Shown here: one piece after another, positions 1 to 64,000 of the stretch
Numbering within the stretch: position 1 is the first letter of the stretch
Layout of the letters: each line of letters starts with the position of its first letter
Source of the DNA: Dehalococcoidia bacterium
GTDB lineage: Bacteria; Chloroflexota; Dehalococcoidia; GIF9; AB-539-J10
Length of the DNA: 64,000 nucleotides
Direction: 5' to 3'
Assembly (NCBI GenBank): GCA_046538235.1
Contig: JBKHJG010000003.1
Coordinates: forward strand, 41,722-105,721
Translations under genes and position numbers: made by a program
The notes under the pieces: model-generated
Told to the model about the DNA's origin: nothing
What the model saw: only the letters and a program-made list of their open reading frames with translations
Database searches by the model: none

Positions 1-141
1 GTCCCAGGTTTCGGATGGTAGCGGTAGCTTCGGCAGTATCCCCGGGAGCCAGAGTTAATGTCTGCGGCGCTACAATGACCTCGATCTTGTTCGACATCAT
101 CAATCTCCTGGAGCCAGTTCTGCCATACGTAAGGTTGCGGA

Positions 142-1350
142 TTAGCGCCCGGCACCAGCAGCCGTCCGGGCATAGGCGAGAACATTGGCCCCCATTTCAA
201 TGGCGTTGCGGATGATCTCCCGGGACAGAGGATGGCTCCGGTGCCCTCCCTGCCAGGCACATCCATAGTCGCTGCCGCTGTACACCATATTGCCGCCTTC
301 CAGGAGCATGCCGGCCTCGGCTCCCTGAGGAACCTCGCCGAAAACATGGACTGAAGAAAGAAGTGGATGGCCACGCTGAACTATCTCGAGCTTGCGCTTA
401 AGCTGGCCGGCCAGCTGGTTGAAGGCCAGGCCAAACTCCCTGGCTCCCCTGGACTCGCTCTCTCCTTCCGAGCAGCCTTCCCCCAAAATGACTCCCCCCG
501 CCTGCAGGAAGGCAAGGAGTGCTGCCTGCTCGTCCGCGCTCAACTCAAAGCGGCCATTGCCCGTCAGATACAGCATGGTACAGCGCATAACGCCCTTGTC
601 CAGACTGATGTTCTTCTCCAGCCTGGCCGTCACGTCGGCCCTCTGGTTTATCTCCTTACCCAGGTTGCCCAATCCCTCGCCATGCAGGTCCTTATCGGCC
701 TCTCCCAGCACGGCGTGGCCTAAAACGACGGTCTCTTTGGGAGCGCCGACCCGCTCCGGCGCTGCAGCTCTGGCTTCCGGCGGGGCAACCGGTCGGACGG
801 CAGCCGTTGCCGCGCTGACCTCCTGTCGGAAGGAAAGGTTGATCTCATTCTTCCCCGGCTTGGAGGCAGTCCTGGCATCCTTGATCGCTTCCTCCGCAGG
901 GTCGAAATCGATGCGGGCCAGCTCCAGATGGGGCTCGCCGGGCGGTTTCTCCCTCTCCTGAATCCGGTAGGCCTCCAGTATCCGGGTGGGCTGACCTCCT
1001 TCCGGAGGCTGATATGGCTCGGAAGGTACTTCTCGAAACTGAATAATGAGATACACCACGCCCTTGGCACGGGTCTGGATGCGATAGTGTTGCGTCTTGG
1101 GAACGATGACGATATTGCCCTCCGGGTCGATTGCCATACCTGGCTGAATATTCACTGACAGGTCGGGCGGGTTATTGGCAGTAACCTGCAGTCCTTCCAC
1201 AATGCCCGTCTTATGAAGAGCCAGCACATGGAGTCTCTGCTGGTCGCGATGATAGTTGTGGGCGTCCTGCCACGTGTCGGCGTCTATCACCAGCCCCTGG
1301 AACGGATTCACGCGTTTCAATCGGAATCTTACGATATCTTCCAGTGCCAT
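142..1350 (-). CDS. DUF4159-like protein (class I glutamine-amidotransferase-like C-terminal domain)
   Basis: 402-aa ORF. The C-terminal half (MLYLTGNGRFELSADEQAALLAFLQAGGVILGEGC) resembles DUF4159, recalled from memory. It is co-directional with downstream genes. Confidence 0.5.
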   Translation of the reverse strand: MALEDIVRFRLKRVNPFQGLVIDADTWQDAHNYHRDQQRLHVLALHKTGIVEGLQVTANNPPDLSVNIQPGMAIDPEGNIVIVPKTQHYRIQTRAKGVVYLIIQFREVPSEPYQPPEGGQPTRILEAYRIQEREKPPGEPHLELARIDFDPAEEAIKDARTASKPGKNEINLSFRQEVSAATAAVRPVAPPEARAAAPERVGAPKETVVLGHAVLGEADKDLHGEGLGNLGKEINQRADVTARLEKNISLDKGVMRCTMLYLTGNGRFELSADEQAALLAFLQAGGVILGEGCSEGESESRGAREFGLAFNQLAGQLKRKLEIVQRGHPLLSSVHVFGEVPQGAEAGMLLEGGNMVYSGSDYGCAWQGGHRSHPLSREIIRNAIEMGANVLAYARTAAGAGR

Positions 1351-1757
1351 CGCTATCCTGCTGTCTCCCGGCCGTCCACTCCCGGGCGTGAGCTACAGAT
1401 GACGGGGGAAAGCTCTAGACCGTCCACGGGTTCACCGTCTCGAAAGAAGGCCTGCGAATGAGGCTTGTGGCCATTCTGACGCCGGACAGCGCCATCCATC
1501 TCCTGCACACGGACCACTTGCCCATTCCCATATAGACATACAGTGACCACAGTCAGCTACACCTTCCGCCATCGATCCCCCGGGCAAACGCCTGAAGGCA
1601 GGAGTCAGCCATACGACAGGCCATCTGAGAGCAACTGCTAGGGAAATGGTATCTTGCTTTGCCACCCCTGTCAAGAGGCGGGAAACCTAGCATCACCGAT
1701 TCATTGCGCGCATCAGGCCGCTATGTTGCAGCATTCTCTTCAGAAGGGGGCGCCCCT

Positions 1758-2564
1758 CTATTCCCGCCACAGTTCGCCCGTAGCCTCCGCTATGCAGACG
1801 ACGGGGTCCACCACAAGCTCTCTGACGAGAGCCCGCAGAAAGCAACTGCCTGCTATGAAGTCGGCCACCGGAGGGCTAACCTGGTAGTACAGGGCGACAA
1901 ATAGCGAGCCCGTCCGGCTGGGCATCAGCACCACATCCCGAAACTCCCGCAACACGTCGATCTGTTGTGCAGCCGGAGTCCCGTAAGCTGCAGTGGCGAT
2001 GAAGCATCCAAACGGGAATTCCTCAGGCAATGGGATTGGGAACGGGAAGGGGAAAGGGAATGGGTACTGAGGCGTAGTTGATCCGTCGTCGCCTGGCGGT
2101 GTGTCATCTCCATTAGTCGGAGGTTCCTCCTCATCAGGCGGCGGCTCCTCTTCATCGGGCGGCGGCTCCTCCTCGTCAGGCGGCGGCTCCTCTCCGTTGG
2201 ATGGGGCCGGCGCGGTCAGATTGAGTTCAGTAGTCCAGCCATCATGGAAGGCAAATTCCTGGTCCGCTTTCTGCCCATCAACGTAGAAATGTACAGTGGT
2301 ATCCTCGGCAATCTCCCCCTGCACTACCAGACCATATAGTCCAAGACTGGTAACCGTGCAGTTACCGGATTCGGTCCCAGCAACTCGAGCACTGACCACG
2401 GTGCCTGCCTCGGCTGCCACACCATCGACCTTCACCGTGCCATAGAAGGCATGCCCCAGGCCGGGGGCCTGAGCAAGAACAGAGCCGACATAAGAGAACG
2501 TCAGCAGCAGGACCAGGAAAGCAGACCCGGCAACCCTTGACCGCCTCAGTAGACTCTCAATCAT
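1758..2564 (-). CDS. secreted acidic-repeat protein with conserved C-terminal FGCFIATAAYG domain
   Basis: Internal start at MIES (ORF residue 36) gives a signal peptide (LVLLLTFSYVGSVLAQA). It carries (PPPDEEE)x3.5 and PFPFPF linkers. The C-terminal 80 aa is about 70 percent identical to the C-terminus of the adjacent 2714..4618 product. Confidence 0.7.
   Translation of the reverse strand: MIESLLRRSRVAGSAFLVLLLTFSYVGSVLAQAPGLGHAFYGTVKVDGVAAEAGTVVSARVAGTESGNCTVTSLGLYGLVVQGEIAEDTTVHFYVDGQKADQEFAFHDGWTTELNLTAPAPSNGEEPPPDEEEPPPDEEEPPPDEEEPPTNGDDTPPGDDGSTTPQYPFPFPFPFPIPLPEEFPFGCFIATAAYGTPAAQQIDVLREFRDVVLMPSRTGSLFVALYYQVSPPVADFIAGSCFLRALVRELVVDPVVCIAEATGELWRE
2124..2196 (-). repeat. 21-bp tandem repeat (about 3.5 copies) encoding PPPDEEE heptads
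   Basis: Near-perfect tandem copies of ctcctc(c/t)tc(a/g)tc(a/g)ggcggcgg are visible on the plus strand, inside the CDS. Confidence 0.8.
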
Positions 2565-2713
2565 GTTCTGTTCTTTGAACCCGGCGCAACCTACCGGTGA
2601 CAGGCCCTTTTTAGAGCAGTTCCCTGCGCTGTGCTGATACTCAGCCCGGCCGGTCCGCCCCCGAACCACCCCTCACACTCTGGCTCCAGGAACCACGCCG
2701 CAATCAAGCAATC

Positions 2714-4618
2714 TTACCGCCGCCACAGATCGCCCGTGACCTCAACCGTCCACACAATGGGGTCAATCAGTACTTCCCTGACCAGACTCCTGACAAAACC
2801 GCTTCCTGCTATGACTTCCGCTATCGGCGGACTGGTCCGATAGTAGAGTGCAACAAGCCATGATCCCAGGCGGCTCTGCATCAATACCGCGTCCCGAAAC
2901 TCTCTCAGCACGTCGATCTGCTGCGCGGCTGGAGTGCCGTAGGCTGCGGTGGCGATGAAGCACCCGAAGGCAGAAAGATCAAAACCGAGGCCTGCACCGG
3001 GCTGGGTGGCCGTGGTGAATTGACCGATTGCACCTTCCATCACCGTGTCATCATACTTGAGCTGGGCCTTGAATTCATAGTCGGTCTGCGGCGCCAGTCC
3101 CGTCAGCGGGTAGGTATACGTGCCGTCTGACGTCTTGGACGCCCAGGGAGTATGAAACCAGGCTGGGTCGGTGGGTCTCTTGACCGCAAAACGTACTTCC
3201 ACCGAGCTATAGCTGCCCGTAGTGAAGGTCATGTTCAGGTCGGCTGAGTAAGTGGTGATGCCGCTGGCAGCCGCCGTAGTCACCGTGGGCGCGCCTTCCA
3301 GCACCTCAAAATTGGCGATCACCGTTATAGACTGGGCGGGCATGGTAAAGGTGGTCTCCTCTGCTGTGGCATCATCGAATGTGACGGCCGGCGGCGCCGT
3401 CCAGTTGACAAACTGGTAGCCGGCTGCGGGCACTGCCTCGATACTGACTGTCGCGCCCTCCGGATAGGCACCCTTGCCATCCACATCCACTGCCCGTCCA
3501 CCCTCCGCAGGGTCCCTGGCCATGGACAATGCGTAGACCGCCTGGAAGTTAGCGGTGACGGTCACAGCCTGGGCCGGCATAGTGAAGGTGGTCTCCTCTG
3601 CGGCAGCATCCCCGAACGTGACCGCCGGTGATGCCATCCAGTCTACAAACTGGTAGCCGGCTGCGGGCACTGCCTTGATACTGACTGTGGCACCCTCTGC
3701 GTAAGCACCCTTGCCGTCCACATCAAGGGCATCTCCACCGCCCGCAGGGTCTTCCGCCATGGTCAACCCGTACGCCACTGCAAAACTGGCGGTGACAGTC
3801 ACGTTGGCTGCCGGCATAACGAAGGTGGTCTCTTCATCCGTTGTGCTATCGAAGGTCACTTCCGGGACTGCCGTCCATTCGACAAATCCATAGCCGGTGG
3901 CGGGCGCAGCCCTTATCATGACGGTTGCGCCTGCTGCATAACTACCCCTCCCATCGACATCGACCGCCTCTCCGGTGCCAGCAGGGTCCTCCGCCATGGT
4001 GAGTTCGTAGGTCAGCGCAAAGTTGGCGGTCACGGTTACGTCTTCAGCCGGCATGGTGAAGGTGGTGTTCTCTGCCGTCGCATTCCCGAAGGTGCCGGCC
4101 GGTGCCGTCCAGTTAACAAATCCGTAGCCTGAGGCGGGGACCGCCTTTATCTCGACTACGGTACCCTCTTCATAAGGTGACGTACCGGTCTCGTCAGTGG
4201 CATTCCCGCCGGACACAGGGTCCTGCGCCATGGTCAGGCCGTACTTCGGGACAGCGGGTCCTGTCACGGTCAGGTCCAGTTCGGTCGTCCAGCCATCATG
4301 GTACTCGAAGGTCTGGTCCGCCTCTTCACCGTCGACATAGAAATATATGGTGGCTTCTTCCTCGATATCCCCCTGCACCAGCAGGCCGTAGGATCCGGCA
4401 GTAGTAATGGTAGTGCTGCCGTATGTCGTTCCTCCAACCCTGGCAACGATCACCGTTCCGGCAGGAGCGTCCTCGCCGGCCAGCGTCACCGTGCCGAAGA
4501 AGCCATGACCCAGGCCCACGGCCAGGACAGGGGTAACAACTGAGAAAACCAGCAGCAGGACCAGGAAGCCGAAGGTGACGTACCTCAATTTCCTCAAGCT
4601 CGCCTTGATCATCTTCAC
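2714..4618 (-). CDS. secreted protein with 4 tandem InlB B-repeat-like domains and C-terminal FGCFIATAAYG domain
   Basis: 634-aa ORF with a signal peptide (FLVLLLVFSVVTPVLA). The N-terminal domain is paralogous to that of 1758..2564. Four roughly 75-aa repeats carry the GY.FV.W...TVTANF signature. The C-terminal domain is shared with its neighbour. The first codon is GTG; an ATG lies 2 codons in. Confidence 0.75.
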   Translation of the reverse strand: MKMIKASLRKLRYVTFGFLVLLLVFSVVTPVLAVGLGHGFFGTVTLAGEDAPAGTVIVARVGGTTYGSTTITTAGSYGLLVQGDIEEEATIYFYVDGEEADQTFEYHDGWTTELDLTVTGPAVPKYGLTMAQDPVSGGNATDETGTSPYEEGTVVEIKAVPASGYGFVNWTAPAGTFGNATAENTTFTMPAEDVTVTANFALTYELTMAEDPAGTGEAVDVDGRGSYAAGATVMIRAAPATGYGFVEWTAVPEVTFDSTTDEETTFVMPAANVTVTASFAVAYGLTMAEDPAGGGDALDVDGKGAYAEGATVSIKAVPAAGYQFVDWMASPAVTFGDAAAEETTFTMPAQAVTVTANFQAVYALSMARDPAEGGRAVDVDGKGAYPEGATVSIEAVPAAGYQFVNWTAPPAVTFDDATAEETTFTMPAQSITVIANFEVLEGAPTVTTAAASGITTYSADLNMTFTTGSYSSVEVRFAVKRPTDPAWFHTPWASKTSDGTYTYPLTGLAPQTDYEFKAQLKYDDTVMEGAIGQFTTATQPGAGLGFDLSAFGCFIATAAYGTPAAQQIDVLREFRDAVLMQSRLGSWLVALYYRTSPPIAEVIAGSGFVRSLVREVLIDPIVWTVEVTGDLWRR

Positions 4619-4676
4619 CTTCTTTCGTCAAGCCCGGCCGGGGCAGGGCAGGCCCCACCCCGGTCCATAAGTCCCG

Positions 4677-7187
4677 CTACTGGTTCAGCTCCCAGGTCAT
4701 ATCGCTGGGCACCGGCGTGTAGGTGTACCCGAATATCACTCCTGTCCCGCTCATAGCCACCCAGTATGCCTCGCCAAGCTGCAGATCTGAAGTTGTAGCG
4801 CTGCTTGGCGGCACGCTCCAGGCCACGTCGTTGGGAGGCTTGGGACTCAGCACAACGCTATAGTCAACACCGGACAGTGCCGTGGCCACGCTCATCTTGC
4901 TCAGGCTGGATGTCCCGACAAGGTTCCAGCCAACCGCCAGGTCTCTCATGGGAGGCGCCGTTGTGCCGGTTGCGACCAGCACCGGCAAGCTGCCCTTGTC
5001 CCGGACCTGGATGAAGAACCCTTCGCCAGGGCCAATCTGGTAGTCAGTAATCAAGGTGTTGTTCAGTATTAGCGTTACCCATTGCTGGGTATCAGGATTG
5101 AAGCGCTGGGCCCTCAGAATGAACAGGTCGCTGGCCCCTGCCAGCGCCAGAAGCTCGCTCACCGAGTTGCCAGAGCTATCCAGTACTATGGGAGTTGAGA
5201 AGCTATTCCAGCCTCCCACGTAGCTGGTAACGCCACCAACAGTGACCGACGTCGCTTCATTGTCCAGCACCACCGAGCCCGCCAGGCAGGGAGCATCGGG
5301 CGCAAACTGCTCCTCAGGCTTGTACAGCCAGGGGCTGAAATCTGCGTTCCCGCTCACGGCGTTGATCTGGCCGCCGGGATTGCGGGTATCGTGGTGCGGC
5401 CCGATGGCATGCCCCCACCAGTTATACAGGGCATCCAGCTTGGCACTATCTGCGTTCTCCAGGCCCCAGTCGCTGTTGCCATCAATATTGTTATAGTTGA
5501 CCGTCACACCGCCTGCGGAGGAGGATACCAGGATGCCCGTGTCATTATCCTGCACTGTGTTTCGGCTGATGTTGATATTGGTTAAGGTCTGACCACCACC
5601 GCCTATGCGGATGCCATGGGCAAACCCCTTGCCCACCCCAGAACCTTTTACCGTGTTATCAACCAGCGTGACCGCATCCTGCGCCGCACCGGCATAGTCG
5701 CGCACCAGTATGCCCATGTAGCCGCCCGGGAGGCCCGGCGCGAGGTCGGTGATGATGCTGTTGCCACTGATATCTGTGTTGGAGCGCTCCGTCGTGATGG
5801 CACGAAGGACCTTGCCCGTGAACTCATTATCGGCTATGGTAACTGTACCTGTTCCTGTGTCACGATTGATGTATATCCCTTCGTAGCCTACGCTTCCCGC
5901 CCCCCGATGGGTGAAGCTATTATCATGTACGTTGAGACCGGAGACGTCAACGCCCGGCACAGCGTCTTTGTGATATGTCACAATTCCCTGCGATACATCA
6001 TCAAAAGCCACCGTGTCACCGGCATTGTTTACCTCAAAGGCATTATCGTAGATCTCGACATCCTGAGCACCGATGAGCATACCGGCGGCGAACAGGGTCC
6101 CCGATGGCTCGGGCCCCTGGATTGTGAACCCGTGGAGCTTGACGCCATCGGCCCGGACATCGATATTGGGATTGGTAGAAACCCCCCACTGACTCAAAGT
6201 CACACCTTTGATGGTGGTATCATCCTTGCCACTTATGGAAGTCAGGGTCAAACCCTGCTTATTGATCACCAGGTCCTCTTCATACAGGGCATCGTGGGCC
6301 AGCAGGGTGTAGTCTGTGCCGGCGCCACCGATGGCAGTCCCTATAGTACTGTACGTGGCTGTAAAGACGAGCGTGTCAACCGTGAATATAGTGTCCGAAG
6401 GAGTGTATTTCTGCCACACATCTACTTGCTTGGTGCCGGCAGCGTTGGCGGTAAAACTCCCGTTGGCAGTGCTATCGCCGGCCGGCGTCTGGGCCTTCAC
6501 CGAGAAGCTGCCCTCGTTCTTGACCTCTATCTTGACGTTAACCTCGCTGACCGAAATGAACCTGGTCTGCAGCACATCCGCCCCCGCCCCAAAATTGATG
6601 GTGGTCTCGGAGGCATTGGTATCGCTGTTACCCATGAAACTCGTACCCGCGATTACCACCCACATCGTGCCCCCAACGTTACCCTGGCCGGGGCTGACGC
6701 CGGTTATGGTGGGTAGCTCGCGTATGGCGTAGGCAGCAGAGTCCACAGGTGTGGTCTCCCTGCTGGTGTTGACCTTCAGCTTGTAGTCCCCCGTAGTTGT
6801 CGGATTCGTGATGTTGGCGCTGGGGATGAAGCCCACAGTTACCGTAGCTGGAGCTACAATCGTGACTGGCGTGATCAGGGTCACCGCCCTACCCGCAACC
6901 GAAACATCGCCGCTGGCAACGGCATTTCCGTTGACGGTTATATTGCCTGTGCCATAGGACGTGGGGACTCCCGTGTCGCTCGGGAAATCAATCGTGATGC
7001 TATGAGTCCCTGCCGTCAGGCTGGCAGTTACATCGAACACGACGGTATACTCGGCTACCGCACCGGCCAGCACCGGGTCAACCGTAACCTCGGCCTGGCC
7101 TACGGCTGCCTGTACCGGCGTGCCCGTTAGTAGCCCCATACTCAGCACGAGCGCCAGGGCAAGCAGAATACTGGTTATCTTGTTCAT
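4677..7187 (-). CDS. large secreted right-handed parallel beta-helix protein (NosD/pectate-lyase-like repeats)
   Basis: Start taken at MNKITS (ORF residue 24), preceded by AAGGAG, giving signal peptide LALALVLSMGLLTGTPVQA. It has multiple parallel beta-helix repeat motifs (DNEFTG, ISGNSI, NISRNTV, NYNNIDGNSDWGL) and an NWWG...GP...NPGG...SGNADFSPWL motif. Confidence 0.75.
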   Translation of the reverse strand: MNKITSILLALALVLSMGLLTGTPVQAAVGQAEVTVDPVLAGAVAEYTVVFDVTASLTAGTHSITIDFPSDTGVPTSYGTGNITVNGNAVASGDVSVAGRAVTLITPVTIVAPATVTVGFIPSANITNPTTTGDYKLKVNTSRETTPVDSAAYAIRELPTITGVSPGQGNVGGTMWVVIAGTSFMGNSDTNASETTINFGAGADVLQTRFISVSEVNVKIEVKNEGSFSVKAQTPAGDSTANGSFTANAAGTKQVDVWQKYTPSDTIFTVDTLVFTATYSTIGTAIGGAGTDYTLLAHDALYEEDLVINKQGLTLTSISGKDDTTIKGVTLSQWGVSTNPNIDVRADGVKLHGFTIQGPEPSGTLFAAGMLIGAQDVEIYDNAFEVNNAGDTVAFDDVSQGIVTYHKDAVPGVDVSGLNVHDNSFTHRGAGSVGYEGIYINRDTGTGTVTIADNEFTGKVLRAITTERSNTDISGNSIITDLAPGLPGGYMGILVRDYAGAAQDAVTLVDNTVKGSGVGKGFAHGIRIGGGGQTLTNINISRNTVQDNDTGILVSSSAGGVTVNYNNIDGNSDWGLENADSAKLDALYNWWGHAIGPHHDTRNPGGQINAVSGNADFSPWLYKPEEQFAPDAPCLAGSVVLDNEATSVTVGGVTSYVGGWNSFSTPIVLDSSGNSVSELLALAGASDLFILRAQRFNPDTQQWVTLILNNTLITDYQIGPGEGFFIQVRDKGSLPVLVATGTTAPPMRDLAVGWNLVGTSSLSKMSVATALSGVDYSVVLSPKPPNDVAWSVPPSSATTSDLQLGEAYWVAMSGTGVIFGYTYTPVPSDMTWELNQ

Positions 7188-7628
7188 CTTCTTCTCCTTT
7201 CGTCGGTTCCCGATCGGGTTATCGCCCCTCGACCAGGGGCATCCCGGCTTTTGCAAGGCGTGATTCTCCTCTCCATGTACTTCACCCCCTTAACCGTACC
7301 AAACTAAAGAAGCCATTCTTCACACGCCGCCGGCCGGGAGCCAAAACCCCAGGCGCAAAGCAGCTGGCGGCGCTTCGCACCTAGAACACAGTATAGCAGC
7401 GGAAATGGCGCTTGTCCAGCGTATCCTCACAGGTGGGGCTGTTTCGGCGGCAGTAGGTCGGTTCATTGGCTTAAGCCCTATAACTGTATAACGACGCTGC
7501 CTTCATTCTGTTACAGCCCCACTACTGCGACTGTGCCCAACAAGCCTGACAGGGGCCCGGTCAGGGGCGGCCTGGGAACCGCGGGCTTCCTCCGTTCGAC
7601 CTGACCCTTTCCCCGGTTCCTGAGTGCC

Positions 7629-8327
7629 TCAGACTCTGCCGAAGCGGCGCTGGCGCCTCCCGTACTCGGAGAGCGCTGCCTCAACATCGTCGCGGCCGAA
7701 ATCCGGCCACAACACCGGCGTGAAGTACAGCTCGCTGTAGGCAGCCTGCCACAGGAGAAAATTGCTGATCCGGGTCTCACCACCCGTACGTATCACCAGG
7801 TCGGGGTCCGGGATGTCGGGAAGGTATAGACGTCGCGCAAACGCAGATTCATCTATGTCGTCGGCTCTGGTACCGGCGGCAGCCATGCGCCTGGCAGCCT
7901 GCACGATCTCATCGCGTCCGCCATAATCGAAGGCCAGGCAAAGCGTCAGGCCGCTGTTGTCCTTTGTGAGTTCCACTGCGGCATTCACTTTCTTCCTCAA
8001 TCTCTGCGACATCCTGTCCTGCCTGCCCAGGTGTACCAATCGTATGTTGTCCTCGTGCAAACCCCGGGTCTCCTGGTCAATCTTCCTGCCGAGCAGCGCC
8101 AGCAACCCTGCCACCTCCGCTCTGGGCCGGTTCCAGTTCTCGGTGGAGAACGCATACAGGCTCAGATATTCCACTCCCCGATCGGCAAGGGCCCTCGCCA
8201 CCGGGCGGATGTTCTCACCGCCGGCCTTATGCCCCGCCAGCCGCGGCAAACCCCGCTTCTTCGCCCATCTGCCGTTGCCGTCCATGACGATGGCCACATG
8301 CCGCGGAATTTTGTCTGTACGTGTCAT
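7629..8327 (-). CDS. uppS: undecaprenyl-diphosphate synthase (di-trans,poly-cis isoprenyl transferase)
   Basis: HVAIVMDGNGRWAKKRGLPRLAGH...YLSLYAFSTENWNRP is a canonical UppS motif. Confidence 0.9.
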   Translation of the reverse strand: MTRTDKIPRHVAIVMDGNGRWAKKRGLPRLAGHKAGGENIRPVARALADRGVEYLSLYAFSTENWNRPRAEVAGLLALLGRKIDQETRGLHEDNIRLVHLGRQDRMSQRLRKKVNAAVELTKDNSGLTLCLAFDYGGRDEIVQAARRMAAAGTRADDIDESAFARRLYLPDIPDPDLVIRTGGETRISNFLLWQAAYSELYFTPVLWPDFGRDDVEAALSEYGRRQRRFGRV

Positions 8328-9526
8328 GCACGCGCCTCATGAGAAAGCAGCCGCTTGATCTTCAGCAGAGGATAGACGGAACCATGCCGCAGGAAGGAGA
8401 GAAGCGCCGTGCCGTGCCAGTCGAACGAGAAGTCGTCCGACTTGACCAGGGTCTCGGTCATGCCGTCGCTATCCAGCAGGCTGAATATGCTCTCCAGCTG
8501 GCGATCACTCAGCCTGGCAAAGGCCCGCCTGGCCCGATGGGCAGGGGAGAGTTCCTTGCCTATTCCTGCCTGCCATTCCTTCTGGTACTGCGAGAGGCGG
8601 TCGCTACTAAGATCATCGCTGGTCAGTGCCCTGTCCAGTACTCCGGCTGCTATGCGGGCACCCAGATGCCCGAAGTATATTCCTCCACCCGTGGTCGGCT
8701 TCACGTGCCCGGCAGCATCCCCAACAACCAGTGTCCTCTCCCCATAGCTACAAGCTGCGGTCCCTACAGGGACAAGCTTCTGCCTGATTCCTGTCATCTG
8801 CCCTGCTATTCTGCCCTCATTAAACAGCCGGTCAACGAACTTCTGCAAGTGGGATCTTGCCCGGCACGTTGCCAGCAGACCGGCATAGGCCTTATTTGCT
8901 GAGACCGGCACCAGCCAGGCGAATGAGCCGGGCGCTAACTTCCTGCCGAAGTGCACTTCAAGCCCATCCAGGTCCCTTGCTTCCACCTCGGTCTGAGCGC
9001 CGACCAGGAAACTCCCCCTCCTGCCCAGGCCCAGCTTTGCGGGCAGCTTTGAGCCGCACCCGCTCGCCAAGACCACTGCCCTGGCCTTGAATACTCCTCT
9101 CACCCCCATTCGCAGGGCTTCAACCTGTATGCCGTCCTCTCCCGGGACAACATCTATGACCCGGGTGGACGGGAAGTACTGCGCCCCGCGCGACTCAGCC
9201 CTCGAAGCTAATATCCTGTCCAGCAGAGGGCGGTCAACAACATAGGCCTGAAGCTTCTCGCTCTCTATCCTCAGGCTCCTCCCGGAGGGAGACACCAGCT
9301 TTGCCGAGTGGGTCCTCCTCAGTATCACCTCCTGGCCCGGGTCCAGCAACTCAAAACACTCGGCGCTGATTATTCCTGTGCAACAGATATCTGTTCCAGG
9401 GGCTGTCTTCTGTTCCAGAACGGCCACGCTATGGCCCGCCGCAGCCAGTTCATAGGCCACGTGGCTGCCGGCCGGTCCCGCCCCCACCACAATGACGTCA
9501 TAAATGCGGTCTGCCAACTCACTCAC
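8324..9526 (-). CDS. geranylgeranyl reductase-family FAD-dependent oxidoreductase
   Basis: It has an N-terminal YDVIVVGAGPAGS FAD fold and a GDAAGHVKPTTGGGIYFG motif typical of the GGR family. Its stop overlaps the uppS start by 4 nt. Confidence 0.75.
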   Translation of the reverse strand: MSELADRIYDVIVVGAGPAGSHVAYELAAAGHSVAVLEQKTAPGTDICCTGIISAECFELLDPGQEVILRRTHSAKLVSPSGRSLRIESEKLQAYVVDRPLLDRILASRAESRGAQYFPSTRVIDVVPGEDGIQVEALRMGVRGVFKARAVVLASGCGSKLPAKLGLGRRGSFLVGAQTEVEARDLDGLEVHFGRKLAPGSFAWLVPVSANKAYAGLLATCRARSHLQKFVDRLFNEGRIAGQMTGIRQKLVPVGTAACSYGERTLVVGDAAGHVKPTTGGGIYFGHLGARIAAGVLDRALTSDDLSSDRLSQYQKEWQAGIGKELSPAHRARRAFARLSDRQLESIFSLLDSDGMTETLVKSDDFSFDWHGTALLSFLRHGSVYPLLKIKRLLSHEARA

Positions 9527-9782
9527 GCCTCATGCGTTTCCCTGTCCAATTATATACCAGACCGTCCAGGCACAGCCATGGACACTCAATGGCTGGCACC
9601 ACCCTCGACGCGAGACCAACGTAGGGGAGGGTCTTGTACCCTCCCCGGATAAGTACTACGAGGCGGAGACGAGCCCCGCCACTCCTTTTCCTCTCCCTCG
9701 AGTGAGAGGATTTAGGTGAGGGTGATCGTACTCCGAACGGCTATCCTTCGCCACCGCCTGCCTCGTACCCCTCCTCTATTTC

Positions 9783-10670
9783 CTATTCACCTTCAGATGC
9801 CAGCTGCAGCAATTCCGCCATGGTCTTATCCTCGCTTACGCGCGGGTAGAATCTCAATTCCGCAAGGTACCGCGGGTCCGGGCCAATCACCTCCATAGTG
9901 CTCTCCACCGCCTCAGTTATGGTCGCGTTCCCGGAGCATAGCTGTCTCATCAGATAGGGCGTAGCCTCATCCACGTAGTTTAGGTTCACGCTGCCGTGCC
10001 AGCCCAGGTACACCGAGGCGCCCCTGGCCACAAAAGCCTTGGCCAGGTCGTCATAGAACAGAGCCGAACAGCCCATCATTATGATGGCCGTGTCATCGAA
10101 CTCCCCGGGCATGCTCCTGCTGCTGGCGACGAATCCTGCCGTTATGCCGAACATCATGGGCTCGCCTTCAGCGGCGGAGCCTTTCCCGAGACGATCACTT
10201 AGCTGCTCGGCGGGATATTTGCTGGCACTATACCCTTCGTTGGTAAACAGCAGCGTCCTCTGTAGTACCTGGCCGTTCTCTATCACGAGACCGGAATGGA
10301 CTCGAAACAGGATCAGCCTGTGGCCGCGACTTGCCAGATCTCGATAGAAGTCAACCGTGATATCATCGCCCTGGTACAGGTCGACCTCGAAGCCATAGTC
10401 CTCAAGCTCGCTGGTCACCTCTGCAATAAACTCCTCGTTGGGCTGAAGGTTATATAGCTGGTCGACGATCGCCGCCCTCGGTGTTCCCGTGTTGTCGGGA
10501 GGAGTGCTGCCCCACGGACGAACAACCGCAAGGACAACGACGCCGATGACCAGCACCGCCACGAACACCCACGCAGACCGGGGCAGGCGCCCGGACAACG
10601 TCCTATACCATGGCTGCCCTCCGCCGGTCCCCTTTCTCTTACCTAGCCGCCTGGATTTCGACCCGGTCAT
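9783..10670 (-). CDS. membrane-anchored hypothetical protein (single N-terminal TM)
   Basis: 295-aa ORF with an N-terminal basic stretch and a TM helix (WVFVAVLVIGVVVLAVV). There is no confident family match; possible His (VHSG) and Cys (MGCSA) pair. Confidence 0.5.
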   Translation of the reverse strand: MTGSKSRRLGKRKGTGGGQPWYRTLSGRLPRSAWVFVAVLVIGVVVLAVVRPWGSTPPDNTGTPRAAIVDQLYNLQPNEEFIAEVTSELEDYGFEVDLYQGDDITVDFYRDLASRGHRLILFRVHSGLVIENGQVLQRTLLFTNEGYSASKYPAEQLSDRLGKGSAAEGEPMMFGITAGFVASSRSMPGEFDDTAIIMMGCSALFYDDLAKAFVARGASVYLGWHGSVNLNYVDEATPYLMRQLCSGNATITEAVESTMEVIGPDPRYLAELRFYPRVSEDKTMAELLQLASEGE

Positions 10671-10962
10671 AGTTCATTGCTTCAACCACAGCATGCAATC
10701 GCTTGCCTCACCATCCCCCCCCCCGGCTCGTGTGTCCTGCAAGCACCTGTGGCGGGCCGGTGATTATGTTACCGCAATTCTAGCCTGTTTGGCTCCACGC
10801 CTCAACCTAGCAGGAGTAGAGCCACCTGATGTAGTGATGGGGTTCATCCCCGCCTCATGCTTCCCGACTACATCCCTCTATGGAGAACTGCTGGCCGTAC
10901 GCCTGACACACAGATGCCAGGGCATGAACAGGATCGTAGGGAGGATAATCCGCGGCTCACAG

Positions 10963-11349
10963 CTACGGTCTAATAGGCCCGCCGCCTCCACTGTTCCCAG
11001 TCCCCTCGGTAAACGTGGCAGTGACGGCGTAGTTGCCATTCATGGTGATGGTCGTAGAGGCCAGGTTTGGACCGGCCATATACGTGATGTCTCCGGTCCA
11101 CAGGAGAAACTCATAGCCATCGTCGGGCGTGGCGACGAGTTGCACGACTGTGCCTGCAGGGTAGGTGAAGCTCCCTTCGCCAGGTAGAGTTATGGATCCC
11201 CCGGCGCCACTGGAGATGGCAAGGCTGAATTCGCCAGTACTCTCAGGAGGGCAACCCGCCGCCGAACAACCGAGGGCCAGTGCAAGCAGCAACAGGCCCG
11301 TTATTCGTGCGGCACGATAGTACTTCCTCAATCCCAGGGTGCCTCCCAT
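10963..11349 (-). CDS. small lipoprotein with one InlB B-repeat-like domain
   Basis: Lipobox-like LALALGCSAAGC, then a single repeat (GY.F..W...TATF). Confidence 0.6.
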   Translation of the reverse strand: MGGTLGLRKYYRAARITGLLLLALALGCSAAGCPPESTGEFSLAISSGAGGSITLPGEGSFTYPAGTVVQLVATPDDGYEFLLWTGDITYMAGPNLASTTITMNGNYAVTATFTEGTGNSGGGGPIRP

Positions 11350-11600
11350 ATATACCTCACCTCTTTCTGAGCATGCCCGTACCTGTCAAAGCTGGAGCCT
11401 GCCGCTGCTACCCGTGTAGCGCAAGACTTCAGGCCGCACATCCATCCCCTTTCCTGTGCAGGGGTAGAGAGAAGGTGAAGGTCAGCAACGTTACCGCACT
11501 TCCCTCGCATCCCGACTCGGGAGGTCACCAAGAGCTGGGGAGGGGCGGGGCCTGGCCCCGCCCCTCCTTCTATCTATCATTGCCAACGACGCGCGGCAAT

Positions 11601-13301
11601 CTACGGGGCCTGGTTCTGCGTCACACGTCGCTTCCACAACAGCAGCCCTGCACCTGCCATGAGGGCCACCAATAGGGCAATCCAGGGCCACAGGACAGCT
11701 GACTTGCTTACAGGAGAGCCTTCCCAGCCTACAGTCATGGGATTGCCGGGGCCTCCGGGGTCGGTAATCTGTCCGGGTGTGTTGTCCAAATCTCCGGTTC
11801 CGCCGTCGGTAAGCCTGATCTTCATGATGTTGTCACCGTCGTCATCCAGGTTGGGCAGCGAGTACCAGCGCCCATTGTCATACTTCCACCATACTGTACC
11901 GACAGGGACAGGTGATGGCAGCGTTACGGTCACGATTGCACTCTCACCGGGGTCCAGACAGCAGATCTGGAACGAGAACATCCCATGCGGGAAGCTTACG
12001 CTCGGCAGTCCGGGGGCTGTCACGGGTACAAGGTCCGCAATCTTGCCACCGCTGGTGGCAAACGAAGCTGGTCCCGTGCCCGTAGCAGTTGAAGCACCCT
12101 TCGTTGGTGCAGGAAGCGTACCCAGCCAGGGAGTGAAATCGACATTGTCGCTGACCTCGTCGCCACCCCCACCGGGGTTGCTCGTTGCGTTATACGGCCC
12201 GCTGGCATCCCCCCACCAGTTGTCCTCAGCATCGATTGTCCTGGTCGATACATCGTTGTACAGACCATAGGCGTTGCCATGAATGCTGTTGAAGTGTATG
12301 GAGCCGGTGAAGTCATCCCAGATGCTGACGCCGTGCGTCGCGGAGTTCTTGACCTCGTTACAGGTAGCCGTGAGGTCCTCCACTACGTAGAAATAGAGGC
12401 CCAAATCCACGTCATCAATCGTGTTGCCCATCACATAGTTGTCATGGATAAGGCCCATCGTAGCGGCGATCTTGGCTGAATCACCCCCCAGACCGATAAC
12501 ACCGATTTCGACGCCTACCTGATTAGTGTTCCCATTGCCTGTGACGGTGTTATCGATTATGCTATTGTAGCTAAGCTGTTCGCTCCAATCCAGGTCACTA
12601 TACGCGCCATAACGCACATCCAGCGCCACCGTAATGCCAGGCGTTGTGAACGCCGCTGTGGCGACGGTCTGGATATCGTTGTTGGCAACCAGATTCCCAT
12701 TGCACATGCGATACGAAGGCGGTGTAGCACCCAGAAAGATCCCGATACCGCCCCCGCTTGTTGCCACCACTCCAGTCATCTCATTATTGGTTATCTCCCA
12801 ACCACTACCTCCCCAGTTAGTGATCCCCTGTACTGCATCAGTAATCGTAAGGCCGTCAACGACCACGTCGTCAACGCCCCTGCCAAATACCCCGAAGTAG
12901 AAACTGCTGCCTGCGTTGCAGTTGATCGTGAAGTTCCTTATCTCCGTTCCATCGGCACCGGCGTCAAGCCTGAATGCAGTCGTCAAAGAAGCACTAGCCT
13001 TGTACAATACTCCGCTGCTTATTACAGATCCACCACCGGCATCTCCCACAATTGAAACTTGCTTGCCAATGATAGCACCGGCATAAGTCCCCGCCGCTAC
13101 CATGATCGTGTCCCCAGAACTGGCAGCGTCAACAGCATCCTGAATGGTGCAGAACGGATCCCCGGCGGTACCAGTACCGGGCCCTGGGCAGTTATCGTCA
13201 TCAACGTACCAAGTAGTCGCTGCCGTCACCGGCGTTGCTGCCACCACGCTGAAGCTCAGCACCAGCGCCAGGACAAACATAATACTCAATGTCTTTCTCA
13301 C
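11601..13301 (-). CDS. secreted beta-helix protein with C-terminal TM anchor and basic tail
   Basis: Signal peptide, then TTWYVDDD...GDPFCTIQDAVDAASSGDTIMVAAGTY, the classic beta-helix N-cap. It has the NWWGDASGPYNATSNPGGGGDEVSDNVDFTPWL motif. The C-terminus is a hydrophobic helix followed by KRR. Confidence 0.75.
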   Translation of the reverse strand: MRKTLSIMFVLALVLSFSVVAATPVTAATTWYVDDDNCPGPGTGTAGDPFCTIQDAVDAASSGDTIMVAAGTYAGAIIGKQVSIVGDAGGGSVISSGVLYKASASLTTAFRLDAGADGTEIRNFTINCNAGSSFYFGVFGRGVDDVVVDGLTITDAVQGITNWGGSGWEITNNEMTGVVATSGGGIGIFLGATPPSYRMCNGNLVANNDIQTVATAAFTTPGITVALDVRYGAYSDLDWSEQLSYNSIIDNTVTGNGNTNQVGVEIGVIGLGGDSAKIAATMGLIHDNYVMGNTIDDVDLGLYFYVVEDLTATCNEVKNSATHGVSIWDDFTGSIHFNSIHGNAYGLYNDVSTRTIDAEDNWWGDASGPYNATSNPGGGGDEVSDNVDFTPWLGTLPAPTKGASTATGTGPASFATSGGKIADLVPVTAPGLPSVSFPHGMFSFQICCLDPGESAIVTVTLPSPVPVGTVWWKYDNGRWYSLPNLDDDGDNIMKIRLTDGGTGDLDNTPGQITDPGGPGNPMTVGWEGSPVSKSAVLWPWIALLVALMAGAGLLLWKRRVTQNQAP

Positions 13302-14064
13302 TTCTTCTTTCCTCCTTTCCGGTTTTCAGGCTGCCCAGCCGCTGCCCTTCTTGGCATTCGGGCTTTGTCATTTGTCATTCTTTGCCAGAACAGCCTCTGT
13401 CTTGCTCATGTTACTGCTCCACCCCACCAAGGATTTGGGGCGTCGCTCATCGCCCACGATCGACCCGGCCTTCCTCGCAGGAGACTCCATGGGCAAGCAT
13501 AACCGCTCAAATGCCTTAAGCATATGAACTCCCGGTGAATTCGCCACCAGCCCCCAAAAGCAGAGAGGAGACCTGAAACTTCAAGTCTCCTCCTGGTCTG
13601 TATTCCCTGCTCAGCCACGCCTCATTGCCGCACTCCGGCGGGCGACCACGATCCACACCAAGGGCCACCGCAGTCTCGCTTGTATACCACTTCAGCAGCC
13701 CGCTCTCGCTCATACCAGTCCCTTCACCAGATCACCATATACACGCTACCCGTGCACCACAGATGCACCCACCCAAACTATAGTACTAGCTTCAACTAGT
13801 ACTTAAGAGCTATTTTACGCAACCGACCAGAGAATTGTCAATACCTCCTTATTCGTGGGTAACATTTCTTGCCGGGGAAAACGGAGGCCTCCGTCTGATT
13901 TCGTTAGTCGCCTGGCTGCCGGTAAAGCCGGGCCGAGCCGCTAACGGCCGAAACAGGACGGCCTATCAGAGCCCCGCGCTGGTTTGTCGCAGAGGAGTAA
14001 AGTTGCTATAATAGCATCAATCAAGCGAACCAGTTTCAGATGCCATAACAAGGAGGTGAGGCAG

Positions 14065-14652
14065 ATGGCGGAGCAATTCGAAGGCAAGACCCAAAACCTG
14101 AGGGCGTTCATGTTGCTGCACCGCGTCCGGGACCTGCTTTTCAGATGTCAGGACAGGGCAGTTGGTGAGTTCGGTCTGACTGCGGAGCAATACTCAGTGC
14201 TGGTGGCCATAGCATTCCTGGATGACCCTGTGAGGGCAACCGACATAGGCCGGTGGATGGACCGCAAGGTCAACAGCATCAGCATGATAGTCGACCGCAT
14301 GGTCAGGGCCGGCCTGGTCAGCAGAGAAAGAGACCTGCCCGACAGGAGGGAGGTCCGGCTGGCCATCACCAAGGAGGGAGAGCAGGCCCTCAAGGCGGCA
14401 AATCCAAAGGTTTCGAGGCTGGTCGAGGACATCCTGTCCTCACTCTCGCGTGAGGACGCGCACAACCTGATCAGGACACTGGAGACACTGAGGGACAGGG
14501 CTGCCCGGTACTACAATCCGGAAGTGAACATCCGGGAAATGGCGACCTACGAGACCGAGGACATGGCCTCCCTTATGAGGCGCATGGCTCGCTACCACTC
14601 AACGGACGCACCCAAGACTGCACGCCGGGGCAGGGCCAGGCGCAGGAAATGA
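14065..14652 (+). CDS. MarR-family transcriptional regulator
   Basis: Start at MAEQ, preceded by AAGGAGGTG. MarR winged-helix signature (AEQYSVLVAIAFLDDPVRATDIGRWMDRKVNSISMIVDRMVRAGLVSRERD). The C-terminal tail is unusually basic. Confidence 0.75.
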   Translation: MAEQFEGKTQNLRAFMLLHRVRDLLFRCQDRAVGEFGLTAEQYSVLVAIAFLDDPVRATDIGRWMDRKVNSISMIVDRMVRAGLVSRERDLPDRREVRLAITKEGEQALKAANPKVSRLVEDILSSLSREDAHNLIRTLETLRDRAARYYNPEVNIREMATYETEDMASLMRRMARYHSTDAPKTARRGRARRRK

Positions 14653-14859
14653 GGGCAGGCCTGCGGGCACGAGGCGCCACCACCCTGTAGTGCATGGCCC
14701 TCATAGTGCAAGCACGAGATAGCTTGCAGTTCATTGGCACCTGCAGTTCCATCTCCACCCGAAGAGCCTGCTCCCTGAGGCACATGATCGCGAACGGCCG
14801 TTGGCTGAACTGACACACAGGAGGACGGGTTCTGTTATAATCTGAAGCAGGAGAGCAAG

Positions 14860-16755
14860 GTGTCCAAGACACTGGACAAGATAAGCGGCCCGGCGGACAT
14901 CAAGGCCCTAGACCGGAGTACACTGACCGAACTCTGTTCCGAGATCAGGGAGCTGCTGGTGAGCAGGGTGACGGAAAACGGGGGGCACCTGGCCTCGAAC
15001 CTGGGAGCGGTGGAACTCAGTGTTGCCCTGCACAGGGTATTCGACAGCCCTGATGACAAGATAGTCTGGGATGTGGGACATCAGAGCTACGTCCATAAGC
15101 TACTGACGGGGAGACAAGCGCAGTTTCCCTCCCTGCGGCAGTACCGGGGACTGTCGGGGTTCCCTGACAGAAATGAGAGCCCTCACGATGCCTTTACCGT
15201 AGGACATGGGGGCACCTCCATCTCAGCAGCCCTGGGAATGGCGCTGACGCGCGATCTTACGGGCGGCGGGCACCATGTGATAGCCGTAATAGGGGACGGC
15301 TGTCTTACCTGCGGCATGACCTACGAAGCCCTGAACCACGCCGGCAACCTGGATACGCGCCTCATCGTGGTGCTCAACGACAACGGCATGTCCATCTCAC
15401 CCACGGTAGGGGCCATCGCCAGGCGGCTAAACGTGGTGCGGACAACCCGTGGCTATGTGAAGGCCAAGGAACAGACCAATCGACTGCTGTCCTTCCTGCC
15501 GGGAGGGGACAGGGTGCGCCCCGTACTGCGCCGGCTCAAGGAAGGAGCACAGGCCCTAGTCATGCCCACCATGATGTGGGAGCAGCTCGGCTTCGCCTAC
15601 CTGGGACCGATAGAGGGCCACAATGTGGCCAGGCTGGAGACAGCCCTCGAGCGAGCCAAAAACTACCGCAAGCCCGTCGTTGTGCATATCCTGACTACGA
15701 AGGGCAAGGGATACAGGCCAGCCGAGGAGAACCCCACTCGCTATCACGGCCTCTCACCGAAAAGCGAGAGCTCAAGCACAACCCCGACCTATAGTCAGAT
15801 ATTCGCCCGGACCGTCGACCGGCTGCTCAGGGATAACGCCAGTGTTGTCGTGATAAGCGCCGCTATGATGGAAGGCAACAGCCTGTCTTCCCTGGCCAGG
15901 GAGTTTCCTCACCGCATCTATGACGTGGGGATTTCCGAGCAGCATGCAGTAACGCTGGCCGCCGGCCTGGCCAGCCAGGGCCTCATACCCATTGTAGCTA
16001 TATACTCCACCTTTCTGCAGCGCGCCTTCGACCAGATACTGCACGACGTCTGTCTTCCTGATTTGCCCGTCATCTTCGCCCTGGACCGCAGTGGAATTGT
16101 GGGAGACGATGGCAAGACACATCAGGGGACCTTTGACCTATCTTACCTCGGCCTCATGCCCAATATGATTGTCTGTGCGCCCAAGGATGGGAACGAGCTC
16201 CAGGGTCTCCTCTATACCGCCCTCAATACGAAGCATCCCATGGCAATCCGCTATCCGCGCGGCCGGGCAACGGATGCTGCCCTGACCCCCGAGCTTCGCC
16301 AACTGCCCGTGGGCAAAGGTGAGATGATAAAACAGGGCAACGATATAGCTATAATAGGCATCGGCTCCACCGTCATGCCTGCCGTGGAAGCAGCAGAACA
16401 TCTGGCCCTGTCGGGTATAGATGCTGCGGTGATCAACGCGCGCTTCGCCCGGCCTCTGGACAGAGAGCTTATTATGGATGCTGTTGGCCGCACGAAGAAG
16501 GCGGTCATAGTAGAGGAGAACGTGCTCAGCGGTGGCTTTGGTGGTGCCGTGCTGGAGATGCTAGAGCAGGCCGGAGTCTCCGAAGTCAGGGTGAAGCGAT
16601 TAGGCATCCCCGGTGAGTTTGTGCCCCACGGAAAGCAAGAATTCCTGCGCTCTCTGTACCATCTGGACTCCTTGGGAATCGCCAGGGAATGTGTTGATTT
16701 CTTGGCCCGGGTGCAGGCAGAGGTGGAAGGCGAGGTTCAGACCACTATATTCTGA
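14860..16755 (+). CDS. dxs: 1-deoxy-D-xylulose-5-phosphate synthase
   Basis: 631-aa ORF with a GTG start. Dxs N-terminus and TPP-binding motifs (GHLASNLGAVELSVALHRVF, GDG...NDN). Confidence 0.95.
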   Translation: MSKTLDKISGPADIKALDRSTLTELCSEIRELLVSRVTENGGHLASNLGAVELSVALHRVFDSPDDKIVWDVGHQSYVHKLLTGRQAQFPSLRQYRGLSGFPDRNESPHDAFTVGHGGTSISAALGMALTRDLTGGGHHVIAVIGDGCLTCGMTYEALNHAGNLDTRLIVVLNDNGMSISPTVGAIARRLNVVRTTRGYVKAKEQTNRLLSFLPGGDRVRPVLRRLKEGAQALVMPTMMWEQLGFAYLGPIEGHNVARLETALERAKNYRKPVVVHILTTKGKGYRPAEENPTRYHGLSPKSESSSTTPTYSQIFARTVDRLLRDNASVVVISAAMMEGNSLSSLAREFPHRIYDVGISEQHAVTLAAGLASQGLIPIVAIYSTFLQRAFDQILHDVCLPDLPVIFALDRSGIVGDDGKTHQGTFDLSYLGLMPNMIVCAPKDGNELQGLLYTALNTKHPMAIRYPRGRATDAALTPELRQLPVGKGEMIKQGNDIAIIGIGSTVMPAVEAAEHLALSGIDAAVINARFARPLDRELIMDAVGRTKKAVIVEENVLSGGFGGAVLEMLEQAGVSEVRVKRLGIPGEFVPHGKQEFLRSLYHLDSLGIARECVDFLARVQAEVEGEVQTTIF

Positions 16756-16784
16756 CCTGTCCTTCGGTTGACCCGGAACGAGCC

Positions 16785-19358
16785 TCAAGCGTGAATCCCA
16801 TGCGGCGTGCCGCCATCCTCCCGGGCCATTCGCTTCAGTTCGTAGAGCTTGTTGATTGCCTCCAGTGGAGACATGGAGTCAATATCGAGCCGCGCGATCT
16901 CGTCGGCCAGACCGGAACTCTTGGCGAAAAGAGGGATCTGCAGCTGCGGCTCCTGCCGGGCCAGCTTCCTTTTTCCGGAAGCCCGGCCCTCCAGCTGGGC
17001 CAGGATCTCCCGGGCCCGCACGGTCACCGATTTGGGTAGTCCGGCCAGCTGTGCCACATGAATGCCGTAGCTCCTGTCGGTACCACCGGGGACAATCTTG
17101 TGCAGGAATATGACCTTGCCCCCTTGCTCTGCCACAGCCACGTTGAAGTTCTTCACCCTGGGCAGGATATCTGCCAGGTCAACCAGTTCATGATAGTGGG
17201 TGGCAAAGAGGGTCTTCGCCCCGAGTCCAGGGCTGTTGTGCATGAACTCGACCACCGCCCAGGCGATGGAAAGCCCATCGTAGGTGGAGGTGCCCCGCCC
17301 GATCTCATCCAGGATGATAAGGGACCGCGAAGTAGCATTGTTCAGGATATTTGATGTCTCGGTCATCTCCACCATGAAGGTGGACTGGCCGGCGGCCAGG
17401 TCCTCCTGAGCACCGATGCGGGTGAAGATGCGGTCGACGATACCCACGCTCGCTGAGCCGGCAGGGACGAAGCTTCCAATCTGGGCCAAGAGCACAATGA
17501 GGGCGACCTGCCTGAGATAGGTCGATTTTCCCGACATGTTGGGACCGGTAAGTATGATGAGTTGATCATCGCCGTTACAGAGATAGACATCGTTGGGAAC
17601 GAAGTTTTCCACACCAATGCTCTGTTCCACAACGGGATGTCGTCCGCCCCTGATATCGATGACATCATCATCGGCTAGGGCCGGACGCACATAGCCATGA
17701 CGCGCTGCCACCTCGGCCAGGCTGGTCAGGGCGTCGATCTGACCTATGGCCCTGGCCGTGGTCAGAATTCGCTCGCCGGCAGCACTTATCTGCCGGCAGA
17801 CCTGCCGGAAAATGGCGGCCTCCAGGTCAGCAATCTTCTCCTGGGCATTGAGGATCAGTGATTCATACTCCTTGAGTTCAGGGGTGAAGAACCTCTCTGC
17901 CTCCGTCAGCGTCTGCTTACGTATATAGTCGTCAGGAACCGAGCCCAGGTTGGCCCGGGATACCTCGATATAGTAACCGAACACCCGATTGTAGCCCACC
18001 TTCAAGGACTTGATCCCTGTCCGCTGTCTTTCCCTCTGCTCCAGTCCGGCCAGATATTCCTTGGCCTGGCGCGAACTGCTGCGGATTTCATCCAGTTCGG
18101 GCGAGAAACCCTCCTTTATCACGCCACCTTGCTCCAGGTCCCCTGGCTCGTCGGCGATGGCCCTGCCGATCAGGTCAGCCACATCGGGACAGGGCTTCAA
18201 GTCATCGTTCAGCCATGACAGGGCGTCCGCATCTGCCATGGCCGTCTTCAGTCCCGGCACCTTCTCCAGGCTGGCACGCATGGTAAGCATCTCTCTGGAC
18301 ATGACTCTGCCAATCGACACTCTGTTGATCAGTCTCTCCAGATCGACCAGACCCGATAGGAGGGAGATAACTTGATGCCGCGCCATGCCATCCCGGTGAA
18401 GCCAGGCAACTGCCTCCTGTCTTTGGTTCAGTACTGCCAGGTCCAGCAGAGGATGTCCTACCCAGTTTCTGAGCAGCCTGCCGCCCATGGCAGTCCTGGT
18501 CAGGTCGAGGACTGCCAGGAGGGAGTTGCCGGTCTCCCTCCATCTTCCGCCCTGGAACAGCTCCAGATTACGGATGGTCTGGCCGTCGAGAGTCATGAAC
18601 GAGTCTGTGGAGTAGGTGGCGAGCTTGACCAGCTGAGGCAGTGCTTCCTTCTGTGTTTCCTTGACATAATATATCAACGCTCCTGCCGCCCTTATCGCCA
18701 GAGGTAGACGGGCACAGCCATAGCCGTCAAGGGTGGCGACACCGAAATGCTGCAGCAGGGACTCCCTGGTTATTTCCAGGTCAAACCAGTAATCGTCGAC
18801 CCGGCTTAGGGGGAACGGTACCCGGGCATAATCGCCAGCGCTGTGGGGAATGAGGAGTTCGCTGGGCTGGAGGCGCTCCAACTCAGGCATGATGTCTTCG
18901 GCACGAAGCTGGGCGGCGGCAAAGTCGCCAGCGCTTACATCGACATAGGCGACCCCGGCCTCATCTCCTTCAGCGACCAGGCTGACGAGATAGTTGTTGC
19001 TCTTGCTTTCCAGCAGATTGGGCTCTACCACCGTCCCCGGCGTTATCACGCGGGTAACTTCCCTCTCCACCAGACCCTTGCCCGGCGGGCTAAGTTGCTC
19101 ACAGATAGCTACCTTGTGGCCCCGGTTGATGAGCTTGGCCAGGTAGTTGTCCAGGGCATGATGAGGTATTCCTGCCATGGGCACTCTCTGTCCCTTGCCC
19201 ATCTCTCGTGAGGTCAATACGATATCGAGCTCGCGCGAAGCAACTTCGGCATCATCGTCGAACGTCTCGTAGAAGTCGCCCAGCCGGAAGAAGACGATGG
19301 CTTCAGGGTGCTTCTGTTTGACGCTGAGATACTGCTTCCTGAGTGGCGTTACGGCCAT
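16785..19358 (-). CDS. mutS: DNA mismatch repair protein MutS
   Basis: TPLRKQYLSVKQKHPEAIVFFRLGDFYETF at the N-terminus, Walker A GPNMSGKST, and the HTH domain. The start is taken at the internal ATG (ORF residue 28). Confidence 0.95.
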   Translation of the reverse strand: MAVTPLRKQYLSVKQKHPEAIVFFRLGDFYETFDDDAEVASRELDIVLTSREMGKGQRVPMAGIPHHALDNYLAKLINRGHKVAICEQLSPPGKGLVEREVTRVITPGTVVEPNLLESKSNNYLVSLVAEGDEAGVAYVDVSAGDFAAAQLRAEDIMPELERLQPSELLIPHSAGDYARVPFPLSRVDDYWFDLEITRESLLQHFGVATLDGYGCARLPLAIRAAGALIYYVKETQKEALPQLVKLATYSTDSFMTLDGQTIRNLELFQGGRWRETGNSLLAVLDLTRTAMGGRLLRNWVGHPLLDLAVLNQRQEAVAWLHRDGMARHQVISLLSGLVDLERLINRVSIGRVMSREMLTMRASLEKVPGLKTAMADADALSWLNDDLKPCPDVADLIGRAIADEPGDLEQGGVIKEGFSPELDEIRSSSRQAKEYLAGLEQRERQRTGIKSLKVGYNRVFGYYIEVSRANLGSVPDDYIRKQTLTEAERFFTPELKEYESLILNAQEKIADLEAAIFRQVCRQISAAGERILTTARAIGQIDALTSLAEVAARHGYVRPALADDDVIDIRGGRHPVVEQSIGVENFVPNDVYLCNGDDQLIILTGPNMSGKSTYLRQVALIVLLAQIGSFVPAGSASVGIVDRIFTRIGAQEDLAAGQSTFMVEMTETSNILNNATSRSLIILDEIGRGTSTYDGLSIAWAVVEFMHNSPGLGAKTLFATHYHELVDLADILPRVKNFNVAVAEQGGKVIFLHKIVPGGTDRSYGIHVAQLAGLPKSVTVRAREILAQLEGRASGKRKLARQEPQLQIPLFAKSSGLADEIARLDIDSMSPLEAINKLYELKRMAREDGGTPHGIHA

Positions 19359-19640
19359 CGGTTCTATTTTACTAGCTCCCGGGCAACATATAAAGCCAGA
19401 CCGGTCGACCTCGCCGATAGCCTCGTCCTGCACCCCCAATCGTTCTCCTAGTCACCGCATGCTTCAGCAACTAGGAATGTCCTGAGCCCATGCTCCCATT
19501 CAGGCGAAGCACGCTAAGAAGGTTGCACTATGACCAAGACGGCGACCGCACATCGTGCATAGGGACTTCAACAAAAGCAGGGAAAGCTCTATAATGGTTA
19601 TTCGCGCTGAGGAGTTGCTGCCACAGCGACGGGGCATCCA

Positions 19641-20114
19641 GTGTCAGAAAACATCGGCATTTCAGTTGAAGCGAGATTCCGGCAGGCAGCGGACGAGAGC
19701 TGGTTTGAAGGGATGGCCCGCCAAATCCTCAAAGCTGAGGGCGTGGCGCCTCCCTATGAGTTGAGCCTGGTCATCACCGATTCGGAGACCGTGCGAAGGC
19801 TGAACCGGGACTACCGGGGGGTGGACGAACCAACCGATGTGCTGGCCTTTGATATGCTTGCTCAGAAGCAGGGCGATGATTGCTTCAAACTCCCTCCGGA
19901 TGGCCTAACTCGCCTGGGAGAGGTGATCATCTCCTATCCCCAGGCGGAAGAGCAGGCCAGAGAGCAGGGGCACACAACCGAGAAGGAGATGGCACTGCTG
20001 ATTATCCACGGTATACTTCATCTCCTGGGGTATGATCATGAGGAGGCGGAGGAAGAAGCTGAGATGAGGGCACGGGAACGAGAACTGCTGGAGAAATGCC
20101 GGTTCGACCGGTAA
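19641..20114 (+). CDS. ybeY: rRNA maturation RNase YbeY
   Basis: HGILHLLGYDHE metal-binding motif in a 157-aa ORF with a GTG start. Confidence 0.9.
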   Translation: MSENIGISVEARFRQAADESWFEGMARQILKAEGVAPPYELSLVITDSETVRRLNRDYRGVDEPTDVLAFDMLAQKQGDDCFKLPPDGLTRLGEVIISYPQAEEQAREQGHTTEKEMALLIIHGILHLLGYDHEEAEEEAEMRARERELLEKCRFDR

Positions 20115-20329
20115 GAGCAACATAAGCACCTCCCTTACGAGCAGTTGCAGGACTGCCGGCTCACCCCGGCCCTGTTCCGCGAAGGACGAGTACGTTGCGG
20201 CTGCGAAGACAGCACGAAACGCAAAGCTCGCAAAACAAGAAGCCGGCCGGCCAGACCAGCGAATAGTCCTGCCCGCCAGACATGCAGGGCTGTGAGGTCG
20301 AGGGACGGGGCTGCTGCTATCCTACGCAG

Positions 20330-20968
20330 CTAGTGCGGATAGTCAAGAACCACGATCTGCATGCTACCGGGCAAAGATGACGATGTAATCGAAAGCTTGG
20401 GTTTTGCTTCCACCTCCCTTGCTCTCATCTTCTCAAGAAACTTGTCCACAGGACTGAGTTCAGCCTTCACCGCCTCAGTCTTGTAGTGCATGGGGATGAC
20501 AATAGCAGGGTTTAACTGCCTAACTATCTCGGCCGCCGTGTCAACAGATATAGCATTGACCTCACCCACAGGCAAGAGCAGTATGTCTATATCTCCCAGT
20601 TCTTCTATCAGTTGTGGGCCCAGAGGATGCCCGAGGTCACCTAGATGACATAATGTCACATCATCTACCTCAATACTGTAGATGGTGTTCTTGCCCCTCA
20701 GCTCACCCTTCCTATCATCATGGAAACAGGCGATTCCGGTAATGAAGGTGCCCGCTATCTCGTATTCTCCGGGACTCCTTATCACCTTGGGCTCGTTGGC
20801 AACGCCTTCCAGGTAGCTATGACCGGGGTGGAAGTGGCTCAATGTCACTATGTCCGCCTCCGGTGCGCCCAGCTGATAGCCCAGGTCAGGATGATACGGA
20901 TCCGTAACAATGGTCTTTTCCTTGCCCTTTATCAGGAAGCAGGCATGTCCCAGCCAGATAATATCCAT
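20330..20968 (-). CDS. MBL-fold metal-dependent hydrolase (UPF0173-like)
   Basis: MDIIWLGHACFLI...LSHFHPGHSY motifs. Confidence 0.8.
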   Translation of the reverse strand: MDIIWLGHACFLIKGKEKTIVTDPYHPDLGYQLGAPEADIVTLSHFHPGHSYLEGVANEPKVIRSPGEYEIAGTFITGIACFHDDRKGELRGKNTIYSIEVDDVTLCHLGDLGHPLGPQLIEELGDIDILLLPVGEVNAISVDTAAEIVRQLNPAIVIPMHYKTEAVKAELSPVDKFLEKMRAREVEAKPKLSITSSSLPGSMQIVVLDYPH

Positions 20969-21059
20969 CTTCGTCTAGACGATAATGGCCCTACTCGGCC
21001 TCACCGTAACTAACGGCAAGGTCAAGAGGCCCGGTTTCCCGGGCTCCACATCCCGGTGA

Positions 21060-21485
21060 TCAGCGATTGTCAAACCCTGCATCTACCTTGCGCTCCGCAT
21101 GAGCCTTCTCCACCGGCCTTATCAGAAGGGTCATTCTCTCCCTGCCGGTCACGGCGATCTCTTCACCGGCGTCTACGGTTCTGCTGGAAGAGGCGCGCCA
21201 TAGCTCACCGTCAACTCTGACGTACCCTGTAGGCGCGATCAGGGTTGTCGCCCGTCCCCGCGTGCCAACACCGGGCGGAACGACCGACTGCCTGGCTAAT
21301 GCCTTCCTTCCCAGCCAATAGCTGACACACGCATGTGTGCCCAGCGCTACCATCATGACGATAAGGCCCCACAGAGGAACATTTATACCCAATCCGGGCA
21401 GTAGCCAGAGCACTGCGGCCACCAGTGCTGCCTGCTCGAGCAAGCTCGTTACGATTGTGTGTGCAGTGTATGCCTTGTATTGCAT
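21060..21485 (-). CDS. NfeD-like membrane protein (2 TM plus C-terminal OB-fold)
   Basis: The C-terminal VRVDGELWRASSSRTVDAGEEIAVTGRERMTLLIRPVE is NfeD-like. The start is set at the internal ATG (ORF residue 86) to avoid a head-on overlap with birA. The track ORF extends to 21740. Confidence 0.5.
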   Translation of the reverse strand: MQYKAYTAHTIVTSLLEQAALVAAVLWLLPGLGINVPLWGLIVMMVALGTHACVSYWLGRKALARQSVVPPGVGTRGRATTLIAPTGYVRVDGELWRASSSRTVDAGEEIAVTGRERMTLLIRPVEKAHAERKVDAGFDNR

Positions 21486-21623
21486 TGAACCGCTGAGACT
21501 GGAGGTTGGAACCCTCAGGACTCCTCCCGCAATTGCAGAGGTAATGATATGCAAAGCAATAGCAATAGTCAAATAGAAGGGCGATTGACGGCGAGCACCA
21601 TAGCCGTTAACATTTGATAGACA

Positions 21624-22634
21624 ATGGTTAACGTAATGAGGGGCCGAATACTCAGCGCGCTCCGTAAATGTGGCGCTCACCTCTCGGGCCATCTGATCGC
21701 TAACTCCCTCGGTACCTCCAGGGTATCCATCTGGAAGCATATTCGCGCTTTGAACAACCAGGGTTACGCGATAGAATCGTCGTCCCGGGGATACAGGTTG
21801 ACTTCTTCACCCGACCTGCTGCTTCCTTATCAATTCCCGGGCCTGGAGCACAGGATTCACTACTTCCCGGAGGTTGACTCGACCATGGATGCGGCTAGGG
21901 AGCTGGCCAGACAGGGAGCAATTGCAGGCACCGTGGTGATTGCGGAATATCAATCCCATGGTCGGGGCAGGTTAAGCCGGAATTGGCTTTCTCCCAGGGG
22001 CGGGATCTACGTTACCATCATCCTGCGACCGAGTATAAGTCCCGTATACGCTCCCAGAATGAGCTTGATGGCCGGCGTCGCGGTGGCGAGCACGATCAGA
22101 AGCCTGTTCGGGCTGGAGACACAACTGAAGTGGCCCAACGATGTGTTGGTTGCGGGAAAGAAGGTGTGCGGCATACTGGCTGAAATGGACGCCGAAATGG
22201 ATGTCGTGAATTACGTGAACCTGGGGATAGGCATAAACGCCAATGCCTCTATTCCTCAGTTTGCAGATACGGCGACCTCGTTGAAGGATGCATTGGGAAG
22301 GGAGGTCCCTCGAACCGAGCTGCTACGCGCATTGTTATGGGAAATCGATCACCGGCAGTTGCACCTGATGGAAGCAGATTTGCTTGAAGAGTGGAAGCAC
22401 CTCTCTGTCACCCTGGATGGATACGTGAAGATAGTGATGCCCGGTGACGTAGTAGTGGGCCGGGCAATCGATGTTGATGCCACGGGAGCATTGATGGTGA
22501 GGGACGAGAAAGGGTCCTTGAGGAAGGTAGTGGCCGGCGACTGTATCCATCTCAGGGAAGGACAGCGGGACAGTAGCGGCGGGAGCGACCAGCCATCGCT
22601 CATCAGCTCTCAATATGGGAGTGAGGGGCCTTGA
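21624..22634 (+). CDS. birA: bifunctional biotin--[acetyl-CoA-carboxylase] ligase / biotin operon repressor
   Basis: N-terminal HTH (GHLIANSLGTSRVSIWKHIRALNNQGYAIES) and BPL catalytic core (GRGRLSRNWLSPRGG...KWPNDVLVAGKKVCGIL). Confidence 0.9.
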   Translation: MVNVMRGRILSALRKCGAHLSGHLIANSLGTSRVSIWKHIRALNNQGYAIESSSRGYRLTSSPDLLLPYQFPGLEHRIHYFPEVDSTMDAARELARQGAIAGTVVIAEYQSHGRGRLSRNWLSPRGGIYVTIILRPSISPVYAPRMSLMAGVAVASTIRSLFGLETQLKWPNDVLVAGKKVCGILAEMDAEMDVVNYVNLGIGINANASIPQFADTATSLKDALGREVPRTELLRALLWEIDHRQLHLMEADLLEEWKHLSVTLDGYVKIVMPGDVVVGRAIDVDATGALMVRDEKGSLRKVVAGDCIHLREGQRDSSGGSDQPSLISSQYGSEGP

Positions 22635-22708
22635 GGCATCACAGCCGGCCACCAACGCAAGTGCTCCAGGGGGAGTGCGAACACAAAAGCCCGGAACTCA
22701 GCCTACGG

Positions 22709-23662
22709 TCATTCTCTGCGGGCAGCCCTCCGTCTACGCACGGATAAGGCCACCAGCGCTACCGCTATGGCCGCTGCTATTATTCCCGCAACAAGGCGCC
22801 AGTCCGGCGACTCCTGCACCACGATCTCCTGGCCGAAGCTGGCTGTGATGTTATAGCTGCCGTGCATGGTGATGTTGGTTGAGGCGACGGAGGTATCAGC
22901 GACCGTGTCGACTTCGCCCATCCATCTCAAGAAGCCGTAACCCTCATCAGGCTTGGCCTCCAGGTTAACTACCCTGCCGGCCTCATACGTGAAGGTACCC
23001 TCGCCCGGCCCCGTGACCGAACCACCCTCACCGCTCGAGATGGTGAGGCTGTACTCAACAACTGCGCCCTCAGCTATAGCCGTGATGGTCAATACGGCCG
23101 ACGGATACCCGTCGACCTTGATAGTCAGCTGTGCTTCGTCACCGACTGCCAGCAGGCTGTGGGTAAGGTAATCATGCGTGATCGTCAATCTGGCCGTGTC
23201 ATCCAGGAGATCCACCCTGTAGTCGACACCTTCGAGCAAAATAACGCCGTTACCATCCACTACGGAGTCCACCCCGGTCGCATCGTTCCAGGTGATGGTG
23301 GTCGACACGTCCACAGGATCAGCTAGGTCGTATTGAGCCTCTTCAGGGTCGATGGTGGCACCTCTGCCCTCAGTGGCCGTAACAGTAATGCCAGCAGCAG
23401 AGACGCCGATGCCTGCCGACAGGCCTGCGTTCTCACCGTCTGCGATAGAAGCTGCCGCCACGGTGTCCTTCCAGGTCACGGAGCTCTCGGCATTGACGGA
23501 ATCAGCAGATTCGCAGCCGGCCTCCGACGGTGGATGGGTGACGCCATCGCGAGGAGTGGACATAACCGGCGTGGCCATCAACAGGCTGAAACCCAACACC
23601 AGCATCGCAGCCAGGGGAATGCCACATGCCCTGCTCAAAGTATTCCTCCTTCTTCGCACCAA
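22709..23662 (-). CDS. surface protein with InlB B-repeat-like domain and C-terminal TM anchor with Arg-rich tail
   Basis: Signal peptide, Ig-like region and one GYGFLRW...NITASF repeat. The C-terminus is a hydrophobic helix followed by RRRRAARRE. Confidence 0.65.
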   Translation of the reverse strand: MVRRRRNTLSRACGIPLAAMLVLGFSLLMATPVMSTPRDGVTHPPSEAGCESADSVNAESSVTWKDTVAAASIADGENAGLSAGIGVSAAGITVTATEGRGATIDPEEAQYDLADPVDVSTTITWNDATGVDSVVDGNGVILLEGVDYRVDLLDDTARLTITHDYLTHSLLAVGDEAQLTIKVDGYPSAVLTITAIAEGAVVEYSLTISSGEGGSVTGPGEGTFTYEAGRVVNLEAKPDEGYGFLRWMGEVDTVADTSVASTNITMHGSYNITASFGQEIVVQESPDWRLVAGIIAAAIAVALVALSVRRRRAARRE

Positions 23663-23968
23663 CCCACCCTATGCGTCGTCTTACTCGGACCTGCGGCGCC
23701 GCCGAGCTAGGAACCGCCCCCTCCTGCCCGAGCCGACCTCTGCCGCGACCTCCGCGGTGCTCCCAAAAGCTAGCGTAGCAACCCGGCCCCAGGCTGTCAA
23801 GGAGTCCGGTTGTGGCATGAAGCTGACGTCTGAGGTAGCTGCCATGCAGCCACCTGCCAGGATGGAGCTGTAACGACCATCGGCTGTACTCCCTAAGCAG
23901 CCGCTGACAGTAGACGGCCGTGTCACCTGGATAGGAGAAGAAGTGCCTTGTTGCTGGTGATGCTATAA

Positions 23969-25339
23969 TTGTGTCCCGCTGAGGAGAGGAGTCCCATCGA
24001 GAACTACACCGAGCTTTCAGCCAGAGGCCAGACCAGGACAATCAGGCCTTGCGCAGGGTTGGAAGGCGACATAGCCCTACCTGGCGACAAGTCTATCTCC
24101 CACCGCGCCGTCATCCTGAATAGCCTGGCCAAAGGTAAAGCGGACATCGCCAATTTTGCCCCCGGGAGGGACTGTCTGGCTACGGTCAGGTGCCTGAGAG
24201 CCTTAGGTGTTAGAATCGTCAGGACAGGACCGCCTCAGTCGCCTGCTCTGTCGGTCGCAGGGACCGGTGAACAGGGACTGAAGGAAGCCAGGAATGTGCT
24301 CGATGCTCACAATAGCGCCACTACCATGCGCCTTCTCGGCGGCCTGCTTGCCGGTCATCCCTTCCTATCCGTTATTACCGGAGATGCTTCTCTTCGTAAC
24401 CGTCCCATGGGGAGGTTGATCGAGCCACTAAGATTGATGGGCGCCGAGGTCTGGGGAAGAGGGGAAGATACCCTTCCTCCACTGGTCATCAAAGGCGGCA
24501 GGTTACGGGGCATTGATTTTGCGCTGCCGGTTGCCAGTGCCCAGGTTAAGTCAGCGATACTGCTGGCCGGCCTCTTTGCCCGGGGCGGCACGCTGGTGCG
24601 CCAGCCGGTCGCCACCCGGGACCACACGGAAAGGATGCTCAAACGCATGGGCGCCGGTCTGGACAGCCGGGGGAATTCGGTTTCCCTGCAGCCTCTAACT
24701 CGTCGCCTCGTTCCTCTAAGCCTGCGTGTCCCGGGCGACATCAGTTCAGCAGCCTGCTTTCTGGTTGCCGGAGCTGTCCATCCCAATGCCAGGATAGTGG
24801 TAAAGGACTGCGGAATAAACCCCACGCGGACGGGAATAATAGACGTTTTGCTTGCCATGGGAGCCCACCTGAAGACAGGCAACGAGCGTCTGGAAGCTGG
24901 TGAACCCCTGGCGGATGTTGTGGTAGAATGTAGCGAGTTAAGAGGGATAGAGGTCAGCGGCGATATCATCCCTCGCCTTATCGACGAGATTCCCGTGTTA
25001 GCTGTAGCTGCATGTGTTGCCCGAGGGAAAACCGTGATCAGGGATGCCGGAGAGTTGAGGGTCAAGGAATCGGACCGGATTGCCGCCGTAGCAGGTGAAC
25101 TCTCCCGTCTGGGAGCTAGAATCGAGCCGTTACCGGATGGCATGATCATCCACGGCGGCAGGCAATTATCGGGCACAGAGGTGGACAGCCATTCCGACCA
25201 CCGGTTGGCGATGACCCTGGCGGTGGCCGGTCTGGTGTCAAGGGGAGAGACAACGATCAGACACGCCCGTGCTGCAGAGGTGTCGTATCCTTCCTTCTGG
25301 CAGGCTCTGCAACAGGTAATGCGGGACCCATTTAGTTAG
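23969..25339 (+). CDS. aroA: 3-phosphoshikimate 1-carboxyvinyltransferase (EPSP synthase)
   Basis: LPGDKSISHRAVILNSLA and downstream EPSP synthase motifs. TTG start per the track; the N-terminus is uncertain. Confidence 0.9.
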   Translation: MCPAEERSPIENYTELSARGQTRTIRPCAGLEGDIALPGDKSISHRAVILNSLAKGKADIANFAPGRDCLATVRCLRALGVRIVRTGPPQSPALSVAGTGEQGLKEARNVLDAHNSATTMRLLGGLLAGHPFLSVITGDASLRNRPMGRLIEPLRLMGAEVWGRGEDTLPPLVIKGGRLRGIDFALPVASAQVKSAILLAGLFARGGTLVRQPVATRDHTERMLKRMGAGLDSRGNSVSLQPLTRRLVPLSLRVPGDISSAACFLVAGAVHPNARIVVKDCGINPTRTGIIDVLLAMGAHLKTGNERLEAGEPLADVVVECSELRGIEVSGDIIPRLIDEIPVLAVAACVARGKTVIRDAGELRVKESDRIAAVAGELSRLGARIEPLPDGMIIHGGRQLSGTEVDSHSDHRLAMTLAVAGLVSRGETTIRHARAAEVSYPSFWQALQQVMRDPFS

Positions 25340-25421
25340 GCACGGTCTCATGTGAAAGGCTGCCCCTGAGGGCGTTGCATCATCGAGACCTGCGAAGTTA
25401 AGCATCACTGAGGAGGGGAAT

Positions 25422-25703
25422 ATGGTCACGGAATTGGTTCATGTCGGTTTCGGTAGCGTCATCACTGTCAACAGGGTCATTGCTTTCCTTTCCGTCGATC
25501 AGCAGCCGGTCAAGCGATTCCTTCGGGAGACGAGGGAAAAGGGGCTGCTGATCGACGTCACACACGGCCGGAAGGCGAAGACCGCCATCCTATTCGACAC
25601 CGGTCACATGATGCTGGCTGCCCTGACAGCGGAGACTATCGCTCATAGATTCGTAACTGCCTCCCTGCCCTCTGAGGAGAAAGTTGATCTGTGGAGTGCC
25701 TGA
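25422..25703 (+). CDS. remA: RemA/DUF370-family regulator (extracellular matrix regulator-like)
   Basis: The 93-aa sequence matches the RemA consensus (LVHVGFGSVITVNRVIAFLSVDQQPVKRFL...GLLIDVTHGRK). It is preceded by a GAGGAGGGGAAT RBS and sits immediately upstream of gmk, as in Firmicutes. Confidence 0.85.
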   Translation: MVTELVHVGFGSVITVNRVIAFLSVDQQPVKRFLRETREKGLLIDVTHGRKAKTAILFDTGHMMLAALTAETIAHRFVTASLPSEEKVDLWSA

Positions 25704-26343
25704 CAGAAACCCTGAGCCCGGGTCCCCGAGGAAGCATGCAAACGACAGAGAAGCTCATCCCCTGCTCATAGTTCTTTCCGGACCTTCGGGCGTGGGCAAG
25801 GACGCCGTACTGACCAGAATGCGTAAGCTGGGGCGTCCTTTTCACTATGTCGTTACCGCTACTACACGCCCCCAGCGCACCACGGAGACGGATGGGGTCC
25901 ATTACCACTTCCTTTCCCAAAGAGAATTCCAGGAGATGATGGACAACGACGAGTTCCTGGAGTGGGCCAACGTCTACGGCAACTACTATGGTGTGCCGAA
26001 AGCTGAGGTAGCCTCGGCCCTTTCCAAGGGGGAGGACGTAGTGGTGAAAGTGGATGTTCAGGGAGCGCGTACCATAAAGCGAATCGTGCCCCAGGCAGTG
26101 TTCATCTTCCTCATGCCTCCTTCGATGGAGGCCCAGGAAGAGAGGCTGCGGGGCCGGGACAGCGAGTCTTCGGCAGACCTGGCTCTAAGGCTGGAAAAGG
26201 CTAAGGCGGAAATGCAGCAGGTGTCGCTGTTCGACTATCTCATAACCAGCCACCAGCACGAGCTTGATCAGGTTGTGTGCGTTATAGACGCCATCGTCAC
26301 GGCGGAGAAATGCCGTGTCAGGCCCAGGACTGTGGAGCTCTAG
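25684..26343 (+). CDS. gmk: guanylate kinase
   Basis: LIVLSGPSGVGKD P-loop and Gmk core. TTG start with GAGGAG 4 nt upstream. It overlaps the remA stop. Confidence 0.9.
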   Translation: MICGVPDRNPEPGSPRKHANDREAHPLLIVLSGPSGVGKDAVLTRMRKLGRPFHYVVTATTRPQRTTETDGVHYHFLSQREFQEMMDNDEFLEWANVYGNYYGVPKAEVASALSKGEDVVVKVDVQGARTIKRIVPQAVFIFLMPPSMEAQEERLRGRDSESSADLALRLEKAKAEMQQVSLFDYLITSHQHELDQVVCVIDAIVTAEKCRVRPRTVEL

Positions 26344-26417
26344 CTGGTCCCTCTCGGAAGCAGGCTGCCCGTATGCTTTGACAATATACCCGCTTCGCTT
26401 CTACAATAACCGCCAGT

Positions 26418-27113
26418 ATGGGCCTGGCAGCGCACCTTTACAAGCTGCAACAGCTTGACCTGGACCTTCAAAGGGGGCAGCAGGAGTTGGCTGGGATCGA
26501 GGCCCAACTGAGCGACAACAGGGCCCTGGTTGCAGCCGAAGCCAGATTGACCTCACAACAAGAACAGCTCTCAGATATCAGGAAAAGGCAACGGACGTTT
26601 GAATGGGAGCTGGAAGACCTGCAGGAAAAGGTGAAACAAGTCGATGGCAGGCTTTACGGCGGCACAACCAAGAACCCCAAGGAACTGGTCAACCTCGAGA
26701 TGGAACTCAAGAACTTCAAGAGCCAGATAAGGCCTAAGGAAGACGTCTTGCTAGGCTTGATGAGCCAGGCGGAAGAGATGGAAGGCGACGTAAGAAACGC
26801 CACTGAGGAGGTTGCGCGACTGAGGCGAGAATGGGAACACAGGCAGGAAACGATGGCGCGGAGAAAGACCGAGGTTGAGACCATGCTAGCGGAGTTGAGA
26901 GGGAACCGTGAAAGGCTGGCGCAGCAAGTTACCCCCCAAGCACTGGGCATTTATGAGCGGACCAGGCTGACAAGAGGACAGGCCGTGGCCAAGGTGGAGC
27001 GGGGAAAATGCCAGGGATGTCATATCACATTGCCTAGCAGCCAATGGCAGAAAGCCAAAGCCGGTGACTTGGTCCAGTGTACTAGCTGCAGCAGAATACT
27101 GTACCTGGAATAG
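26418..27113 (+). CDS. COG1579-type coiled-coil protein with C-terminal C4 zinc ribbon
   Basis: Long coiled coil, then CQGCHITLPSS...CTSCSRILY. Confidence 0.7.
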   Translation: MGLAAHLYKLQQLDLDLQRGQQELAGIEAQLSDNRALVAAEARLTSQQEQLSDIRKRQRTFEWELEDLQEKVKQVDGRLYGGTTKNPKELVNLEMELKNFKSQIRPKEDVLLGLMSQAEEMEGDVRNATEEVARLRREWEHRQETMARRKTEVETMLAELRGNRERLAQQVTPQALGIYERTRLTRGQAVAKVERGKCQGCHITLPSSQWQKAKAGDLVQCTSCSRILYLE

Positions 27114-27250
27114 GAAGCGACCGGTGGCCCTCCCACCGATGGGCACGGCGGCAGGAGGCTGTTCACGGCCCCGCGCTTCAATGGCAGGGGGTCGATCCAT
27201 GTGCCCGGCGAGGCATGACGACATTGACGATATGAGAGAGATTTGAGTTC

Positions 27251-28678
27251 ATGGCCGGCATTGTTTCATGGGGTGCCTACATACCGCTATGGCGGCTGTC
27301 CCGGGATGCCATTGCCGGGGCTTGGGGGAGTGCCTCAACCGGGGGTGAAAGAAGCGTAGCAAACAACGACGAAGATGCCATCACCATGGCCACCGAGGCT
27401 GCCATTGACTGTCTGGCCGGTTTGGCACGCGACACGGTAGATGGCCTATACTTCGCGTCTACTACCGCACCGTATAGAGAGAAGGAATGCTCTACTTTAG
27501 TGGCCACGGCTACCGACCTCAGGCCCGAGATCATCACCGCCGATTTCGGGAACAGCCTCAGAGCAGCGACAGCGGCATTCAGAGGGGCGCTAGACGCCAT
27601 AGCCGGTGACTCTGCCAGTCAGATCCTGGTGACCACCTCCGATTGCCGCATAGGTTATCCCCGGTCAACCTACGAACAGACCTTCGGTGATGCTGCGGCA
27701 GCCCTGCTGATTGGCAGTAGTGCCGAATCAGCTGTCACCGTGGAAGGCAGCCACTCTCTATGCAACGAGCTATACGATGTGTGGAGGCTGGACAAAGACG
27801 CCTATGTCCGGTCGTGGGAGGAGCGTTTCGTCATAGAGCACGGCTATATGGAGAATATGGAGAGGACGATCTCAGCGTTACTACGCAAGACAGCTGTCTC
27901 TGCACAGGATATCACCAGGGCCGTGCTTTACGCTCCCAACTCAAGGACCCAGCAAGGCCTGGCCCGCCGGCTGGGGCTGGATGTCGAGACGCAACTGCAG
28001 GACCTGTTTATCGACAACGTAGGCATCGCCGGTTGTGCCCATGTCCTGCTCATGCTGGTGGCAGCCCTCGAAAATGCCCATCCCGGCAACAGGATCCTGC
28101 TCGCCAGCTACGGCAGCGGCTGTGACGCTTTCCTGCTCAGAGTGAACGAGAAAATCGGCGAGGTCCAGAACACCAGAAGAGCCGTGAAGGGATACCTTGA
28201 CTCCAAGAGGCACCTATCCAGCTATGCAAGATATCTCAGCTACCGAGGACTGCTGGAGGCCCAGCCCGGCGAACCGTTCAGGCTTTTCCCTGCGGCCACG
28301 ACGGGATGGAGGGAACGCAACTGGGCCATCCGCATGCACGCTAGCCAGTGCCGGAACTGCGGCACTGTCACTTTCCCCATAGAAAGGGTCTGCTATAGGT
28401 GCCGAAGTAAGGACGATTTTGACGAAATCAGGCTCTCAGATAAGACGGCCAGGGTCTTCACTTTCACGCTGGACAACCTGGCCGGCAGAAGCGACGACCC
28501 AACAGTACCGCAGATAGGGGTGGAGTTTGAGTACCGGAATGCCAGGGCTTATCTCTTGATGACGGATTGTGATCCCGCCGAAGTGAGGGTCGACATGCCC
28601 GTAGAGATGACCCTCAGGAGGCTATACCAAGGTGCAGGCATGTACAACTATTTCTGGAAATGCCGCCCGATAAGATGA
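27251..28678 (+). CDS. archaeal-type HMG-CoA synthase-like condensing-enzyme domain fused to DUF35 (Zn-ribbon plus OB-fold) domain
   Basis: The N-terminus (MAGIVSWGAYIPLWRLSRDAIAGAWG...DEDAITMATEAA...DGLYFASTTAPY) aligns with the archaeal HMGCS N-terminus. The C-terminus (CRNCGTVTFPIERVCYRCRS...) is the DUF35 rubredoxin-like Zn ribbon plus OB fold. Confidence 0.7.
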   Translation: MAGIVSWGAYIPLWRLSRDAIAGAWGSASTGGERSVANNDEDAITMATEAAIDCLAGLARDTVDGLYFASTTAPYREKECSTLVATATDLRPEIITADFGNSLRAATAAFRGALDAIAGDSASQILVTTSDCRIGYPRSTYEQTFGDAAAALLIGSSAESAVTVEGSHSLCNELYDVWRLDKDAYVRSWEERFVIEHGYMENMERTISALLRKTAVSAQDITRAVLYAPNSRTQQGLARRLGLDVETQLQDLFIDNVGIAGCAHVLLMLVAALENAHPGNRILLASYGSGCDAFLLRVNEKIGEVQNTRRAVKGYLDSKRHLSSYARYLSYRGLLEAQPGEPFRLFPAATTGWRERNWAIRMHASQCRNCGTVTFPIERVCYRCRSKDDFDEIRLSDKTARVFTFTLDNLAGRSDDPTVPQIGVEFEYRNARAYLLMTDCDPAEVRVDMPVEMTLRRLYQGAGMYNYFWKCRPIR

Positions 28679-28687
28679 GATATCGAC

Positions 28688-29560
28688 ATGAAAGGACCGA
28701 CAATGAAGCGAAAACAATGGCAGAAGGTCCCGGGGTTTGATCTCCAGGACATCATCTATGAGAAGAGGCCGGGAGTGGCCAGGGTCACCATCAACAGGCC
28801 TGAGGCCTACAATGCCTTCACTACTGCCACCCAGTCGGAGTTGATAGAGGCTCTTGAGGATGCGGCCAGCGATGATGCCTCAGGCGTGGTGGTGTTTACC
28901 GGCGCCGGCGATAAGGCATTTTGCACAGGAGGTGATGCCAGGGAAGCCAAGGCCGGCTACCGGAAGGGGATGTTGGAGAAGGACCTGAGGGTCAAGACTC
29001 TGATACGGGAGATGCCCAAGCCTGTTATCGCAGCAGTGAACGGCTATGCCATAGGGGGAGGACAGGTCTACCAGCAGATTTGCGACCTGTCTATAGCTTC
29101 AGATAATGCCGTCTTCGGCCAGGTGGGCCCCCTGGTGGGCAGTTTCGATCCGGGCGTAGGTATCATTGATCTGATGATGGTAGTGGGTGAGAAAAAGGCG
29201 AGGGAGATATGGTACCTCTGCCGCCGCTATAGCGCCCAGGAGGCCCTTGAGATGGGGCTGGTGAACAAGGTAGTTCCGGCGGACGAGTTGGAGGAAGAGG
29301 TAGACAGGTGGTGTGATGAGATACTGGACAAGGGCCCTGGAGCTATAGCCGGCATCAAAGCATGCTTCAACGCTGCCACTACCTCTGTGCGCGGCATAGA
29401 GGCAGTCTCAGCCCAATACCTCTGGAAATACTACGCTTCCGAGGAAGCTGCCCACTGGAAGAATGCATTCTGGGAAAAGAAAAAGCCGGACTGGCAGAGA
29501 TTCAGGAGGAAGGAGCTATATCCCGGAGTGTATGAGGACGAAGAAAGCCAACAGGGGTGA
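28688..29560 (+). CDS. MenB-family crotonase (1,4-dihydroxy-2-naphthoyl-CoA synthase / BadI-like)
   Basis: WQKVPGFDLQDIIYEKRPGVARVTINRPEAYNAF...GVVVFTGAGDKAFCTGGD closely matches the MenB/BadI N-terminal consensus. Confidence 0.8.
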   Translation: MKGPTMKRKQWQKVPGFDLQDIIYEKRPGVARVTINRPEAYNAFTTATQSELIEALEDAASDDASGVVVFTGAGDKAFCTGGDAREAKAGYRKGMLEKDLRVKTLIREMPKPVIAAVNGYAIGGGQVYQQICDLSIASDNAVFGQVGPLVGSFDPGVGIIDLMMVVGEKKAREIWYLCRRYSAQEALEMGLVNKVVPADELEEEVDRWCDEILDKGPGAIAGIKACFNAATTSVRGIEAVSAQYLWKYYASEEAAHWKNAFWEKKKPDWQRFRRKELYPGVYEDEESQQG

Positions 29561-29586
29561 ACCGGTAACTGAGGGCGAGAAGGCCT

Positions 29587-30780
29587 ATGGAGAGCATAAA
29601 GGATAAAGTCGCCATCATCGGCATGGGGTGCACCAGGTTTGGGGAGAGATGGGATGCTGGTCTGGATGACCTGGCCATAGAGGCCGCCTACGAAGCCTAT
29701 GAGGATGCGAATATCGACCCCAGCGAGATTCAGGCCTGCTGGTATGGCAGCGTCACCCAACCGGTGGTCGGCATCGGTTGTACACACCTGGCAGGGCCAC
29801 TGAAGCTGCACGGCATACCCATGACGCGGGTAGAGAATTGGTGCACCACGGGGCATGAGGCCCTGAGGAATGCGTGTTTCGGCGTGGCCTGCGGCATGTA
29901 TGACCTGGTCCTGGTCCTGGGCGTGGAGAAGCTCAAGGACACCGGCTTTCCCGGCCTCGGAACCGGACGGGGGATGAGCCCTGTACTGGAGGCGCGCCGC
30001 ACTGCACCGGGCTCGTTCGGAATGATCGCCACTCGATATTTCTATACTTACGGGCTGAAACCTGAAGAGGGTAAGCGCATCCTGGGCCAGATTGCCGTTA
30101 AGAACCATTACAACGGCAGCCTTTGTCCCAAGGCCCATTTCCGCAATCGGGTGACCCTCGAACAGGTGTTGAATGCTCCCATCATAGCCTGGCCACTTGG
30201 TCTCTTCGACTGCTGCGGCAACAGCGACGGCGGTGCCGCCGCACTCCTGGCCCCGGCTGCTTGTGCCCGCGGGCACAGGGATGACCCGGTCTACATAAAG
30301 GGCATAGGTGCCGCTCATGCTGCACTCCTCCCTCAGAACCGCCCCGGATTCGATTGGCTGCATTTCGAGGAGGTCATCAATTCGTCGCGCCAGGCCTACG
30401 AGCAGGCCGGCGTGGAAAACCCTCGCGAGCAGATCGACATTGCCGAGGTCCACGATTGCTTCACCAGCACCGAGCTGCTCCTGTACGAGCTACTCGGTTT
30501 CAGTCCGGAGGGCAAAGCCAGAGAGGATATCGACTCCCACTTCTTTGAACTGGGTGGCGGCCTGCCTGTGAATACCGATGGTGGGCTCAAATGCTTTGGA
30601 CATCCGGTAGGCGCCAGCGGTCTGAGGATGACTTACGAGGTGTACAAACAACTGCAGGGCAAGGCCCAGTTGCCCGACCGTCAGCTAAAGCAGGTCAGGC
30701 TGGGCATATCACAGACCTTCGGTGGCCCCCCTCAGGTAGCAGCGGTAGCTGTTCTGGGCAACGAGCCGGGCTATCCTTAG
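29587..30780 (+). CDS. SCP-x-type thiolase (DUF35-associated thiolase-like protein)
   Basis: VAIIGMGCTRFGE...VENWCTTGHEAL (Cys-Thr-Gly nucleophile loop) and the thiolase C-terminus (CFGHPVGASG). Confidence 0.8.
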   Translation: MESIKDKVAIIGMGCTRFGERWDAGLDDLAIEAAYEAYEDANIDPSEIQACWYGSVTQPVVGIGCTHLAGPLKLHGIPMTRVENWCTTGHEALRNACFGVACGMYDLVLVLGVEKLKDTGFPGLGTGRGMSPVLEARRTAPGSFGMIATRYFYTYGLKPEEGKRILGQIAVKNHYNGSLCPKAHFRNRVTLEQVLNAPIIAWPLGLFDCCGNSDGGAAALLAPAACARGHRDDPVYIKGIGAAHAALLPQNRPGFDWLHFEEVINSSRQAYEQAGVENPREQIDIAEVHDCFTSTELLLYELLGFSPEGKAREDIDSHFFELGGGLPVNTDGGLKCFGHPVGASGLRMTYEVYKQLQGKAQLPDRQLKQVRLGISQTFGGPPQVAAVAVLGNEPGYP

Positions 30781-30851
30781 ATAAGGCAGTATCCATCCTG
30801 GGAAGTTTCTCGGCGAGAGGAACTGTGGTACAATTTTCTCGCCAAGGTAAG

Positions 30852-31235
30852 ATGCCTATTTACGAATATGTGTGTGATTCCTGCGGCCGGGCAGTTAGCT
30901 CTTATCAGAAGCACTCTACTGGGCATCCGTCACGCTGTCCCCATTGCGGCGGCACGAAGCTGAGTCGCGTATTCTCCACCTTCGCCGTGCACAAGACATA
31001 CAGGGACACCTACGAGGACATACTCTCCGACCGCCAGCTTACCCGCGGCATGATGCGGGATGACCCCCGGGCCCTGGCCGAGTGGAGCAGGAGGATGAGC
31101 AGCGGCGAGGAATCGCCTCCCGAGTATGAGGAATTGACGGAGAGAATGGACAGGGGCGAGTGGCCCGCGGCGCAAATACAGGAGAGAAGAGAGCAGTTCT
31201 CCGCCCCGGAGCAAACCACCACTGACAGCAACTGA
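30852..31235 (+). CDS. FmdB-family zinc-ribbon protein
   Basis: MPIYEYVCDSCGR...CPHCGGTKLSRVFS, the FmdB CxxC...CxxC signature. Start at the internal ATG of the track ORF. Confidence 0.7.
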   Translation: MPIYEYVCDSCGRAVSSYQKHSTGHPSRCPHCGGTKLSRVFSTFAVHKTYRDTYEDILSDRQLTRGMMRDDPRALAEWSRRMSSGEESPPEYEELTERMDRGEWPAAQIQERREQFSAPEQTTTDSN

Positions 31236-31250
31236 TGGGAGACATGCCAT

Positions 31251-31625
31251 ATGCCCATCTATGAATACGTGTGTCACAACTGCCGCAGGAGACTCAGTTT
31301 CCTGATAAGAGACATCTCCGCTCCCTGTGCGCCGAAATGCCCATTTTGCGGCAGCACCACCTTATCCCGTACCGTTTCCGGCTTTGCCTACCACAGGTCG
31401 CTGAAGACGGTATGGGAAGAGAGCGGCGAGCCTGGTCCACGCCCCGATGCAGGGTATTACAGGGAGCCGCGCAATATCGGCCGTTGGGTGGAGAAGAAGT
31501 TCCAGAGCATGGGACAGGAGCTGCCGCCGCAGCTTCAAGAGCAGATACAGGCAGCCAGGGAAGGCGTAATGCCCGAACCGCTGAAGGACATGGGAAGTGC
31601 TTCGCCAACCGCTGCGTATGATTGA
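31251..31625 (+). CDS. FmdB-family zinc-ribbon protein (tandem paralog)
   Basis: MPIYEYVCHNCRR...CPFCGSTTLSRTVS. Confidence 0.7.
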   Translation: MPIYEYVCHNCRRRLSFLIRDISAPCAPKCPFCGSTTLSRTVSGFAYHRSLKTVWEESGEPGPRPDAGYYREPRNIGRWVEKKFQSMGQELPPQLQEQIQAAREGVMPEPLKDMGSASPTAAYD

Positions 31626-32688
31626 TGCCAATCTGAATCGTTCCAGTGAAGGCCTGCGTCTACTGGAAGATGTCGCTCGCTTCCTCCTGAACGATGCTGA
31701 AACGAGTGGCCGACTGAGAACCCTGCGTCACGATCTGGCCCACGAGGCCGGGGGACTCAGGGTGGAGCTTCTGTCTGAGAGGGATTCGGAGAGCGATGTC
31801 GGCCGTCATCAGCCCGTCGCCCGGCCTTCAACGAAGAGCGAACCGGCTCCACCCGTGGCGTCAGCGCAGAGTCTGGTCGACCTCGTGACAGCCAATGCTA
31901 AGAGGGTGCAGCAGTCTCTCAGAGTAATGGAGGAACTAGCCAAACTCCCTGACATAAGCTCGGTGCTGGACTCGAGCGCCTTTGAACGGGCGCGGTTTGA
32001 CCTTTACGCGTTAGAGCGAGACCTGGTCTCGCGAATATCGCGCCGCCATAGAGTGCAAGGCATACAGGGGCTCTATGTTGTCCTGGACAGGCAGTGCCTG
32101 GCGGGCAGGGATGAAGTGGATATCGCGAGGCAGATCATCGACGGAGGTGCCAGGACAATCCAGCTTCGCGACAAGGCCGCAGTTCGCGAGGATAATAAGC
32201 GAGGACTGCTGCTTGTGGCACAGGAACTGAAGGAGCTGTGCCGTCAAGCAGGCCTTCTATTCATAATGAATGATTACCTCGACCTGGCCATAGCCGTCGA
32301 TGCCGATGGCCTTCACATTGGGCAGAACGATCTGCCGCTGCCCGTGGTACGCAAGCAACTGCCCATTGACAGGATAGTCGGGTGTTCCGTAACAACGCTG
32401 TCCCAGGCCGAAAAGGCCCAGGCCGAAGGCGCCGATTATATTGCCGTGGGGTCTGTATACCCCACGGCAACCAAGGAGGCAGCCATTGTTGTAGGCCTGG
32501 ACAGGCTCAAGGAGCTCCGGCCTGCGGTGTCGGTCCCCCTGGTAGCCATCGGCGGCATAAATCCGGATAATATCGGTGAGGTAATGGCCGCTGGTGCGGA
32601 TGCTGCGGCTGTGGTCAGCGCCGTCCTGCGTGAGGACGATCTTCGAGGTGCGGTGCAGCAGTTGATTGCCCGATTGGGCCCTGTCTGA
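31618..32688 (+). CDS. thiE: thiamine-phosphate synthase with about 150-aa N-terminal extension
   Basis: The C-terminal roughly 210 aa is ThiE (YVVLDR...LRDK...GADYIAVGSVYPTATK...AIGGIN). The N-terminal extension is of unknown function. The start overlaps the FmdB stop. Confidence 0.8.
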   Translation: MIDANLNRSSEGLRLLEDVARFLLNDAETSGRLRTLRHDLAHEAGGLRVELLSERDSESDVGRHQPVARPSTKSEPAPPVASAQSLVDLVTANAKRVQQSLRVMEELAKLPDISSVLDSSAFERARFDLYALERDLVSRISRRHRVQGIQGLYVVLDRQCLAGRDEVDIARQIIDGGARTIQLRDKAAVREDNKRGLLLVAQELKELCRQAGLLFIMNDYLDLAIAVDADGLHIGQNDLPLPVVRKQLPIDRIVGCSVTTLSQAEKAQAEGADYIAVGSVYPTATKEAAIVVGLDRLKELRPAVSVPLVAIGGINPDNIGEVMAAGADAAAVVSAVLREDDLRGAVQQLIARLGPV

Positions 32689-33323
32689 TGGGAATGCCAG
32701 AACCTGTACAAGAATTGGAGCTCATAGCTGCCGAGCTTCGTCCCTGTTTTGCGGCCGAAGATGAGGCACGAGAGAAGGCCTTGCGTAGCTGCCGTCAGGT
32801 TATCCGGCACAGCGGCGATGCGATACGCGCCATCCATCGCCAGGACCACGACAGGGCAAGGAAGCACCTTGATTCAGCGCTTGAACTCCTGCGGGAGTTA
32901 GACCGCAACCTCGCCGGCCATGGAAGGCTGCTCCATTCAGGCTTTGTTCACGACGCCCAGAAGGAGTTTGCTGAAGCATGCATAACTTCGGCTTTGATCG
33001 CCGGCGAAGGCCTGCCCAGGCCGGAGTCGCTGGCCGTCAGCAGTACTGCCTATCTGGATGGCTTGGGGGAGTGCGTAGGAGAGCTGCGGAGGTTCATACT
33101 GGATAGCCTAAGGCGGGAAGACTTGACCCGTTGTGAGGAACTGCTGACCGTAATGGAAGAAATCCACACAGTGCTGATGACCATGGACTTCCCGGAATTG
33201 CTCGCCCATGGCCTGAGGCGCACCACTGACTCTATACGTGGCATTGTAGAAAGAACCCGGGGAGATATCACGGTCTCGTTAAGGCAAAGGAACCTGGAAA
33301 CGAAGCTCGATAAGCTAGGCTAG
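32688..33323 (+). CDS. translin-like protein
   Basis: About 210 aa, all-helical. YLDGLGECVGELRRFILDSL...EELLTVMEEIHTVL resembles the translin-family core. This is a weak call made from memory. Confidence 0.45.
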   Translation: MGMPEPVQELELIAAELRPCFAAEDEAREKALRSCRQVIRHSGDAIRAIHRQDHDRARKHLDSALELLRELDRNLAGHGRLLHSGFVHDAQKEFAEACITSALIAGEGLPRPESLAVSSTAYLDGLGECVGELRRFILDSLRREDLTRCEELLTVMEEIHTVLMTMDFPELLAHGLRRTTDSIRGIVERTRGDITVSLRQRNLETKLDKLG

Positions 33324-33408
33324 CGGCCTGCGCTAGGTGAACAGCCAAGCAACACTGCCCCCGCACCACCACACCAACTATCTCGGCCCCAGGCCGACCC
33401 CTGCTCTA

Positions 33409-34257
33409 TCAGTACTTGTAGAAGCCCTCACCCGTCTTGCGTCCCAAACGACCGGACTCGACCATATCTCTCAGCATTGCAGAGGGCGCCAGGCAGGGGT
33501 CCTTGCTCCTCTCATACATCGCGCGCGCTACCATATAGCCGACGTCCAGACCGTTGAAGTCGGCCAGGGCCAGTGGACCTATAGGATGACCCAGTCCCAG
33601 GGTCATGCTCTTATCAATATCCTCTGCACTGGCCACGCCGTTCTCCAGCAGGCGCACAGCAGCGCCTGTCAACGCCAGCAGCAGGTAATTGAAGATGAAT
33701 CCGGGAGTGTCCTGTGCCACCAGGATCTCCTTTCCCAGCGAACGGCCAAACTGCTTGATCGTTGCCAGCGTGTCCGCGCCGGTGGTATCTGCTGTGACAA
33801 TCTCGAGCAGCCTGCTGTGGGGTACGGGCGATAGAAAGTGTGTCCCCACTACTTTCCCGGGGCGTCCGGTTGCCCGGGCAAGCTCTGTGACGGATAGACA
33901 AGAAGTGTTGGAGCACAGGATCGTGTGTCCGGGACAAACCCTGTCCAGCCTGGCGAAAAGTCCCTTCTTGACTTTCATATCCTCCGGGACGGCTTCGATA
34001 ACCAGATCGCGGTCATCTAGGGCCTCATCAGGGATGCTGCCCCTGATACGGGCCCGGGTTGATTGCTTGTCCTGCTCGGATATCCTGCCTTTGTCGACGT
34101 CTCGGCCCAGGTAACGCTCTATTGCGGCCAGACCCTTGCTCAGCCGCTCATCGCTGACTTCCACGACCATTACGTCGTAGCCGGACTGAGCGCAGACCTG
34201 GGCAATGCCGGCGCCCATGAAGCCGCAGCCCACCACTCCTACCTTCTTAACATCCAT
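33409..34257 (-). CDS. hbd: 3-hydroxyacyl-CoA (3-hydroxybutyryl-CoA) dehydrogenase
   Basis: VKKVGVVGCGFMGAGIAQV Rossmann fold and HCDH C-terminal domain. Start at the internal ATG (residue 21), which abuts the stop of the next gene. Confidence 0.85.
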   Translation of the reverse strand: MDVKKVGVVGCGFMGAGIAQVCAQSGYDVMVVEVSDERLSKGLAAIERYLGRDVDKGRISEQDKQSTRARIRGSIPDEALDDRDLVIEAVPEDMKVKKGLFARLDRVCPGHTILCSNTSCLSVTELARATGRPGKVVGTHFLSPVPHSRLLEIVTADTTGADTLATIKQFGRSLGKEILVAQDTPGFIFNYLLLALTGAAVRLLENGVASAEDIDKSMTLGLGHPIGPLALADFNGLDVGYMVARAMYERSKDPCLAPSAMLRDMVESGRLGRKTGEGFYKY

Positions 34258-34258
34258 G

Positions 34259-35392
34259 TTAGTCACCGAGCAGTCCCATCTCCCTGGCCACCGCCTGCCG
34301 GTAGAAATCGGCATCACCGAAGGCGAGTTCTGCGGCCTTCGCGCGCCTGGTGTGAAAATGCAGGTCGTGTTCCATGCTAACGCCGATTGCGCCGTGAATC
34401 TGGTGAGCCAGGTTCATGACACGCCGGGAAGCTTCGCCAGTCCAGGCTTTGGCTATAGCCGCCTCCCTGGTACAGGAGAGTCCCTGGCTTAGCATCCAGG
34501 CTGCCTGATAGGTGCTGAACCTGGCGCCATCAACGTCGGTTGCCATGTCCACGCAATAGTGCTGAATGGCCTGGAAACTGCCAATTGGACGACCGAATTG
34601 TTTCCTCTCCTTGGCATAGTCCACAGTCATCTCCAGTACCCGCTGAATATTGCCCACGCTCTCGCAGCACTTAGCAACTGCCGCTCTCTGGACTATCTCC
34701 TGTACCACGCTGTAGTCCTGCGCTCGCCCCCCCAATACGTCAGCCTCTGGCACCGGCAATCGGTCAAAGACAACCTCGCATAGCTTGTCACCTCCGATGC
34801 TCTTCAACAGCTTGTGGCTTATGTGCGGGCTCCTGGCATTCGCCACAAGTACACCCATCCCGTTTTCGGATCTCATCCTGGCTACACATAGTACGTAGTC
34901 AGCGACATGGGCGTCGGGCACAAACAGCTTTGTGCCTTTGATAATATGGTTGCCACCGTAGGCGATGGCTTCAACTACGACTTCACGGGCATCATAGTTC
35001 CGGCAGCCAGGTTCAAGCAAGGCCAGGGTCAGCATGTTCTCGCCGCGGATCGCCGGGGGCAGGTATTTCTGCCTCTGCTCTTCACTGCCCAGCTCCGAGA
35101 TGGGCAGAAGGCCAAGGACCACCGTGGAAAAGAAGGGCCCAGGCAGGCACGCCCGCCCCATCTCCTCCAGTAGTACTGCCAGGTCGAGAAAACCCATGCC
35201 GCCGCCACCATATTGCTCCGGCAAGGCCAGGCCCATCCAGCCTAGATCGGCCATCTCTCTCCACAGTTCCGGCGAATACCCTCCCTCACTCCCTTCCATC
35301 TGCTTAACGTAGGCCTTGGGACACTTATCAGCAAGGAAAGCCCGGGCGGTCTTCCTTAGCATTTCTTGCTCTTCAGTAAGGGCCAACTTCAT
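34259..35392 (-). CDS. acyl-CoA dehydrogenase
   Basis: ACAD fold motifs (GGNHIIKGTKLFVPDA, catalytic-region YAKERKQFGRPIGSFQAIQH). Confidence 0.85.
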   Translation of the reverse strand: MKLALTEEQEMLRKTARAFLADKCPKAYVKQMEGSEGGYSPELWREMADLGWMGLALPEQYGGGGMGFLDLAVLLEEMGRACLPGPFFSTVVLGLLPISELGSEEQRQKYLPPAIRGENMLTLALLEPGCRNYDAREVVVEAIAYGGNHIIKGTKLFVPDAHVADYVLCVARMRSENGMGVLVANARSPHISHKLLKSIGGDKLCEVVFDRLPVPEADVLGGRAQDYSVVQEIVQRAAVAKCCESVGNIQRVLEMTVDYAKERKQFGRPIGSFQAIQHYCVDMATDVDGARFSTYQAAWMLSQGLSCTREAAIAKAWTGEASRRVMNLAHQIHGAIGVSMEHDLHFHTRRAKAAELAFGDADFYRQAVAREMGLLGD

Positions 35393-35488
35393 CGCTATCC
35401 TCCTTTATCGACGGTCCACACATCACTCCCAGCCGGATCGGTAAAAACTGTTACCCCTCGCGCAATTCGCTTCGCCCACGGCATCGGA

Positions 35489-36646
35489 TCAGGCGCTAGG
35501 CAACCCCAATCCCCGCGCAGCCACGATATTCTTCAGGATTTCAGTGGTGCCTGCCTGAAGGCTATAGCCCTTGGAGCCCAGGTATGAGTGCGGTGCCATG
35601 CCCCGGAGGGGGACTAACTCAGAGTCGTGCACCAGCTGGCCGTACGGACCTAACACCTCTATAGCTACGTTGGCCAGGCGTTTCTCGAACTCCGTGGAAT
35701 AGGCCTTGGACATAGCGGACTCCCAATTGGGAGTCCGTCCCTCTTCCATCACCGAAGTCACCCTGTAGCCGAGCAGGCGTCCCACCTCGAAGTCAATCTG
35801 GAGCTGGGCCAGCTTATGCCGGATCACCGGGTCCTGGCACAGTCCGTTCTCCCGGCTAAACTGAACGATGCCCGCGAAGAGAGGGTAGTTGCCCATGATG
35901 CGCTCCATGCCGCTCCTCTCATAGTCGAGCTGATGGAGCACCTGATAGAAGCCGCGGTTCTTCTCGCCTATCAGATACCTCTTGTGTACGCGCACATTGT
36001 CAAAGAAGAGGTCGCTCCATGCCTCGGTACCTGTGATGTCCGTCATGGGAATGCGACTCAGCCCGGGCGAACCCGCATCGACTATGAACTCACTGATGCC
36101 TCTGTGTTTTGGTGCCTCCGGGTCTGTTCTGGCATAGACGTCGAAGTAGTGGGCAAAGTAGGCGCAGCTGGTCCAGGTCTTCTGACCATTGATTACATAA
36201 TAATCGCCATCTTCCACCGCCCTGGTCTGCAGAGAGGCCAGGTCCGAGCCTGCGCCAGGTTCACTCATTCCCAGGCCGAAATAAGCCTCGCCCCGGGCGA
36301 TCCTGGGCAGGAATTCCTTCTTTAGCTCTTCTGAGCCGAAGGACAGTATGGCACCGCCCACCTGACGGTCGCCAAACCAGTGACATGCGGCCGGTGCTCC
36401 ATAGCGCAGCATTTCTTCAGTGAGGATGAGTCTATCCGTATGGCTGCGACCCTGGCCGCCGTACTCCTTGGGCCAAGTCAGTCCTATCCAGCCCCTGTCT
36501 GCCACTCGTTTCGTAAATCCGGGATCAAAGCCCTGTATCCAGGCGTCACATGCAGGTTTCCAGTACCCGCTCTCTATCTCCCCCTCTAAGAATCTGCGCA
36601 CCTCCTCTCTTAACCGATTCTGCTCCTCGGTGAAGCCGAAATCCAT
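35489..36646 (-). CDS. acyl-CoA dehydrogenase
   Basis: ACAD motifs (GLTWPKEYGGQG, YYVINGQKTWTS). Confidence 0.85.
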   Translation of the reverse strand: MDFGFTEEQNRLREEVRRFLEGEIESGYWKPACDAWIQGFDPGFTKRVADRGWIGLTWPKEYGGQGRSHTDRLILTEEMLRYGAPAACHWFGDRQVGGAILSFGSEELKKEFLPRIARGEAYFGLGMSEPGAGSDLASLQTRAVEDGDYYVINGQKTWTSCAYFAHYFDVYARTDPEAPKHRGISEFIVDAGSPGLSRIPMTDITGTEAWSDLFFDNVRVHKRYLIGEKNRGFYQVLHQLDYERSGMERIMGNYPLFAGIVQFSRENGLCQDPVIRHKLAQLQIDFEVGRLLGYRVTSVMEEGRTPNWESAMSKAYSTEFEKRLANVAIEVLGPYGQLVHDSELVPLRGMAPHSYLGSKGYSLQAGTTEILKNIVAARGLGLPSA

Positions 36647-36661
36647 CTTCTGCCTCCTTTG

Positions 36662-38224
36662 TCAGAGGTTGATATTGGAATACTTCCTCCAAGGCCGGGC
36701 CACACATTTGTTTTCCAGAGCATCCAGCGCCCTGTTTATGACTTTTCTGGTGTCGGCCGGGTCTATCACATCGTCAACATAGCCTCTCTCTGCGGCTCGA
36801 TAGGGGTTCTCGTACATTTCTGAGAATTCCCTTATCCTCTTGGTTCGTACCTCATCGGGCTGATCTGAGTCCCTTATCTCCTTGGCGAAGATGACGCTGG
36901 CAGCAGTTTCAGCTCCGACAATGGTGATCCGGGCTGTGGGCCAGGCAAAGACAAAATCTGCGCCGATAGCCTTGTCCAGCATCCCGTAGTGAGCGCCGGC
37001 ATAGGACTTTCTGATTATGACTGCAATCAAAGGCACGGTAGCATCAGCCCAGGCAAACAGCAGCTTGGCGCCGTGGCGGAGGATTCCTGCCCAGTCCTGC
37101 TGAGAGCCGATCAGATAACCGGGAGAGTCGTGGAGAGTGATGAGGGGAATGCCGAACAGATCGCAGAACCTGACGAACCTGGCCCCCTTATCGGCAGCAT
37201 CAACATCTATGCAGCCCGCCATCCATTTCGGCTGCGTAGCTACTATCCCGGCAGGACGGCCGTTGAAGCGGGCAAAACCGGTGATGATGTTCCGGGCATG
37301 GAGCCCCATGGTCTCAAAGAAGTGGCCGTCATCAGCTATCCTCTCGATAACCTGGTACATATCAAAAGGTTCATGTGCATGCCCGGGCAGCAGGCTGATC
37401 AGGTCCGCTCTCCTCTCCGGACTATCATCCGTTTCTATGCGAGGAGGCTTCTCCCTGTTGTTGGATGGCAGGAATGACAGAAGTTCCTTACACTTGTCCA
37501 GACAATCAGCATCGTCTTCCGCCACTATATGCGTTTGCCCCGACTTGACGGCATGCGCCCTGTAGCCGGAAAGCTCCTCGAGGCTGATTTCCTCCCCGGT
37601 CTGCGTCTTGACGAAGGCAGGGCCGGCAATGCCCATGAATCCCGTGCTCTTAGTTTGAATCAGGAAGTCCTGCATCACCGGATGGTATGCCTGCCCGCCA
37701 AGACAGGGTCCCATGAGCAGAGCTACCTGGGGCACTATACCGGAGGCCAGGATTTGAGACCTGAACAGCCATCCGTAGCTTTCCAGCGTGTCAATTCCTT
37801 CCTGCAGTCGGGCACCTCCGGAGTCGTTCATACCCACAAACGGCCATCCATTCTCCTTGGCGAATTCGATAGCGCGAACGAACTTCCTGCCGTGATATTC
37901 TCCGAACGTTCCCGCCATCGCCGTATAGTCCTCCGCGGCAACAACGGCGTTCCTGCCGTTCACCTTACCGAAGCCAGTGATTACGCCTTCAGCTGGTACC
38001 TCCCTCCGGTCCATGCCGAAGGCAGTTGTCCTGTGCCTGACGAACAGACCTATCTCCGTGAACGTGCCACGGTCGAAGAAGTAGTCTATCCTTTCCCGGG
38101 CCGACATCTGCCCCTTCTTATGGCGATCCTCAATCGCCCCTGGCCCCCCCATCTGCAGAATGCGTTCCCGTTTCCTCTTCAGTTCCTCCAGTGTATCCGT
38201 ATCCTTATGAGACTCATCAACCAT
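36662..38224 (-). CDS. acyl-CoA carboxylase carboxyltransferase subunit (propionyl-CoA carboxylase beta / methylmalonyl-CoA carboxyltransferase family)
   Basis: 520 aa with the two-lobed carboxyltransferase signature (GGARLQEGIDTLESYG, GPCLGGQAY, IVAEDDADC). Confidence 0.85.
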   Translation of the reverse strand: MVDESHKDTDTLEELKRKRERILQMGGPGAIEDRHKKGQMSARERIDYFFDRGTFTEIGLFVRHRTTAFGMDRREVPAEGVITGFGKVNGRNAVVAAEDYTAMAGTFGEYHGRKFVRAIEFAKENGWPFVGMNDSGGARLQEGIDTLESYGWLFRSQILASGIVPQVALLMGPCLGGQAYHPVMQDFLIQTKSTGFMGIAGPAFVKTQTGEEISLEELSGYRAHAVKSGQTHIVAEDDADCLDKCKELLSFLPSNNREKPPRIETDDSPERRADLISLLPGHAHEPFDMYQVIERIADDGHFFETMGLHARNIITGFARFNGRPAGIVATQPKWMAGCIDVDAADKGARFVRFCDLFGIPLITLHDSPGYLIGSQQDWAGILRHGAKLLFAWADATVPLIAVIIRKSYAGAHYGMLDKAIGADFVFAWPTARITIVGAETAASVIFAKEIRDSDQPDEVRTKRIREFSEMYENPYRAAERGYVDDVIDPADTRKVINRALDALENKCVARPWRKYSNINL

Positions 38225-38506
38225 GAGTTGGCCCCCTTATTATCGTCATTCAGGCCACCCGACCCTGACCCATCGTTCGGTTTCCAACACTACTGCGGGC
38301 AGTGGTCTCTTGCCTCCGCCTTAGCTGCGCTGGCGAACTCAGTCGTCCGGCACGCTGAGAAACCCAAATAGCCACCGCTCAACCGTGCTATGATATAGCA
38401 TAGCCACCACCTTTTCAAAGTTCAAACCCGGGACTGAGAACACAGAGGCGCTTCGGCCACATGATAGTGCGCTCTATTGCCATGCTGCGGGCGCCTGCCA
38501 CCCCAC

Positions 38507-40054
38507 CTACAGAGCTTCGATGAGGGCCCTGGCCTTGTCCATGGTCTCAGTGTATTCAGCTCCGGCGTCAGAGTCATAGATGATGCCACCACCTACCTGG
38601 AAGTAAGCCCTGCCTTCCTTGATGAGAAGGGTGCGGATAACAATACTGATATCCAGGTCGCCATTAAAGCTCAGGTAACCGAGAGAGCCAGTGTAGACGC
38701 TCCTCGTGGTAGGCTCCAGTTCATCGATTATCTGCATGGCCCGAATCTTGGGCGCACCGGTAACCGACCCACCGGGAAACGTAGCCTTAAGCAGGTCCAT
38801 GTTGCTCCTTCCCTGGCACAGCCTGCCCACGATGGTAGAGGTAAGGTGAAACACTGTGGGGAAAGCCTCCAGAATAGCCAGCTCGGTGACCCTTACCGTA
38901 CCGTAGCGGCAGACCCGCCCCAGGTCGTTCCTTTCAAGGTCAACAATCATCACATTCTCCGCTCGGTCCTTGACGCTGTGAGTCAACTCCTCGGCCAGGC
39001 GCTCATCCTCAGCAGGATCTGTCCCCCGTGGCCTTGTCCCCTTTACCGGCCGCGTCTCCACCACATCCCCCTGAACCCTGAGAAATCTTTCGGGAGAAGC
39101 TCCGACAACTGTAACCTCGGGAAAACTCAGATAGCTGGAGAACGGAGCAGGATTGACCTTCCTCAGCCGCTTGAATAGCTCATATGGCGGGACCGTCACG
39201 GCAGCCTCAAGCCTCTGGGAGAGATTGACCTGAAAAACATCGCCAGCGGCGATATACTCCCGCACTCTGTCCACGGCCTTGATGTATCCATCAGGGGTGA
39301 AGTTGGACTTAAGCACAACCCTACCGTGTTGCTGGGCAGGCCTAAGTCCACCCCCGCCAGGCCAGGCCGGCTCCAGACCCGGGCCGGGGAGCCTTCCTTC
39401 GGCTAGCTTTGCTCCAGAGGACACAGATACTGCCCCAATAGAGGAGCTTTCTGCACCGCCTGAGGCTTGCCCAGCGGACGAGGAAGGGCGCAGCCTGCCC
39501 TTCATCTCCTGGATCCTCGTTGTGGCTCGCTTCAGCCTTTGCTCGTCCTGCAACTCCGGGAAGCCTGTGGCAATAACGTATGCCTTCCGTTGCAGGTGGT
39601 CCAACCCCAGGATAGTATCGTAGAAGGCGAAGTAACAGTCCGGGAGCCCCAGGTCGTCTACGGTTGTGCACGGCAGGCGCTCGATGAAGTGGCGCAGTTC
39701 ATAGCTGAAATAGCCTACTGCCCCACCAGCAAATGGCACAGGTAGCGCAGAGTGTTCCAATCTGTACAGCTCCAGTAGCTTACCCAGGACATCAAAGGGG
39801 TTACCCTGCTGTACTTCGCGCTCATGCCCACGGACCAGCGTGATTTCCGAGCCCCGACTGCTCATGACGAGAAAAGGGTCGCTGCCCATGAAAGAATAGC
39901 GCCCCAGCTTTTGATGGTCCATGCCGCTATCCAGCAAGAAGCTGTACGGCCTGTCCGCGATAAGCTCGAAAAGCTGGGGAGCAGCTGAATACTCCTGGAC
40001 CTCTTCCACCAAGGGGTAACGATGCTTAAACACTATATAAACGGTACCTATCAA
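38507..40054 (-). CDS. chorismate-utilising enzyme, aminodeoxychorismate/anthranilate synthase component I
   Basis: Chorismate-binding C-terminal domain (ERFLRVQG...[42 protein letters not shown]). A roughly 55-aa Gly/Ser/Ala/Pro low-complexity insert sits between the domains. Confidence 0.8.
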
Positions 40055-40923
40055 CCCTGCAGCACTCTCTTGACGGTGAGGCCAACCTCTGCCGGGCTGG
40101 GAGCTACGGCAGCCCCGGCCCCTGCCAGGGCCCTTATCTTCTCCGAGGCCCTGCCGGCACTCCCCGTGATGATGGCTCCAGCATGTCCCATTCTTTTCCC
40201 CGGTGGAGCTGTGCTGCCGGCAACAAAGGCGATCACGGGCTTGGTCATCTTGCAGTTGATGGCTTCCGCGGCCTCCTGTTCCATAGTGCCCCCGATCTCG
40301 CCTATGAGGACCACGCCATCGGTATCTCGGTCTGCCTCAAACAACTCCAGCATGTCCACAAATGTGCTGCCAGGCAGGGCATCGCCCCCGATGCCGACAC
40401 AGGTGGATTGCCCGATCCCCAGGCCGGTCAGCTGAGATACGACGTCATAAGTCAGAGTGCCGCTACGGGAGACTACGCCCACCCTGCCGGGAAGATGGAT
40501 CCCGCCTACCATGATCCCTGCCTTACACTTGCCTGGCGATATGACTCCCGGACAATTGGGACCTATTAGCCGGGTTGGCTTGCCTTTGAGATAGCGGTGC
40601 ACCTTCACCATGTCCAACACCGGTATGCCCTCGGTTATGCACACCACCAGCGGCATACCGGCCTCAATCGCCTCCAGAATGCCATCGGCGGCAAAGGCAG
40701 GCGGCACGAACATGAGACTGGCATTGGCGCCAGTCTCAGCCATCGCCTTCTCCACAGTGTTGAACACTGGCACTCCCAGATGCTGAGTCCCCCCTTTGCC
40801 AGGCGTAACCCCCGCCACTACCAAAGTGCCGTATTCCACACAACGCTGGGTGTGGAAGCTGCCTTCTGCGCCGGTAATACCCTGGACCAGAACCCTTGTC
40901 CTCTCATCAACGAGGATGCTCAT
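40051..40923 (-). CDS. sucD: succinyl-CoA synthetase alpha subunit
   Basis: SucD-wide identity including the phosphohistidine loop (MGHAGAII). It overlaps sucC by 4 nt. Confidence 0.95.
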
Positions 40924-42092
40924 CGTATTGCTCCCTTGGCTGCCTCAACTGCCTTGCGCGCGCCATCATAGAAGTCCCCGGCCTGGATGACGCTTATCCC
41001 CGATTCAGCCAGGATGCGCTCACCTTCCTCCAGGTTTGTCCCAGCCAGCCTGACCACCACGGGAAAGGGAATATGCATCTGCTGATAGGCTTCCACTATC
41101 CCCTTTGCGATAACGTCCACCCTGGCCATGCCGCCGAATATATTCACCAGCACCGCCCTGGTCCTGGCATCAGCAACAAACATCCTGAACGAGTTCACCA
41201 CCCTCTCGGCATTGTTAAGCGTGCCGATGTCGAGGAAGTTGGCCGCCCGACCGCCGCAATGCTCGATCAGATCGTTGACTGCCATGGCCAGACCGGCGCC
41301 GTTGACCATGCAGCCGATATCGCCATCCATCTTGACATAATTGTTGATTCCCCACTCTCTCGCCTGGACTTCCAGTGGCTCTTCCTGTTCATCGTCCCGC
41401 AGCTCTTGAATGTCCTTGTGCCGGTAGAGGGCATTGTCGTCGACGTTGATCTTGGCATCCAGAGGCAGCAGCCTGTCATCAGTCGTTATCGCCAGGGGGT
41501 TGATCTCAACGAGCGAGCAGTCCTTATCCATGAACAACCTATAAAGGCCCTGCATCAATCGCGTGGCCTCAGCGACCTGTCCTCCACTCAACCCGATCTC
41601 ATAGGCTACCCTACGGCCCTGAAATGGCTGAAACCCGATTGCAGGGCCGATGATGCTGCGGAAGATCTTCTCTGGGTTCGACTCTGCCACATCTTCGATT
41701 TCCATGCCCCCAGCCGCCGAGGCCATCATCATTGGCATCCGGCTGGCGCCGTCCACCAGCATGCTGAGGTACAGTTCACGCGCCACAGCGCTCGCCTCCT
41801 CCACAAGGACCTTGCTGACGGGTACTCCTTCAGGTCCGGTCTGAGAGGTCACCAGTCTCGTGCCGATCATCTGGCTGGCTGCTTTCTCCGCCTCCTCCGG
41901 ACTACTGGCCGTCTTTATGCCACCCGCCTTACCTCTTCCGCCCGCGTAGACCTGGGCCTTGACTACCACCTTGCCGCCGATGCCGACAGCTATCTCTCTG
42001 GCTTCACCGGGAATGAAAGTCACCTTGCCCCTGGGAACGGGAATGCCATATTGGGCCAGGAGTGCCTTGGCCTGGTATTCGTGAACCTTCAC
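40920..42092 (-). CDS. sucC: succinyl-CoA synthetase beta subunit
   Basis: [25 protein letters not shown]-grasp N-terminus. Confidence 0.95.
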
Positions 42093-42186
42093 ATATCTCC
42101 TTTATCTCCGATTTTGCCTCGCTTCCCTCTGGCAGAGGGATTAACGGCAACCGGCCACGAGCCGGTGGACGACTTCATTGCCCCGC

Positions 42187-42276
42187 TGGCGGAGGGGGTG
42201 GGATTCGAACCCACGCTCCGATAAATCGGAGAGCGGTTTTCAAGACCGCCACCATAAGCCGCTCGGTCACCCCTCC
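42187..42276 (-). tRNA. tRNA-Ser (anticodon TGA), CCA encoded
   Basis: The reverse complement reads GGAGGGGTGACCGAGCGG...GGTCTTGAAAACC...long variable arm...GGTTCGAATCC...CCCCTCCGCCA. This is a cloverleaf with a 7-bp acceptor stem, anticodon loop CTTGAAA and a long extra arm typical of Ser. Coordinates are accurate to about 2 nt. Confidence 0.9.
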
Positions 42277-42537
42277 CAAAGCCAGATTCTACTTCAAAAC
42301 GGCCTCTTGAAGCAATCTGACTGCCTCTTGCCGATGCCTATGCCACGACTATGACTTGATACGCGTAATATGCGAAGTGCCAGGATCAGCCGCCACGAAC
42401 ACCTAGATGGGCTTGTCTTGGAGGCCGGCTCTCAGGACGGATAACACTTTAAGAAACCACTGGTGGAATAGGTTTCAGGAATCAGTTAGCAGTGCGCAAT
42501 ATGCGCCCATGCACTCGCAGCCCCCCGGCCATCAGTC

Positions 42538-43959
42538 CTACCAGACAACAGTGACACCCCTGCCCTGGAGGGCAGGAATATGTGTGCCGATCGACGTCGA
42601 GCTCAGCGGATTCCAGCGCAGGTCGACATAATCATCTGTACCCAAGCCCGTATTATCCACCAGAGGACCAATGTCGCTAATCTGGTTGCTCCAGAGGTAG
42701 AGCACCGACAGATTGGTGAGGTTGGTCAGAGGGGATAGATTGCTTATCTGATTGTCCGCGAGATAGAGCACAGACAGATTGGTGAGGTTAGCCAGAGGGG
42801 ATATGTTGCTTATCTGGTTCTCCCACAGGCCGAGCTCTGTCAGGTTGGTTAGGTTAGTCAGAGACGATATACTGCTTATCTGATTCGATCCCAGGAAAAG
42901 CCGTTGCAGGCTGGCAAGTGTGGCCAGAGGCGAGATATCACTTATCTGGTTGTCGACCAGGAAGAGATACTTCAGGTCAGTGCAGTACTGCAGCCCCGTG
43001 AGATTGGTGATATTCTGTTCAGAAGCATCAAGGAATATCAGTCCTTGAAGGTCTGAAGGTTCGATGGGCCCAGTGGGTTTGGCGATAGCCGCCCTGATCG
43101 CCGCCTCAAGGTTGGGGTCCGGGAAGTTCACGCCATCTCCTTCTGCCTGGAAGTTCGCGGTGATTGTGTAGTTACCATTCATGGTAATGGTAGTCGACGC
43201 AGCATTGGCATTCGCGACAGTGCCCACATCGCCGCTCCAGCCTGAGAACTCGTACCCGGTATCTGCGGTGGCCACGAGATCAACCTCCTCTTCAGGATCA
43301 TGATAGTAAGTTCCTTCACCGGGAGTGGTTACCGAGCCGCCGCTGGTGCTGGAGATGGTCAGGTTGTACTGGTCAGGCGGTATCAGTTCGAACTTGGCTA
43401 TGACGGAGTAGTTGCCGTTCATGGTGATGCTGGTCGAGGCAGTGTTGGGATCGCTGACCTCACTCACGTCGCCCTGCCACTCGACAAACCTGTAGCCAGT
43501 CGCTGCACTGGCCACCAGGTTGACGACTGTACCCTCCTCCGACGTGAACTGGCCTTCACCGGGAGCCGTTACCGAGCCGCCGGCAGTGCTGGAGATGCTC
43601 AACGTGTACTGGATGGGACCCGTCAGCTCAAAGCTAGCCTTCACATTGTAATTGCCTTGTACGCTGGTGATGGTCGTAGAGGGGGATGTTACATCGTCGA
43701 TGGGGGCACCACCCCCAGCCCAGCTCACAAAACGATAGCCACTGTCTGGCGTGGCCACCAGGCTCACCTCAGCCCCGAAATCGAAATAGTAAGTCCCCTC
43801 TCCGGGAGCTGTTACCGAGCCCCCTTCTGTGCTGGAGAACGTGAGCTCGTACTGCGTCATACCGCAACCCGTCACGCCCAGAACCAGCAGTGCCGCAGCC
43901 AGGAGCGCGCTCAGCGCTGCTACGTAGTGACGGTTTCCTTTACCGAGCCATAGTTTCAT
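42538..43959 (-). CDS. internalin-like lipoprotein, 4 InlB B-repeat-like domains plus leucine-rich repeats
   Basis: Lipoprotein signal (LVLGVTGC). Four roughly 70-aa repeats carry GY.F..W...NV.A.F. Then come at least 7 copies of a 22-residue LRR (NLTNLT.L.L..NQISNISPL). Confidence 0.75.
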   Translation of the reverse strand: MKLWLGKGNRHYVAALSALLAAALLVLGVTGCGMTQYELTFSSTEGGSVTAPGEGTYYFDFGAEVSLVATPDSGYRFVSWAGGGAPIDDVTSPSTTITSVQGNYNVKASFELTGPIQYTLSISSTAGGSVTAPGEGQFTSEEGTVVNLVASAATGYRFVEWQGDVSEVSDPNTASTSITMNGNYSVIAKFELIPPDQYNLTISSTSGGSVTTPGEGTYYHDPEEEVDLVATADTGYEFSGWSGDVGTVANANAASTTITMNGNYTITANFQAEGDGVNFPDPNLEAAIRAAIAKPTGPIEPSDLQGLIFLDASEQNITNLTGLQYCTDLKYLFLVDNQISDISPLATLASLQRLFLGSNQISSISSLTNLTNLTELGLWENQISNISPLANLTNLSVLYLADNQISNLSPLTNLTNLSVLYLWSNQISDIGPLVDNTGLGTDDYVDLRWNPLSSTSIGTHIPALQGRGVTVVW

Positions 43960-44360
43960 AATCTCACCTCTAGATCCTTACAGCTCCCGGAGGCTTAAGT
44001 CACGGAGCGCATCACACTATGCACTGGCCGCACTGCGCTTTGACATCTAGCTGCCAGCTGCAGCGTATCGCTCCCCTCCATCGGCCAAAGAACTCTCTTC
44101 GTGCCTTCATGGGGCACGACGCACCACCACCGTGCTTATCCCAACCGCGCCATGCAAGCACTTGATCGCCAGGCCTCTGCTAGCCTCAAGATGCTATTGT
44201 ACCAACTGGGAGTAGATTGTCAATACCGGTCAAGGCAGCCCCGGCCGTATACTCTGCCGTTGCATGTCTGGGTCATGGCTCAAGCATCAGCGTCCCTACG
44301 GTCCTGTCCGGCAGGGAACAGTTCGCCTCCGGCAGGCGCCTACGCTCCCCAAGCAATAGT

Positions 44361-44389
44361 TTGACGTTTCCTCTAGTTGACGATAAAAT
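44361..44389 (+). promoter_or_regulatory. putative sigma70-type promoter of rnpB (TTGACG-17-TAAAAT)
   Basis: TTGACG, a 17-nt spacer, then TAAAAT. It ends about 7 nt before the predicted P1 5' end of RNase P RNA. Confidence 0.5.
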
Positions 44390-44395
44390 GGGGTT

Positions 44396-44807
44396 GGGTG
44401 AGTAAACCGGGTGATCGCCCCGGCTCAGCGCAGCAGGGGAGGAAAGTCCGAGCTCCACCGAGCAGGGTGCTGGGTAACGCCCAGGAGGGGGGACCCTACG
44501 GAAAGTGCCACAGAAACACACCGCCAGCGGCCCCGATGTTGTCGGGGCGCGGGTAAGGTTGAAATGGTGAGGTAAGAGCCCACCAGCAGCCAGGAGACTG
44601 GCTGGCTAGGCAAACCCCACCCGGAGCAAGACCGAATAAGGGGGCTCGACTTGACCTGGAGCCTCAGGACTGCGAGTCAAGTCTAAGGTGCTCGGCCGAG
44701 GCCCTCGGGTTGGTCGCTTGACCCTGATGGCAACGTCAGGGCTAGATGGATGGTCACCACCCCGAATCGCTCGGGGTACAGAACTCGGCTTATAGGTTTA
44801 CTCACCC
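44396..44807 (+). ncRNA. rnpB: RNase P RNA, bacterial type A
   Basis: The 5' GGGTGAGTAAACC pairs with the 3' GGTTTACTCACCC (P1). Universal conserved blocks are present: GGAAAGTCCGAGCTCCAC, GGGTAACGCCCAGG, GAAAGTGCCACAGAAA, GGTAAGAGCCCACCAG, CCACCCGGAGCAAG and ACAGAACTCGGCTTATAGG. Confidence 0.9.
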
Positions 44808-44808
44808 G
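44782..44808 (+). repeat. attL-like 27-nt direct repeat (within rnpB 3' end)
   Basis: aactcggctta(t)aggtttactcacccg recurs at 62933-62959 with one mismatch (c). Confidence 0.7.
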
Positions 44809-44922
44809 TTGAGTTTGGGGGGATCCGCCGCCTGAGGGTTCTGTGCGGAAGGGGTGGGCCATGAAAAAAAGGGTACCATGGGGTGTTGTGGTTGTCAAGG
44901 GGGGCCGTGGTATAATGGTGGT

Positions 44923-45198
44923 ATGCTTCGCTTTATGATCTTCGCTTCGCTTGCCGCGCTGGCGTTGCTGAGTGGGACCGCCGGCGTGGTGGGGGTGACG
45001 CCTGGCGAGGACGGCGCCGGTGGGACGGAAACCGCCGAACCGGGCGGATCCGGTGGCCCGGAGGGGGCGGTGGAACCGCCGTCGGCGTCGGTGGGGATCG
45101 TCATCACCATGTTCGCCGAGGATGGGGACGGGGCGGAGGGTGCGCGGGCGAGTGTGACGCTGAGGGCGAGGACGGCGCCGGCGGATGAGGGGGGTTAG
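44923..45198 (+). CDS. small secreted Gly/Glu-rich protein (element-borne, only plus-strand gene; candidate moron)
   Basis: An internal ATG gives MLRFMIFASLAALALLSGTAG signal-like N-terminus. It lies just inside attL, downstream of rnpB, on the same strand. Confidence 0.4.
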   Translation: MLRFMIFASLAALALLSGTAGVVGVTPGEDGAGGTETAEPGGSGGPEGAVEPPSASVGIVITMFAEDGDGAEGARASVTLRARTAPADEGG

Positions 45199-45280
45199 GG
45201 GAAAGGAGCTCGAGGAAAACGGGCTCGGGGTTGTCCTCGAAAAAAAGGGCGGAGCCCTTTCGGGCCCCGCCCCAGGGTGG

Positions 45281-45481
45281 TTAGTGCGGCGTCGCGTTCT
45301 TCCATCCGCCGCCGGAGTGGCCGGACTCGCTGGATGGGTCGAGGCGGACCGGAGTCCGCTCCCGGACCCAGCAGTCGCCGATCTGCCAGCCGGCCTTGCG
45401 ACAGGCTTCGTGGGCTGACTCAGCGACGCCGTTCCACCATTCCTTAGTGATGCGGTTCATGATGCGATAGACTTTCTTCAC
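45281..45481 (-). CDS. phage small protein (Cys/Trp-rich)
   Basis: GGAGGA-N5-GTG start. 66 aa. Confidence 0.5.
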   Translation of the reverse strand: MKKVYRIMNRITKEWWNGVAESAHEACRKAGWQIGDCWVRERTPVRLDPSSESGHSGGGWKNATPH

Positions 45482-45647
45482 GGTAGTCCTCCTGTCGTCT
45501 TTGTAGCTCTCGTCTGCGGTGTGCGAGGTCTGCGAGGAAGATCAGGACCTCGGTCTTCCAGGCGATCCACGCGCCGCACTTCGCGTCGGCGAAGCCGGAC
45601 TGGTGGCAGCCGAGCTTGTCCAGGTAGCAGGTCTCGCAGGGGTTCAC
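45444..45647 (-). CDS. phage small Cys-rich protein
   Basis: AAGGAGGT-N5-GTG start. CETC...GC...KC pattern. Confidence 0.5.
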   Translation of the reverse strand: MNPCETCYLDKLGCHQSGFADAKCGAWIAWKTEVLIFLADLAHRRRELQRRQEDYREESLSHHEPHH

Positions 45648-45723
45648 GGTGTACCTCCTTTCTATTGATTGGTTGGGGGCGGGGGTCGGACCCGCCCCTG
45701 TGGGGGGTGGGCGAGGGTGGTGG

Positions 45724-45897
45724 TTAGCGGTCTTGACCGGCGAGGCCCATATCGATGCAGTCCTCGGTGGCCTGGATGGCTTTGTTGATGACGGTGGCGA
45801 ACCGGGTGGTGAGGGCTTCGGTGGCCGTCCTGTTGGGGGCGGTTTGGAGCTGGCGGCGGAGCCGCACGAGGTATTTTAGGGCTTGCTTGTAGGTCAC
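45724..45897 (-). CDS. phage small protein
   Basis: AAGGAGGT-N5-GTG start at VTYKQALKYL. The GTGA overlaps the stop of the upstream gene. Confidence 0.45.
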   Translation of the reverse strand: MTYKQALKYLVRLRRQLQTAPNRTATEALTTRFATVINKAIQATEDCIDMGLAGQDR

Positions 45898-46088
45898 GGT
45901 GTACCTCCTTTCTTGATGTTGGCCAGGGCGTCGGCCTCCGCCGGCTTGATGTGCTGGACGCTCCACTCGAAGTCCTTCTCTTCGAACCTGGCGTCTCGGA
46001 GCATGCGGCGGACGCGGTTGGCCACCGGCTCTCTATCCTTTGCCGTGGTCACAAAATCGGCAGTGATCTGGACGCGGTAGTGCGGCAT
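45894..46088 (-). CDS. phage small protein
   Basis: GGAGGT-N7-ATG. 64 aa. Confidence 0.5.
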   Translation of the reverse strand: MPHYRVQITADFVTTAKDREPVANRVRRMLRDARFEEKDFEWSVQHIKPAEADALANIKKGGTP

Positions 46089-46227
46089 TGTTGAACCTCC
46101 TCTCGAAGATATCGATCAGGGCCTGGACCTCATCGACCTTGAGGCTCAGGTAGTTGGCGATCTCCCTGGGCAGCCAGCCGGCCAGCCAGAGGACCTTGAC
46201 GTGCATGCGGGTTTCGAGGTTGAGCAT
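46033..46227 (-). CDS. phage small HTH protein (sigma-70 region-4/LuxR-like helix-turn-helix)
   Basis: AAGGAGGT-N6-ATG. LAGWLPREIANYLSLKVDEVQALID resembles a region-4 HTH. Confidence 0.5.
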   Translation of the reverse strand: MLNLETRMHVKVLWLAGWLPREIANYLSLKVDEVQALIDIFERRFNNAALPRPDHCRFCDHGKG

Positions 46228-46293
46228 TGAGTTGTACCTCCTTTCTCTATTGGCGGGAGGGGGCCCGGCGCCCCCTCCGGTGGGGTGACGAAG

Positions 46294-46710
46294 TCACCGT
46301 GGTTTGTTGCTGCCGGGCGGGAAGTGCCACTTGTCGCAGGCCTGGCACTTCCAAGCGCGCTTGGGCTGGCCGGTCTTGCGGCTTGTGAACTCGATGAGCT
46401 CCATGGAATCGGACTCGCCGCAGTGGTCGCAGATGGGGGCGAGGTTGGGGTCGGCGAGGGTGTTGGAGAGGGGCGTCCTGGGACTTTGTGCGGGGGGCTG
46501 CGGCGAGTTTTGGGGGGCGCGGAGCTGGGCGGCGGCGATCTCCCGGGCGGCGTCGGTGGCGGGGGTCCAGGCGGTAGGGAATTGCTGGGCTATGATGCCC
46601 AGGTCGGCGAAGATCTCGGCCAGGGTGTCGGCGAAGACGTTGATCCTGGCGTCGCGGCCCTGGAGCGCCACCTTTATTTCGGCGTGGTATCGGCTACCGT
46701 TGACGGCCAT
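46294..46710 (-). CDS. phage protein with C-terminal CxxC...CxxC zinc ribbon
   Basis: ICDHCGES...KCQACDKWHF. The start is probably the second ATG after AAGGAGGTG. Confidence 0.55.
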   Translation of the reverse strand: MAVNGSRYHAEIKVALQGRDARINVFADTLAEIFADLGIIAQQFPTAWTPATDAAREIAAAQLRAPQNSPQPPAQSPRTPLSNTLADPNLAPICDHCGESDSMELIEFTSRKTGQPKRAWKCQACDKWHFPPGSNKPR

Positions 46711-47353
46711 GGTCATCACCTCCTTTCGTTCTAGCGGTAGTTATGGTCTTACGGGTCACCAGGACGCCGGGGATCTGGGTGACTCCGCTCTTGACGCGGG
46801 CCCTGATCTTGGTCATGGAGGGCTCGCAGAGGTCCCTGGGAACACGGTTAGGGTCCACGATCTGTATGTCGTGGTCCTCTCTGTATGTGACGGTGCCCAG
46901 GTTTGCGCGGGACGTCTTGTGGACGTCGGGGAGGTCGAGGAAGTCGGGGGGATCTAGGATCTCGCCGGTGGCGGCGGCCTCCTCCATGAGAGCGGCCTGC
47001 TCCTCCATGGCCCTGCGCTGCTCGGCCATCTGGAGCTCGAGGAGCTGGGTGCGGTAGTTAGCGAGCTCGCGGTTGACGGTGGTGATGCCCTGGGAGAGGC
47101 GGTCCAGGTAGGGCTGGAAGAGGTCCATGACCCTCTTCTTCGCCTGGTCCAGGGGGCGGGTGAGCTCTCTACGCTTCTCGTCGGCCTCCTTGTAGGCGTA
47201 ACGGGCGGCGATCAGGAGATCCTCCGCGTTCTTTTGCTCCTGGGTGTTGGTGACCTGGGGGTTGGCCAGCCAGCGGAGCAAGGAGTGCTGGCCCTGCTCG
47301 AGGGTGGTAAGGGCGTCTTCGACTTCGGTGTCGGGTGAGATTACCTGTGCCAT
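46694..47353 (-). CDS. phage coiled-coil protein, unknown function
   Basis: AAGGAGGTG-N6-ATG at MAQVIS, an internal start within the track ORF. 220 aa. Confidence 0.55.
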   Translation of the reverse strand: MAQVISPDTEVEDALTTLEQGQHSLLRWLANPQVTNTQEQKNAEDLLIAARYAYKEADEKRRELTRPLDQAKKRVMDLFQPYLDRLSQGITTVNRELANYRTQLLELQMAEQRRAMEEQAALMEEAAATGEILDPPDFLDLPDVHKTSRANLGTVTYREDHDIQIVDPNRVPRDLCEPSMTKIRARVKSGVTQIPGVLVTRKTITTARTKGGDDHGRQR

Positions 47354-47415
47354 GGCGGCACCTCCTTTGATGTATTCGGCGGTTCGATACGCTCGAGCGC
47401 CTTGGGCGGGGGCGT

Positions 47416-47601
47416 TCAGGCCAGGTCTAGCTTGTGAACGAGGTATCCGTAGGCGATGCCCTTGAGGTAGAAAGTGAGTTCGATCTCGCCGGGCTTGAAC
47501 GCAGCGGGGTAGGTCCGGCCGTTGACGGTGAAGGGGCGGCAGAGTCGGCGGGTGGTCCGGACCAGGAGCCAGAATAGACGGTCCTCGATGCTTGGGAACA
47601 C
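47416..47601 (-). CDS. phage small protein
   Basis: AAGGAGGTGAAC-ATG. 61 aa. Confidence 0.45.
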   Translation of the reverse strand: MFPSIEDRLFWLLVRTTRRLCRPFTVNGRTYPAAFKPGEIELTFYLKGIAYGYLVHKLDLA

Positions 47602-47604
47602 GGT

Positions 47605-47706
47605 TCACCTCCTTTTTGTTTTGTTTGCGATGCGGTCGCAGATTATGAGGGCGATCAGGACGATCCAGGTGACGCAGATCATCTGGAGGGCTTGGGGGGT
47701 TGGCAT
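47605..47706 (-). CDS. 33-aa single-TM micro-protein (below ORF-track cutoff)
   Basis: MPTPQALQMICVTWIVLIALIICDRIANKTKRR is the C-terminal tail of spurious ORF 47605..48618. A GTG/ATG follows an AAGGAGGTG. Confidence 0.4.
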   Translation of the reverse strand: MPTPQALQMICVTWIVLIALIICDRIANKTKRR

Positions 47707-47711
47707 TTCGG

Positions 47712-47891
47712 TCACGGCTGCACCTCCTTTGCGACGGGCATTTGCGGGGCTATGGTGGTCTCCTGGATGATGCCGGTCCAGCCGCACCATTCGAGGTTGC
47801 AGGCGACGACGGTGGCGCGGTATTCGCTGGGGAAGAGGCCGATGAACACGAACCTCTTCCCCCTGCGCATGATGAGGCAGAACACGGTCAT
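47712..47891 (-). CDS. 59-aa Cys-rich micro-protein (below ORF-track cutoff)
   Basis: Hand translation gives MTVFCLIMRRGKRFVFIGLFPSEYRATVVACNLEWCGWTGIIQETTIAPQMPVAKEVQP, starting after CCAGGAGGTGCAGCC-ATG. The ATGA overlaps the stop of 47888..48244. Confidence 0.4.
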   Translation of the reverse strand: MTVFCLIMRRGKRFVFIGLFPSEYRATVVACNLEWCGWTGIIQETTIAPQMPVAKEVQP

Positions 47892-48244
47892 GGCTGCACC
47901 TCCTGGGCGTGGCGGGCGCGGACCAGGGCATCCATGGCGCGCTGGGCCCTGAAAACCTTGCGCTTGGCTTCTGACGGGTGGTCACCGACCTGGGGGAGGA
48001 AGCATCCCCCGACCTGCCGACAGAGGCTGGGGCAGTGCCCTGCGGCGTGGATCCGCTCACAGATTTCGCCGCGCCGGCGGTCCAGGCGGACACTGAACCG
48101 GCGACGCGCCCTTTCGGCGAGCTGGCGCCTGGACCGCCGCAGACCTGCCTCGCAATGATTGACGCGGCTGCAGATGCGCGGGCACTCAAGAGCGCCGCAG
48201 AGGCCAGGGGCGAGATGTGGGTAATGAAGCAATACCTGGGACAT
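47888..48244 (-). CDS. phage Arg/Cys-rich protein
   Basis: AAGGAGGTG-N5-ATG. 118 aa with 8 Cys. Confidence 0.5.
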   Translation of the reverse strand: MSQVLLHYPHLAPGLCGALECPRICSRVNHCEAGLRRSRRQLAERARRRFSVRLDRRRGEICERIHAAGHCPSLCRQVGGCFLPQVGDHPSEAKRKVFRAQRAMDALVRARHAQEVQP

Positions 48245-49227
48245 GGAGCACCTCCTTGCGCAGGCACGCCGGGGCGGCCGACATGCCTGCTGTTTCTTTC
48301 TCCCAGGTTGCTATACCCGGCCCGAAGGGCGAAAAGCCCGGGAAGAGGGTAAAGCAAGGGCGGAGCCGACAGGCGACGGGAGGGTTGCGCGCATCGAGGG
48401 ACGGCGGTTTCTTGCCCCTCTCTCCTACAAAAAACCGACGGAACTTGAGCCGCAACTCGCGCCGGCCAAGGGATGGGCCCCTGGCCAAGCGACCCGCAGG
48501 GCCGACGAACCCTTGCTCCGTGGGAGATCGACGGCCGAGCGCTCGCGAGCGGTGACGGACCGGCGACAAGCCGGGGACCAGGGCTAAGCAAGCACCGAGA
48601 CGAAGCGAGCGCGGGCATGAAACAATAGGGAAAGCAGCAGGCATAAACAGGGGCTGGCCCGCGAAGCCGCGAGGCCTATCTGCGCCTGCGGCGCTTCGGC
48701 GCAGTCCAGCGTGGCGCCGTCTCCGGCCGGAACGGCCCTGCCGCAGCCGGCCCTTTCGGCGCCGGCAAGGCCCGGAGCGAACCGCCCTGCGCCGAACTCT
48801 GCCTCACCCTTTCGGCGCTGCGGTGAGCGACCTCGCCGACCCGGCTGGCCGGGTCCACGGAGGCTGAAAAGGGGCAAGAGTAGAACGCGGCGAAAGCGGA
48901 CGTCTCCTTGCCCTGGCGCCTTTCGCCGGCGGGCCCTCAAGGCATAGGCCGTGAACCCGGGAACGAGCTATGCCTCCCTTCGCAGCAGGCGGCCTTCTGG
49001 CCTGGTGCGACCGCCGGCGCCCTCCGCAAAGGTGAAGGAGCGGACGCCGCCGCCCACCCTGTGCGCCCCTTTTGAGCTGTAGCGGTACGGGTACCTGTAC
49101 GCGAAGCGAGCACTGGCCGGCGTAACGGATTTTCTTCCTTATTGCTCCCCGACGGCCGGGCGAGCTGAGCTGCGCGTGTGCGGGCGGAGGGGGGTGGTGC
49201 GTGGGGAAAAAAGAGAGGGCCGACGGA

Positions 49228-49521
49228 TCAACCGCTGGCCTCGTTTACGATGCGCACATGGTACAGCCATGAGCGCCGGCCGCGCACAAAGCCCTGCAGC
49301 ACGCGCCACCACTGCTCGGCCGAGCCGAACCCGCTGTACCGCACGAATGGCCGCAGGTCATCGACGGACCGGACCTCGCCGAGCTTGCGCCTGTAGCACC
49401 GACCGACGCCATCGACCCATACGTGAGCACACGACATGTCATAGCCGCGCGCCGTGTAAACCTGGCCGTGCCGCAGCAAGCACTCACGCACGCACCGAAC
49501 CGAAAACTGTATTTTCTTCAT
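49228..49521 (-). CDS. phage small protein
   Basis: AAGGAGGTG-N6-ATG at MKKIQFS, an internal start of the track ORF. 97 aa. Confidence 0.5.
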   Translation of the reverse strand: MKKIQFSVRCVRECLLRHGQVYTARGYDMSCAHVWVDGVGRCYRRKLGEVRSVDDLRPFVRYSGFGSAEQWWRVLQGFVRGRRSWLYHVRIVNEASG

Positions 49522-49711
49522 GACTGCACCTCCTTTTCGCCCCTGGGTAGCAGCCGCCCTTGTTGTCAAGGCGTTTACAGCGCCCTTCGGTCCCTCCGCG
49601 TGCCTTGACAACCTCCTGGCTGCTATAACCCTTAGAAGGAGGTGCAGCATAGAAAATGCTCGGGTGCGTGCGCTTGCGGCGGCACGGCGGTGGGGCGCGG
49701 GTGGGTCCCTC

Positions 49712-49902
49712 CGGGTGGGCACCTGACAGGCCTGAAGCACGCCTGGCTTCTATGGAGCTGGGGTGGTGCGGTGAGGGGTGGGGCGACTGATCCGGGCCAG
49801 GCGATGCCGGGAGGGCCTGTCTTTGGTGCAGGCGGTGAGGGGTTGACGTCGGGTGGGCACCGGAGAAGCGCGAAGCTGGCTTCTCTTTGGTGCAGGTGGT
49901 GG
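49712..49902. repeat. two roughly 130-bp imperfect direct repeat units (GGGTGGGCACC...CTGGCTTCT...CTTTGGTGCAGGYGGTG)
   Basis: GGGTGGGCACC occurs at about 49713 and 49841. CTGGCTTCT occurs at about 49743 and 49876. CTTTGGTGCAGG(C/T)GGTG occurs at about 49820 and 49885. The region is non-coding. Confidence 0.6.
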
Positions 49903-50400
49903 CCGGCCGCGGCCCGGCGGGCTGACTTCAGCGCCGTTGCGGTGCGACGGGACGGGAAGAACGACGGGCGAACATGCCGGGCGCGATCATGACGGCGGCG
50001 TGGCTGGAAGGCCGACGGGGCGCGGGCCGGCGCGGCGACGCACGGTAGCGGTGACGATGACGATCGGTGACGGTGGCGGTAACGGTAGCGCTGACGGAAC
50101 GAGTGTGGTGGTGGTGTGGTGGTGGTGGTGTGGTACGGAGGCGGTGGCAAGATAACAAACCGACGAGGGCGGGCGCCCCTGCCTCGAGGCGGCGGGCGTG
50201 ACGAGCGGAGCCGTCGGGCCGAACCCAGCGATGAGTAGCGAGCCGGCCGCCGCCGTCGCCCGCCCGAAGCCTGCGGCGGCGTAGCCGACGCCCTGGATGA
50301 CCCGATTGACCCAGGTGACTGCGGGCTGACACGAAGATGACCCTTCGGAAGATGACCGTTGGGAAGAGGTGTGGTGTGGGGGCCCGGGAGACCTTCCCGA

Positions 50401-50709
50401 TTAGGCCGGGTGACTGGGTTGGCTTGGTGAGTGCCCTTGCTGAGTGGGTGTGGTTGGTGTGGTGTGTGGATGGTGCTGGGGAAGGGGTAGCTGAGCGCCG
50501 TGCTTCTTGGCCTCATGGACCATGCGGCGTGTCCAGGGTGATTGCCTTGCGAGGTGTTGTGCTTCGGCGAGGGTGTAGGTGATGGCTTGGCTTGGTGTGT
50601 CGGCCAGGTAGGAGTCGTCGAGGACGAACCAGACCTCGTCGTCGAAGTAGGTGGCTTTGAAGCAGTTAGGGTTTGCGGGCGTTGCGGTGTTCAAGTTGAT
50701 CGAGTTCAT
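50401..50709 (-). CDS. phage hypothetical protein
   Basis: The N-terminal 70 aa are protein-like. The C-terminus runs into low-complexity sequence, so the exact end is doubtful. Confidence 0.35.
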   Translation of the reverse strand: MNSINLNTATPANPNCFKATYFDDEVWFVLDDSYLADTPSQAITYTLAEAQHLARQSPWTRRMVHEAKKHGAQLPLPQHHPHTTPTTPTQQGHSPSQPSHPA

Positions 50710-50911
50710 GGATGAGCGCTTTGAGTTTCGCCGGGATCCTTTTGGTTGGCGCTGCGTAGGTTGATGACTTCTGTTTGAAGTAGCGGCTTTGTGTGACGCT
50801 CTTGGCGATCCGCATCTTTAGGTCGTTGATGCGTGTTTGGATTTGGGGGTTTGTCTGAGCGTTGTGTTTGTTTGACTCCCCCTGTTTGTGTTTGGGTCCT
50901 CTTGTTGTCAA
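50666..50911 (-). CDS. phage basic hypothetical protein
   Basis: 81 aa, Lys/Arg-rich. Confidence 0.35.
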   Translation of the reverse strand: MTTRGPKHKQGESNKHNAQTNPQIQTRINDLKMRIAKSVTQSRYFKQKSSTYAAPTKRIPAKLKALIHELDQLEHRNARKP

Positions 50912-51164
50912 GGCGGTTGTATTCTCCAGGGGGGTGTCAGAGTTCGGGCGCGAATTGGAGGCAGTGGAGGCAGATGGTGCCGACGCGGCGCCAGCGGCGG
51001 TTGATGCGGACGTAGCAGGCCTTGACGTCGCCCTTCCGGATCCGGGGGTTGGTCCTGGAACGGGGCGCCCTGGGGCAGAGGTAGTGAGGCTGGAGCTTCA
51101 TAAGTTGAAGGTATACCATAAGGGCGCTGGTTGGCAAACGCCGGCGTTTTTTTCGGAAAACGAG

Positions 51165-53219
51165 TCATCGGGCCCCCAGGGTGAGGGTGTGCTGGTAGCG
51201 TGGCCGGCGCCGGTCCAGGGCGATCCGATCGCCGAGGACGCGAAACTTGCGGGCTGATATGCCGCAGCGAGGGTCCGTGACGTCGATGACGTCGTAGGGT
51301 TCCAGGCCGACGTTGGCAGGGGTGGTGATGGCGGCGGGGGTGGCCTGGAGCTCGGCCAGCCGGAGGATGGCCAGGGCCCTCTCCTCCAGGCGGGCGATGA
51401 CGTCCAGGTTGGGGTCGTAGGCCTGCTCGAGGATATCGATGCCGTCGTGCAGTAGATCCCAGTCGAACTCGTCGTGGACCAGCCGGTCGGCGGAGGCGTC
51501 CCTGCCCAGGGCCCGGGCGCGGGACAGGGTGACAGCATGGCGGTAGCTGCCCTGGAAGATGCGGTGGGCGTCGGGGCCGTAGCTGTAGGCGGAGGCCTCG
51601 GTGGGGCGGGGGTCCTTGGTCTGCGCCAGGCCTCCGGGCAGAAACATGAGTCGGTCGGGGACCAGGGCCAGGAGGCGCCTGAGGACCGTATCGCCGGCCG
51701 TGCCCGGGGTTATGGTAAAGTCGGGGTAGAAGTTATCGATGGCCGAGGAGCGGGGCTGCGGGGGGTCGGTGGTGAGACGGAGTCCTACCCGCGCCAGGAC
51801 GCGGTACATGATCTGCCAGACGCTGCGGGGGGAGCTGGCGTCCTTATTCCAGCGGAGCTGATGCCTGGGGGTCCAGGACCGGAGCAGGCCCCAGCCGTCG
51901 GTGGCGGTGATGATAAACAGGGACCGCCCGGGGCCGTGGGTGTACTCCCAGGACTCGATCCACAGGGTGGCGAAGTCGAGGGTCTCGTCTCCGGCACTGG
52001 TCCGGTAGCCGAGCTCGAGATCGAGCCGGGCGCGAAAGCGAAGCGAAGCCAGGGCGCCGGCGCCGGGGGTCGAATACTGGCCTTTGGAGTTGTTGAGCTC
52101 CAGGCCGAGGGTGCCCGGGCGGTTTACTGTCAATGAGGTTATATCCGGGCTGAGGTCGATGGCGGCCATGGGCGCCCTGGCGGCCCTCCACACTCCGGAG
52201 GGCATCTCCATCCACCAATAGGCGGACGTGGTTGCGAGCCTGAGGCCGTAGTCGGGGGCGATATCCAGGAGCGGCGCCGGCTCGGTGAAGGTGGTGTCGG
52301 TCCAGTCCGTCCCCGGGACCACGTGGCAGGCCAGGGGACGGGTGTAGGCGGTTGTGCCGGCGAACTTCTCGGTCAGGGTGACGCGAGACGTCTCGTAGGA
52401 CTGGGCGGAGGCCGGCAGGTGCACGTCGGGGTAGTGGAAGGTGAGGTCCTCTCCGTCGGGGGCCATGAGGAAGCTCTCCAGGGCTCCGAAGGACCAGAGG
52501 TCGCTAAACCAGGTGCGGAACAGGTTGTGGTGGTTGTAGGGGCTGGCCGACTGCTTGCCGGCGAACACGATGTTGCAGCGGGGCCCGGAGGAATCGTAGG
52601 TGGCTCCGATGCCGTAGGTGTTGGTGATGACGATGGGCTCGGGAGGCGTGTAGGACTTGACCTTCTGGCTGGTGACCTGGGTGTCGGTATCGAGGCGGAT
52701 GCCGTTGATCTCGTCGGCCTTGAGGGCGAAGCAGATGACCGTGCTGGACGTGCCCCACCAGCAGGCGGCCAGGGAGAGCACGTCGGCATAGTCGACCAGG
52801 AGCTCGTCGTCCCAGTTGCTGCCGTAGTCGTGGGTGTAGATCTTGATGATGGCGTTGGGGTAGGGGATATAGCTGGAGGTGGTGCGGCAGAAGATGTAGA
52901 CCCGGGACCCGGAGGCTGTGATGGCGCAGGGGCCCTCGCACTCGGTGAGGACCAGCTCCCAGGTTGAGTAGTTGGACGTCGGGCCGGGGTTGGTGATCCT
53001 CTGGCGGTAGAGGTTGGTGCCGTCCACGCGGAGCCGCCACATGGCGCCCTGGTCATCGAAGGCGATATCGTGCTGGCCCTGGGCCTCGGTACCGGAGTAA
53101 AGCCTCTCCCAGGACAGCCTCTTGACGCCCTGGTACAGGTCCGAGACGGTGGCCTTGACGCAGGGCAGCCGGTGCGGGCTTTTCTGGGCTGCCTCGAGGG
53201 TGGGGGTGAGCGTTTTCAT
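51165..53219 (-). CDS. large virion-associated protein (candidate tail/host-recognition or other structural protein)
   Basis: 684 aa. It is the last large gene of the morphogenesis operon. No Walker motifs. Beta-rich. Confidence 0.5.
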   Translation of the reverse strand: MKTLTPTLEAAQKSPHRLPCVKATVSDLYQGVKRLSWERLYSGTEAQGQHDIAFDDQGAMWRLRVDGTNLYRQRITNPGPTSNYSTWELVLTECEGPCAITASGSRVYIFCRTTSSYIPYPNAIIKIYTHDYGSNWDDELLVDYADVLSLAACWWGTSSTVICFALKADEINGIRLDTDTQVTSQKVKSYTPPEPIVITNTYGIGATYDSSGPRCNIVFAGKQSASPYNHHNLFRTWFSDLWSFGALESFLMAPDGEDLTFHYPDVHLPASAQSYETSRVTLTEKFAGTTAYTRPLACHVVPGTDWTDTTFTEPAPLLDIAPDYGLRLATTSAYWWMEMPSGVWRAARAPMAAIDLSPDITSLTVNRPGTLGLELNNSKGQYSTPGAGALASLRFRARLDLELGYRTSAGDETLDFATLWIESWEYTHGPGRSLFIITATDGWGLLRSWTPRHQLRWNKDASSPRSVWQIMYRVLARVGLRLTTDPPQPRSSAIDNFYPDFTITPGTAGDTVLRRLLALVPDRLMFLPGGLAQTKDPRPTEASAYSYGPDAHRIFQGSYRHAVTLSRARALGRDASADRLVHDEFDWDLLHDGIDILEQAYDPNLDVIARLEERALAILRLAELQATPAAITTPANVGLEPYDVIDVTDPRCGISARKFRVLGDRIALDRRRPRYQHTLTLGAR

Positions 53220-53253
53220 GCGTTAATAACGTTAATAACTCCCTTTTCCGCTC

Positions 53254-53508
53254 TTACCTTAGGAAGGAGATGATAGCGGCGGCGATGGTGATCCAGGCCA
53301 GGGCTCCCAGGGCGCGGCCGGCCATGTAGTAGTGGTGCTCGGAGACGATCTCCCTCTTGAGCTCGCAGAGGATCTCCTTGTGGCGCGGGGGCCAGGGGCA
53401 GAGGACCTCACAGAGTCCCTGGACCAGGGCATGCCACTCCTCGTGCCTGTCCAGGAAGTGACGGGGCTCGATGCCTCTGAGAAATCCCCTGGGCTGTTGG
53501 TAGCTCAT
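53254..53508 (-). CDS. phage small protein with C-terminal hydrophobic helix
   Basis: 84 aa ending in WITIAAAIISFLR. Confidence 0.45.
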   Translation of the reverse strand: MSYQQPRGFLRGIEPRHFLDRHEEWHALVQGLCEVLCPWPPRHKEILCELKREIVSEHHYYMAGRALGALAWITIAAAIISFLR

Positions 53509-53511
53509 TTC

Positions 53512-53700
53512 CTATTCCGTGGGCTCCCCCGGCAGGATGGGGAGCGGGCGGTCGTAGCCGAGGTCGCGGAGGGCCTGCAGGTGTACCAGGGCTTCGATGG
53601 CCAGCTTGACGGCTTCTCTCCTGTCGTCGGGGTCATACTGCGGTCCTCCGCATAGCAGGTCTGTGAGGATTTCGATTGCTTTATCTAGTCTCATATTCAC
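53512..53700 (-). CDS. phage small protein
   Basis: 62 aa. It overlaps the upstream gene. Confidence 0.4.
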   Translation of the reverse strand: MNMRLDKAIEILTDLLCGGPQYDPDDRREAVKLAIEALVHLQALRDLGYDRPLPILPGEPTE

Positions 53701-54565
53701 CTTCCTTGCCTCCCTTCGGCATCTCCTGCCTCAAATGGTGTAGCGGGAATCCAGTAGCATCGCAATAGAACGGATAATAGCCAGCGATGTCTGGACTTTC
53801 CCCGAGATTATCCTTCAGGAACACCGGGACGCTCGCCTGGTCCGCGGCCTCGACGATCTCGGTGATCCACTCGACCTTCGGCGTGGTGGCCTTCCGTACT
53901 GGGGTCTGCTGGCCTATGATGATCCAGTCCACGGGTCTATCTGAGATCGAATACTCGATTGCCCGGAAGACCTCACCATCCCAATCCAGAAGAGGCTCTA
54001 CCGATATGAACTTCACCTTTGCATCGACCTCATGCAGCCAGTTATGTGCGTCGATGAAATGCAGCGTATCAGTCGCCGTCACCCCGACCCAGCAGTTCTC
54101 AGGAAAGCTCCACGTGATAAGGTTCTGCGGCTGCTTCGTCAAGAGATAGAAGCGGTCCATCGGATCACTCGTGATATAGTCAAAAATCTCCTGCTGCCAC
54201 TCTTCGGGCACCCAATCACCAAAGAGCTCACCCATGTCGCAAACAAAAATCCCCTTTGGCTTTCTACCGCTCAGACTGTCCCACCAAGCACCAGAAGGCT
54301 TGATATCCTCCAACCTCTCTTCCCAGAACCGAGGATAGAAGGGGTCAGTAACGGCTGCGTTCCAGACATCACTACTCGGAGCGAGGACGCCGCCCAATGT
54401 GTACCTCGTCCTCAGCCGTCCATGCGCCAGCCTATGAGCATAGCACGGGAAGCCCCCACCTTTACAAAGGCCGTTGACATGGTTCAGGCAGCCGGTGATA
54501 GGATTCCAAGTGTAGCCCTGGCTGCCATCAGGGTTCTTTACCCACTCGATTAATGTTTTGTTCAC
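53681..54565 (-). CDS. phage Gp37/Gp68-family protein (DUF5131)
   Basis: IEWVKNPDGSQGYTWNPITGCLNHVNGLCKGGGFPCYAHRLA matches the Gp37/Gp68 N-terminal Cys cluster. Confidence 0.65.
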   Translation of the reverse strand: MNKTLIEWVKNPDGSQGYTWNPITGCLNHVNGLCKGGGFPCYAHRLAHGRLRTRYTLGGVLAPSSDVWNAAVTDPFYPRFWEERLEDIKPSGAWWDSLSGRKPKGIFVCDMGELFGDWVPEEWQQEIFDYITSDPMDRFYLLTKQPQNLITWSFPENCWVGVTATDTLHFIDAHNWLHEVDAKVKFISVEPLLDWDGEVFRAIEYSISDRPVDWIIIGQQTPVRKATTPKVEWITEIVEAADQASVPVFLKDNLGESPDIAGYYPFYCDATGFPLHHLRQEMPKGGKEGEYETR

Positions 54566-54753
54566 TTCTCCTGCTCGGTCTCGCCTGGGAGTGGATCTGA
54601 GGTAGTAAGGGGATAGGGCAAAGTTCGGTCAGCATTGACTCGCTTCAGCGCCTCAATGCCCAGCAACATCGCCTTAGCGTATTTGTGGTAAAACCCTTGT
54701 GCAACTATTGCCTGGTGTAGTTTTAACTCCTTAATGGCTTCTTCTAGTGTCAT
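54562..54753 (-). CDS. phage small protein
   Basis: An internal ATG (MTLEEAIKELK) follows GGAAGGAGAA. The ATGA overlaps the stop of the upstream gene. Confidence 0.45.
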   Translation of the reverse strand: MTLEEAIKELKLHQAIVAQGFYHKYAKAMLLGIEALKRVNADRTLPYPLTTSDPLPGETEQEK

Positions 54754-55007
54754 TGCTGTTTGTTCTCCTTCCTGTGCATGTATGTACGCTCGCCGAAGTA
54801 CCACAATATACAGGGGATGGCCAGGCTGATGAACCAGGGCGGGGGCTCGATCTCCGCCAGGACGGCGCCGGCGATGGTGCCGGCGAATATGACGGTGACG
54901 ATGGGCCGGGTGGCTGCCCTGGCCGTCTCGGCGACTGCGTTTTGCCGCGCCAGAGGGCACTGAGAGGCCGAGGGCGGCCCCTGTTTTGCCTGGGCCGTGT
55001 CTTTCAT
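54750..55007 (-). CDS. phage small membrane protein (2 TM; holin-like topology)
   Basis: 85 aa with two hydrophobic helices. ATGA coupling occurs at both ends. Confidence 0.45.
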   Translation of the reverse strand: MKDTAQAKQGPPSASQCPLARQNAVAETARAATRPIVTVIFAGTIAGAVLAEIEPPPWFISLAIPCILWYFGERTYMHRKENKQQ

Positions 55008-55321
55008 GCCAGGTCCTTGAGGGTTTCCGGGACCTCCCTGTCGGCCTTGCGGTAGTGGTTGGCCAGGTGCCTGGCGGCTCGGGCCTTCTGCTCGCTGGGG
55101 GCCTCCACCTGCTGCCCGCGGTGTCCGCCCGGGCTGAGGGCGGCGACTGCTGCCGGCATGCGGTCCCAGTCCACGGTGGCCTCGATATCGAGGCGGCCTC
55201 TGAGGGCCCGCCAGATTGACCTGGTGTGATGGGGGAGCTTCCAGGTGTCGGGATCCCGGGCGTCTCCCACTATGGCGAAGGCCTGCCGGGGTAGCCCTTC
55301 CTTGCTTAGCTGCTCGCTCAT
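55004..55321 (-). CDS. phage protein, paralog A of tandem pair
   Basis: It shares HHTR...IDWEAMPAA.AAL...EQ...AARHLA.HY..A.R.VP.TL with 55329..55541. Confidence 0.5.
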   Translation of the reverse strand: MSEQLSKEGLPRQAFAIVGDARDPDTWKLPHHTRSIWRALRGRLDIEATVDWDRMPAAVAALSPGGHRGQQVEAPSEQKARAARHLANHYRKADREVPETLKDLA

Positions 55322-55328
55322 TTGGGTC

Positions 55329-55541
55329 CTATGTCATGGCGGCCAGGGTGGCCGGGATCGGCCTGCCGGCGTTGTGGTAGTGCCGGGCCAGGTGCCGGGC
55401 TACCGCCAGGCGCTGCTCGGGACTGGCCGGTACGGGCGGCCGGGTGTAGGACCCGCGCAGAGCTGCGATGGCGGAGGGCATGGCCTCCCAGTCGATGGCC
55501 CCTTTCCTGGTGTGGTGCGGATAGTTCCTTAGCTCGCTCAT
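55329..55541 (-). CDS. phage protein, paralog B of tandem pair
   Basis: See 55004..55321. Confidence 0.5.
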   Translation of the reverse strand: MSELRNYPHHTRKGAIDWEAMPSAIAALRGSYTRPPVPASPEQRLAVARHLARHYHNAGRPIPATLAAMT

Positions 55542-55551
55542 TTTATGCTCC

Positions 55552-55761
55552 TTAAGGCGTGAATACTGCTATGATGACGGCATCCCTGGGGTTATGGCGT
55601 GGCAGGGCGAGGATGACGTGGCGGCCGGCGACCATCTCACCGGCCGCGATGTTCCTGGCCACGGGCACGGCGTCGAAGTAGGTGCTGGTGGACGACACGA
55701 GCTGGACCTCCGCGGTATGGGTCCCGCTGTCGAAGCCCTTGAGTATGCCCACTTCCAGCAT
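55552..55761 (-). CDS. phage small structural protein (head-tail adaptor region)
   Basis: 69 aa. Placed by position between the capsid gene and downstream genes. Confidence 0.4.
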   Translation of the reverse strand: MLEVGILKGFDSGTHTAEVQLVSSTSTYFDAVPVARNIAAGEMVAGRHVILALPRHNPRDAVIIAVFTP

Positions 55762-55765
55762 TTGA

Positions 55766-56359
55766 CTACTCCTCTACGTACAGGTCGCGGGTGCGGACGC
55801 GGCTGGACCAGGCGATGCGCTTGAGCTCGGCCTTGTACTGCTGGAGGCGCTCCTTGCCCCAGTCGCGGTAGTTGATGGTGGCCCTGTCGCCGGACATGGT
55901 GGCACGGTCCACGGTATAGGCGGAGATGGACATGGCCAGGTAGCCGGTGGTGCCCAGGATAATGATCTCCGCGTGCTCCTCGGGGATGGTAGTGCTGGTG
56001 GTGGTAACCTCATGGCGCTTGGTCCAGCGGACGCGGGCGTCGCTAACTCCATCTCCCTCGGAGGTCATGGTGAGGTGGCCGGCCCAGTAGTTGAAGCGCT
56101 GGTAGTAGGGCGGCGACTGGTCCACGGGGTACTCGACGGAGAGGACCTTAATGAGGGCGGTGAGGCTGGAGATGTCGATCTCGCGGCTGGAGGCGGTGGT
56201 GGCGACGTCGTCCTGCTGCTCGATGGGCGCGCGGAGGGAATACTCGTCGACGACGCGCAGAAGCATATTCTCGATGTCGTTGTCGGACCACAGCTGCTGC
56301 GCCGGGTCGGTGTCCATGAGATCTTCCCGGACCCTTTCTCTGAGCTCGTTGAGGTTCAT
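55766..56359 (-). CDS. putative head-tail connector / head completion protein
   Basis: 197 aa immediately downstream of the major capsid gene. Identified by gene order only. Confidence 0.4.
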   Translation of the reverse strand: MNLNELRERVREDLMDTDPAQQLWSDNDIENMLLRVVDEYSLRAPIEQQDDVATTASSREIDISSLTALIKVLSVEYPVDQSPPYYQRFNYWAGHLTMTSEGDGVSDARVRWTKRHEVTTTSTTIPEEHAEIIILGTTGYLAMSISAYTVDRATMSGDRATINYRDWGKERLQQYKAELKRIAWSSRVRTRDLYVEE

Positions 56360-56493
56360 GCTTTAGCTCTCCTTTCTGTCGACCTTGTCCGAGGGGGAAT
56401 GGGGGAGGGTGGGTCGATGGCACCCTCCCCCTGCGACAAAGGAGGTGCGGAAAGGACCCGCCAGGGGGCGGTCAGGTCCCTGGCAGGCCGGCA

Positions 56494-57435
56494 TTAGTCG
56501 GTCACTCCTATGAGGGCTGCCCTGGCCACGACATTGAAGTCCACCAGGGAGCAGTACCACTTGAGGCGGTGCCTGGTGGCGTCCTTGGTCTCCAGGGTGC
56601 CCACGCGCTCGATCTGTATGCCCTGGTTGGTGGCCCCGCAGACGGCGCCCTCGCCGAAGCGGAGGGCATAGATGGTGCTGCAGGTCCCGCCGGTGACGGC
56701 CGTCTCGTAGCCGGACGTGAGGACGTGGGTGTCGAGGATCCAGTCGTTGATGGCAACGGGGATGCCGTTCCACAGCTGGATGAAGTTGCCCCACTGGTCA
56801 CGGTCCGTCTCGATGGCGAAGCCGGCCGCCCGGGCCAGCTCGTTCATCTTGCGGCGGCTGCGCCGGCTCATCATGAGGATATCGGGCTTGCCGCCCTTGA
56901 CGGCGTCTATGAGGTGGTCCACCTTGGAGAAGGTGAGGGTCCCGCCGGTGCCGCCCATGGTGACCACCTGGTCGCTGGGCCCGCCGGTCGCTATGAGCTT
57001 GACCAGGCCGTCGAAGGCGTTGGCGTCGACGGTCTGGCCGGTGAGGTATGTGGCGGTGGTACCGTAGACCAGGGTTCTCTCGAACTCGTGCCTGAGGGAC
57101 TTGGCGGCCAGCTCGAGGACTGCAGCCTCGATATCCTGGATGTTAGACCGGGTCTGCCTTATGAAGTTATCCAGGTCGGCGTCGCGGCCGAGGATGGAGA
57201 GGGTGGCGGTGAGCGGGTCGAACTCGGGAGCGGTGGGCTGGTCCCAGGTGCCCAGGGGCGGGAACCACTTGGCGGCGGCCAGGGCCTTCTCCCTGTTGTA
57301 GGTGAGGCCGTTGCCCTCGATCTCGATGAAGGGCGTGACCTGGAGTATGGGGCTCTCCTTGAGGATGGTCTCGATGACGCCTCTCAAGAGGACGTCGTTG
57401 GTGAGCTTTGCTGATTCGGCTAGTGTTAAAGCCAT
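56494..57435 (-). CDS. putative major capsid protein
   Basis: 313 aa. The N-terminus (MALTLAESAKLTNDVLLRGVIE) is typical of phage major capsid proteins. It directly follows the scaffold gene, with the ATG overlapping the scaffold stop. Confidence 0.6.
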   Translation of the reverse strand: MALTLAESAKLTNDVLLRGVIETILKESPILQVTPFIEIEGNGLTYNREKALAAAKWFPPLGTWDQPTAPEFDPLTATLSILGRDADLDNFIRQTRSNIQDIEAAVLELAAKSLRHEFERTLVYGTTATYLTGQTVDANAFDGLVKLIATGGPSDQVVTMGGTGGTLTFSKVDHLIDAVKGGKPDILMMSRRSRRKMNELARAAGFAIETDRDQWGNFIQLWNGIPVAINDWILDTHVLTSGYETAVTGGTCSTIYALRFGEGAVCGATNQGIQIERVGTLETKDATRHRLKWYCSLVDFNVVARAALIGVTD

Positions 57436-57980
57436 TAGCTAGTTCCTCCTTGCGATTGTGATAGGCCCAGCTTGATCTTCTCCGCGGGGGAGAGGCTCTC
57501 CAGGTCGATGGCCCTGGTGGGGGCTCCGGCCGGCACGCGGGTGTTCCTGGCCTCGTTCTCCAGGCTGGCCTTGACCGCCTGGGCGATGGCCTGGGCCTTC
57601 TCCACCGAGGCGTCTATGTCCTCGATGGTGCTGCCGGCGATGGTCTCCGGGGGCAGAGACGGGTTGGCCGCCTTGACGGCCTCCAGGTATTTCTGGACGG
57701 CGGCGCCGTGGGCCTCCTGGAGGGTGGTCCGCTCGGCCTGGGCGGCTTCGCTGAGCTGCCTGGCTTCGCTGAGTTCGGTCTGGAGGAGGGCGATATGCTC
57801 GTCCTTCTCGGTGAGGGCGGCCAGGGCCTCAGCGGCTGCGGTCCTCTCCTCCTCCAGCTGGGCCCTGATGGACTCCAGGTCCTCTTCCGTGGATACGCCG
57901 TCGGTCTCTGCGGGTGCGCCCGGGTTCTCCTGGGGTTCCTGATCTTGCTGTTCGTTGTCTTGTTCCTGTTCTTCGGGCAT
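57435..57980 (-). CDS. putative scaffolding protein
   Basis: 181 aa, acidic, with a predicted coiled coil (IRAQLEEERTAAAEALAAL...). It lies between the portal and capsid genes. Confidence 0.55.
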   Translation of the reverse strand: MPEEQEQDNEQQDQEPQENPGAPAETDGVSTEEDLESIRAQLEEERTAAAEALAALTEKDEHIALLQTELSEARQLSEAAQAERTTLQEAHGAAVQKYLEAVKAANPSLPPETIAGSTIEDIDASVEKAQAIAQAVKASLENEARNTRVPAGAPTRAIDLESLSPAEKIKLGLSQSQGGTS

Positions 57981-57998
57981 GTTTCCTCCTGTGAGTTG

Positions 57999-59375
57999 CT
58001 ATTCGGGCACTTCCATCTCCGGGGCCGTCGCTCTCTCTCTCGCTCCGCCTCGGGTGGAGCGTGCCTGGAACTCCTGGTTCATTTCCAGGATCCTTTTCCT
58101 CTCCTGCAGCCAGCGGTCGAACTCCTCGTCGGGGTCCTGGATGTTCATCTGGTCCATGGCGGTCCTGCGGCTGTGTACTCCCGCCTGGACCAGGAGCTGC
58201 TCGGTCTGGGCCTGCCGGTCGGTGTCCTGCGGCAGTATGGGGCCCCAGACCATTCGGTGGTTGACGTCGTGAAAGTCGTGCTTCATGTAGATCTCGGCCA
58301 GTGTGATGATCATGGCGTTGCGCCGGTAGTAGACGTTGGTGCGGACCAGGCGCTTGCGGATGACCTTCTGAATGAGGGACCCGAGCTCGATCCTGAGGGC
58401 GGCTCCGGAGAGCTCCCGCTCCACGCCGCCCCAGGCTGCCCGGGGCGTCTCCGAGACGTCGTGCATGGTGCGGTAGACGTGGTCGATGTAGTCGATGTGC
58501 AGCCTCACTCCTCCACCCTGGAGTAGATCGAGCAGGTAGGCCTTGGCGTCCTCGGGTATGGTCCACAGGGCGCCGGGCTGGACCTTGATGTCCTCGGCCT
58601 CTGAGACGTTCTCCAGGACGGCGATGGGGTTGCCGGAGAGCTCCAGGATCCGGGATAGCTGGGAGAAGGCGCGGTTCAGCTCCCTCTGGGGCTGCATGAT
58701 GACGGGGATGTCGGACACCCCCCAGAAGTGCTTGGGATCGCGGACGTTGGGGAAGATGATAAAGGGGATAAAGCCGTAGGGGTTTGGCCTGGACTCTATG
58801 AGGGCGTTCTCGATATAGAGCGAGAACTCGTCGGCGGTCCACAGCTCGGTGACCGTGGCCGTCTTGCGGCCCGGGTCGCGGCCGTAAAGGACCGTAACCT
58901 CGTCCTGGTCCAGGGTGTACCGTGAGGCCACGCGCCAGACGCGGGACAGGTCGTCTCCGATCCACCAGGCGAAGATCCCGGAGACATCGGGGGCGGTGAC
59001 CCTGATGCGCTTCTGGTCGGCATCCCAGGTGACCTTGTAGCAGCCGTCGCCCAGGACGGCGGTGTCGACCTCGGTCTCGTAATCGAGCTGGTCCAGGTTG
59101 TTGTCGTGGCGGACCTGGTTGATCAGCTCCTCGGCCCGGCGGGCCCGGGCCAGGGCGTCCTCTCCCTGGGCGGCGGGGAAGCAGGTAAAGCTGGCGCCGT
59201 GCATGAGAAAGCTGGTGACCTTGTCGACCACGGCCTTGGCATAGTTAAAGACCAGCTGGCGGTGTCGGGTTCGCGTCTCCCAGTGCTGGCCCTGGTAGAA
59301 ATTGAGGTTCTGGAGGTATCTGGCCCGCCGGTCCGTGTCGATGCGATTGAGGTGGGCTGGGTTGAAGTCATTCAT
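57999..59375 (-). CDS. putative portal protein
   Basis: 458 aa. The N-terminus carries ...YLQNLNFYQGQHW. It directly follows the large terminase gene, overlapping it by 8 nt. Confidence 0.6.
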   Translation of the reverse strand: MNDFNPAHLNRIDTDRRARYLQNLNFYQGQHWETRTRHRQLVFNYAKAVVDKVTSFLMHGASFTCFPAAQGEDALARARRAEELINQVRHDNNLDQLDYETEVDTAVLGDGCYKVTWDADQKRIRVTAPDVSGIFAWWIGDDLSRVWRVASRYTLDQDEVTVLYGRDPGRKTATVTELWTADEFSLYIENALIESRPNPYGFIPFIIFPNVRDPKHFWGVSDIPVIMQPQRELNRAFSQLSRILELSGNPIAVLENVSEAEDIKVQPGALWTIPEDAKAYLLDLLQGGGVRLHIDYIDHVYRTMHDVSETPRAAWGGVERELSGAALRIELGSLIQKVIRKRLVRTNVYYRRNAMIITLAEIYMKHDFHDVNHRMVWGPILPQDTDRQAQTEQLLVQAGVHSRRTAMDQMNIQDPDEEFDRWLQERKRILEMNQEFQARSTRGGARERATAPEMEVPE

Positions 59376-60744
59376 CTCTGAGTCCTCCTTTGGCTGCCCT
59401 GGGGCGGAAGTCCCTGGCGGCCTCGGCTGTGAGTGCCAGGCTGACCAGGAAGTCGTCGTGTCCCTCCTGGGGATCGACGTAGAAGTTCATGGTCTGGTTG
59501 GGGCGGTACTGGGACCTGGCCCTTTCCAGCTGGAGCGTGAGCTCCTGGTACTCGGGGGACCCGTCCTTCTTATAGATACGCAGCCGGCCGCTGTTGACCA
59601 GTGATAGCAGCTCAAAGCCCATGTCGGACTTGCTCCTCTGGGTAAAGGTGAACGGGACGATGCGGCTGCCGAGGTGGCTCCTGAGGAAGCTGGCGACGGG
59701 CTGCCCGATGCCTGTGCTGTCGACCAGGACCTTGTGACAGCCCCAGGCCTGGAGGATGCCCACCATCTGGCCGTAGAGCTGGCTGTGCGGTGTTCCGGTC
59801 CAGTGGTAGTGCTCCACGACCTTGACGGCCGGCTCGGTGAGGGGTGCCTGGGACCTCTGGGTGGTGTCGACTTCGGCTATAGTGATGACTGTGGAGTCCA
59901 GTTTTGAGCGAGCTGAGGCGAGGGCCTGTTCCTTGGTCTCCTCGCGCTCGCCGGCGAGGTCGATGCCTGCAACGTAGGTCTTGCCGGGCTCGGGATCCTT
60001 ACGGCGGGGGTATGTGCCGGCAAGGGACACGATCTGCTGCCTGGTGAGGAAGCCGCCGCCGCCGCGGAGTGGAAGAAGCAGGTACTGTGTGCGGAATAGC
60101 GGGTGGTCCTCGCCCAGGCGGTCGCGCTCGGCCTCTACGTAGCGGCCGTATTCGGGGTTGTGCCTGGCGACGTCCTGCCAGTCATAGCGGAAGTGGCGCT
60201 TGATGCCGTCCCTCCGCTCCAGCTCGAGGTTGGTCTGCTTGACCTCTTCCAGCAGGGTGGTGTCATCCCAGGTGGTTCCGTAGTGCACGGTGGTGACGTT
60301 GGTAGAGGACCCCATGGGTCGGAACTCCTTGCTGTACTTCTCCTTGCTCACGTCCTGGGACTCGTCGATCTCCAGGAGAATGTCGGCTGTGTGGCCGACT
60401 ACAGAGGCATGCTCGTCGGCGGAGAGGAATACGGCCCTGGCCGCTCCCAGGGTGAGTATGTACCCCATCTCGAGGCGGTAGGTGCCGTCGAAGCCGAACT
60501 CTTCCAGGCGGTCCTTGAGGCGGGCGATGGAGACGATGGTCTGGGGCTTGAAGGTGGGGGAGCACTTGACCAGGCTGCCGCCTTGGGCCATGTAGAGGGT
60601 GAGGAGGAGCACTTCCAGGTGTGCTGACAGCTCGTTCTTGCCGCCCTGGCGGGCGATCTCGACGGAGAGGGTGAGGCCTTGGCCGTCCCGGATGCTGTCC
60701 AGGACGGCCCGGGCTACCTCCTGCTGGTAGGGCCTGAGTTTCAT
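59368..60744 (-). CDS. terminase large subunit
   Basis: MKLRPYQQEVARAVL...VEIARQGGKNELSAHL is a Walker A-like RQxGK. 458 aa. Confidence 0.7.
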   Translation of the reverse strand: MKLRPYQQEVARAVLDSIRDGQGLTLSVEIARQGGKNELSAHLEVLLLTLYMAQGGSLVKCSPTFKPQTIVSIARLKDRLEEFGFDGTYRLEMGYILTLGAARAVFLSADEHASVVGHTADILLEIDESQDVSKEKYSKEFRPMGSSTNVTTVHYGTTWDDTTLLEEVKQTNLELERRDGIKRHFRYDWQDVARHNPEYGRYVEAERDRLGEDHPLFRTQYLLLPLRGGGGFLTRQQIVSLAGTYPRRKDPEPGKTYVAGIDLAGEREETKEQALASARSKLDSTVITIAEVDTTQRSQAPLTEPAVKVVEHYHWTGTPHSQLYGQMVGILQAWGCHKVLVDSTGIGQPVASFLRSHLGSRIVPFTFTQRSKSDMGFELLSLVNSGRLRIYKKDGSPEYQELTLQLERARSQYRPNQTMNFYVDPQEGHDDFLVSLALTAEAARDFRPRAAKGGLRDE

Positions 60745-61094
60745 CTTGATAGCTTTGCGCCGACGGCTATGCCGACGCCGAGGGGCGCGGCCACGTCGGT
60801 GAGGACCTTCTGGATGGCCTCCTTGAGGGTCTTTTTCTCCTGTCTGCTGATCTGGTAGCGGGTCCTTACCAGGCGGGCTATGACGTTGGCCGCCTGGAGG
60901 TGTAGGTCGATGCGGTCCGGTGAGTTCTCTATGAGCTGACGGAGCTTCCAGCGGAGGATGGCGATCTCGTCGTCGATGCCCTCGAGGTCCATGAGCTGCT
61001 GAACCTCGAGTTGCTCGGCCTCTGTGAGGGCCCGGGAGTAAAAGCCGTGCTTACGGGCGTTCTGGTTTCCGGCGGGTGGTCCTTTTCTTGCCAT
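60741..61094 (-). CDS. putative terminase small subunit
   Basis: Internal ATG start at MARKGPPAGNQNARKHGFYS, with the GNQNA.KHG motif. 117 aa. Confidence 0.5.
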   Translation of the reverse strand: MARKGPPAGNQNARKHGFYSRALTEAEQLEVQQLMDLEGIDDEIAILRWKLRQLIENSPDRIDLHLQAANVIARLVRTRYQISRQEKKTLKEAIQKVLTDVAAPLGVGIAVGAKLSR

Positions 61095-61212
61095 TGATGC
61101 GGTCCTTCTGCGCGGCCTTGGCCTTGAGCATGCCGTACACGAGGACGTGGGCGGCCAGGTCATAGCGCTGTGCTTTGAGTGCGAGCGGGAGAACCTTAGC
61201 TTTAGCTTTCAT
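61051..61212 (-). CDS. phage small basic protein
   Basis: Internal start at MKAKAKV, preceded by GGAGG. 53 aa. Confidence 0.4.
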   Translation of the reverse strand: MKAKAKVLPLALKAQRYDLAAHVLVYGMLKAKAAQKDRINGKKRTTRRKPERP

Positions 61213-61399
61213 GGTGTCGGCCTCCTGTGCGTGTTTGGGTAAGGTCCCGGGCGAACTTCTCGGTGACTGCGCGGGCGATCCAGGTCCCGATATCGAGGCC
61301 GGCAATGGCGGCTGCGGATTTGGCCATGCGGCGGGCCTGGGGCGGGAAGTTACGGATGTGGTAGCCCTTGTCCTTTGTGTTAGCGGTCTTGGTGTTCAT
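61202..61399 (-). CDS. phage small protein (possible DNA-binding)
   Basis: 65 aa, basic N-terminus (...MAKSAAAIAGLDIGTWIARAVTEKF). Confidence 0.4.
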   Translation of the reverse strand: MNTKTANTKDKGYHIRNFPPQARRMAKSAAAIAGLDIGTWIARAVTEKFARDLTQTRTGGRHHES

Positions 61400-61790
61400 G
61401 TTCCCTCCCGGCTAGTATTGCGGCGGTGTTGGCGGCGGCGATGGCCGCGTAGGACGTCTTGGCGTCGGGGGTGATCTGGTAGCGGGTGTTGCGGCTGTCG
61501 CCCAGCCTGGTGATGGTCACGGACGCAAAGTTGGTGTCGTGCGGTCGCGGTACTGTCCTGAGGTCGGTCATGACTTGGTCTCCGAATTCCCAGGCCGCCG
61601 GCTGGTTGTCAATGAGGAGGCGGGCCTGGTAACGCCATCGTGTGGGGAGGCCTGCGAGGCAGTGGGGGCATCCCTGGCCGAGGCAGAGCTCGCTCCTCTG
61701 CCCGGTCCAGTGTTTGGGGACGCTCTTGATGGATGCGAAGTCGATGCTGGCATGGACGCTCTCTCCCTCTTTGATCCTGAGCCACTGCAT
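61380..61790 (-). CDS. phage hypothetical protein with CxxC motif
   Basis: Internal ATG at MQWLRIKEGE. CLGQGCPHC. Confidence 0.45.
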   Translation of the reverse strand: MQWLRIKEGESVHASIDFASIKSVPKHWTGQRSELCLGQGCPHCLAGLPTRWRYQARLLIDNQPAAWEFGDQVMTDLRTVPRPHDTNFASVTITRLGDSRNTRYQITPDAKTSYAAIAAANTAAILAGREHEHQDR

Positions 61791-62956
61791 TGCCTCTCCT
61801 CCTGTCGGCCGTATTCGGGCGGGGGCGGGGGGAAGGCACACTCACTGCTGTGCACTCTAACCTTCGATGTCTCCCCCGGCGTTCCCCCATGTCGTTCATT
61901 GCTTAAGCTTAAGCTTAAGCGCTTAGACTTACACTTCTTACTATCAGGTATTGAGCTTACGCTTCCGCTTTCGTCAAGCAGGGCGATCGCAGACTGAAGG
62001 TGCGAGGGTAGCAGGTCCAGGTAGACGGCGGTGGTGGATATGTCGGCGTGGCCGAGAAGGGCCTGGACTGCGGTGATGGGGGCTCCCTGCTCGAGAAGGC
62101 GGGTGGCGAACTGGTGGCGGAGGCTGTGCGGTGTGAGGTCGGTGATGCCGGCGGCCACGGCGTATTGCTTGACTATGGTATAGAGGCGCTTCCGCTGGAA
62201 AGGAAAGAGGCTGTCGGTGGGCTTGATGCGGTTGGACGCGATGTGCTCGGCCAGGGGTTGCCGGAGGACCTGGCTGAGGGGGATGGCGCGGTCCTTGCCT
62301 CCCTTGCCCCTGCGGACCAGGATGAAGTCGGGCGTGATGTCGCAGGGGCGGAGGTTAAGCAGCTCGGATGCGCGCAGGCCGGTGAAGGCCAGCATAAGGA
62401 GTATGAGCCTGTCCCGCGCCTTGTTCCTGGACCAGCTGTCGGTGCGGGCGTCGATGGCCTGGAGCATTGACTCGAGGTCCTGTCGGGAGTGGTACTGGGG
62501 GAGCTGACGGGGCCTCTTGAACTTGAGCTTGAAGGGTATGCCCTGGTACTCAAGGAAGGGTTTGATGGCGTGGTAGTATAGCTGTATGCTGCGGGGGCTG
62601 TAGGCGTGGGTCCTGAGGTCGGCGAGGAAGGCCCGGGCAGCCTGGGGCGAGATGGGCCGGCGGTCCAGCCAGGTGGCGAAGGTGGTGAGGCACTGCCTGT
62701 ATTTGGCGATGGTGGTGGGTGATAGGTCCGGGTTAAGTTCGACCTCGCTGAGGTAATCGTGTAGCAGGGCGACGCTGTAGCCTGGCGGCTCTGCTGGCAC
62801 CGGTAGTACCCCCCAACCCGTCCCGTGATCGCTAGTCAGATGGGAGCTGCTAGTGGGGTGTGTATGGTAGCGGTTGGGGTTGGGTGGTGTCAAGGGGTGG
62901 GCCCGGGGCCGGCCTGAGGTGAGGGGACACATAACTCGGCTTACAGGTTTACTCAC
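61568..62956 (-). CDS. tyrosine recombinase / phage integrase (XerC/D-like)
   Basis: Catalytic-domain motifs: RDRLILLMLAFTGLRASELLNLR (Arg box I), HSLRHQFATRLL (His-x-x-Arg box II) and LLGHADISTTAVYLDL (catalytic Tyr). The GTG at 62956 lies inside attR, so the true start is probably downstream. The C-terminal roughly 130 aa of the ORF is low-complexity read-through, probably not part of the protein. Confidence 0.8.
   Translation of the reverse strand: MSKPVSRVMCPLTSGRPRAHPLTPPNPNRYHTHPTSSSHLTSDHGTGWGVLPVPAEPPGYSVALLHDYLSEVELNPDLSPTTIAKYRQCLTTFATWLDRRPISPQAARAFLADLRTHAYSPRSIQLYYHAIKPFLEYQGIPFKLKFKRPRQLPQYHSRQDLESMLQAIDARTDSWSRNKARDRLILLMLAFTGLRASELLNLRPCDITPDFILVRRGKGGKDRAIPLSQVLRQPLAEHIASNRIKPTDSLFPFQRKRLYTIVKQYAVAAGITDLTPHSLRHQFATRLLEQGAPITAVQALLGHADISTTAVYLDLLPSHLQSAIALLDESGSVSSIPDSKKCKSKRLSLSLSNERHGGTPGETSKVRVHSSECAFPPPPPEYGRQEERQCSGSGSKRERASMPASTSHPSRASPNTGPGRGASSASARDAPTASQASPHDGVTRPASSLTTSRRPGNSETKS
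61901..61920. repeat. perfect 20-nt palindrome GCTTAAGCTTAAGCTTAAGC
   Basis: Self-complementary (AAGCTT)x3 core, immediately after the conserved integrase catalytic-Tyr region. Confidence 0.8.
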
Positions 62957-62959
62957 CCG
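62933..62959 (+). repeat. attR-like 27-nt direct repeat (displaced copy of rnpB 3' end)
   Basis: aactcggctta(c)aggtttactcacccg lies immediately upstream of the integrase gene. Confidence 0.7.
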
Positions 62960-64000
62960 GAAATATTTCCCCGGGGCGCCTGTTCGGCAGATGACGCAGA
63001 TGAGGCTCGAACCTTGAGCAGGGGACTATCCAAGGTGGAGGTAAGGGCGGAAACGGCATCTCAGCAGGGATGGGCGGATTTGTTAAATCGGGGCCCGGGC
63101 GGTAAACTCCTTCTATCATGGATGATATACCGCCCAAGCTTCGCGATTTCGTTCTCTTCTGTGCTCAGAGGCGGAGCCCGGAGTGGCCAGCCATTTACGA
63201 TGAGATGACCAGGGTTGCCGGGCGCAAATTGTTCCAGGGCCTGGGCTACACAGAGCTCAAGCAGATGGGGTTGTCTTTTTCTCTGTCAAGCGTAGACAGG
63301 ACCATCCAGCTGGTCAGACAGGTCACGTCCCAACGCCAGCACTGAAAGGCCGTAGGCCCTACGGCACCATGCCTATCCACAGAGAAGCCAGAGCAGTGAC
63401 GAGCAGTCCTAACTGACGGTTGCGTACCGTCTTAGGGCGATCGAGGCATAGCCAACTACCCGTGAAAAATCGCCGCTCGTATCCCCACTGGTGGCGTATT
63501 TCAGCAAGCTGGCTCTACCGGCCTTCATCTCCTTGGTCGCCACAATGGCCGAAGCCACCGGACCATACCCGCACATGGTGCAGTCGAGACGCTCACAGCG
63601 CCTGTACAATTCTTCCTCGTCAAGAGCAACGACGGCCTCGATCAGAGAGCTATCCTTCTGCGCAGCAACCGCGTAAGGTTCATAATGTGTGAAATCGCTG
63701 CTGGCGATGATTATCGCGTTACCGCCCACAGCGGAGATGGCCCTGCCCACAGCCCGGGCGGTTTCAAGGTCCTGGGCTAGCATGGCTATGGGCACTATCT
63801 TTACGGCCATATGCAGGTGTTGAAGCCAGGGGAGCTGTACCTCAATGCTGTGCTCATGAAGGTGAGCAGTCTCGTCTGCCCCGATCACCCCTCCCAGAAG
63901 CTCCCGGGTAACCTCCTGATCTACCTCCACCGTACCTAAAGGAGTATTCCAGCCACCACCTGTCCACATAGAAACAGGATAACCGTACCCGGTGTGATTG

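Follow-up and report, generated by a model that had tools for sequence, protein, structure and literature searches.

A MenB/BadI-family crotonase gene between the subunit genes of a predicted degradative thiolase complex with a pseudo-HMG-CoA synthase in an uncultured Dehalococcoidia bacterium

In the PfACAT/HMGS-DUF35 complex of Pseudomonas fluorescens, a thiolase is paired with an HMG-CoA synthase (HMGS) part fused to DUF35; the HMGS part is inactive, and no HMG-CoA is made (Liao et al., Nat Commun 2026, PMC12960953). The fused complex cleaves acetoacetyl-CoA in a reaction requiring the histidine of the HDxF motif, is one among about 1,000 such bacterial loci, and has been viewed as an evolutionary intermediate without a pathway (PMC12960953). 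The archaeal thiolase/HMGCS/DUF35 complex (PDB 6esq) has the same three-part composition. PhlACB and MucABC (PDB 5m3k, 9skh, 9vbo) likewise comprise a non-catalytic HMGS-like subunit, a DUF35 and a catalytic thiolase-fold subunit, but in PhlC and MucB the HDxF histidine is gone; these enzymes use small-molecule acceptors and are encoded beside PKS/NRPS genes. The benzoylsuccinyl-CoA thiolase BbsAB (PDB 7pxp), a DUF35-associated SCP2-type thiolase with HDxF, belongs to an anaerobic, beta-oxidation-like catabolism; its BbsA component, however, is a stand-alone DUF35 protein without an HMGS-like domain.

The stretch of DNA analysed here (the window, 64 kb) stems from an uncultured Dehalococcoidia bacterium and contains three plus-strand ORFs, verified at 27251-28678, 28688-29560 and 29587-30780. 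As originally predicted, they encode an HMGS-like/DUF35 fusion, a MenB/BadI-family crotonase and an SCP2-type thiolase, with profile and PDB matches in agreement. The thiolase gene starts 909 bp downstream of the fusion gene in the same operon, the crotonase gene lying exactly between these two complex-subunit genes. The operon is flanked by the housekeeping genes gmk, aroA and thiE. The features referred to below are as follows.

27251-28678, plus strand: pseudo-HMG-CoA synthase fused to DUF35, 475 aa (profile, PDB, fold and alignment evidence)
27251-28261, plus strand: HMGS-like thiolase-fold domain of the fusion protein (aa 1-337)
27461, 27557, 27929 and 28025, plus strand: former catalytic tetrad, T71, L103, Y227 and I259 (alignment to HMGS)
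aa 338-345 of the fusion protein, plus strand: low-confidence linker in the structure model
28286-28675, plus strand: DUF35 (aa 346-475), zinc ribbon plus OB fold
28349-28402, plus strand: C4 zinc ribbon in the DUF35 part (Cys367, Cys370, Cys381, Cys384)
28688-29560, plus strand: MenB/BadI-family crotonase of a third, uncharacterised clade; 290-aa ORF, probable start ATG 28703 (M6), 285 aa
29587-30780, plus strand: SCP2-type (archaeal-type) thiolase, 397 aa (NF004810, 492 bits, cutoff 403)
29842-29844, 30451-30462 and 30601-30603, plus strand: thiolase Cys86, His289-Asp-Cys-Phe292 and His339 of GHP (motif alignment)
33409-34317, minus strand: 3-hydroxyacyl/3-hydroxybutyryl-CoA dehydrogenase (Hbd), candidate pathway partner (NF004474, 313 bits, below cutoff)
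34259-35392, minus strand: acyl-CoA dehydrogenase; PimD (pimeloyl-CoA dehydrogenase small subunit) among the top NCBIfam matches (186 bits, far below cutoff)
35489-36646, minus strand: acyl-CoA dehydrogenase; best NCBIfam match PimC (pimeloyl-CoA dehydrogenase large subunit; 197 bits, far below cutoff)
36662-38224, minus strand: MmdA/GcdA/PccB-type acyl-CoA carboxyltransferase (Pfam Carboxyl_trans; TIGR01117, 662 bits against a cutoff of 999)

Residues 1-336 of the fusion protein resemble archaeal HMG-CoA synthase (NF003274, 230 bits, below the cutoff of 244; PDB 6esq_I, 4e-35), and residues 351-474 correspond to DUF35 (6esq_E, 6e-12; Pfam zf-ChsH2 and OB_ChsH2_C). The structure model (pLDDT 87.4, pTM 0.90) superposes on the HMGCS of 6esq with a TM score of 0.92 and an rmsd of 1.7 Å; among fold matches, 6esq_I ranked first, followed by PhlA and MucA. 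Since the thiolase also has its top PDB match in this complex (6esq_A, 200 bits), all three modules find their best sequence and fold match there, bearing out the kinship with the archaeal complex that had been proposed. Unlike in the archaeal complex, DUF35 forms one protein with the HMGS-like domain, whose active site is destroyed. From a reading by eye of ASTTAPY where G(S/T)E(S/T) was expected, and of a second motif in place of EAC(Y)AATAA, the original prediction had concluded that the catalytic Glu and Cys were lost. Alignment with HMGS confirmed both motifs (ASTT for GSES, FGNSLRA for EFACKAG) and the loss (E82 to T71, C114 to L103), and extended it to His238 (Y227) and Asn270 (I259), so that the entire E-C-H-N tetrad is substituted. 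Because neither Glu nor Cys occurs at the catalytic columns in any of 132 family representatives (≤50% identity) or 81 genomic copies, the loss is not a matter of chance. The zinc-ribbon cysteines, on the other hand, are invariant in the family alignment, and the fusion gene is under strong purifying selection (dN/dS 0.06-0.09) despite the loss of the tetrad. Judged by its sequence, the fusion protein cannot make HMG-CoA. A mevalonate context is also lacking: genes of the MVA pathway were not seen in the window, and since dxs of the MEP pathway is present (14860-16755; TIGR00204, 736 bits), a role in mevalonate synthesis is not supported, as had been suspected. The gene ispE adjoins the related cluster L055.

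The thiolase shows the opposite pattern. All 65 partner thiolases carry Cys86, the HDCF motif and His339, and the protein encoded in the window is 90-91% identical to its orthologues in the lineage (dN/dS 0.03-0.05). Of 79 loci, which come from Dehalococcoidia, Desulfobacterota, Bathyarchaeia and other groups, 71 have the fusion and thiolase genes side by side. The window thus harbors an HMGS-DUF35 fusion without its tetrad and a co-located thiolase with Cys, HDxF and GHx, the set of features that characterizes the P. fluorescens complex; PKS/NRPS neighbours are absent in both cases. The two loci differ in their hosts and in the crotonase gene located between the subunit genes in the window. 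The match of BbsB to the thiolase reached 134 bits only. The thiolase is predicted from these residues to be the sole catalytic subunit. The proposal that the fusion serves as a non-catalytic scaffold for it is supported by the intact Cys/HDCF/GHP residues, by purifying selection and by the published homologous complex (PMC12960953), yet it is not new, as a dead fusion/thiolase pair has already been described and has relatives in PhlACB and MucABC. The new element is the crotonase between the two subunit genes.

Homologues of the crotonase begin at M6 (28703). In the numbering of the 290-aa ORF, the protein retains the oxyanion residues G82 and G124 as well as Y91, S152, D154 and Y249, equivalent to G86, G133, Y97, S161, D163 and Y258 of E. 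coli MenB; according to the residue alignment, both glutamates of enoyl-CoA hydratases are absent. These catalytic residues are common to MenB and BadI and do not discriminate between them. BadI, the 2-ketocyclohexanecarboxyl-CoA hydrolase of the R. palustris bad/ali/pim system, is the nearest annotated relative (57.5% identity, as compared to ≤54% for MenB), but the crotonase has different pocket residues and scored 306.6 bits on the BadI model TIGR03210 (cutoff 467.6; true BadIs, 474-547). With MenB (1,4-dihydroxy-2-naphthoyl-CoA synthase) it shares 47-52% identity, the GSFD motif and similar extensions at both termini, but its A-loop region is shortened, and its scores on the MenB models PRK07396 (315.6 bits, cutoff 380) and TIGR01929 (280.9 bits, cutoff 342.7) are in or below the range of genuine BadIs (312-351) rather than that of true MenBs (445-529). 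In an NJ tree lacking resolution at its deeper nodes, the crotonase grouped with the homologue from L055 at 100% bootstrap and was excluded from the MenB clade (87% bootstrap). The phylogenetic placement that had been called for therefore puts it in a separate clade, and by score and tree the sequence falls outside both the MenB and the BadI groups. Its insertion between the subunit genes is conserved in this lineage only, where it is kept strictly and throughout (82-93% identity, dN/dS about 0.05).

The hbd gene and two acyl-CoA dehydrogenase (ACAD) genes that had been noted at 33.4-36.6 kb were located there on the minus strand, and the synteny of Hbd with the operon holds across the lineage. 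The ACAD encoded at 34259-35392 probably is one half of a two-subunit enzyme. A crotonase with PimC/PimD-like ACADs, Hbd and a thiolase close by is reminiscent of the bad/ali/pim genes of R. palustris. The PimC/PimD likeness of the two ACADs is remote. The same ACAD pair recurs in locus L043, which has the gene order FUS-THL-ECH-ACAD-ACAD (FUS, fusion; THL, thiolase). The carboxyltransferase, homologues of which occur near FUS/THL in L015 and L030, is weakly linked to the operon and represents a possible decarboxylase subunit for a dicarboxyl-CoA. Sister-clade crotonase homologues (L055, L100, L153) are accompanied by genes for AliB-like and BadH-like proteins, by Hbd and hydratase genes and by a fusion/thiolase pair; the metagenome context survey started from peptide patterns with a bias towards BadI-like sequences. 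On plasmid pAZKH of Azoarcus, genes of an ACAD, an SDR and a MenB/BadI-like ECH lie within 10 kb of such a pair, and ECH, HBD or ACAD homologues are present in 22 of 44 long loci. Since a BadH-like SDR, an AliB-like dehydrogenase, an acyl-CoA ligase and an ordinary enoyl-CoA hydratase are all absent near the operon in the window, and BadH, AliB or AliA are not adjacent to the crotonase, a Bad-type pathway lacks its upstream steps locally.

On balance, we lean towards an operon that codes for a heteromeric degradative thiolase and a Claisen-type crotonase, acting in the ring opening and subsequent beta-oxidation of alicyclic or dicarboxylic acyl-CoAs. Domains, tetrad loss, thiolase motifs, conservation and contexts were computed for this locus and its relatives, while the inactivity of the HMGS part and the thiolytic activity are known from the literature on the homologue; complex formation in this organism, the reaction and substrate of the crotonase, and the pathway are inferred. 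The thiolase would be the lone catalyst, with Cys86 as nucleophile assisted by the histidines of HDCF and GHP, and would cleave 3-oxoacyl-CoA thiolytically, possibly also catalyzing the reverse reaction. The fusion would be a pseudoenzyme that preserves the fold and subunit arrangement of the archaeal complex, probably holding the thiolase soluble and assembled and contributing part of a shared CoA-binding chamber. The Tyr/Ser/Asp/Tyr and oxyanion-hole residues of the crotonase are those used for Dieckmann or retro-Dieckmann chemistry; most likely, it would hydrolyze a C-C bond of a cyclic beta-ketoacyl-CoA in a BadI-type ring opening to a dicarboxyl-CoA, which would then be shortened by the neighbouring two-subunit ACAD, Hbd and the thiolase complex. 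The link to alicyclic-CoA beta-oxidation put forward in the original prediction gains support from the BadH/AliB-like neighbours of the sister clade, the pathway assignment being drawn from context. Because of the gene contexts and the purifying selection (dN/dS 0.03-0.09 across the three genes), the complex is better regarded as a working catabolic thiolase than as a pathway-less intermediate.

Alternatively, but with rather low probability, the complex could serve a small-genome anaerobe as a general thiolase for acetoacetyl-CoA or short-chain substrates in the metabolism of butyrate, crotonate or fatty acids, with the crotonase as an unrelated or loosely related passenger inserted by chance. 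Consistently, the sole tested homologue cleaves acetoacetyl-CoA (PMC12960953), the thiolase exceeds the cutoff of NF004810 ('acetyl-CoA acetyltransferase'), an Hbd of the 3-hydroxybutyryl-CoA type is close by, and the neighbourhood consists of housekeeping genes. Moreover, L001 and L002, which contain the nearest fusion/thiolase orthologues outside the lineage, have no crotonase gene, indicating that the thiolase complex can do without one. A chance insertion, however, is difficult to reconcile with the strict lineage-wide conservation of the crotonase and with the association of MenB/BadI-family genes with fusion/thiolase pairs at least three further independent times (L043, L055, Azoarcus).

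MenB is the catalyst of an intramolecular Claisen condensation. The operon might encode a biosynthetic C-C bond-forming module, in which the thiolase would condense acyl-CoAs and a MenB-like Dieckmann-type cyclization would drive this unfavourable reaction, replacing the 'pull' exerted by HMGS in archaea. The MenB-like termini and complete set of catalytic residues of the crotonase, the position of its gene between the subunit genes, and the archaeal ancestor being a channeling complex (PMC12960953) would fit such a function. We nevertheless consider it improbable: the homologous fused complex failed to condense acetyl-CoA in vitro (PMC12960953), the genes near the operon and around sister-clade members are catabolic ones (ACAD, Hbd, BadH-like, AliB-like), and downstream tailoring or export genes are absent.

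It is very improbable that the crotonase is a true MenB serving menaquinone synthesis, unrelated to the thiolase pair, even though naphthoate synthase is its annotation in several sources and its top solved-structure matches are MenBs (289 bits), there being no BadI structure to compare. Besides the scores and the tree, which already separate it from bona fide MenB as anticipated, menA, C, D, E, F and H are missing from the 64-kb window and from syntenic contigs, whereas reference MenBs all adjoin men genes. Dehalococcoides-type Chloroflexi reportedly do not make quinones (PMC5736913). A Friedel-Crafts C-acyltransferase of the PhlACB/MucABC type, with a phenolic or tetramic-acid acceptor, is suggested by PhlA, which is likewise non-catalytic and ranks second among the structural and sequence relatives of the fusion. 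It is hardly credible, given that the thiolase retains the HDCF motif lost in PhlC and MucB, resembles the archaeal thiolase (200 bits) far more than PhlC (80-84 bits), and is encoded in a window without PKS or NRPS genes.

The dead-HMGS/thiolase pairing was first described biochemically in 2026 (PMC12960953), and the locus presented here adds to it a crotonase encoded between the subunit genes. In a speculative and unlikely further reading, the crotonase might dock on the dead HMGS/DUF35 scaffold and use the inherited shared CoA-binding chamber, its MenB/BadI-type (retro-)Claisen site functionally replacing the lost HMGS site. If so, the operon would encode a new thiolase-crotonase channeling machine that opens or closes carbocyclic acyl-CoAs. 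For the uncultured host, the locus points to cyclic or dicarboxylic acyl-CoAs being broken down, not to the synthesis of mevalonate or vitamin K.

The original prediction had placed three open reading frames (ORFs) on the plus strand, and all of them were found as described:

27251–28678, plus strand: fusion ORF of 475 aa, HMGS-like domain plus DUF35
28688–29560, plus strand: crotonase ORF, best models MenB and BadI
29587–30780, plus strand: thiolase ORF, SCP2-type (NF004810, 492 bits; cutoff 403)

The gaps within this operon measure 9–24 bp (fusion/crotonase) and 26 bp (crotonase/thiolase); a promoter and terminator scan of 26.3–33.5 kb gave no informative signal within or around it. Residues 1–336 of the fusion protein resemble archaeal HMG-CoA synthase (HMGS; NF003274, 230 bits, slightly below the cutoff of 244; PDB 6esq_I, 4e-35), and residues 351–474 resemble DUF35 (6esq_E, 6e-12; Pfam zf-ChsH2 and OB_ChsH2_C). 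Its AlphaFold model is confident (pLDDT 87.4, pTM 0.90) and comes closest to HMGCS from the archaeal complex (TM 0.92, rmsd 1.7 Å), then to PhlA and MucA, each the non-catalytic subunit of an acyltransferase complex. An identical protein is recorded in one Dehalococcoidia MAG.

The catalytic tetrad of HMGS, E82-C114-H238-N270 in the Methanothermococcus enzyme (PMC12960953), is replaced in the fusion by T71, L103, Y227 and I259 in pairwise and multiple alignments; the predicted loss of Glu and Cys is thus real, and His and Asn are gone as well. With all four residues replaced, a functional HMG-CoA synthase is excluded. Neither Glu nor Cys occurs at the tetrad columns in any of 132 full-length representatives of 50%-identity clusters, nor in any of 81 reference-genome copies, Bathyarchaeia and Ca. 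Alkanophaga among them; all four zinc-ribbon cysteines are invariant in the 81 copies. The replacing residues are mostly Thr at position 71 (114/132 representatives) and Leu at position 103 (98/132), and this strong conservation suggests that the old active-site cavity has been filled in a defined way and is not drifting. In the window, the codons of T71 and L103 lie at 27461–27463 and 27557–27559. Compared with orthologues of close relatives sharing the operon, the fusion shows 75–81% identity and dN/dS values of 0.06–0.09, which are rough because dS is near saturation; judged from these sequences, the protein is constrained despite the loss of the tetrad. Dead fusions beside a thiolase also occur in Bathyarchaeia (L017, L020, L041, L052) and Ca. 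Alkanophaga (L053), where the tetrad reads TLSN, TLPN or VLYI; these archaeal hosts require a real HMGS for their lipids.

A fused HMGS-DUF35/ACAT complex of P. fluorescens was characterized in January 2026, in a study which surveyed 1,030 bacterial HMGS/ACAT/DUF35 loci, 1,001 of them without secondary-metabolism neighbours (PMC12960953). Its HMGS part lacks the tetrad, and its thiolase has the Cys, HDxF and GHx motifs; acetyl-CoA yields neither HMG-CoA nor acetoacetyl-CoA, and the complex catalyzes thiolytic cleavage of acetoacetyl-CoA, abolished by mutation of the HDxF histidine (PMC12960953). That histidine is missing from PhlC and from MucB; the latter, the related thiolase subunit of a Streptococcus complex, was insoluble if expressed on its own (PMC12960953). 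The suggestion that the fusion is a non-catalytic scaffold for the thiolase is supported by this homologue but, since the P. fluorescens complex had already been characterized, it is not new. The core of dead HMGS::DUF35 and active thiolase belongs to the kind described in 2026, and the central surprise is already published; what is new here is the operon variant with an embedded crotonase of a third MenB/BadI clade. Literature searches covering Dehalococcoidia and anaerobic degraders brought up nothing specific to this operon.

The nearest solved relative of the thiolase is 6esq_A of the same archaeal complex (200 bits); PhlC and MucB match much more weakly (72–84 bits). All 65 partner thiolases and the archaeal reference share Cys86, His289-Asp-Cys-Phe292 and His339. 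Of the three gene products the thiolase is the best conserved, with 90–91% identity to the orthologues of close relatives. Of 80 genome loci with a fusion gene, 79 have room for a neighbouring thiolase, and in 71 of these one (at least 40% identity) is encoded on the same strand no more than 250 bp away. The usual order is fusion before thiolase; Bathyarchaeia show the reverse, often near Hbd/ECH genes. With 2,157 database matches the pair is very widespread, occurring in Dehalococcoidia, Desulfobacterota, Syntrophia, Bathyarchaeia, Ca. Alkanophaga, Sporomusa and others, often in multiple copies per genome. Such paralogous pairs, as at L007, L008, L010, L024 and L062, suggest substrate specialization. 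Further multi-pair genomes are CP070819.1 (L058, L074) and JACPPT01 (L038, L042), and some pairs are tandem or divergent.

The complex has been viewed as an evolutionary intermediate without a pathway (PMC12960953). We argue that the dead-HMGS/thiolase pair instead serves anaerobic degraders as a mainstream catabolic thiolase, because all three genes are under purifying selection, the fusion is strictly paired with an intact thiolase, several paralogous pairs coexist in some genomes, beta-oxidation neighbours recur, with ECH, HBD or ACAD (acyl-CoA dehydrogenase) homologues within 7 kb in 22 of 44 long loci, and the taxa carrying fusion loci are mostly anaerobic degraders.

The crotonase (numbering of the 290-aa ORF) retains G82, G124, Y91, S152, D154 and Y249, which are common to MenB and BadI and correspond to G86, G133, Y97, S161, D163 and Y258 of E. 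coli MenB. An ordinary enoyl-CoA hydratase role was rejected, as both catalytic glutamates are absent (V/Q and G147 instead). By its sequence the protein fits neither characterized subfamily, each model scoring it about like members of the opposite one:

Bit scores of MenB/BadI-type crotonases against three curated models
Protein: MenB PRK07396; menB TIGR01929; BadI TIGR03210
Window crotonase: 316; 281; 307
Reference MenBs: 494–529; 445–494; 308–337
PGAP-annotated BadIs: 334–351; 312–316; 474–547
Curated cutoff: 380; 343; 468

The closest annotated plasmid genes are BadI (up to 57.5% identity); MenBs do not exceed 54%. Pocket-lining segments are unlike both subfamilies: the A-loop is shortened, GVGIIDLMM replaces GYGAGYLAR or GFGTAFLAR, and LWKYYAS stands by the C-terminal Tyr. 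In a neighbour-joining tree the crotonase, its orthologues in close relatives and a homologue of 66% identity found in a different Dehalococcoidales MAG (L055) group with 100% bootstrap; deeper nodes have 12–47% support, so that a new clade sister to BadI and one sister to MenB are not separable.

At L055 the genes run MenB/BadI-like crotonase, ACAD, two SDRs, Hbd, short-chain enoyl-CoA hydratase, dead fusion, thiolase. The top match of the ACAD is the cyclohexanecarboxyl-CoA dehydrogenase AliB (365 bits), and that of both SDRs is BadH (233 and 228 bits); because all scores are below equivalog cutoffs, the chemistry would parallel the ali/bad route of R. palustris without necessarily being identical. 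In two contigs with L055-type crotonases, a BadH-like gene precedes the crotonase gene (L100) or an AliB-like gene follows it (L153), and L043 has the order fusion-thiolase-MenB/BadI-like crotonase-ACAD-ACAD. Genuine BadI genes are flanked by a BadH-type SDR and BadK or AliB. The metagenome scan for relatives of the crotonase used peptide patterns such as EKKAREIW, which favour BadI-like sequences, and the few MenB contexts recovered are therefore no evidence. On plasmid pAZKH of Azoarcus sp. KH32C, a fusion/SCP2-thiolase pair is separated by about 9 kb from genes for an ACAD, an SDR and a MenB/BadI-like crotonase, the last sharing 49.6% identity with that of the window. Around them are ETF, a CoA-transferase, an acyl-CoA ligase (AMP-ligase) and a second thiolase. 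This catabolic cluster (L177, record 376000–400000) also holds a long ECH-related protein, MaoC pairs and MarR. As a cultured denitrifier, the strain offers a tractable model for the proposed link between crotonase and complex.

The order gmk-CT398-fusion-crotonase-thiolase-FmdB-ThiD2/ThiE...hbd-ACAD-ACAD-carboxyltransferase is kept in many contigs of close relatives and in a 1.62 Mb genome (CP070793.1). In the 80 more distant genome loci, no crotonase gene separates fusion and thiolase; the insertion is thus lineage-specific. The downstream cluster in the window comprises:

3–8 kb from the operon, opposite strand: Hbd
3–8 kb away, opposite strand: PimD-like ACAD, pimeloyl-CoA dehydrogenase small subunit among the top matches (remote)
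3–8 kb away, opposite strand: PimC-like ACAD, top match pimeloyl-CoA dehydrogenase large subunit (remote)
3–8 kb away, opposite strand: carboxyltransferase of the MmdA/GcdA type

Two FmdB-family CxxC zinc-ribbon genes directly follow the thiolase (30591–31625) and are syntenic with the operon in relatives; the first ORF (30591–31235) overlaps the thiolase end, and the position of its domain, from residue 88 onwards, makes a true start close to 30852 probable. The window contains dxs (14860–16755), and uppS (7629–8327) overlaps a geranylgeranyl-reductase-family gene (8324–9526, minus strand), which together indicate MEP-derived, possibly saturated, isoprenoids. Probable surface proteins with InlB B-repeat (Flg_new_2), CBM_X2 or internalin-like LRR domains are encoded at 2714–4618, 22709–23662 and 42538–43959, and in relatives the syntenic region is bordered by comparable Flg_new_2 proteins. 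From 44000 to 64000 the GC content rises from about 0.57–0.59 to 0.61–0.68, most long ORFs have no NCBIfam match, and ORF 56494–57435 (minus strand) encodes an epsilon15 gp7-like major capsid protein (NF045672, 159 bits; cutoff 75); this part is probably a prophage or integrated phage, possibly a mis-assembled join.

We propose that the thiolase would be the sole catalyst of a complex assembled on the pseudo-HMGS/DUF35 scaffold, which sequence and the published biochemistry of the homologue render highly probable. The crotonase would, like BadI, hydrolyse a C-C bond of a cyclic beta-ketoacyl-CoA, after which the ACAD pair, Hbd and thiolase complex would carry the ring-opened product through beta-oxidation; this pathway, suggested by family chemistry and recurrent gene association, is tentative, with chances slightly below even. 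Taken as a whole, the proposal is somewhat favoured. The observation behind the original prediction was confirmed, and its interpretation held for the most part. The main weakness is that upstream Bad/Ali-type genes are missing near the operon: the 64 kb window has no BadH-like SDR, AliB-like ACAD, acyl-CoA ligase or ordinary hydratase. Moreover, the closest orthologous pairs without a crotonase (L001, L002) show, as far as gene content tells, that the thiolase complex would work without one, which weakens the ring-opening proposal. That the complex is a general short-chain thiolase and the crotonase incidental is unlikely; a biosynthetic condensation or cyclization module is less likely still. 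That the crotonase is a genuine MenB is very improbable; the MenB clade of the tree (87% bootstrap) excludes it, and men genes, among which genuine MenB genes are situated, are absent from the 64 kb window. A PhlACB-type acyltransferase is scarcely credible, given that the thiolase retains the HDCF motif.

The automatic labels "HMG-CoA synthase" and "naphthoate synthase" mislead metabolic reconstructions, resulting in false mevalonate and menaquinone calls, and the present finding corrects them. Ring opening by the proposed route would make the third MenB/BadI clade a testable, concrete way into the opening of alicyclic rings that uncultured sediment Chloroflexi might perform, and through the operon the catabolism of alicyclic-CoAs by uncultured Dehalococcoidia could be tested.

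Follow-up and report, generated by a model that had tools for sequence, protein, structure and literature searches.

The window analysed here, viz. a stretch of 64,000 nucleotides from a Dehalococcoidia bacterium, very probably contains a small temperate phage-like element that was inserted site-specifically, by its own integrase, at the 3' end of rnpB, the gene for RNase P RNA. In the mechanism envisaged, the attP site of the element would carry the last ~27 nt of rnpB, comprising the 3' part of the ACAGAACUCGGCUUA segment and the 3' strand of P1, and a XerC/D-like tyrosine integrase would insert the element into the 3' end of the gene by site-specific recombination. If the crossover occurred inside this block of identity, then the body of the host rnpB would be joined to a complete 3' end at attL, and the other copy of the 3' end would remain at attR, next to the integrase gene and at a distance of 18.15 kb. 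As the rnpB body would gain a full 3' end in this manner, the RNase P RNA should be intact in the lysogen. Integration of this kind, with reconstitution of the target gene, was proposed in a first-pass annotation of this DNA, and it is supported by the intact gene, its duplicated end, the integrase, the foreign composition, the phage genes and the empty sites described below. This copy may still be able to excise and may form infectious particles.

The rnpB gene and its duplicated 3' end

The features at the two ends of the element are as follows.

44361-44389, plus strand: promoter-like site of rnpB, TTGACG-17-TAAAAT (consensus match only)
44399-44808, plus strand: rnpB, complete bacterial class A RNase P RNA (RF00010 match, 290.2 bits, model positions 1-367)
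44782-44808, plus strand: attL core, the last 27 nt of rnpB and left copy of the repeat, AACTCGGCTTATAGGTTTACTCACCCG
44809-62932, no strand: interior of the integrated element, 18,124 bp, with a spacing of 18,151 bp from one repeat copy to the other
61568-62800, minus strand: XerC/D-like tyrosine integrase (Pfam Phage_integrase, 1.9e-33)
62864-62893, minus strand: promoter-like site for the integrase, TTGACA-18-TACCAT (consensus match only)
62933-62959, plus strand: attR core, the displaced second copy of the 3' end of rnpB, AACTCGGCTTACAGGTTTACTCACCCG, preceded by the conserved element end GGGGACACAT
62960-63341, plus strand: host flank found directly 3' of rnpB in related genomes (from aligned relatives)

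The match to rnpB spans the whole RF00010 model, for which the gathering threshold is 100 bits, and with the rnpB 3' end at attL all 10 of the 10 base pairs of the P1 helix, plus a G-U closing pair, are predicted to form. Judged by the full model match and the paired P1, the target gene thus appears to stay intact after the insertion. The attL core, which consists of the 3' half of the conserved ACAGAACUCGGCUUA segment and the 3' strand of P1, is identical to 62933-62959 at 26 of the 27 positions. A search of the entire window confirms this repeat with one mismatch, as given in the first-pass annotation, and within the window the 27-mer is not a common motif, as only these two copies are present even when 3 mismatches are allowed, and the number of chance copies expected from shuffled sequence is zero. 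A weaker similarity extends for 9 nt upstream of the repeats (44773-44808 versus 62924-62959, 89% identity). The differences between the two copies are wobble-compatible with P1 pairing, and the position of the mismatch in the repeat is also polymorphic in unoccupied rnpB genes. Because both C and T are seen in the unoccupied genes, the mismatch should not be interpreted as revealing the origin of the repeat copies, and the deduction of a host-derived copy from it was rejected. No terminator was found 3' of rnpB at either attL or attR.

Empty sites, integrase relatives and possible circular forms

If the element was inserted into a previously continuous locus, then related genomes can be expected to include unoccupied rnpB sites, and a comparison of this kind was proposed in the first-pass annotation. 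A virtual attB, in which positions 43001-44808 of the window were joined to 62960-64000, was searched against metagenomic contigs, and 61 related metagenomic loci gave single alignments across the junction at 77-80% identity. In all of these loci rnpB runs seamlessly into the sequence that here lies 3' of the distal repeat and the element is absent; these loci are empty sites. Further, for a sister element, whose integrase core is ~66% identical to that described here, an exact pair of occupied and empty alleles is present within one species. In this case, locus L085 is 99.1% identical to L009 in the host flank and 98.3% identical to L131 on the rnpB side, and L009 and L131 are found on one contig, so that the insertion, flanked by the repeat, measures 26,842 bp. 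The flanks of the sister element are 98-99% identical between the occupied and empty alleles, and the same architecture is seen on three other long contigs of this element. A same-strain empty site or attP junction was not found by the attB pattern search or by exact-protein look-ups of the flank and end genes: the strict attB pattern had no match in the metagenome collection, the look-ups returned short contigs only or, as in one for the integrase, no record, the contig L001 ends inside rnpB, and the only same-strain junction-spanning contig recovered (L141; run SRR21542051) is of the occupied attR.

The adjacency of the distal repeat to a tyrosine integrase gene, remarked upon in the first-pass annotation, also holds, the start of this gene being 132 nt from attR. 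The integrase contains a SAM-like N-terminal domain, no arm-binding domain was detected in it by Pfam, and its catalytic R, K, H-x-x-R, H and Y motifs are readable (viz. GLRASE, KGGKDR, HSLRHQ and GHADISTTAVY) and align with those of the XerC-like integrase of locus L002. In 10 of the 10 distinct collected loci in which the identity of the integrase core is 64% or higher, GGGGACACAT followed by a fragment of the rnpB 3' end is present upstream of the integrase gene, and the host tails beyond this fragment differ among the loci. Relatives with integrases that are 51-55% identical lack both GGGGACACAT and the rnpB fragment and use other sites. The integrase subclade is consistently tied to rnpB as its target.

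Among the joined forms, locus L112 shows the two element ends connected through the core, which constitutes an attP-type junction, possibly within a tandem array. Another locus (L018) corresponds to one genome of a relative, 17.2 kb long and circularly permuted, and this points to 18 kb as the full length for this family of elements. Of the four attP-like contigs from relatives, three (L129, L084 and L034) have complex contexts, which could be tandem arrays or remnants, and they were not counted as clean attP contigs because they carry host-like genes and a junction without an adjoining integrase. The 27-mer gave no match in IMG/VR, and a search of the same resource for the element end plus core identified two contigs only, both already collected.

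Gene content and alternative interpretations

The element is richer in GC than its flanks (64.1% versus 58.1%), as the first-pass annotation had stated, and the GC and tetranucleotide profiling that it suggested reveals a shift bounded by the repeats, the correlation with the tetranucleotide profile of the flanks falling from 0.92-0.96 to 0.74-0.87 inside the element and both changes coinciding exactly with the repeat positions. The remaining features of the element, from attL to attR, are listed below.

44923-45198, plus strand: small ORF (ORF only) of 91 aa, hydrophobic at its N-terminus, in the slot adjoining attL
45246-45273, minus strand: hairpin resembling a terminator, with a 12 bp stem and a T run, at the end of the minus-strand gene block
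45281-46227, minus strand: five small genes, each with a AAAGGAGGT ribosome-binding site
46294-46716, minus strand: 140-aa zinc-ribbon protein, conserved in relatives
46694-47353, minus strand: 219-aa protein, also conserved in relatives, with a match to PHROG 10477 (annotated exonuclease)
48250-50400, no strand: stretch of ~2.2 kb without codon periodicity
51165-53219, minus strand: 684-aa conserved protein, candidate tail or receptor-binding protein
53681-54565, minus strand: DUF5131 gene, in a GC dip and absent from all related loci
55004-56359, minus strand: conserved genes after the capsid gene, encoding 197, 69, 70 and 105 aa
56494-57435, minus strand: major capsid protein, epsilon15 gp7 type (NF045672, 159 bits versus a cut-off of 75; Pfam SU10_MCP)
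57435-57980, minus strand: 181-aa acidic, Ala/Glu/Gln-rich protein, presumed scaffold
57999-59375, minus strand: portal protein, SPP1 Gp6-like (6.7e-20)
59368-60744, minus strand: terminase large subunit (31% identity to the terminase of Bacillus phage vB_BboS-125)
60741-61163, minus strand: terminase small subunit (phrog_1889, 3.2e-09)
61380-61841, minus strand: 153-aa CxxC protein, 62-66% identity in relatives, overlapping the integrase tail in another frame

The two terminase subunits, the portal and the major capsid protein confirm that the gene content is of the phage type, and the hallmark set of Caudoviricetes, viz. the terminase large subunit, portal and HK97-fold major capsid protein, is present. 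The 181-aa protein is presumed, from its position and composition, to be the scaffold, and the genes for 197, 69, 70 and 105 aa are presumed from their position to encode head completion or connector proteins. The earlier description of the interior as a block of coupled phage genes, uniform in their minus-strand orientation and their ribosome-binding sites, is correct only in part, because the ORF at 44923-45198 is on the plus strand and the region 48250-50400 is without coding periodicity. No ribosome-binding site was found for this plus-strand ORF; in the 27-kb relatives the same attL-side slot holds a methyltransferase and a PLD-SNF2 helicase. Within the non-periodic region, a ribosome-binding site precedes only the gene at 49228-49521 (minus strand), and short direct repeats are present at 49712-49922. 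A large structured RNA at 48250-49230, suggested by GNRA-like loops, is unsupported because there is no Rfam match and the fold z-scores are weak (-0.29 for the minus strand and -2.24 for the plus strand). The DUF5131 gene, in view of its GC dip and its absence from the related loci, appears to be a later acquisition.

The 684-aa protein has 440 homologues, of which 0 contain a Pfam domain, and it has no match among 50,697 deposited phage records. Its predicted model (mean pLDDT 52) has a beta-propeller-like N-terminal part, and the fold matches of this low-confidence model are to generic beta-propellers only. Family searches gave no match to the protein, which is a candidate for a minimal tail or for receptor binding. 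Searches of Pfam, PHROGs and NCBIfam gave no matches to tail proteins and recognised no replication genes, and no lysis genes (holin, endolysin) were recognised in the element by family searches. Cultivated Dehalococcoides are not known to have peptidoglycan, and due to this a classical endolysin may not be needed here.

The lack of recognised tail, lysis and replication genes, the 2.2-kb stretch without a coding signal, the one-base difference between the repeats and the recovery of the occupied attR as the sole same-strain junction contig would agree with an element that, after its integration at rnpB, has become a fixed and defective prophage remnant, no longer able to excise or to form particles. 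However, the size and gene order agree with those of the 17.2-kb circularly permuted relative, the integrase and all of the conserved head genes are full length in comparison to their homologues, the composition shows no drift toward that of the host, and the mismatched position varies between C and T in unoccupied rnpB genes as well, and we consider this interpretation unlikely. The small size (17-18 kb) and the combination of an integrase and a complete head and packaging module with no recognisable tail genes would also be expected for a capsid-forming satellite (cf-PICI-like) at rnpB, which would assemble small heads of its own and carry out its own packaging but depend on a helper phage for tails. 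It is improbable that the element is of this kind, as no helper phage is known for it, no AlpA-type regulator or PICI-style primase-replicase was found, and the 684-aa protein with its beta-propeller-like domain, which is conserved throughout the family and follows the head genes, could itself serve as a minimal tail or receptor-binding protein. Further, the integrase is here followed directly by the terminase genes, whereas described PICIs have a different gene order.

A compact head and packaging operon in one orientation could also be a domesticated cluster similar to a gene transfer agent that lies beside rnpB by coincidence. This is very improbable, as such a cluster is contradicted by the empty sites, the element being absent from 61 related genomes, and by the presence of its own integrase and flanking att repeats, the occupation of other sites by its relatives and its foreign composition. 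The source is a metagenome-assembled genome, and the repeat could in principle be due to chance or to an assembly artefact in which a phage contig was fused to a host contig via a short shared sequence. However, both junctions are on one contig, the host flanks are contiguous in relatives, an independent run assembles the identical attR junction, three other long contigs of the sister element repeat the architecture and zero chance copies of the 27-mer are expected, and this possibility is scarcely credible.

Beyond the insertion of a temperate phage-like element at rnpB, a broader and only tentative reading is that the element represents a lineage of temperate Dehalococcoidia viruses that is as yet undescribed and very small in genome size (17-18 kb, or 27 kb where cargo is carried), with an integrase subclade specialised for the conserved rnpB core, complete particles whose minimal tail is built around the 684-aa protein, a cargo slot 3' of rnpB that is read through from the rnpB promoter, and a host range tied to the RNase P RNA. 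If this were true, these would be among the smallest integrase-bearing tailed phages, and the slot downstream of the restored rnpB would carry co-oriented cargo (here a small secreted peptide, in relatives the methyltransferase and PLD-SNF2 helicase), which would be expressed when transcription from the strong rnpB promoter continues past the gene. As the element would supply the 3' strand of P1, a match to the 5' strand of the host would be required, and the host range would therefore be linked to the RNase P RNA.

Significance and comparison with known systems

The rnpB gene is essential and single-copy in most bacteria, and it holds one of the most conserved short sequences of bacteria; nearly every genome thus offers a potential site to an integrase clade directed at it. 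This is of practical interest where the genomes of uncultivated bacteria, or of bacteria that are difficult to transform, are to be engineered with integrases. In addition, the list of structured RNA genes that are used as phage attachment sites grows beyond those for tRNA, tmRNA, 6S and 4.5S RNA, and tools restricted to tRNA and tmRNA genes will overlook elements in rnpB. The element family also offers a way into the little-known viruses of Dehalococcoidia, which abound in sediments and aquifers.

In its head genes, the element resembles podoviruses of the epsilon15 type (NCBIfam MCP_gp7_epsi_15) with an SPP1-type portal, as its capsid protein matches this family above the cut-off and a portal and terminase large subunit are present; however, its genome is less than half the size of that of epsilon15, and no deposited phage has a terminase that is more than 31% identical to its own. 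Similar to the cf-PICI satellites, it is a small integrase-bearing island with its own terminase, portal and capsid, but unlike them it has small genes and the terminase directly after the integrase, with no AlpA/Stl-type regulator or primase-replicase beside it. Gene transfer agents lack an integrase and att sites and are vertically fixed, whereas the element has both and is absent from the 61 relatives.

The ssrA islands of Dehalococcoides, which occur in the same bacterial class, likewise have a tyrosine integrase and an attB that overlaps a conserved gene for a structured RNA at its 3' end, and the element provides a replacement 3' end while the displaced fragment forms a direct repeat. 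However, the target is here the RNase P ribozyme RNA, the segment replaced includes the P1 closing helix and a portion of one strand of a catalytic-core helix instead of an acceptor or T arm, and the cargo is a phage head module instead of dehalogenase genes. Other small RNA genes that serve as targets are ssrS (6S RNA; Mageeney 2020) and ffs (4.5S RNA; phage phiEf11, PMC12540744), and their elements similarly have a core of ~27 nt inside a non-tRNA structured RNA gene, an integrase near attP and a restored gene, but they target other RNAs, in Proteobacteria and Firmicutes, and are prophages of ordinary size (~15-50 kb).

As an attachment site, rnpB is undescribed in the searchable primary literature outside one supplementary table, and its characterization in the first-pass annotation as an uncommon site is fair; it is not unprecedented, since a ~21-kb tyrosine-integrase island of Mycobacterium avium 104 (TIGER island Mav1.21.RNaseP_RNA) is found at the same sublocation in the rnpB 3' end, being present, without analysis, in the supplementary table only (Mageeney et al. 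2020 supplement, PMC7192596). Its direct repeat starts, as in the element described here, within the conserved segment (gaacagaatccggcttacagg...) and extends across the 3' strand of P1, and there too the gene is restored. However, the host of that island is an actinobacterium, its TIGER type is 'Other' and not prophage, and by the listed coordinates its integrase is apparently proximal to rnpB, whereas in the present element the integrase is located at the distal end.

The duplicated rnpB end and its unoccupied counterparts

The first-pass annotation proposed that a phage-like element is integrated into the 3' end of rnpB, the gene for RNase P RNA, and based on the repeats, the integrase and the empty sites described here, this integration is real and was correctly interpreted.

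Features of the rnpB locus and the reconstructed junctions
44399-44808, plus strand: rnpB, complete class A RNase P RNA (Rfam, 290 bits, model positions 1-367; single gene found)
Upstream of rnpB: promoter-like TTGACG-17-TAAAAT (consensus match only)
44782-44808: attL core, the last 27 nt of rnpB, AACTCGGCTTATAGGTTTACTCACCCG
62933-62959: attR core, second copy of the 27-nt rnpB end, with one change, T to C
attB junction of the element, reconstructed: ...GGGGTACAGAACTCGGCTTAYAGGTTTACTCACCCGGAAATATTTCC
attP junction of the element, reconstructed: ...GGGGACACATAACTCGGCTTAYAGGTTTACTCACCCGTTGAGTTTGGGG

The recurrence of the 27-nt rnpB end with one mismatch (44782-44808 versus 62933-62959) was confirmed, and this 27-mer is not a common motif within the window, as just two copies are present in the 64 kb at up to 3 mismatches, with shuffled sequences yielding 0. 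A weaker similarity between the repeats reaches 9 nt farther upstream of the core. The core spans the 3' portion of a conserved segment, ACAGAACUCGGCUUA, which by the established RNase P RNA structure pairs with GAGGAAAGUCC to form helix P4, together with the entire 3' strand of P1. The mismatch lies at the P1 position opposite G11, where pairing is G-U for the copy attached to rnpB and would be G-C for the distal one; the remaining P1 pairs of this rnpB are all Watson-Crick. Assigning a host origin to either repeat copy from this C/T difference was ruled out, as the unoccupied genes show both bases. Where the hybrid rnpB genes of relatives depart from the empty-site allele, the exchange is either A/G facing U or C/U facing G, and because of this P1 is still paired in these genes. 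Upstream of rnpB are found a tRNA-Ser(UGA) gene (42187-42276) and a gene for a 473-aa leucine-rich-repeat protein (42538-43959), and the region upstream of the rnpB promoter gave no alignment to the relatives sharing the downstream flank.

A virtual attB, in which window positions 43001-44808 were joined to 62960-64000, was compared with loci fetched from public collections. For 61 metagenomic loci one alignment of about 830 nt, with 77-80% identity, runs unbroken across the junction, and in the multiple alignment the counterpart of the sequence after attR comes immediately after the rnpB 3' end and continues into the next gene. Unoccupied rnpB sites are thus present in relatives, and, as these 61 loci cross the junction seamlessly, the 18 kb is an insertion relative to the arrangement common in this bacterial group. 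An empty site from the same strain was not found, with 0 matches of the strict attB pattern in metagenome contigs; a contig of run SRR21542051 carries the occupied attR junction. By the mechanism already established with tRNA and tmRNA genes as targets (Williams 2002; PMC7192596), recombination of attP with attB by the integrase would take place inside the identity block; this would rebuild rnpB and leave a duplicate of its 3' end at attR.

Composition, gene content and nature of the element

The higher GC content of the element noted earlier is borne out by values of 64.1% for the 18,124 bp between the repeats and 58.1% for the 45 kb flank, in which the highest value for any 2-kb window does not exceed 61.3%; the tetranucleotide correlation to the flank profile likewise drops from 0.92-0.96 in the flanks to 0.74-0.87 inside the element.

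Genes and signals of the element, listed leftward from the distal repeat
Between attR and integrase, minus strand: promoter-like site, containing a -35 within 62866-62900
61568-62800, minus strand: tyrosine integrase (Pfam 1.9e-33)
3' of the integrase, minus strand: small genes, then terS, then terL, then SPP1-type portal
After the portal, minus strand: acidic scaffold-like protein
After the scaffold-like gene, minus strand: capsid protein, epsilon15 gp7 family (159 bits, cut-off 75)
After the capsid gene, minus strand: several small proteins, conserved, plus a DUF5131 gene in a GC dip
After the DUF5131 region, minus strand: 684-aa conserved protein
After the 684-aa gene, minus strand: small-gene set with near-identical AAAGGAGGT ribosome-binding sites
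45246-45273: strong terminator, ending the minus-strand gene series
44923-45198, plus strand: ORF between rnpB and the terminator

The integrase gene beside the distal repeat and the coupling of genes, neighbours overlapping by 1-8 nt, are as the first-pass annotation had described them, and the phage-type gene content that it noted is confirmed by terS, terL, the SPP1-type portal and the epsilon15 gp7 capsid. Its uniformly minus-strand gene block holds for most of the element, but not for the plus-strand ORF at 44923-45198 or for the very GC-rich stretch of about 2.2 kb at 48250-50400, where codon periodicity is absent and the long ORFs appear spurious. Its minus strand is rich in hairpin-like motifs capped by GAAA, and short direct repeats are present at 49712-49922; for a structured RNA there was no Rfam match, and the fold z-scores (-0.29 and -2.24) are unconvincing.

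The integrase is of the XerC/D type, with no arm-binding domain detected by Pfam, and is identical to an NCBI protein of a Dehalococcoidia MAG. Beyond the catalytic domain, its ORF continues for about 130 codons in a tail of low complexity and poor conservation (61568-61841), which overlaps in another frame the well-conserved gene for a 153-aa CxxC protein, and this overlap is retained in relatives (locus L009, 7540-7768). Similar motifs of about 30 nt, GGTA...GTGGTKGTCAAGGGG, are present in direct orientation just inside both ends of the element (44870-44902 and 62866-62900); they would flank the core in attP, and the right-hand motif contains the -35 of the integrase promoter. Amid the structural genes, the GC content dips to 55.7% at 53681-54960, which carries a doubtful ORF of 132 aa and the DUF5131 gene, the latter weakly matching 'radical SAM mobile pair protein A'; no counterpart of these genes was found in any related locus compared, and the segment looks like a recent gene insertion. 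The adjacent 70-aa and 105-aa genes are paralogues (79% identity over 56 nt, 55020-55075 versus 55345-55400), and their homologues fall on overlapping stretches of related loci.

Head and packaging genes are clear in this element, and no tail, lysis or replication genes were recognisable by Pfam, PHROGs or NCBIfam. The terL product shows at most 31% identity to deposited phages, and the 684-aa protein has no match to them; its 440 homologues (53-59% identity) are all unnamed, and in its poor structural model (mean pLDDT 52) fold matches were obtained only for the beta-propeller-like part at the N-terminus, among them sialidases and one receptor-binding protein of a phage. The element may be a minimal phage of the podovirus type, or else a satellite that forms its own capsids. 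Its interpretation as a gene-transfer agent is excluded, because an integrase, att sites and empty sites are all present. The family to which it belongs, made up of small phage-like elements of Dehalococcoidia, had not been described before.

Related elements, their sites and their targets

For a 27-kb sister element, whose integrase core is about 66% identical to that in the window, a scan recovered three junction types from one host lineage.

Junctions of the sister element
attB, rnpB then host flank: L085, L101
attR, element end, core and the same host flank: six loci
attL, rnpB then the other element end: six loci

The unoccupied locus L085 is 99.1% identical to L009 in the host flank up to the core and 98.3% identical to L131 on the rnpB side from the core onward. 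L009 and L131 are part of one 235-kb contig, on which their cores lie at 6516-6551 and 33358-33393; this is a precise insertion polymorphism of 26,842 bp inside one species. On two more contigs both junctions are present, at a spacing of about 27.0 kb, and in L112 both element ends are joined through the core, as would be expected of an excised circle or a tandem array. In three other loci considered as attP contigs (L084, L034 and L129), a sequence resembling an element end, with the core, runs into the other element end; these loci were dropped, as they contain host-like genes (e.g. a DUF1848 homologue) and no integrase near the junction, and each could be a remnant, a tandem array or a mis-assembly.

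The main difference between the 27-kb relatives and the window element is about 6.6 kb beside attL, which encodes an Eco57I/MmeI-like N6-methyltransferase of 1109 aa along with a PLD-SNF2 helicase of 1098 aa, a defence-like pair co-oriented with rnpB. This cargo is located directly 3' of the restored rnpB (L128, 472-7101; also L068), with a 113-nt repeat on both sides. L018 (IMG/VR, 17,171 bp), a relative from the comEC-associated group, represents one genome equivalent, in which a homologue of the 684-aa protein is split (aa 1-116 at the contig end, aa 136-683 at the start), end-to-start joining is in frame, and the element end beside the integrase runs into the opposite one. Genomes of about 17 kb that are circular or circularly permuted thus occur in the family, by which standard the 18 kb would be full length.

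Relatives of the integrase number in the thousands, mostly of about 380-390 aa, and the gene order in their loci is the same: integrase, small genes, terminase, portal and capsid. Where the integrase core is at least 64% identical, 10/10 distinct loci have the element end GGGGACACAT followed by an rnpB 3' fragment upstream of the integrase; the host-specific tails after this fragment differ (ACTCACCCG, ACTTGCCACC, GCTTGCCACC, GCTTACCCCACC), and these loci are therefore from separate hosts. In L016, a 59% relative whose contig starts exactly at AACTCGGCTTA (1-125), the rnpB 3' fragment is also upstream of the integrase, reversed. Relatives at 51-55% identity are without the fragment, and at least two of them adjoin a truncated comEC-like gene (L011, 8254-10000; L019, 1-190; in L017/L018 upstream of the integrase), which suggests a sister integrase subclade inserting into a competence gene. 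With the fragment present at 64% or more and absent at 51-55%, target choice follows the integrase subclade.

rnpB as an attachment site in other hosts

Full-text literature searches found no paper describing rnpB as an attachment site. Mav1.21.RNaseP_RNA of M. avium 104, a TIGER island of 21,286 bp listed in a supplement, carries a tyrosine integrase at one of its ends, and its repeat gaacagaatccggcttacaggccaactcgtccgcc is at the same rnpB sublocation as that of the window element (Mageeney et al. 2020, PMC7192596); the main text of that paper highlights ssrS as the only new RNA target. In a paper from 2025, ffs is put forward as a new attachment site for a phage, and the RNA targets named there as already known are tRNA, tmRNA and csRNA (PMC12540744). 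In L002 (Bacillota MAG044, 1-4140), a 301-aa XerC-like integrase, 32% identical to that of the window, adjoins an rnpB 3' fragment at the element end, after which comes the native terminator of rnpB, and a full rnpB is on another MAG044 contig (L006). L002 is a different mobile element, which also has a PIN-like gene and a regulator pair of the XRE/ImmA type. The window, M. avium 104 and L002 cases together show that rnpB targeting occurs in at least three phyla.

The view of rnpB as an uncommon site is thus upheld: the target is rare and barely documented, with one supplement entry for M. avium 104 (PMC7192596), and integration into the 3' end of a structured-RNA gene is already known as a kind, of which the ssrA islands of Dehalococcoides come closest within the same bacterial class.

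Follow-up and report, generated by a model that had tools for sequence, protein, structure and literature searches.

What does a temperate phage keep in two kilobases of GC-rich DNA that appear to encode almost no protein? The question is raised by positions 48245-50400 of the window we analysed, a 64,000-nucleotide stretch from a Dehalococcoidia bacterium whose numbering is used throughout. The initial annotation described one non-coding block with direct repeats and a GT microsatellite, and offered an origin, an iteron or pac region, or a structured RNA as its function. The stretch is three separate things and not a single non-coding block. We think the balance tips towards the following reading of them: a small gene, p97; on its left, a ~950-nt RNA (region I) that would act in cis as the leader of the early operon; and on its right, a fast-evolving spacer (region II).

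Prophage setting

The stretch lies at the centre of an ~18-kb temperate prophage, recognisable as a phage by matches to a portal, a major head protein and a terminase and by an integrase. Its phage genes are all on the minus strand and most of its early proteins are orphans. The prophage is integrated at the 3' end of the RNase P RNA gene. An Rfam scan of the whole window at gathering thresholds reported that RNase P RNA (44399-44808) and a tRNA-Ser and nothing else, and a tRNA/tmRNA search found none in the flagged stretch and no tRNA gene within the prophage.

Some 20 contigs of related phages carry a conserved region I. Two pattern scans of viral contigs gave one new locus (L019, an 18.5-kb relative), the other matches being due to chance or already in hand, and a pattern scan of genome contigs gave chance matches, none of which survived an nhmmer check. 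The element was found in this small group of ~18-kb phages only, whose host lineage is the Chloroflexota (Dehalococcoidia).

One gene and two gene-free stretches

The DNA is GC-rich as described, with GC of 0.67-0.69 over 48-50 kb against ~0.58 in host DNA. That all of it is non-coding is right for 48245-49200 and 49530-50460 but wrong for 49228-49521 on the minus strand, which is p97. The features that frame the argument are these:

44782-44808 (attL) and 62933-62959 (attR): att repeats of the prophage, both outside the flagged segment
47888-48244, minus strand: p118, a conserved early gene for a Cys/Arg-rich protein of 118 aa, immediately downstream of the RNA
48257-48249, minus strand: Shine-Dalgarno sequence of p118, AAGGAGGUG
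48245-49190, minus strand: region I, a large conserved structured RNA of ~950 nt, from just past the p97 terminator to the p118 ribosome-binding site
49207-49233, minus strand: terminator-like hairpin and T-run after p97, from a terminator scan
49228-49521, minus strand: p97, a gene for 97 aa, with Shine-Dalgarno sequence AAGGAGGUG, GC3 signal, third-position substitutions and homologs
49559-49630, both strands: conserved divergent pair of putative promoters
49636-49658, plus strand: conserved Shine-Dalgarno sequence (AAGGAGGTG) and ATG, read from the alignment
49640-50400, no strand assigned: region II, a gene-free, lineage-specific spacer with no coding signal
50401-50709, minus strand: p102, a small gene with a coding signal, the right boundary of the region

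A coding gene should show third-position substitutions, a GC3 signal and one preferred frame. p97 and p118 show all of these, and 48245-49227 and 49522-50400 do not. The codon-position GC signal is absent from 48245-49200 and 49530-50460, substitutions relative to the related phages have no 3-periodicity in either stretch flanking p97, and six-frame tblastn of those stretches gave weak matches only, scattered across all frames. A conserved coding frame, which would speak against the non-coding reading, is found for the 294 nt of p97 and in neither flanking stretch. We considered the long Arg/Pro-rich ORFs as hidden genes, including one of 294 aa at 49632-50516 and those that gene callers placed in the related loci L003, L004 and L171, and rejected them on their lack of periodicity, their frame-breaking gaps and their six-frame matches.

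p97 has a strong Shine-Dalgarno sequence and homologs (P0002-P0006) that are 53-73% identical. Its AF2 model (pLDDT 85) finds its best PDB match by Foldseek in an E. coli YqfB chain, a weak one (TM 0.51, E 0.38). We take it for a small accessory gene, possibly with a PUA/ASCH-like fold. It is missing from several related phages that keep the RNA. The terminator-like hairpin that follows it has an equivalent in the relatives with a clear GC stem and six T (GAGTCGGCGAGTAACCGCCGACTC TTTTTT).

p118 is the better conserved neighbour, with 54 homologs, third-position substitutions and eight invariant Cys. Its AF2 model is all-helical (pLDDT 80), and neither fold searches nor sequence and family searches returned a match.

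Upstream of p97 a minus-strand TTGACA (49569-49564) faces the gene, and a plus-strand TTGACA (49605-49610) is accompanied by TATAAC (49624-49629). The pair is kept in 12 of the 12 relatives aligned. The left box has a third copy at 50901-50918, and the arrangement is inverted (repeat family D13). A sigma-70 scan makes no call at these sites because their spacing is only 13-15 nt. We infer from their sequence that both are promoters and that the minus-strand one drives p97. The plus-strand mini-ORF beyond them is tiny or not conserved: in the relatives it reads MPDR*, MPIR* or MIR*, and both its length and its sequence vary.

Region I has a conserved RNA structure

The fold of region I comprises 137 predicted pairs in our alignment A4. 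In that alignment 92.8% of the cells are paired, against 40-46% when the alignment is slid out of register as a control, and 42 pairs have changed on both sides, against 11-18 in the slid controls. None of 500 shuffles attains the observed pairing values. Wobble pairs are also asymmetric, with 157 G.U cells and 33 A.C cells, and since G.U exceeds A.C the RNA is read from the minus strand. Its composition is balanced (C 0.35, G 0.34). Folding energy of the left part is no better than that of shuffled sequence (z = -0.9 and -1.5); such z-scores are uninformative on either strand at this GC content.

It has been suggested that the stretch might be a structured RNA, and for 48245-49190 on the minus strand this is strongly supported. 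The support comes from the hairpins at 48700-48920, a feature first ranked as minor, and not from the repeats or the GT tract. Those hairpins, noted for their 'CCTTTCGGCGC' loops, prove to be GAAA-loop hairpins of the minus-strand RNA. The same evidence bears on the idea that the flagged DNA works only as DNA, as an iteron origin, a pac or cos site or a recombination site, or that it is decayed coding sequence with no RNA function. Neither compensation nor an excess of G.U over A.C is expected of a double-stranded DNA site or a pseudogene.

No catalogued family accounts for the RNA. Rfam at E <= 10 over 47500-51200 gave only a chance match to the HIV RRE, at 11 bits against a gathering score of 104, and six related loci at E <= 1 gave no match. 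The Rfam 15 models for GOLLD, ROOL, OLE, HEARO, group I/II introns, tmRNA, 6S and riboswitches found nothing. The covariance-model scan proposed for this segment thus comes back with no relevant family. The best reading of region I, on the strength of the alignments, is that it represents a large structured phage RNA family absent from Rfam. It is similar in kind to the motifs of a viral-contig screen (PMC10690425), being a covarying motif conserved between genes of IMG/VR phage contigs, with novelty judged against Rfam 15.

Its parts, in the order in which the RNA would be read, are as follows:

49101-49170, minus strand: block A, an extended hairpin with conserved apical sequence AAGGAAGAAAAUCC, from compensatory changes and nhmmer
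48863-49077, minus strand: domain A2, a variable interior with a 13-bp closing helix and a GAAA-loop hairpin inside, from covariation
48735-48842, minus strand: domain B, a three-way junction with two GAAA-loop hairpins, from a covariance model and covariation
48611-48658, minus strand: block C, pyrimidine-rich, GCCAGCCCC..UAUGCCUGCUGCUUUCCCUAUUGU, the most widely conserved sequence
48352-48518, minus strand: 3' domain closed by a long-range 9-bp helix, with small hairpins and a U-run inside, from pairing
48249-48290, minus strand: 3'-terminal hairpin GCAGGCAUG..../....CGUGCCUGC, ending 2 nt before the p118 Shine-Dalgarno sequence

Block A is found in the relatives by nhmmer at E values of 1e-21 to 1e-26, and its helices 2-4 carry compensatory changes (for example CG in six and AU in five sequences, or AU in six and CG in six). 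Domain A2 is present in seven loci. Its closing helix, in which GCUCAAAAGGGGCG (49077-49064) pairs with UGCCCCUUUUCAGC (48876-48863), has compensatory changes at 7 of its 13 pairs, and 94.5% of its cells are paired.

Domain B holds the 'CCTTTCGGCGC' hairpins. A covariance model (R1) built from 12 relatives with the window left out matches 48842-48735 on the minus strand at 63.2 bits (E 3.5e-12), its sole convincing match in 64 kb. Across 18 loci, 19 of the 26 pairs are compensatory and 95.9% of the cells pair, against 39-49% in slid controls. Its core CGGCGCCGAAAGGGC is nearly invariant, and two copies of GCGCCGAAAGGG lie on the minus strand (48751-48762 and 48807-48818).

Block C is almost invariant in alignments A4 and A6 and can be made out even in L159 and L160, which are distant loci. 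Its CCUGCU has two complementary segments, GGCAGG of domain B (48742-48735) and AGCAGGCA (48291-48284). The possible alternative partners are GGCAGG, UGCCUGCU, AGCAGGCA and UGCCUGC, and covariation is silent on these pairings because the partner segments never vary. We rejected a pseudoknot in which the block A loop (AAGAAAA) would pair with UUUCUU of block C, since lineages with a different loop (AAGCAUA) or a different block C (L170) have no matching change in the other.

In the long-range helix GAGCAAGGG (48518-48510) pairs with CCCUUGCUU (48360-48352). All of its cells are paired in 10 sequences, with one GC to AU change in one sequence; in L165 visual inspection of the alignment suggests a U-A swap as well. 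The U-run inside it (48434-48429) has 5-8 U in most relatives aligned there, lies 180-330 nt upstream of p118 and is absent in L010. A consensus terminator scan did not call this site, where the stems are only 4-6 bp. The 3'-terminal hairpin (helix 25) has 12 pairs, four of them compensatory, and is 94.9% paired. In L002 a YAcAr gene is preceded by a hairpin whose invariant arms, AGCAG/CUGCU, are the same.

The whole is modular. Some relatives have domain A2 and others do not, and the same holds for ~150-200 nt inserted after the U-run. The 3' half beside p118 is the most widely conserved part and persists in phages with neither p97 nor blocks A and B.

Region II is a fast-evolving spacer

Region II is another matter. 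C makes up 44% of its sense (minus) strand and G 26%. By blastn and nhmmer it is unalignable to the relatives except for L006 (to 49875), 33 nt in L010 (49751-49782) and 82 nt in L012. Gaps in the relatives here are mostly 1-2 nt. A module conserved among the relatives, GGGAGCUUUUGCC...GGGCAAAAGCUCC, is absent from the window. Folding energy is no better than that of shuffled sequence (MFE z = -0.04 and +1.2), and the part with the repeats and the GT tract has no sign of selected structure and is not conserved in related phages. At the same site the relatives carry accessory genes, for example an 890-aa minus-strand ORF in L016 and called genes matching Pfam Peptidase_M50B (weakly), HNH_3 (weakly) and DUF3800.

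49712-49837 (126 nt) and 49850-49901 (52 nt), plus strand: two repeat units, from a repeat search
50103-50134, plus strand: (GTG/GGT)n low-complexity tract, (ACC/CAC)n on the sense strand, from Tandem Repeats Finder

The repeats and the (GTG)n tract are real but lineage-specific. Two units of roughly 130 bp had been described; there is one of 126 nt and a shortened copy of 52 nt, which have only their ends in common and are ~70% identical where aligned. They share exact 12- and 17-mers: CGGGTGGGCACC at 49712 and 49850, and CTTTGGTGCAGGYGGTG at 49821 and 49885 (chance expectation 0.02). Read directly on the minus strand, each unit is CACCNCCUGCACCAAAG-[stem-loop]-GGUGCCCACCCG, a hairpin closed by GCACC/GGUGC. 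Comparison with homologous elements, which might have revealed conservation of the units, finds only the motif GUGCCCMCMCC in common. The tract has period 3, 10.7 copies and 86% matches. L170 has C/A-rich tracts in its region II too, not homologous to this one. Repeats of a diversity-generating retroelement were considered and rejected: no reverse-transcriptase domain was found in the scanned ORFs, and the hairpin modules are of unequal length.

Iteron-type origins have at least three regularly spaced direct repeats of ~17-22 bp beside a rep gene, and pac sites are usually found in the small-terminase gene. The iteron proposal is not supported here. Repeat families number two or three copies with no regularly spaced array, those with three copies are Shine-Dalgarno/start-codon boxes or tracts of low complexity, and no rep gene lies alongside. 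The small-terminase gene is 10 kb away and attL and attR are elsewhere. What a DNA-level or decay explanation has in its favour lies entirely within 49640-50400: the lack of conservation, the two-copy repeats and microsatellite, and the end of p102, which in the window alone runs on into region II for its last ~30 residues, of low complexity, because its homologs are 68-82 aa. Neutral or decayed sequence would also fit because region II has the same C excess on its sense strand as the genes around it (+0.26, with +0.21 for the tail-like gene). For the flagged stretch as a whole we regard this explanation as very improbable. Region II is best explained as a C-rich, rapidly evolving spacer that separates the late operon from the early one, upstream of p97.

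What the RNA may do

It is important to separate the structure from its function. That region I is transcribed, where the transcript would start and end, and what it may regulate, we infer from the alignments and the gene order. The reading we favour makes it a cis-acting leader of the early operon on the minus strand. RNA polymerase coming from the early promoter would have to pass the p97 terminator and then the internal hairpin and U-run, and the folded leader would set the level first of transcription and then of translation into p118 and the genes beyond. Control might come through competing pairings of the invariant CCUGCU/AGCAGG segments or through binding of a phage or host factor.

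Region I has the place of a 5' untranslated region, on the same strand as the downstream gene and contiguous with it in all homologs. In every one it has the same orientation and abuts the Shine-Dalgarno sequence of p118 or of a YAcAr gene just before p118. We lean towards a leader because of this fixed orientation and junction, the compensatory hairpin next to the Shine-Dalgarno sequence, the kept U-run, the p97 terminator and the widely conserved 3' half. Leaders through which polymerase reads are familiar from the put RNA of phage HK022, transcription attenuators and the expression platforms of riboswitches. As in put RNA and attenuators, region I lies between early promoter and early genes on the same strand, and it has a terminator-like site, a hairpin beside the Shine-Dalgarno sequence and invariant segments with several possible partners. 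It differs in being about ten times larger and modular, with alternative helices that are candidates only.

Several points weigh against the leader. Neither CCUGCU pairing would occlude the Shine-Dalgarno site, no recognisable promoter lies in the window between the p97 terminator and block A, the internal 'terminator' stems of 4-6 bp go uncalled, and the folding energy is like that of shuffled sequence. At 950 nt it far exceeds any leader or attenuator that we know of. Just upstream of p118, L002 and L007 have an operator-like palindrome, which suggests that p118 has its own promoter there, so that the RNA would be the leader of the YAcAr gene instead.

Another idea, which we rate as unlikely, is that region I, perhaps with region II, is an RNA-primed replication origin. 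The RNA would fold as a pre-primer, stay hybridised to the DNA and be elongated by a host polymerase, as ColE1 RNA II is. Those ORFs of the element that were scanned with Pfam and PHROGs gave no Rep, primase, helicase or polymerase domain, which would suit such an origin, but most early proteins are orphans and one of them may be an unrecognised initiator. The opposite-strand promoter of the divergent pair could supply an antisense regulator. In non-RepA mycobacteriophages, non-coding regions of ~600 bp have been proposed as RNA-based origins (PMC7157519), and the features in common with these and with ColE1 are 0.6-1 kb without genes, no recognisable initiator and GC-rich genomes. Region I is conserved without a conserved ORF, as those origins are, and it lies downstream of a tail-like gene in mid-genome as they lie past the virion structural genes (PMC7157519). 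However, those phages carry parABS and replicate as extrachromosomal plasmids, with an RNA that reads in reverse to the adjacent parA (PMC7157519), whereas the present phage encodes an integrase, is integrated and has an RNA co-directional with its neighbours. Nor is there detectable sequence similarity to them or to any record of the phage genome collection, where blastn in distant mode found no match, and a tight conserved junction with the next gene's Shine-Dalgarno sequence is not expected of an origin.

A third possibility is a stand-alone 'ornate' RNA acting in trans in the manner of GOLLD and ROOL, by itself or as an RNP with p118 (or p97). The phage would produce it in infection or lysogeny, and it might serve, for example, against host defence or in particle assembly. 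Like GOLLD and ROOL (PMC12286853, PMC5737381), region I is phage- or prophage-encoded, has no assigned function and has many covariation-supported helices. GOLLD members are often longer than 800 nt and their 3' part is more widely conserved than the 5' part (PMC12286853), as is the case here. With more than 500 nt in several covariation-supported domains, region I has the size and build of a large ornate RNA. GNRA-type GAAA tetraloops cap its conserved hairpins, the conserved U-run could be a 3' end, and the constant linkage to Arg-rich p118, with its unmatched fold, would suit an RNP. ROOL is ~580 nt in size, and large ornate phage RNAs often stand beside tRNA islands as free-standing transcripts. 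Here there are no tRNA genes nearby or in the prophage, the structure runs into the ribosome-binding site of a protein gene, and region I matches neither the GOLLD nor the ROOL model even at E <= 10, nor OLE or other Rfam models. Since the helix 48518-48510/48360-48352 spans the U-run and the structure reaches the Shine-Dalgarno sequence, one continuous transcript with the mRNA is favoured. We place the trans-acting RNA behind the primed origin, as a doubtful candidate.

Conclusions

The analysis establishes that region I has a conserved structure, on a known strand and in a fixed place ahead of the early operon, and that it does not code for protein. To our knowledge only a handful of bacterial or phage RNAs longer than 500 nt have been found, each of which has taught structural biology something new. 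Absent from Rfam and well backed by compensatory changes, this one comes from an almost unstudied group of Dehalococcoidia phages. Its genetic partner p118 and its position at the start of the early operon are both fixed, which makes it directly testable. The boldest interpretation, to which we give an outside chance, is a ~1-kb modular RNA with which phages of the Chloroflexota do a protein's job, as an RNA-primed origin or as the core of an RNP with p118; region II and the divergent promoter would then supply antisense or immunity control. If the RNA-based origin or the RNP RNA is true, those mechanisms would reach a new phylum. If the RNA is a leader only, it would be an unusually large and modular one.

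Prophage setting

Across ~44.8-63 kb of the window, part of a Dehalococcoidia metagenome-assembled genome, the GC content climbs from ~0.58 to 0.63-0.69, and the convincing genes there are all on the minus strand except for a short plus-strand ORF at the left edge. Searches of this span detected genes for the small and large terminase, portal and major head protein, along with a string of small early genes that mostly lack family matches.

Features of the prophage
61568-62956, integrase
51165-53219, 684-aa tail-like protein
44782-44808 and 62933-62959, 27-nt direct repeat AACTCGGCTTAYAGGTTTACTCACCCG, 26/27 bases identical

The two repeats delimit an 18.15-kb prophage, and related contigs are of similar size (18.5-18.9 kb). 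The RNase P RNA gene (44399-44808 by Rfam) ends with the 27 nt of the left copy; the phage has thus inserted itself into rnpB, restoring the gene's 3' end. The usual RNA genes targeted by integration are those for tRNA and tmRNA; rnpB is unusual. The structured RNA and the spacer that concern us lie in the middle of the phage, between late and early genes.

Three other points concern the element. The plus-strand unit at the left end (~44893-45270), read by eye, combines a TTGTCA-17-TATAAT promoter, a ~90-aa ORF whose start resembles a signal peptide (MLRFMIFASLAALALLSG...) and a strong terminator (AAAAAAAGGGCGGAGCCCTTTCGGGCCCCGCCC); it resembles a gene that the prophage expresses. A DUF5131 gene of the phage Gp37Gp68 type (53681-54565, minus) adjoins a dip in GC to 0.557 within ~54000-55000, which in a prophage otherwise at 0.63-0.69 suggests a separately acquired insert. 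A 29-nt box, CGCAAAGGAGGTGCAGCC(G/A)TGAC, is common to three minus-strand starts (47605-47717, 47712-47891 and 49228-49521) and is a common Shine-Dalgarno/start-codon cassette. It exposes a 36-aa membrane-like ORF (VTEMPTPQALQMICVTWIVLIALIICDRIANKTKRR) missed by ORF lists at >=60 aa.

Two gene-free stretches and the gene between them

The initial annotation described about 2 kb of non-coding, GC-rich DNA here. The codon-position GC plot gives a strong coding signal on both sides of this segment and inside it at 49200-49400, and is flat over 48245-49200 and 49530-50460. The inner signal belongs to p97, a 97-aa gene at 49228-49521 on the minus strand. Substitutions that separate the window from 12 related loci, projected onto window coordinates, fell at third codon positions in p97 and in p118, the Cys- and Arg-rich early gene (47888-48244, minus); no periodicity was found anywhere in 48245-49227 or right of 49522. 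Thus a conserved coding frame does exist, but only in p97, and what remains of the 2 kb is two gene-free stretches of 983 and ~880 nt split by a real gene. Six-frame tblastn of both stretches returned only weak matches scattered over all frames and both strands. Relatives' equivalents of the right stretch likewise show no periodicity of substitution, and most gaps in their alignment are 1 or 2 nt long.

The start of p97 is preceded by AAGGAGGTG. Its homologs (53-73% identity) occur on ~20 metagenomic contigs, and no family matched it. An AF2 model (pLDDT 85) bears a weak likeness to the E. coli ac4C amidohydrolase YqfB (TM 0.51, E 0.38). YqfB is an ASCH-domain protein, so a PUA/ASCH-like fold is our tentative assignment. 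The gene is missing from L156, L170, L171 and L172, related phage loci that keep the RNA and in which the two gene-free stretches are contiguous. This absence, together with a G/C skew opposite to that of its neighbours, suggests that p97 is an inserted accessory gene.

Two divergent TTGACA-N13-15-TAnnnn boxes, putative promoters, stand upstream of p97 and are kept in all relatives aligned; the left box has a third copy at 50901-50918. After the plus-strand box comes a Shine-Dalgarno site with an ATG (49636-49658, plus), both conserved, opening an ORF that, as read from the alignment, has 3-6 codons in some relatives and is non-conserved in others.

A conserved structured RNA in the left stretch

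By blastn, every relative covering the region has conserved blocks in the left stretch at 70-96% identity, equal to or exceeding that of flanking coding DNA. Homologs of p97 and p118 are always 725-980 nt apart, unless a YAcAr gene inserted between them widens the gap; 1.2-2.0 kb without a credible gene also precedes p118 homologs on other contigs. We argue that the left stretch, 49190 to 48245 on the minus strand, is a conserved structured RNA, as its pattern of substitution indicates.

Parts of the RNA and its flanks, 5' to 3' on the minus strand
49233-49207 (-), terminator-like hairpin and T-run after p97
49170-49101 (-), block A hairpin
49077-48863 (-), domain A2
48842-48735 (-), domain B
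48658-48611 (-), block C (GCCAGCCCC..UAUGCCUGCUGCUUUCCCUAUUGU)
48612-48539 (-), hairpin domain
48518-48510 / 48360-48352 (-), long-range helix GAGCAAGGG / CCCUUGCUU
48434-48429 (-), U-run inside the long-range helix
48290-48260 (-), hairpin adjoining the Shine-Dalgarno site
48257-48249 (-), p118 Shine-Dalgarno site
48244 (-), p118 start codon

RNAalifold predicted 137 pairs in 25 helices on an alignment of 14 sequences, with 3' partners slid by 1-3 columns as the control. Standard pairs fill 92.8% of cells against 40-46% in the slid controls, and both sides change at 42 pairs against 11-18. This margin is large and visible helix by helix. For covariation, shuffles score 0.085 +/- 0.005 and the real alignment 0.175, a value reached by 0/500 of them; because the sequences share ancestry and the structure comes from those same sequences, this count is not a probability. 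The 157 G.U cells, against 33 A.C, place the pairing on the minus strand of the window, the gene strand. The nearly equal C and G (0.35 and 0.34), unlike the neighbours, are consistent with this.

Single domains tell the same story. Domain A2 (215 nt, found in seven loci) is closed by a 13-bp helix with compensatory changes at 7/13 pairs. A covariance model of domain B built from 12 relatives, with the window left out, makes a full-length match at 48842-48735 (minus; 63.2 bits, E 3.5e-12) and has no other convincing hit in the 64-kb window. Among the 18 loci it detects, compensatory changes occur at 19/26 pairs and pairing extends to 95.9% of cells, in an alignment that is model-fitted and leans towards the model. 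The core of domain B, CGGCGCCGAAAGGGC, is nearly invariant. The hairpins first read as having CCTTTCGGCGC loops do exist, with their motif in two exact minus-strand copies (GCGCCGAAAGGG), but on the transcribed strand they are the GAAA-tetraloop hairpins of this domain.

Conservation extends furthest across relatives in the 3' half (block C through the Shine-Dalgarno site), which is recognisable even in phages whose p118 is only 53-57% identical and which lack p97 and blocks A and B. Other parts are variably present among lineages, for example A2 and a ~150-200-nt insert after the U-run.

The right stretch

The right stretch (49640-50400) is a different matter. Its sense strand is C-rich (44% C, 26% G), and on neither strand does it fold more stably than shuffled sequence. 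The repeats reported there are real, with an exact 12-mer and an exact 17-mer each occurring twice within 190 nt (expected 0.02 for the 17-mer), but instead of two ~130-bp units there is one 126-nt unit and a shortened 52-nt copy. On the minus strand both can be read as hairpin modules that share their flanks and the stem that closes them, GCACC/GGUGC. The (GTG)n tract was found as described, at 50103-50134.

Conservation of the repeat units in homologous elements, suggested as a check, finds little to work on. The stretch aligns only to L006 (a short contig, to 49875), 33 nt of L010 (49751-49782) and 82 nt of L012; nhmmer with eight relatives' equivalents found no match in it. A phage whose p102 gene (50401-50709, minus, in the window) is 76% identical carries unrelated sequence at this site, and some relatives carry accessory genes there. 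What the relatives have in common is a compositional style, C/A-rich tracts between GC hairpins. In our view the right stretch separates the late operon from the early one as a lineage-specific spacer, a zone of plasticity that may be transcribed from both sides.

Some relatives add details. A separate ~130-nt conserved module in their counterparts of the right stretch (L170 3730-3895, L172 4380-4517, L005 381-507), absent from the window, is closed by GGGAGCUUUUGCC/GGGCAAAAGCUCC and is thus probably another structured RNA domain. L016 has an 890-aa opposite-strand ORF (4938-7610, minus) in the spacer between the tail-like gene and p97, where the window has only the gene-free right stretch; read by eye it resembles an ATPase, perhaps one for defence or anti-defence. 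The C-terminal tail of p102, ~30 low-complexity residues (..PLPQHHPHTTPTTPTQQGHSPSQPSHPA) missing in 68-82-aa homologs, looks like read-on into the spacer after the original stop codon was lost.

What the RNA may do

In the relatives examined the RNA is always on the gene strand and continuous into the early operon, and it abuts the Shine-Dalgarno site of p118 or of a YAcAr gene just before p118. A transcript from the early promoter would have to traverse the p97 terminator, which in relatives is a clear GC stem with T6, and the internal U-run. In block C, the invariant CCUGCU could pair with GGCAGG in domain B or with AGCAGGCA, which would otherwise form part of the hairpin adjoining the Shine-Dalgarno site and stopping 2 nt short of it. 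On these grounds we favour a cis-acting leader that would set the transcription and translation reaching the early genes. There are objections. The "terminator" stems are short and were not called by a terminator scan; neither fold hides the Shine-Dalgarno site; and the RNA is ~10x the size of known leaders. The alternative partners never vary, so covariation cannot probe the alternative pairings.

An RNA-primed replication origin is a less likely alternative. Mycobacteriophages lacking RepA have ~600-bp RNA-based origins downstream of structural genes (PMC7157519); here too a gene-free region lies downstream of a tail-like gene, and no recognisable replication protein was found among the ORFs scanned. 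A second less likely alternative is an ornate trans-acting RNA in the manner of GOLLD and ROOL (PMC12286853), or a ribonucleoprotein that includes p118, which is Arg-rich and helical with eight invariant Cys and no fold match.

The p118 family numbers at least 54 proteins; here its members turned up only on metagenomic and phage contigs. The Cys are arranged as two similar C-x3-C-x5-C groups, AF2 models the protein as all-helical (pLDDT 80), and Pfam, PHROG, PDB and BFVD gave no match. An operator-like palindrome with a third half-site behind it, CTTTCTTTG(N)AAAGAAAG and then CAAAGAAAC, occurs in L012 (~10295-10345), L016, L009, L014, L006, L002 and L007; it precedes the RNA in some relatives and p118 directly in others (L002, L007), and is absent from the window.

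The RNA is absent from Rfam 15, where no family matched in the window or in six relatives; nothing similar was found in the phage genome collection and no description in the literature. It may be present, unnamed, among the >10,000 motifs of a candidate catalogue (PMC10690425). It belongs with the large structured phage RNAs, from which it differs in its fusion to the 5' end of an operon, its modular make-up and its different host group.
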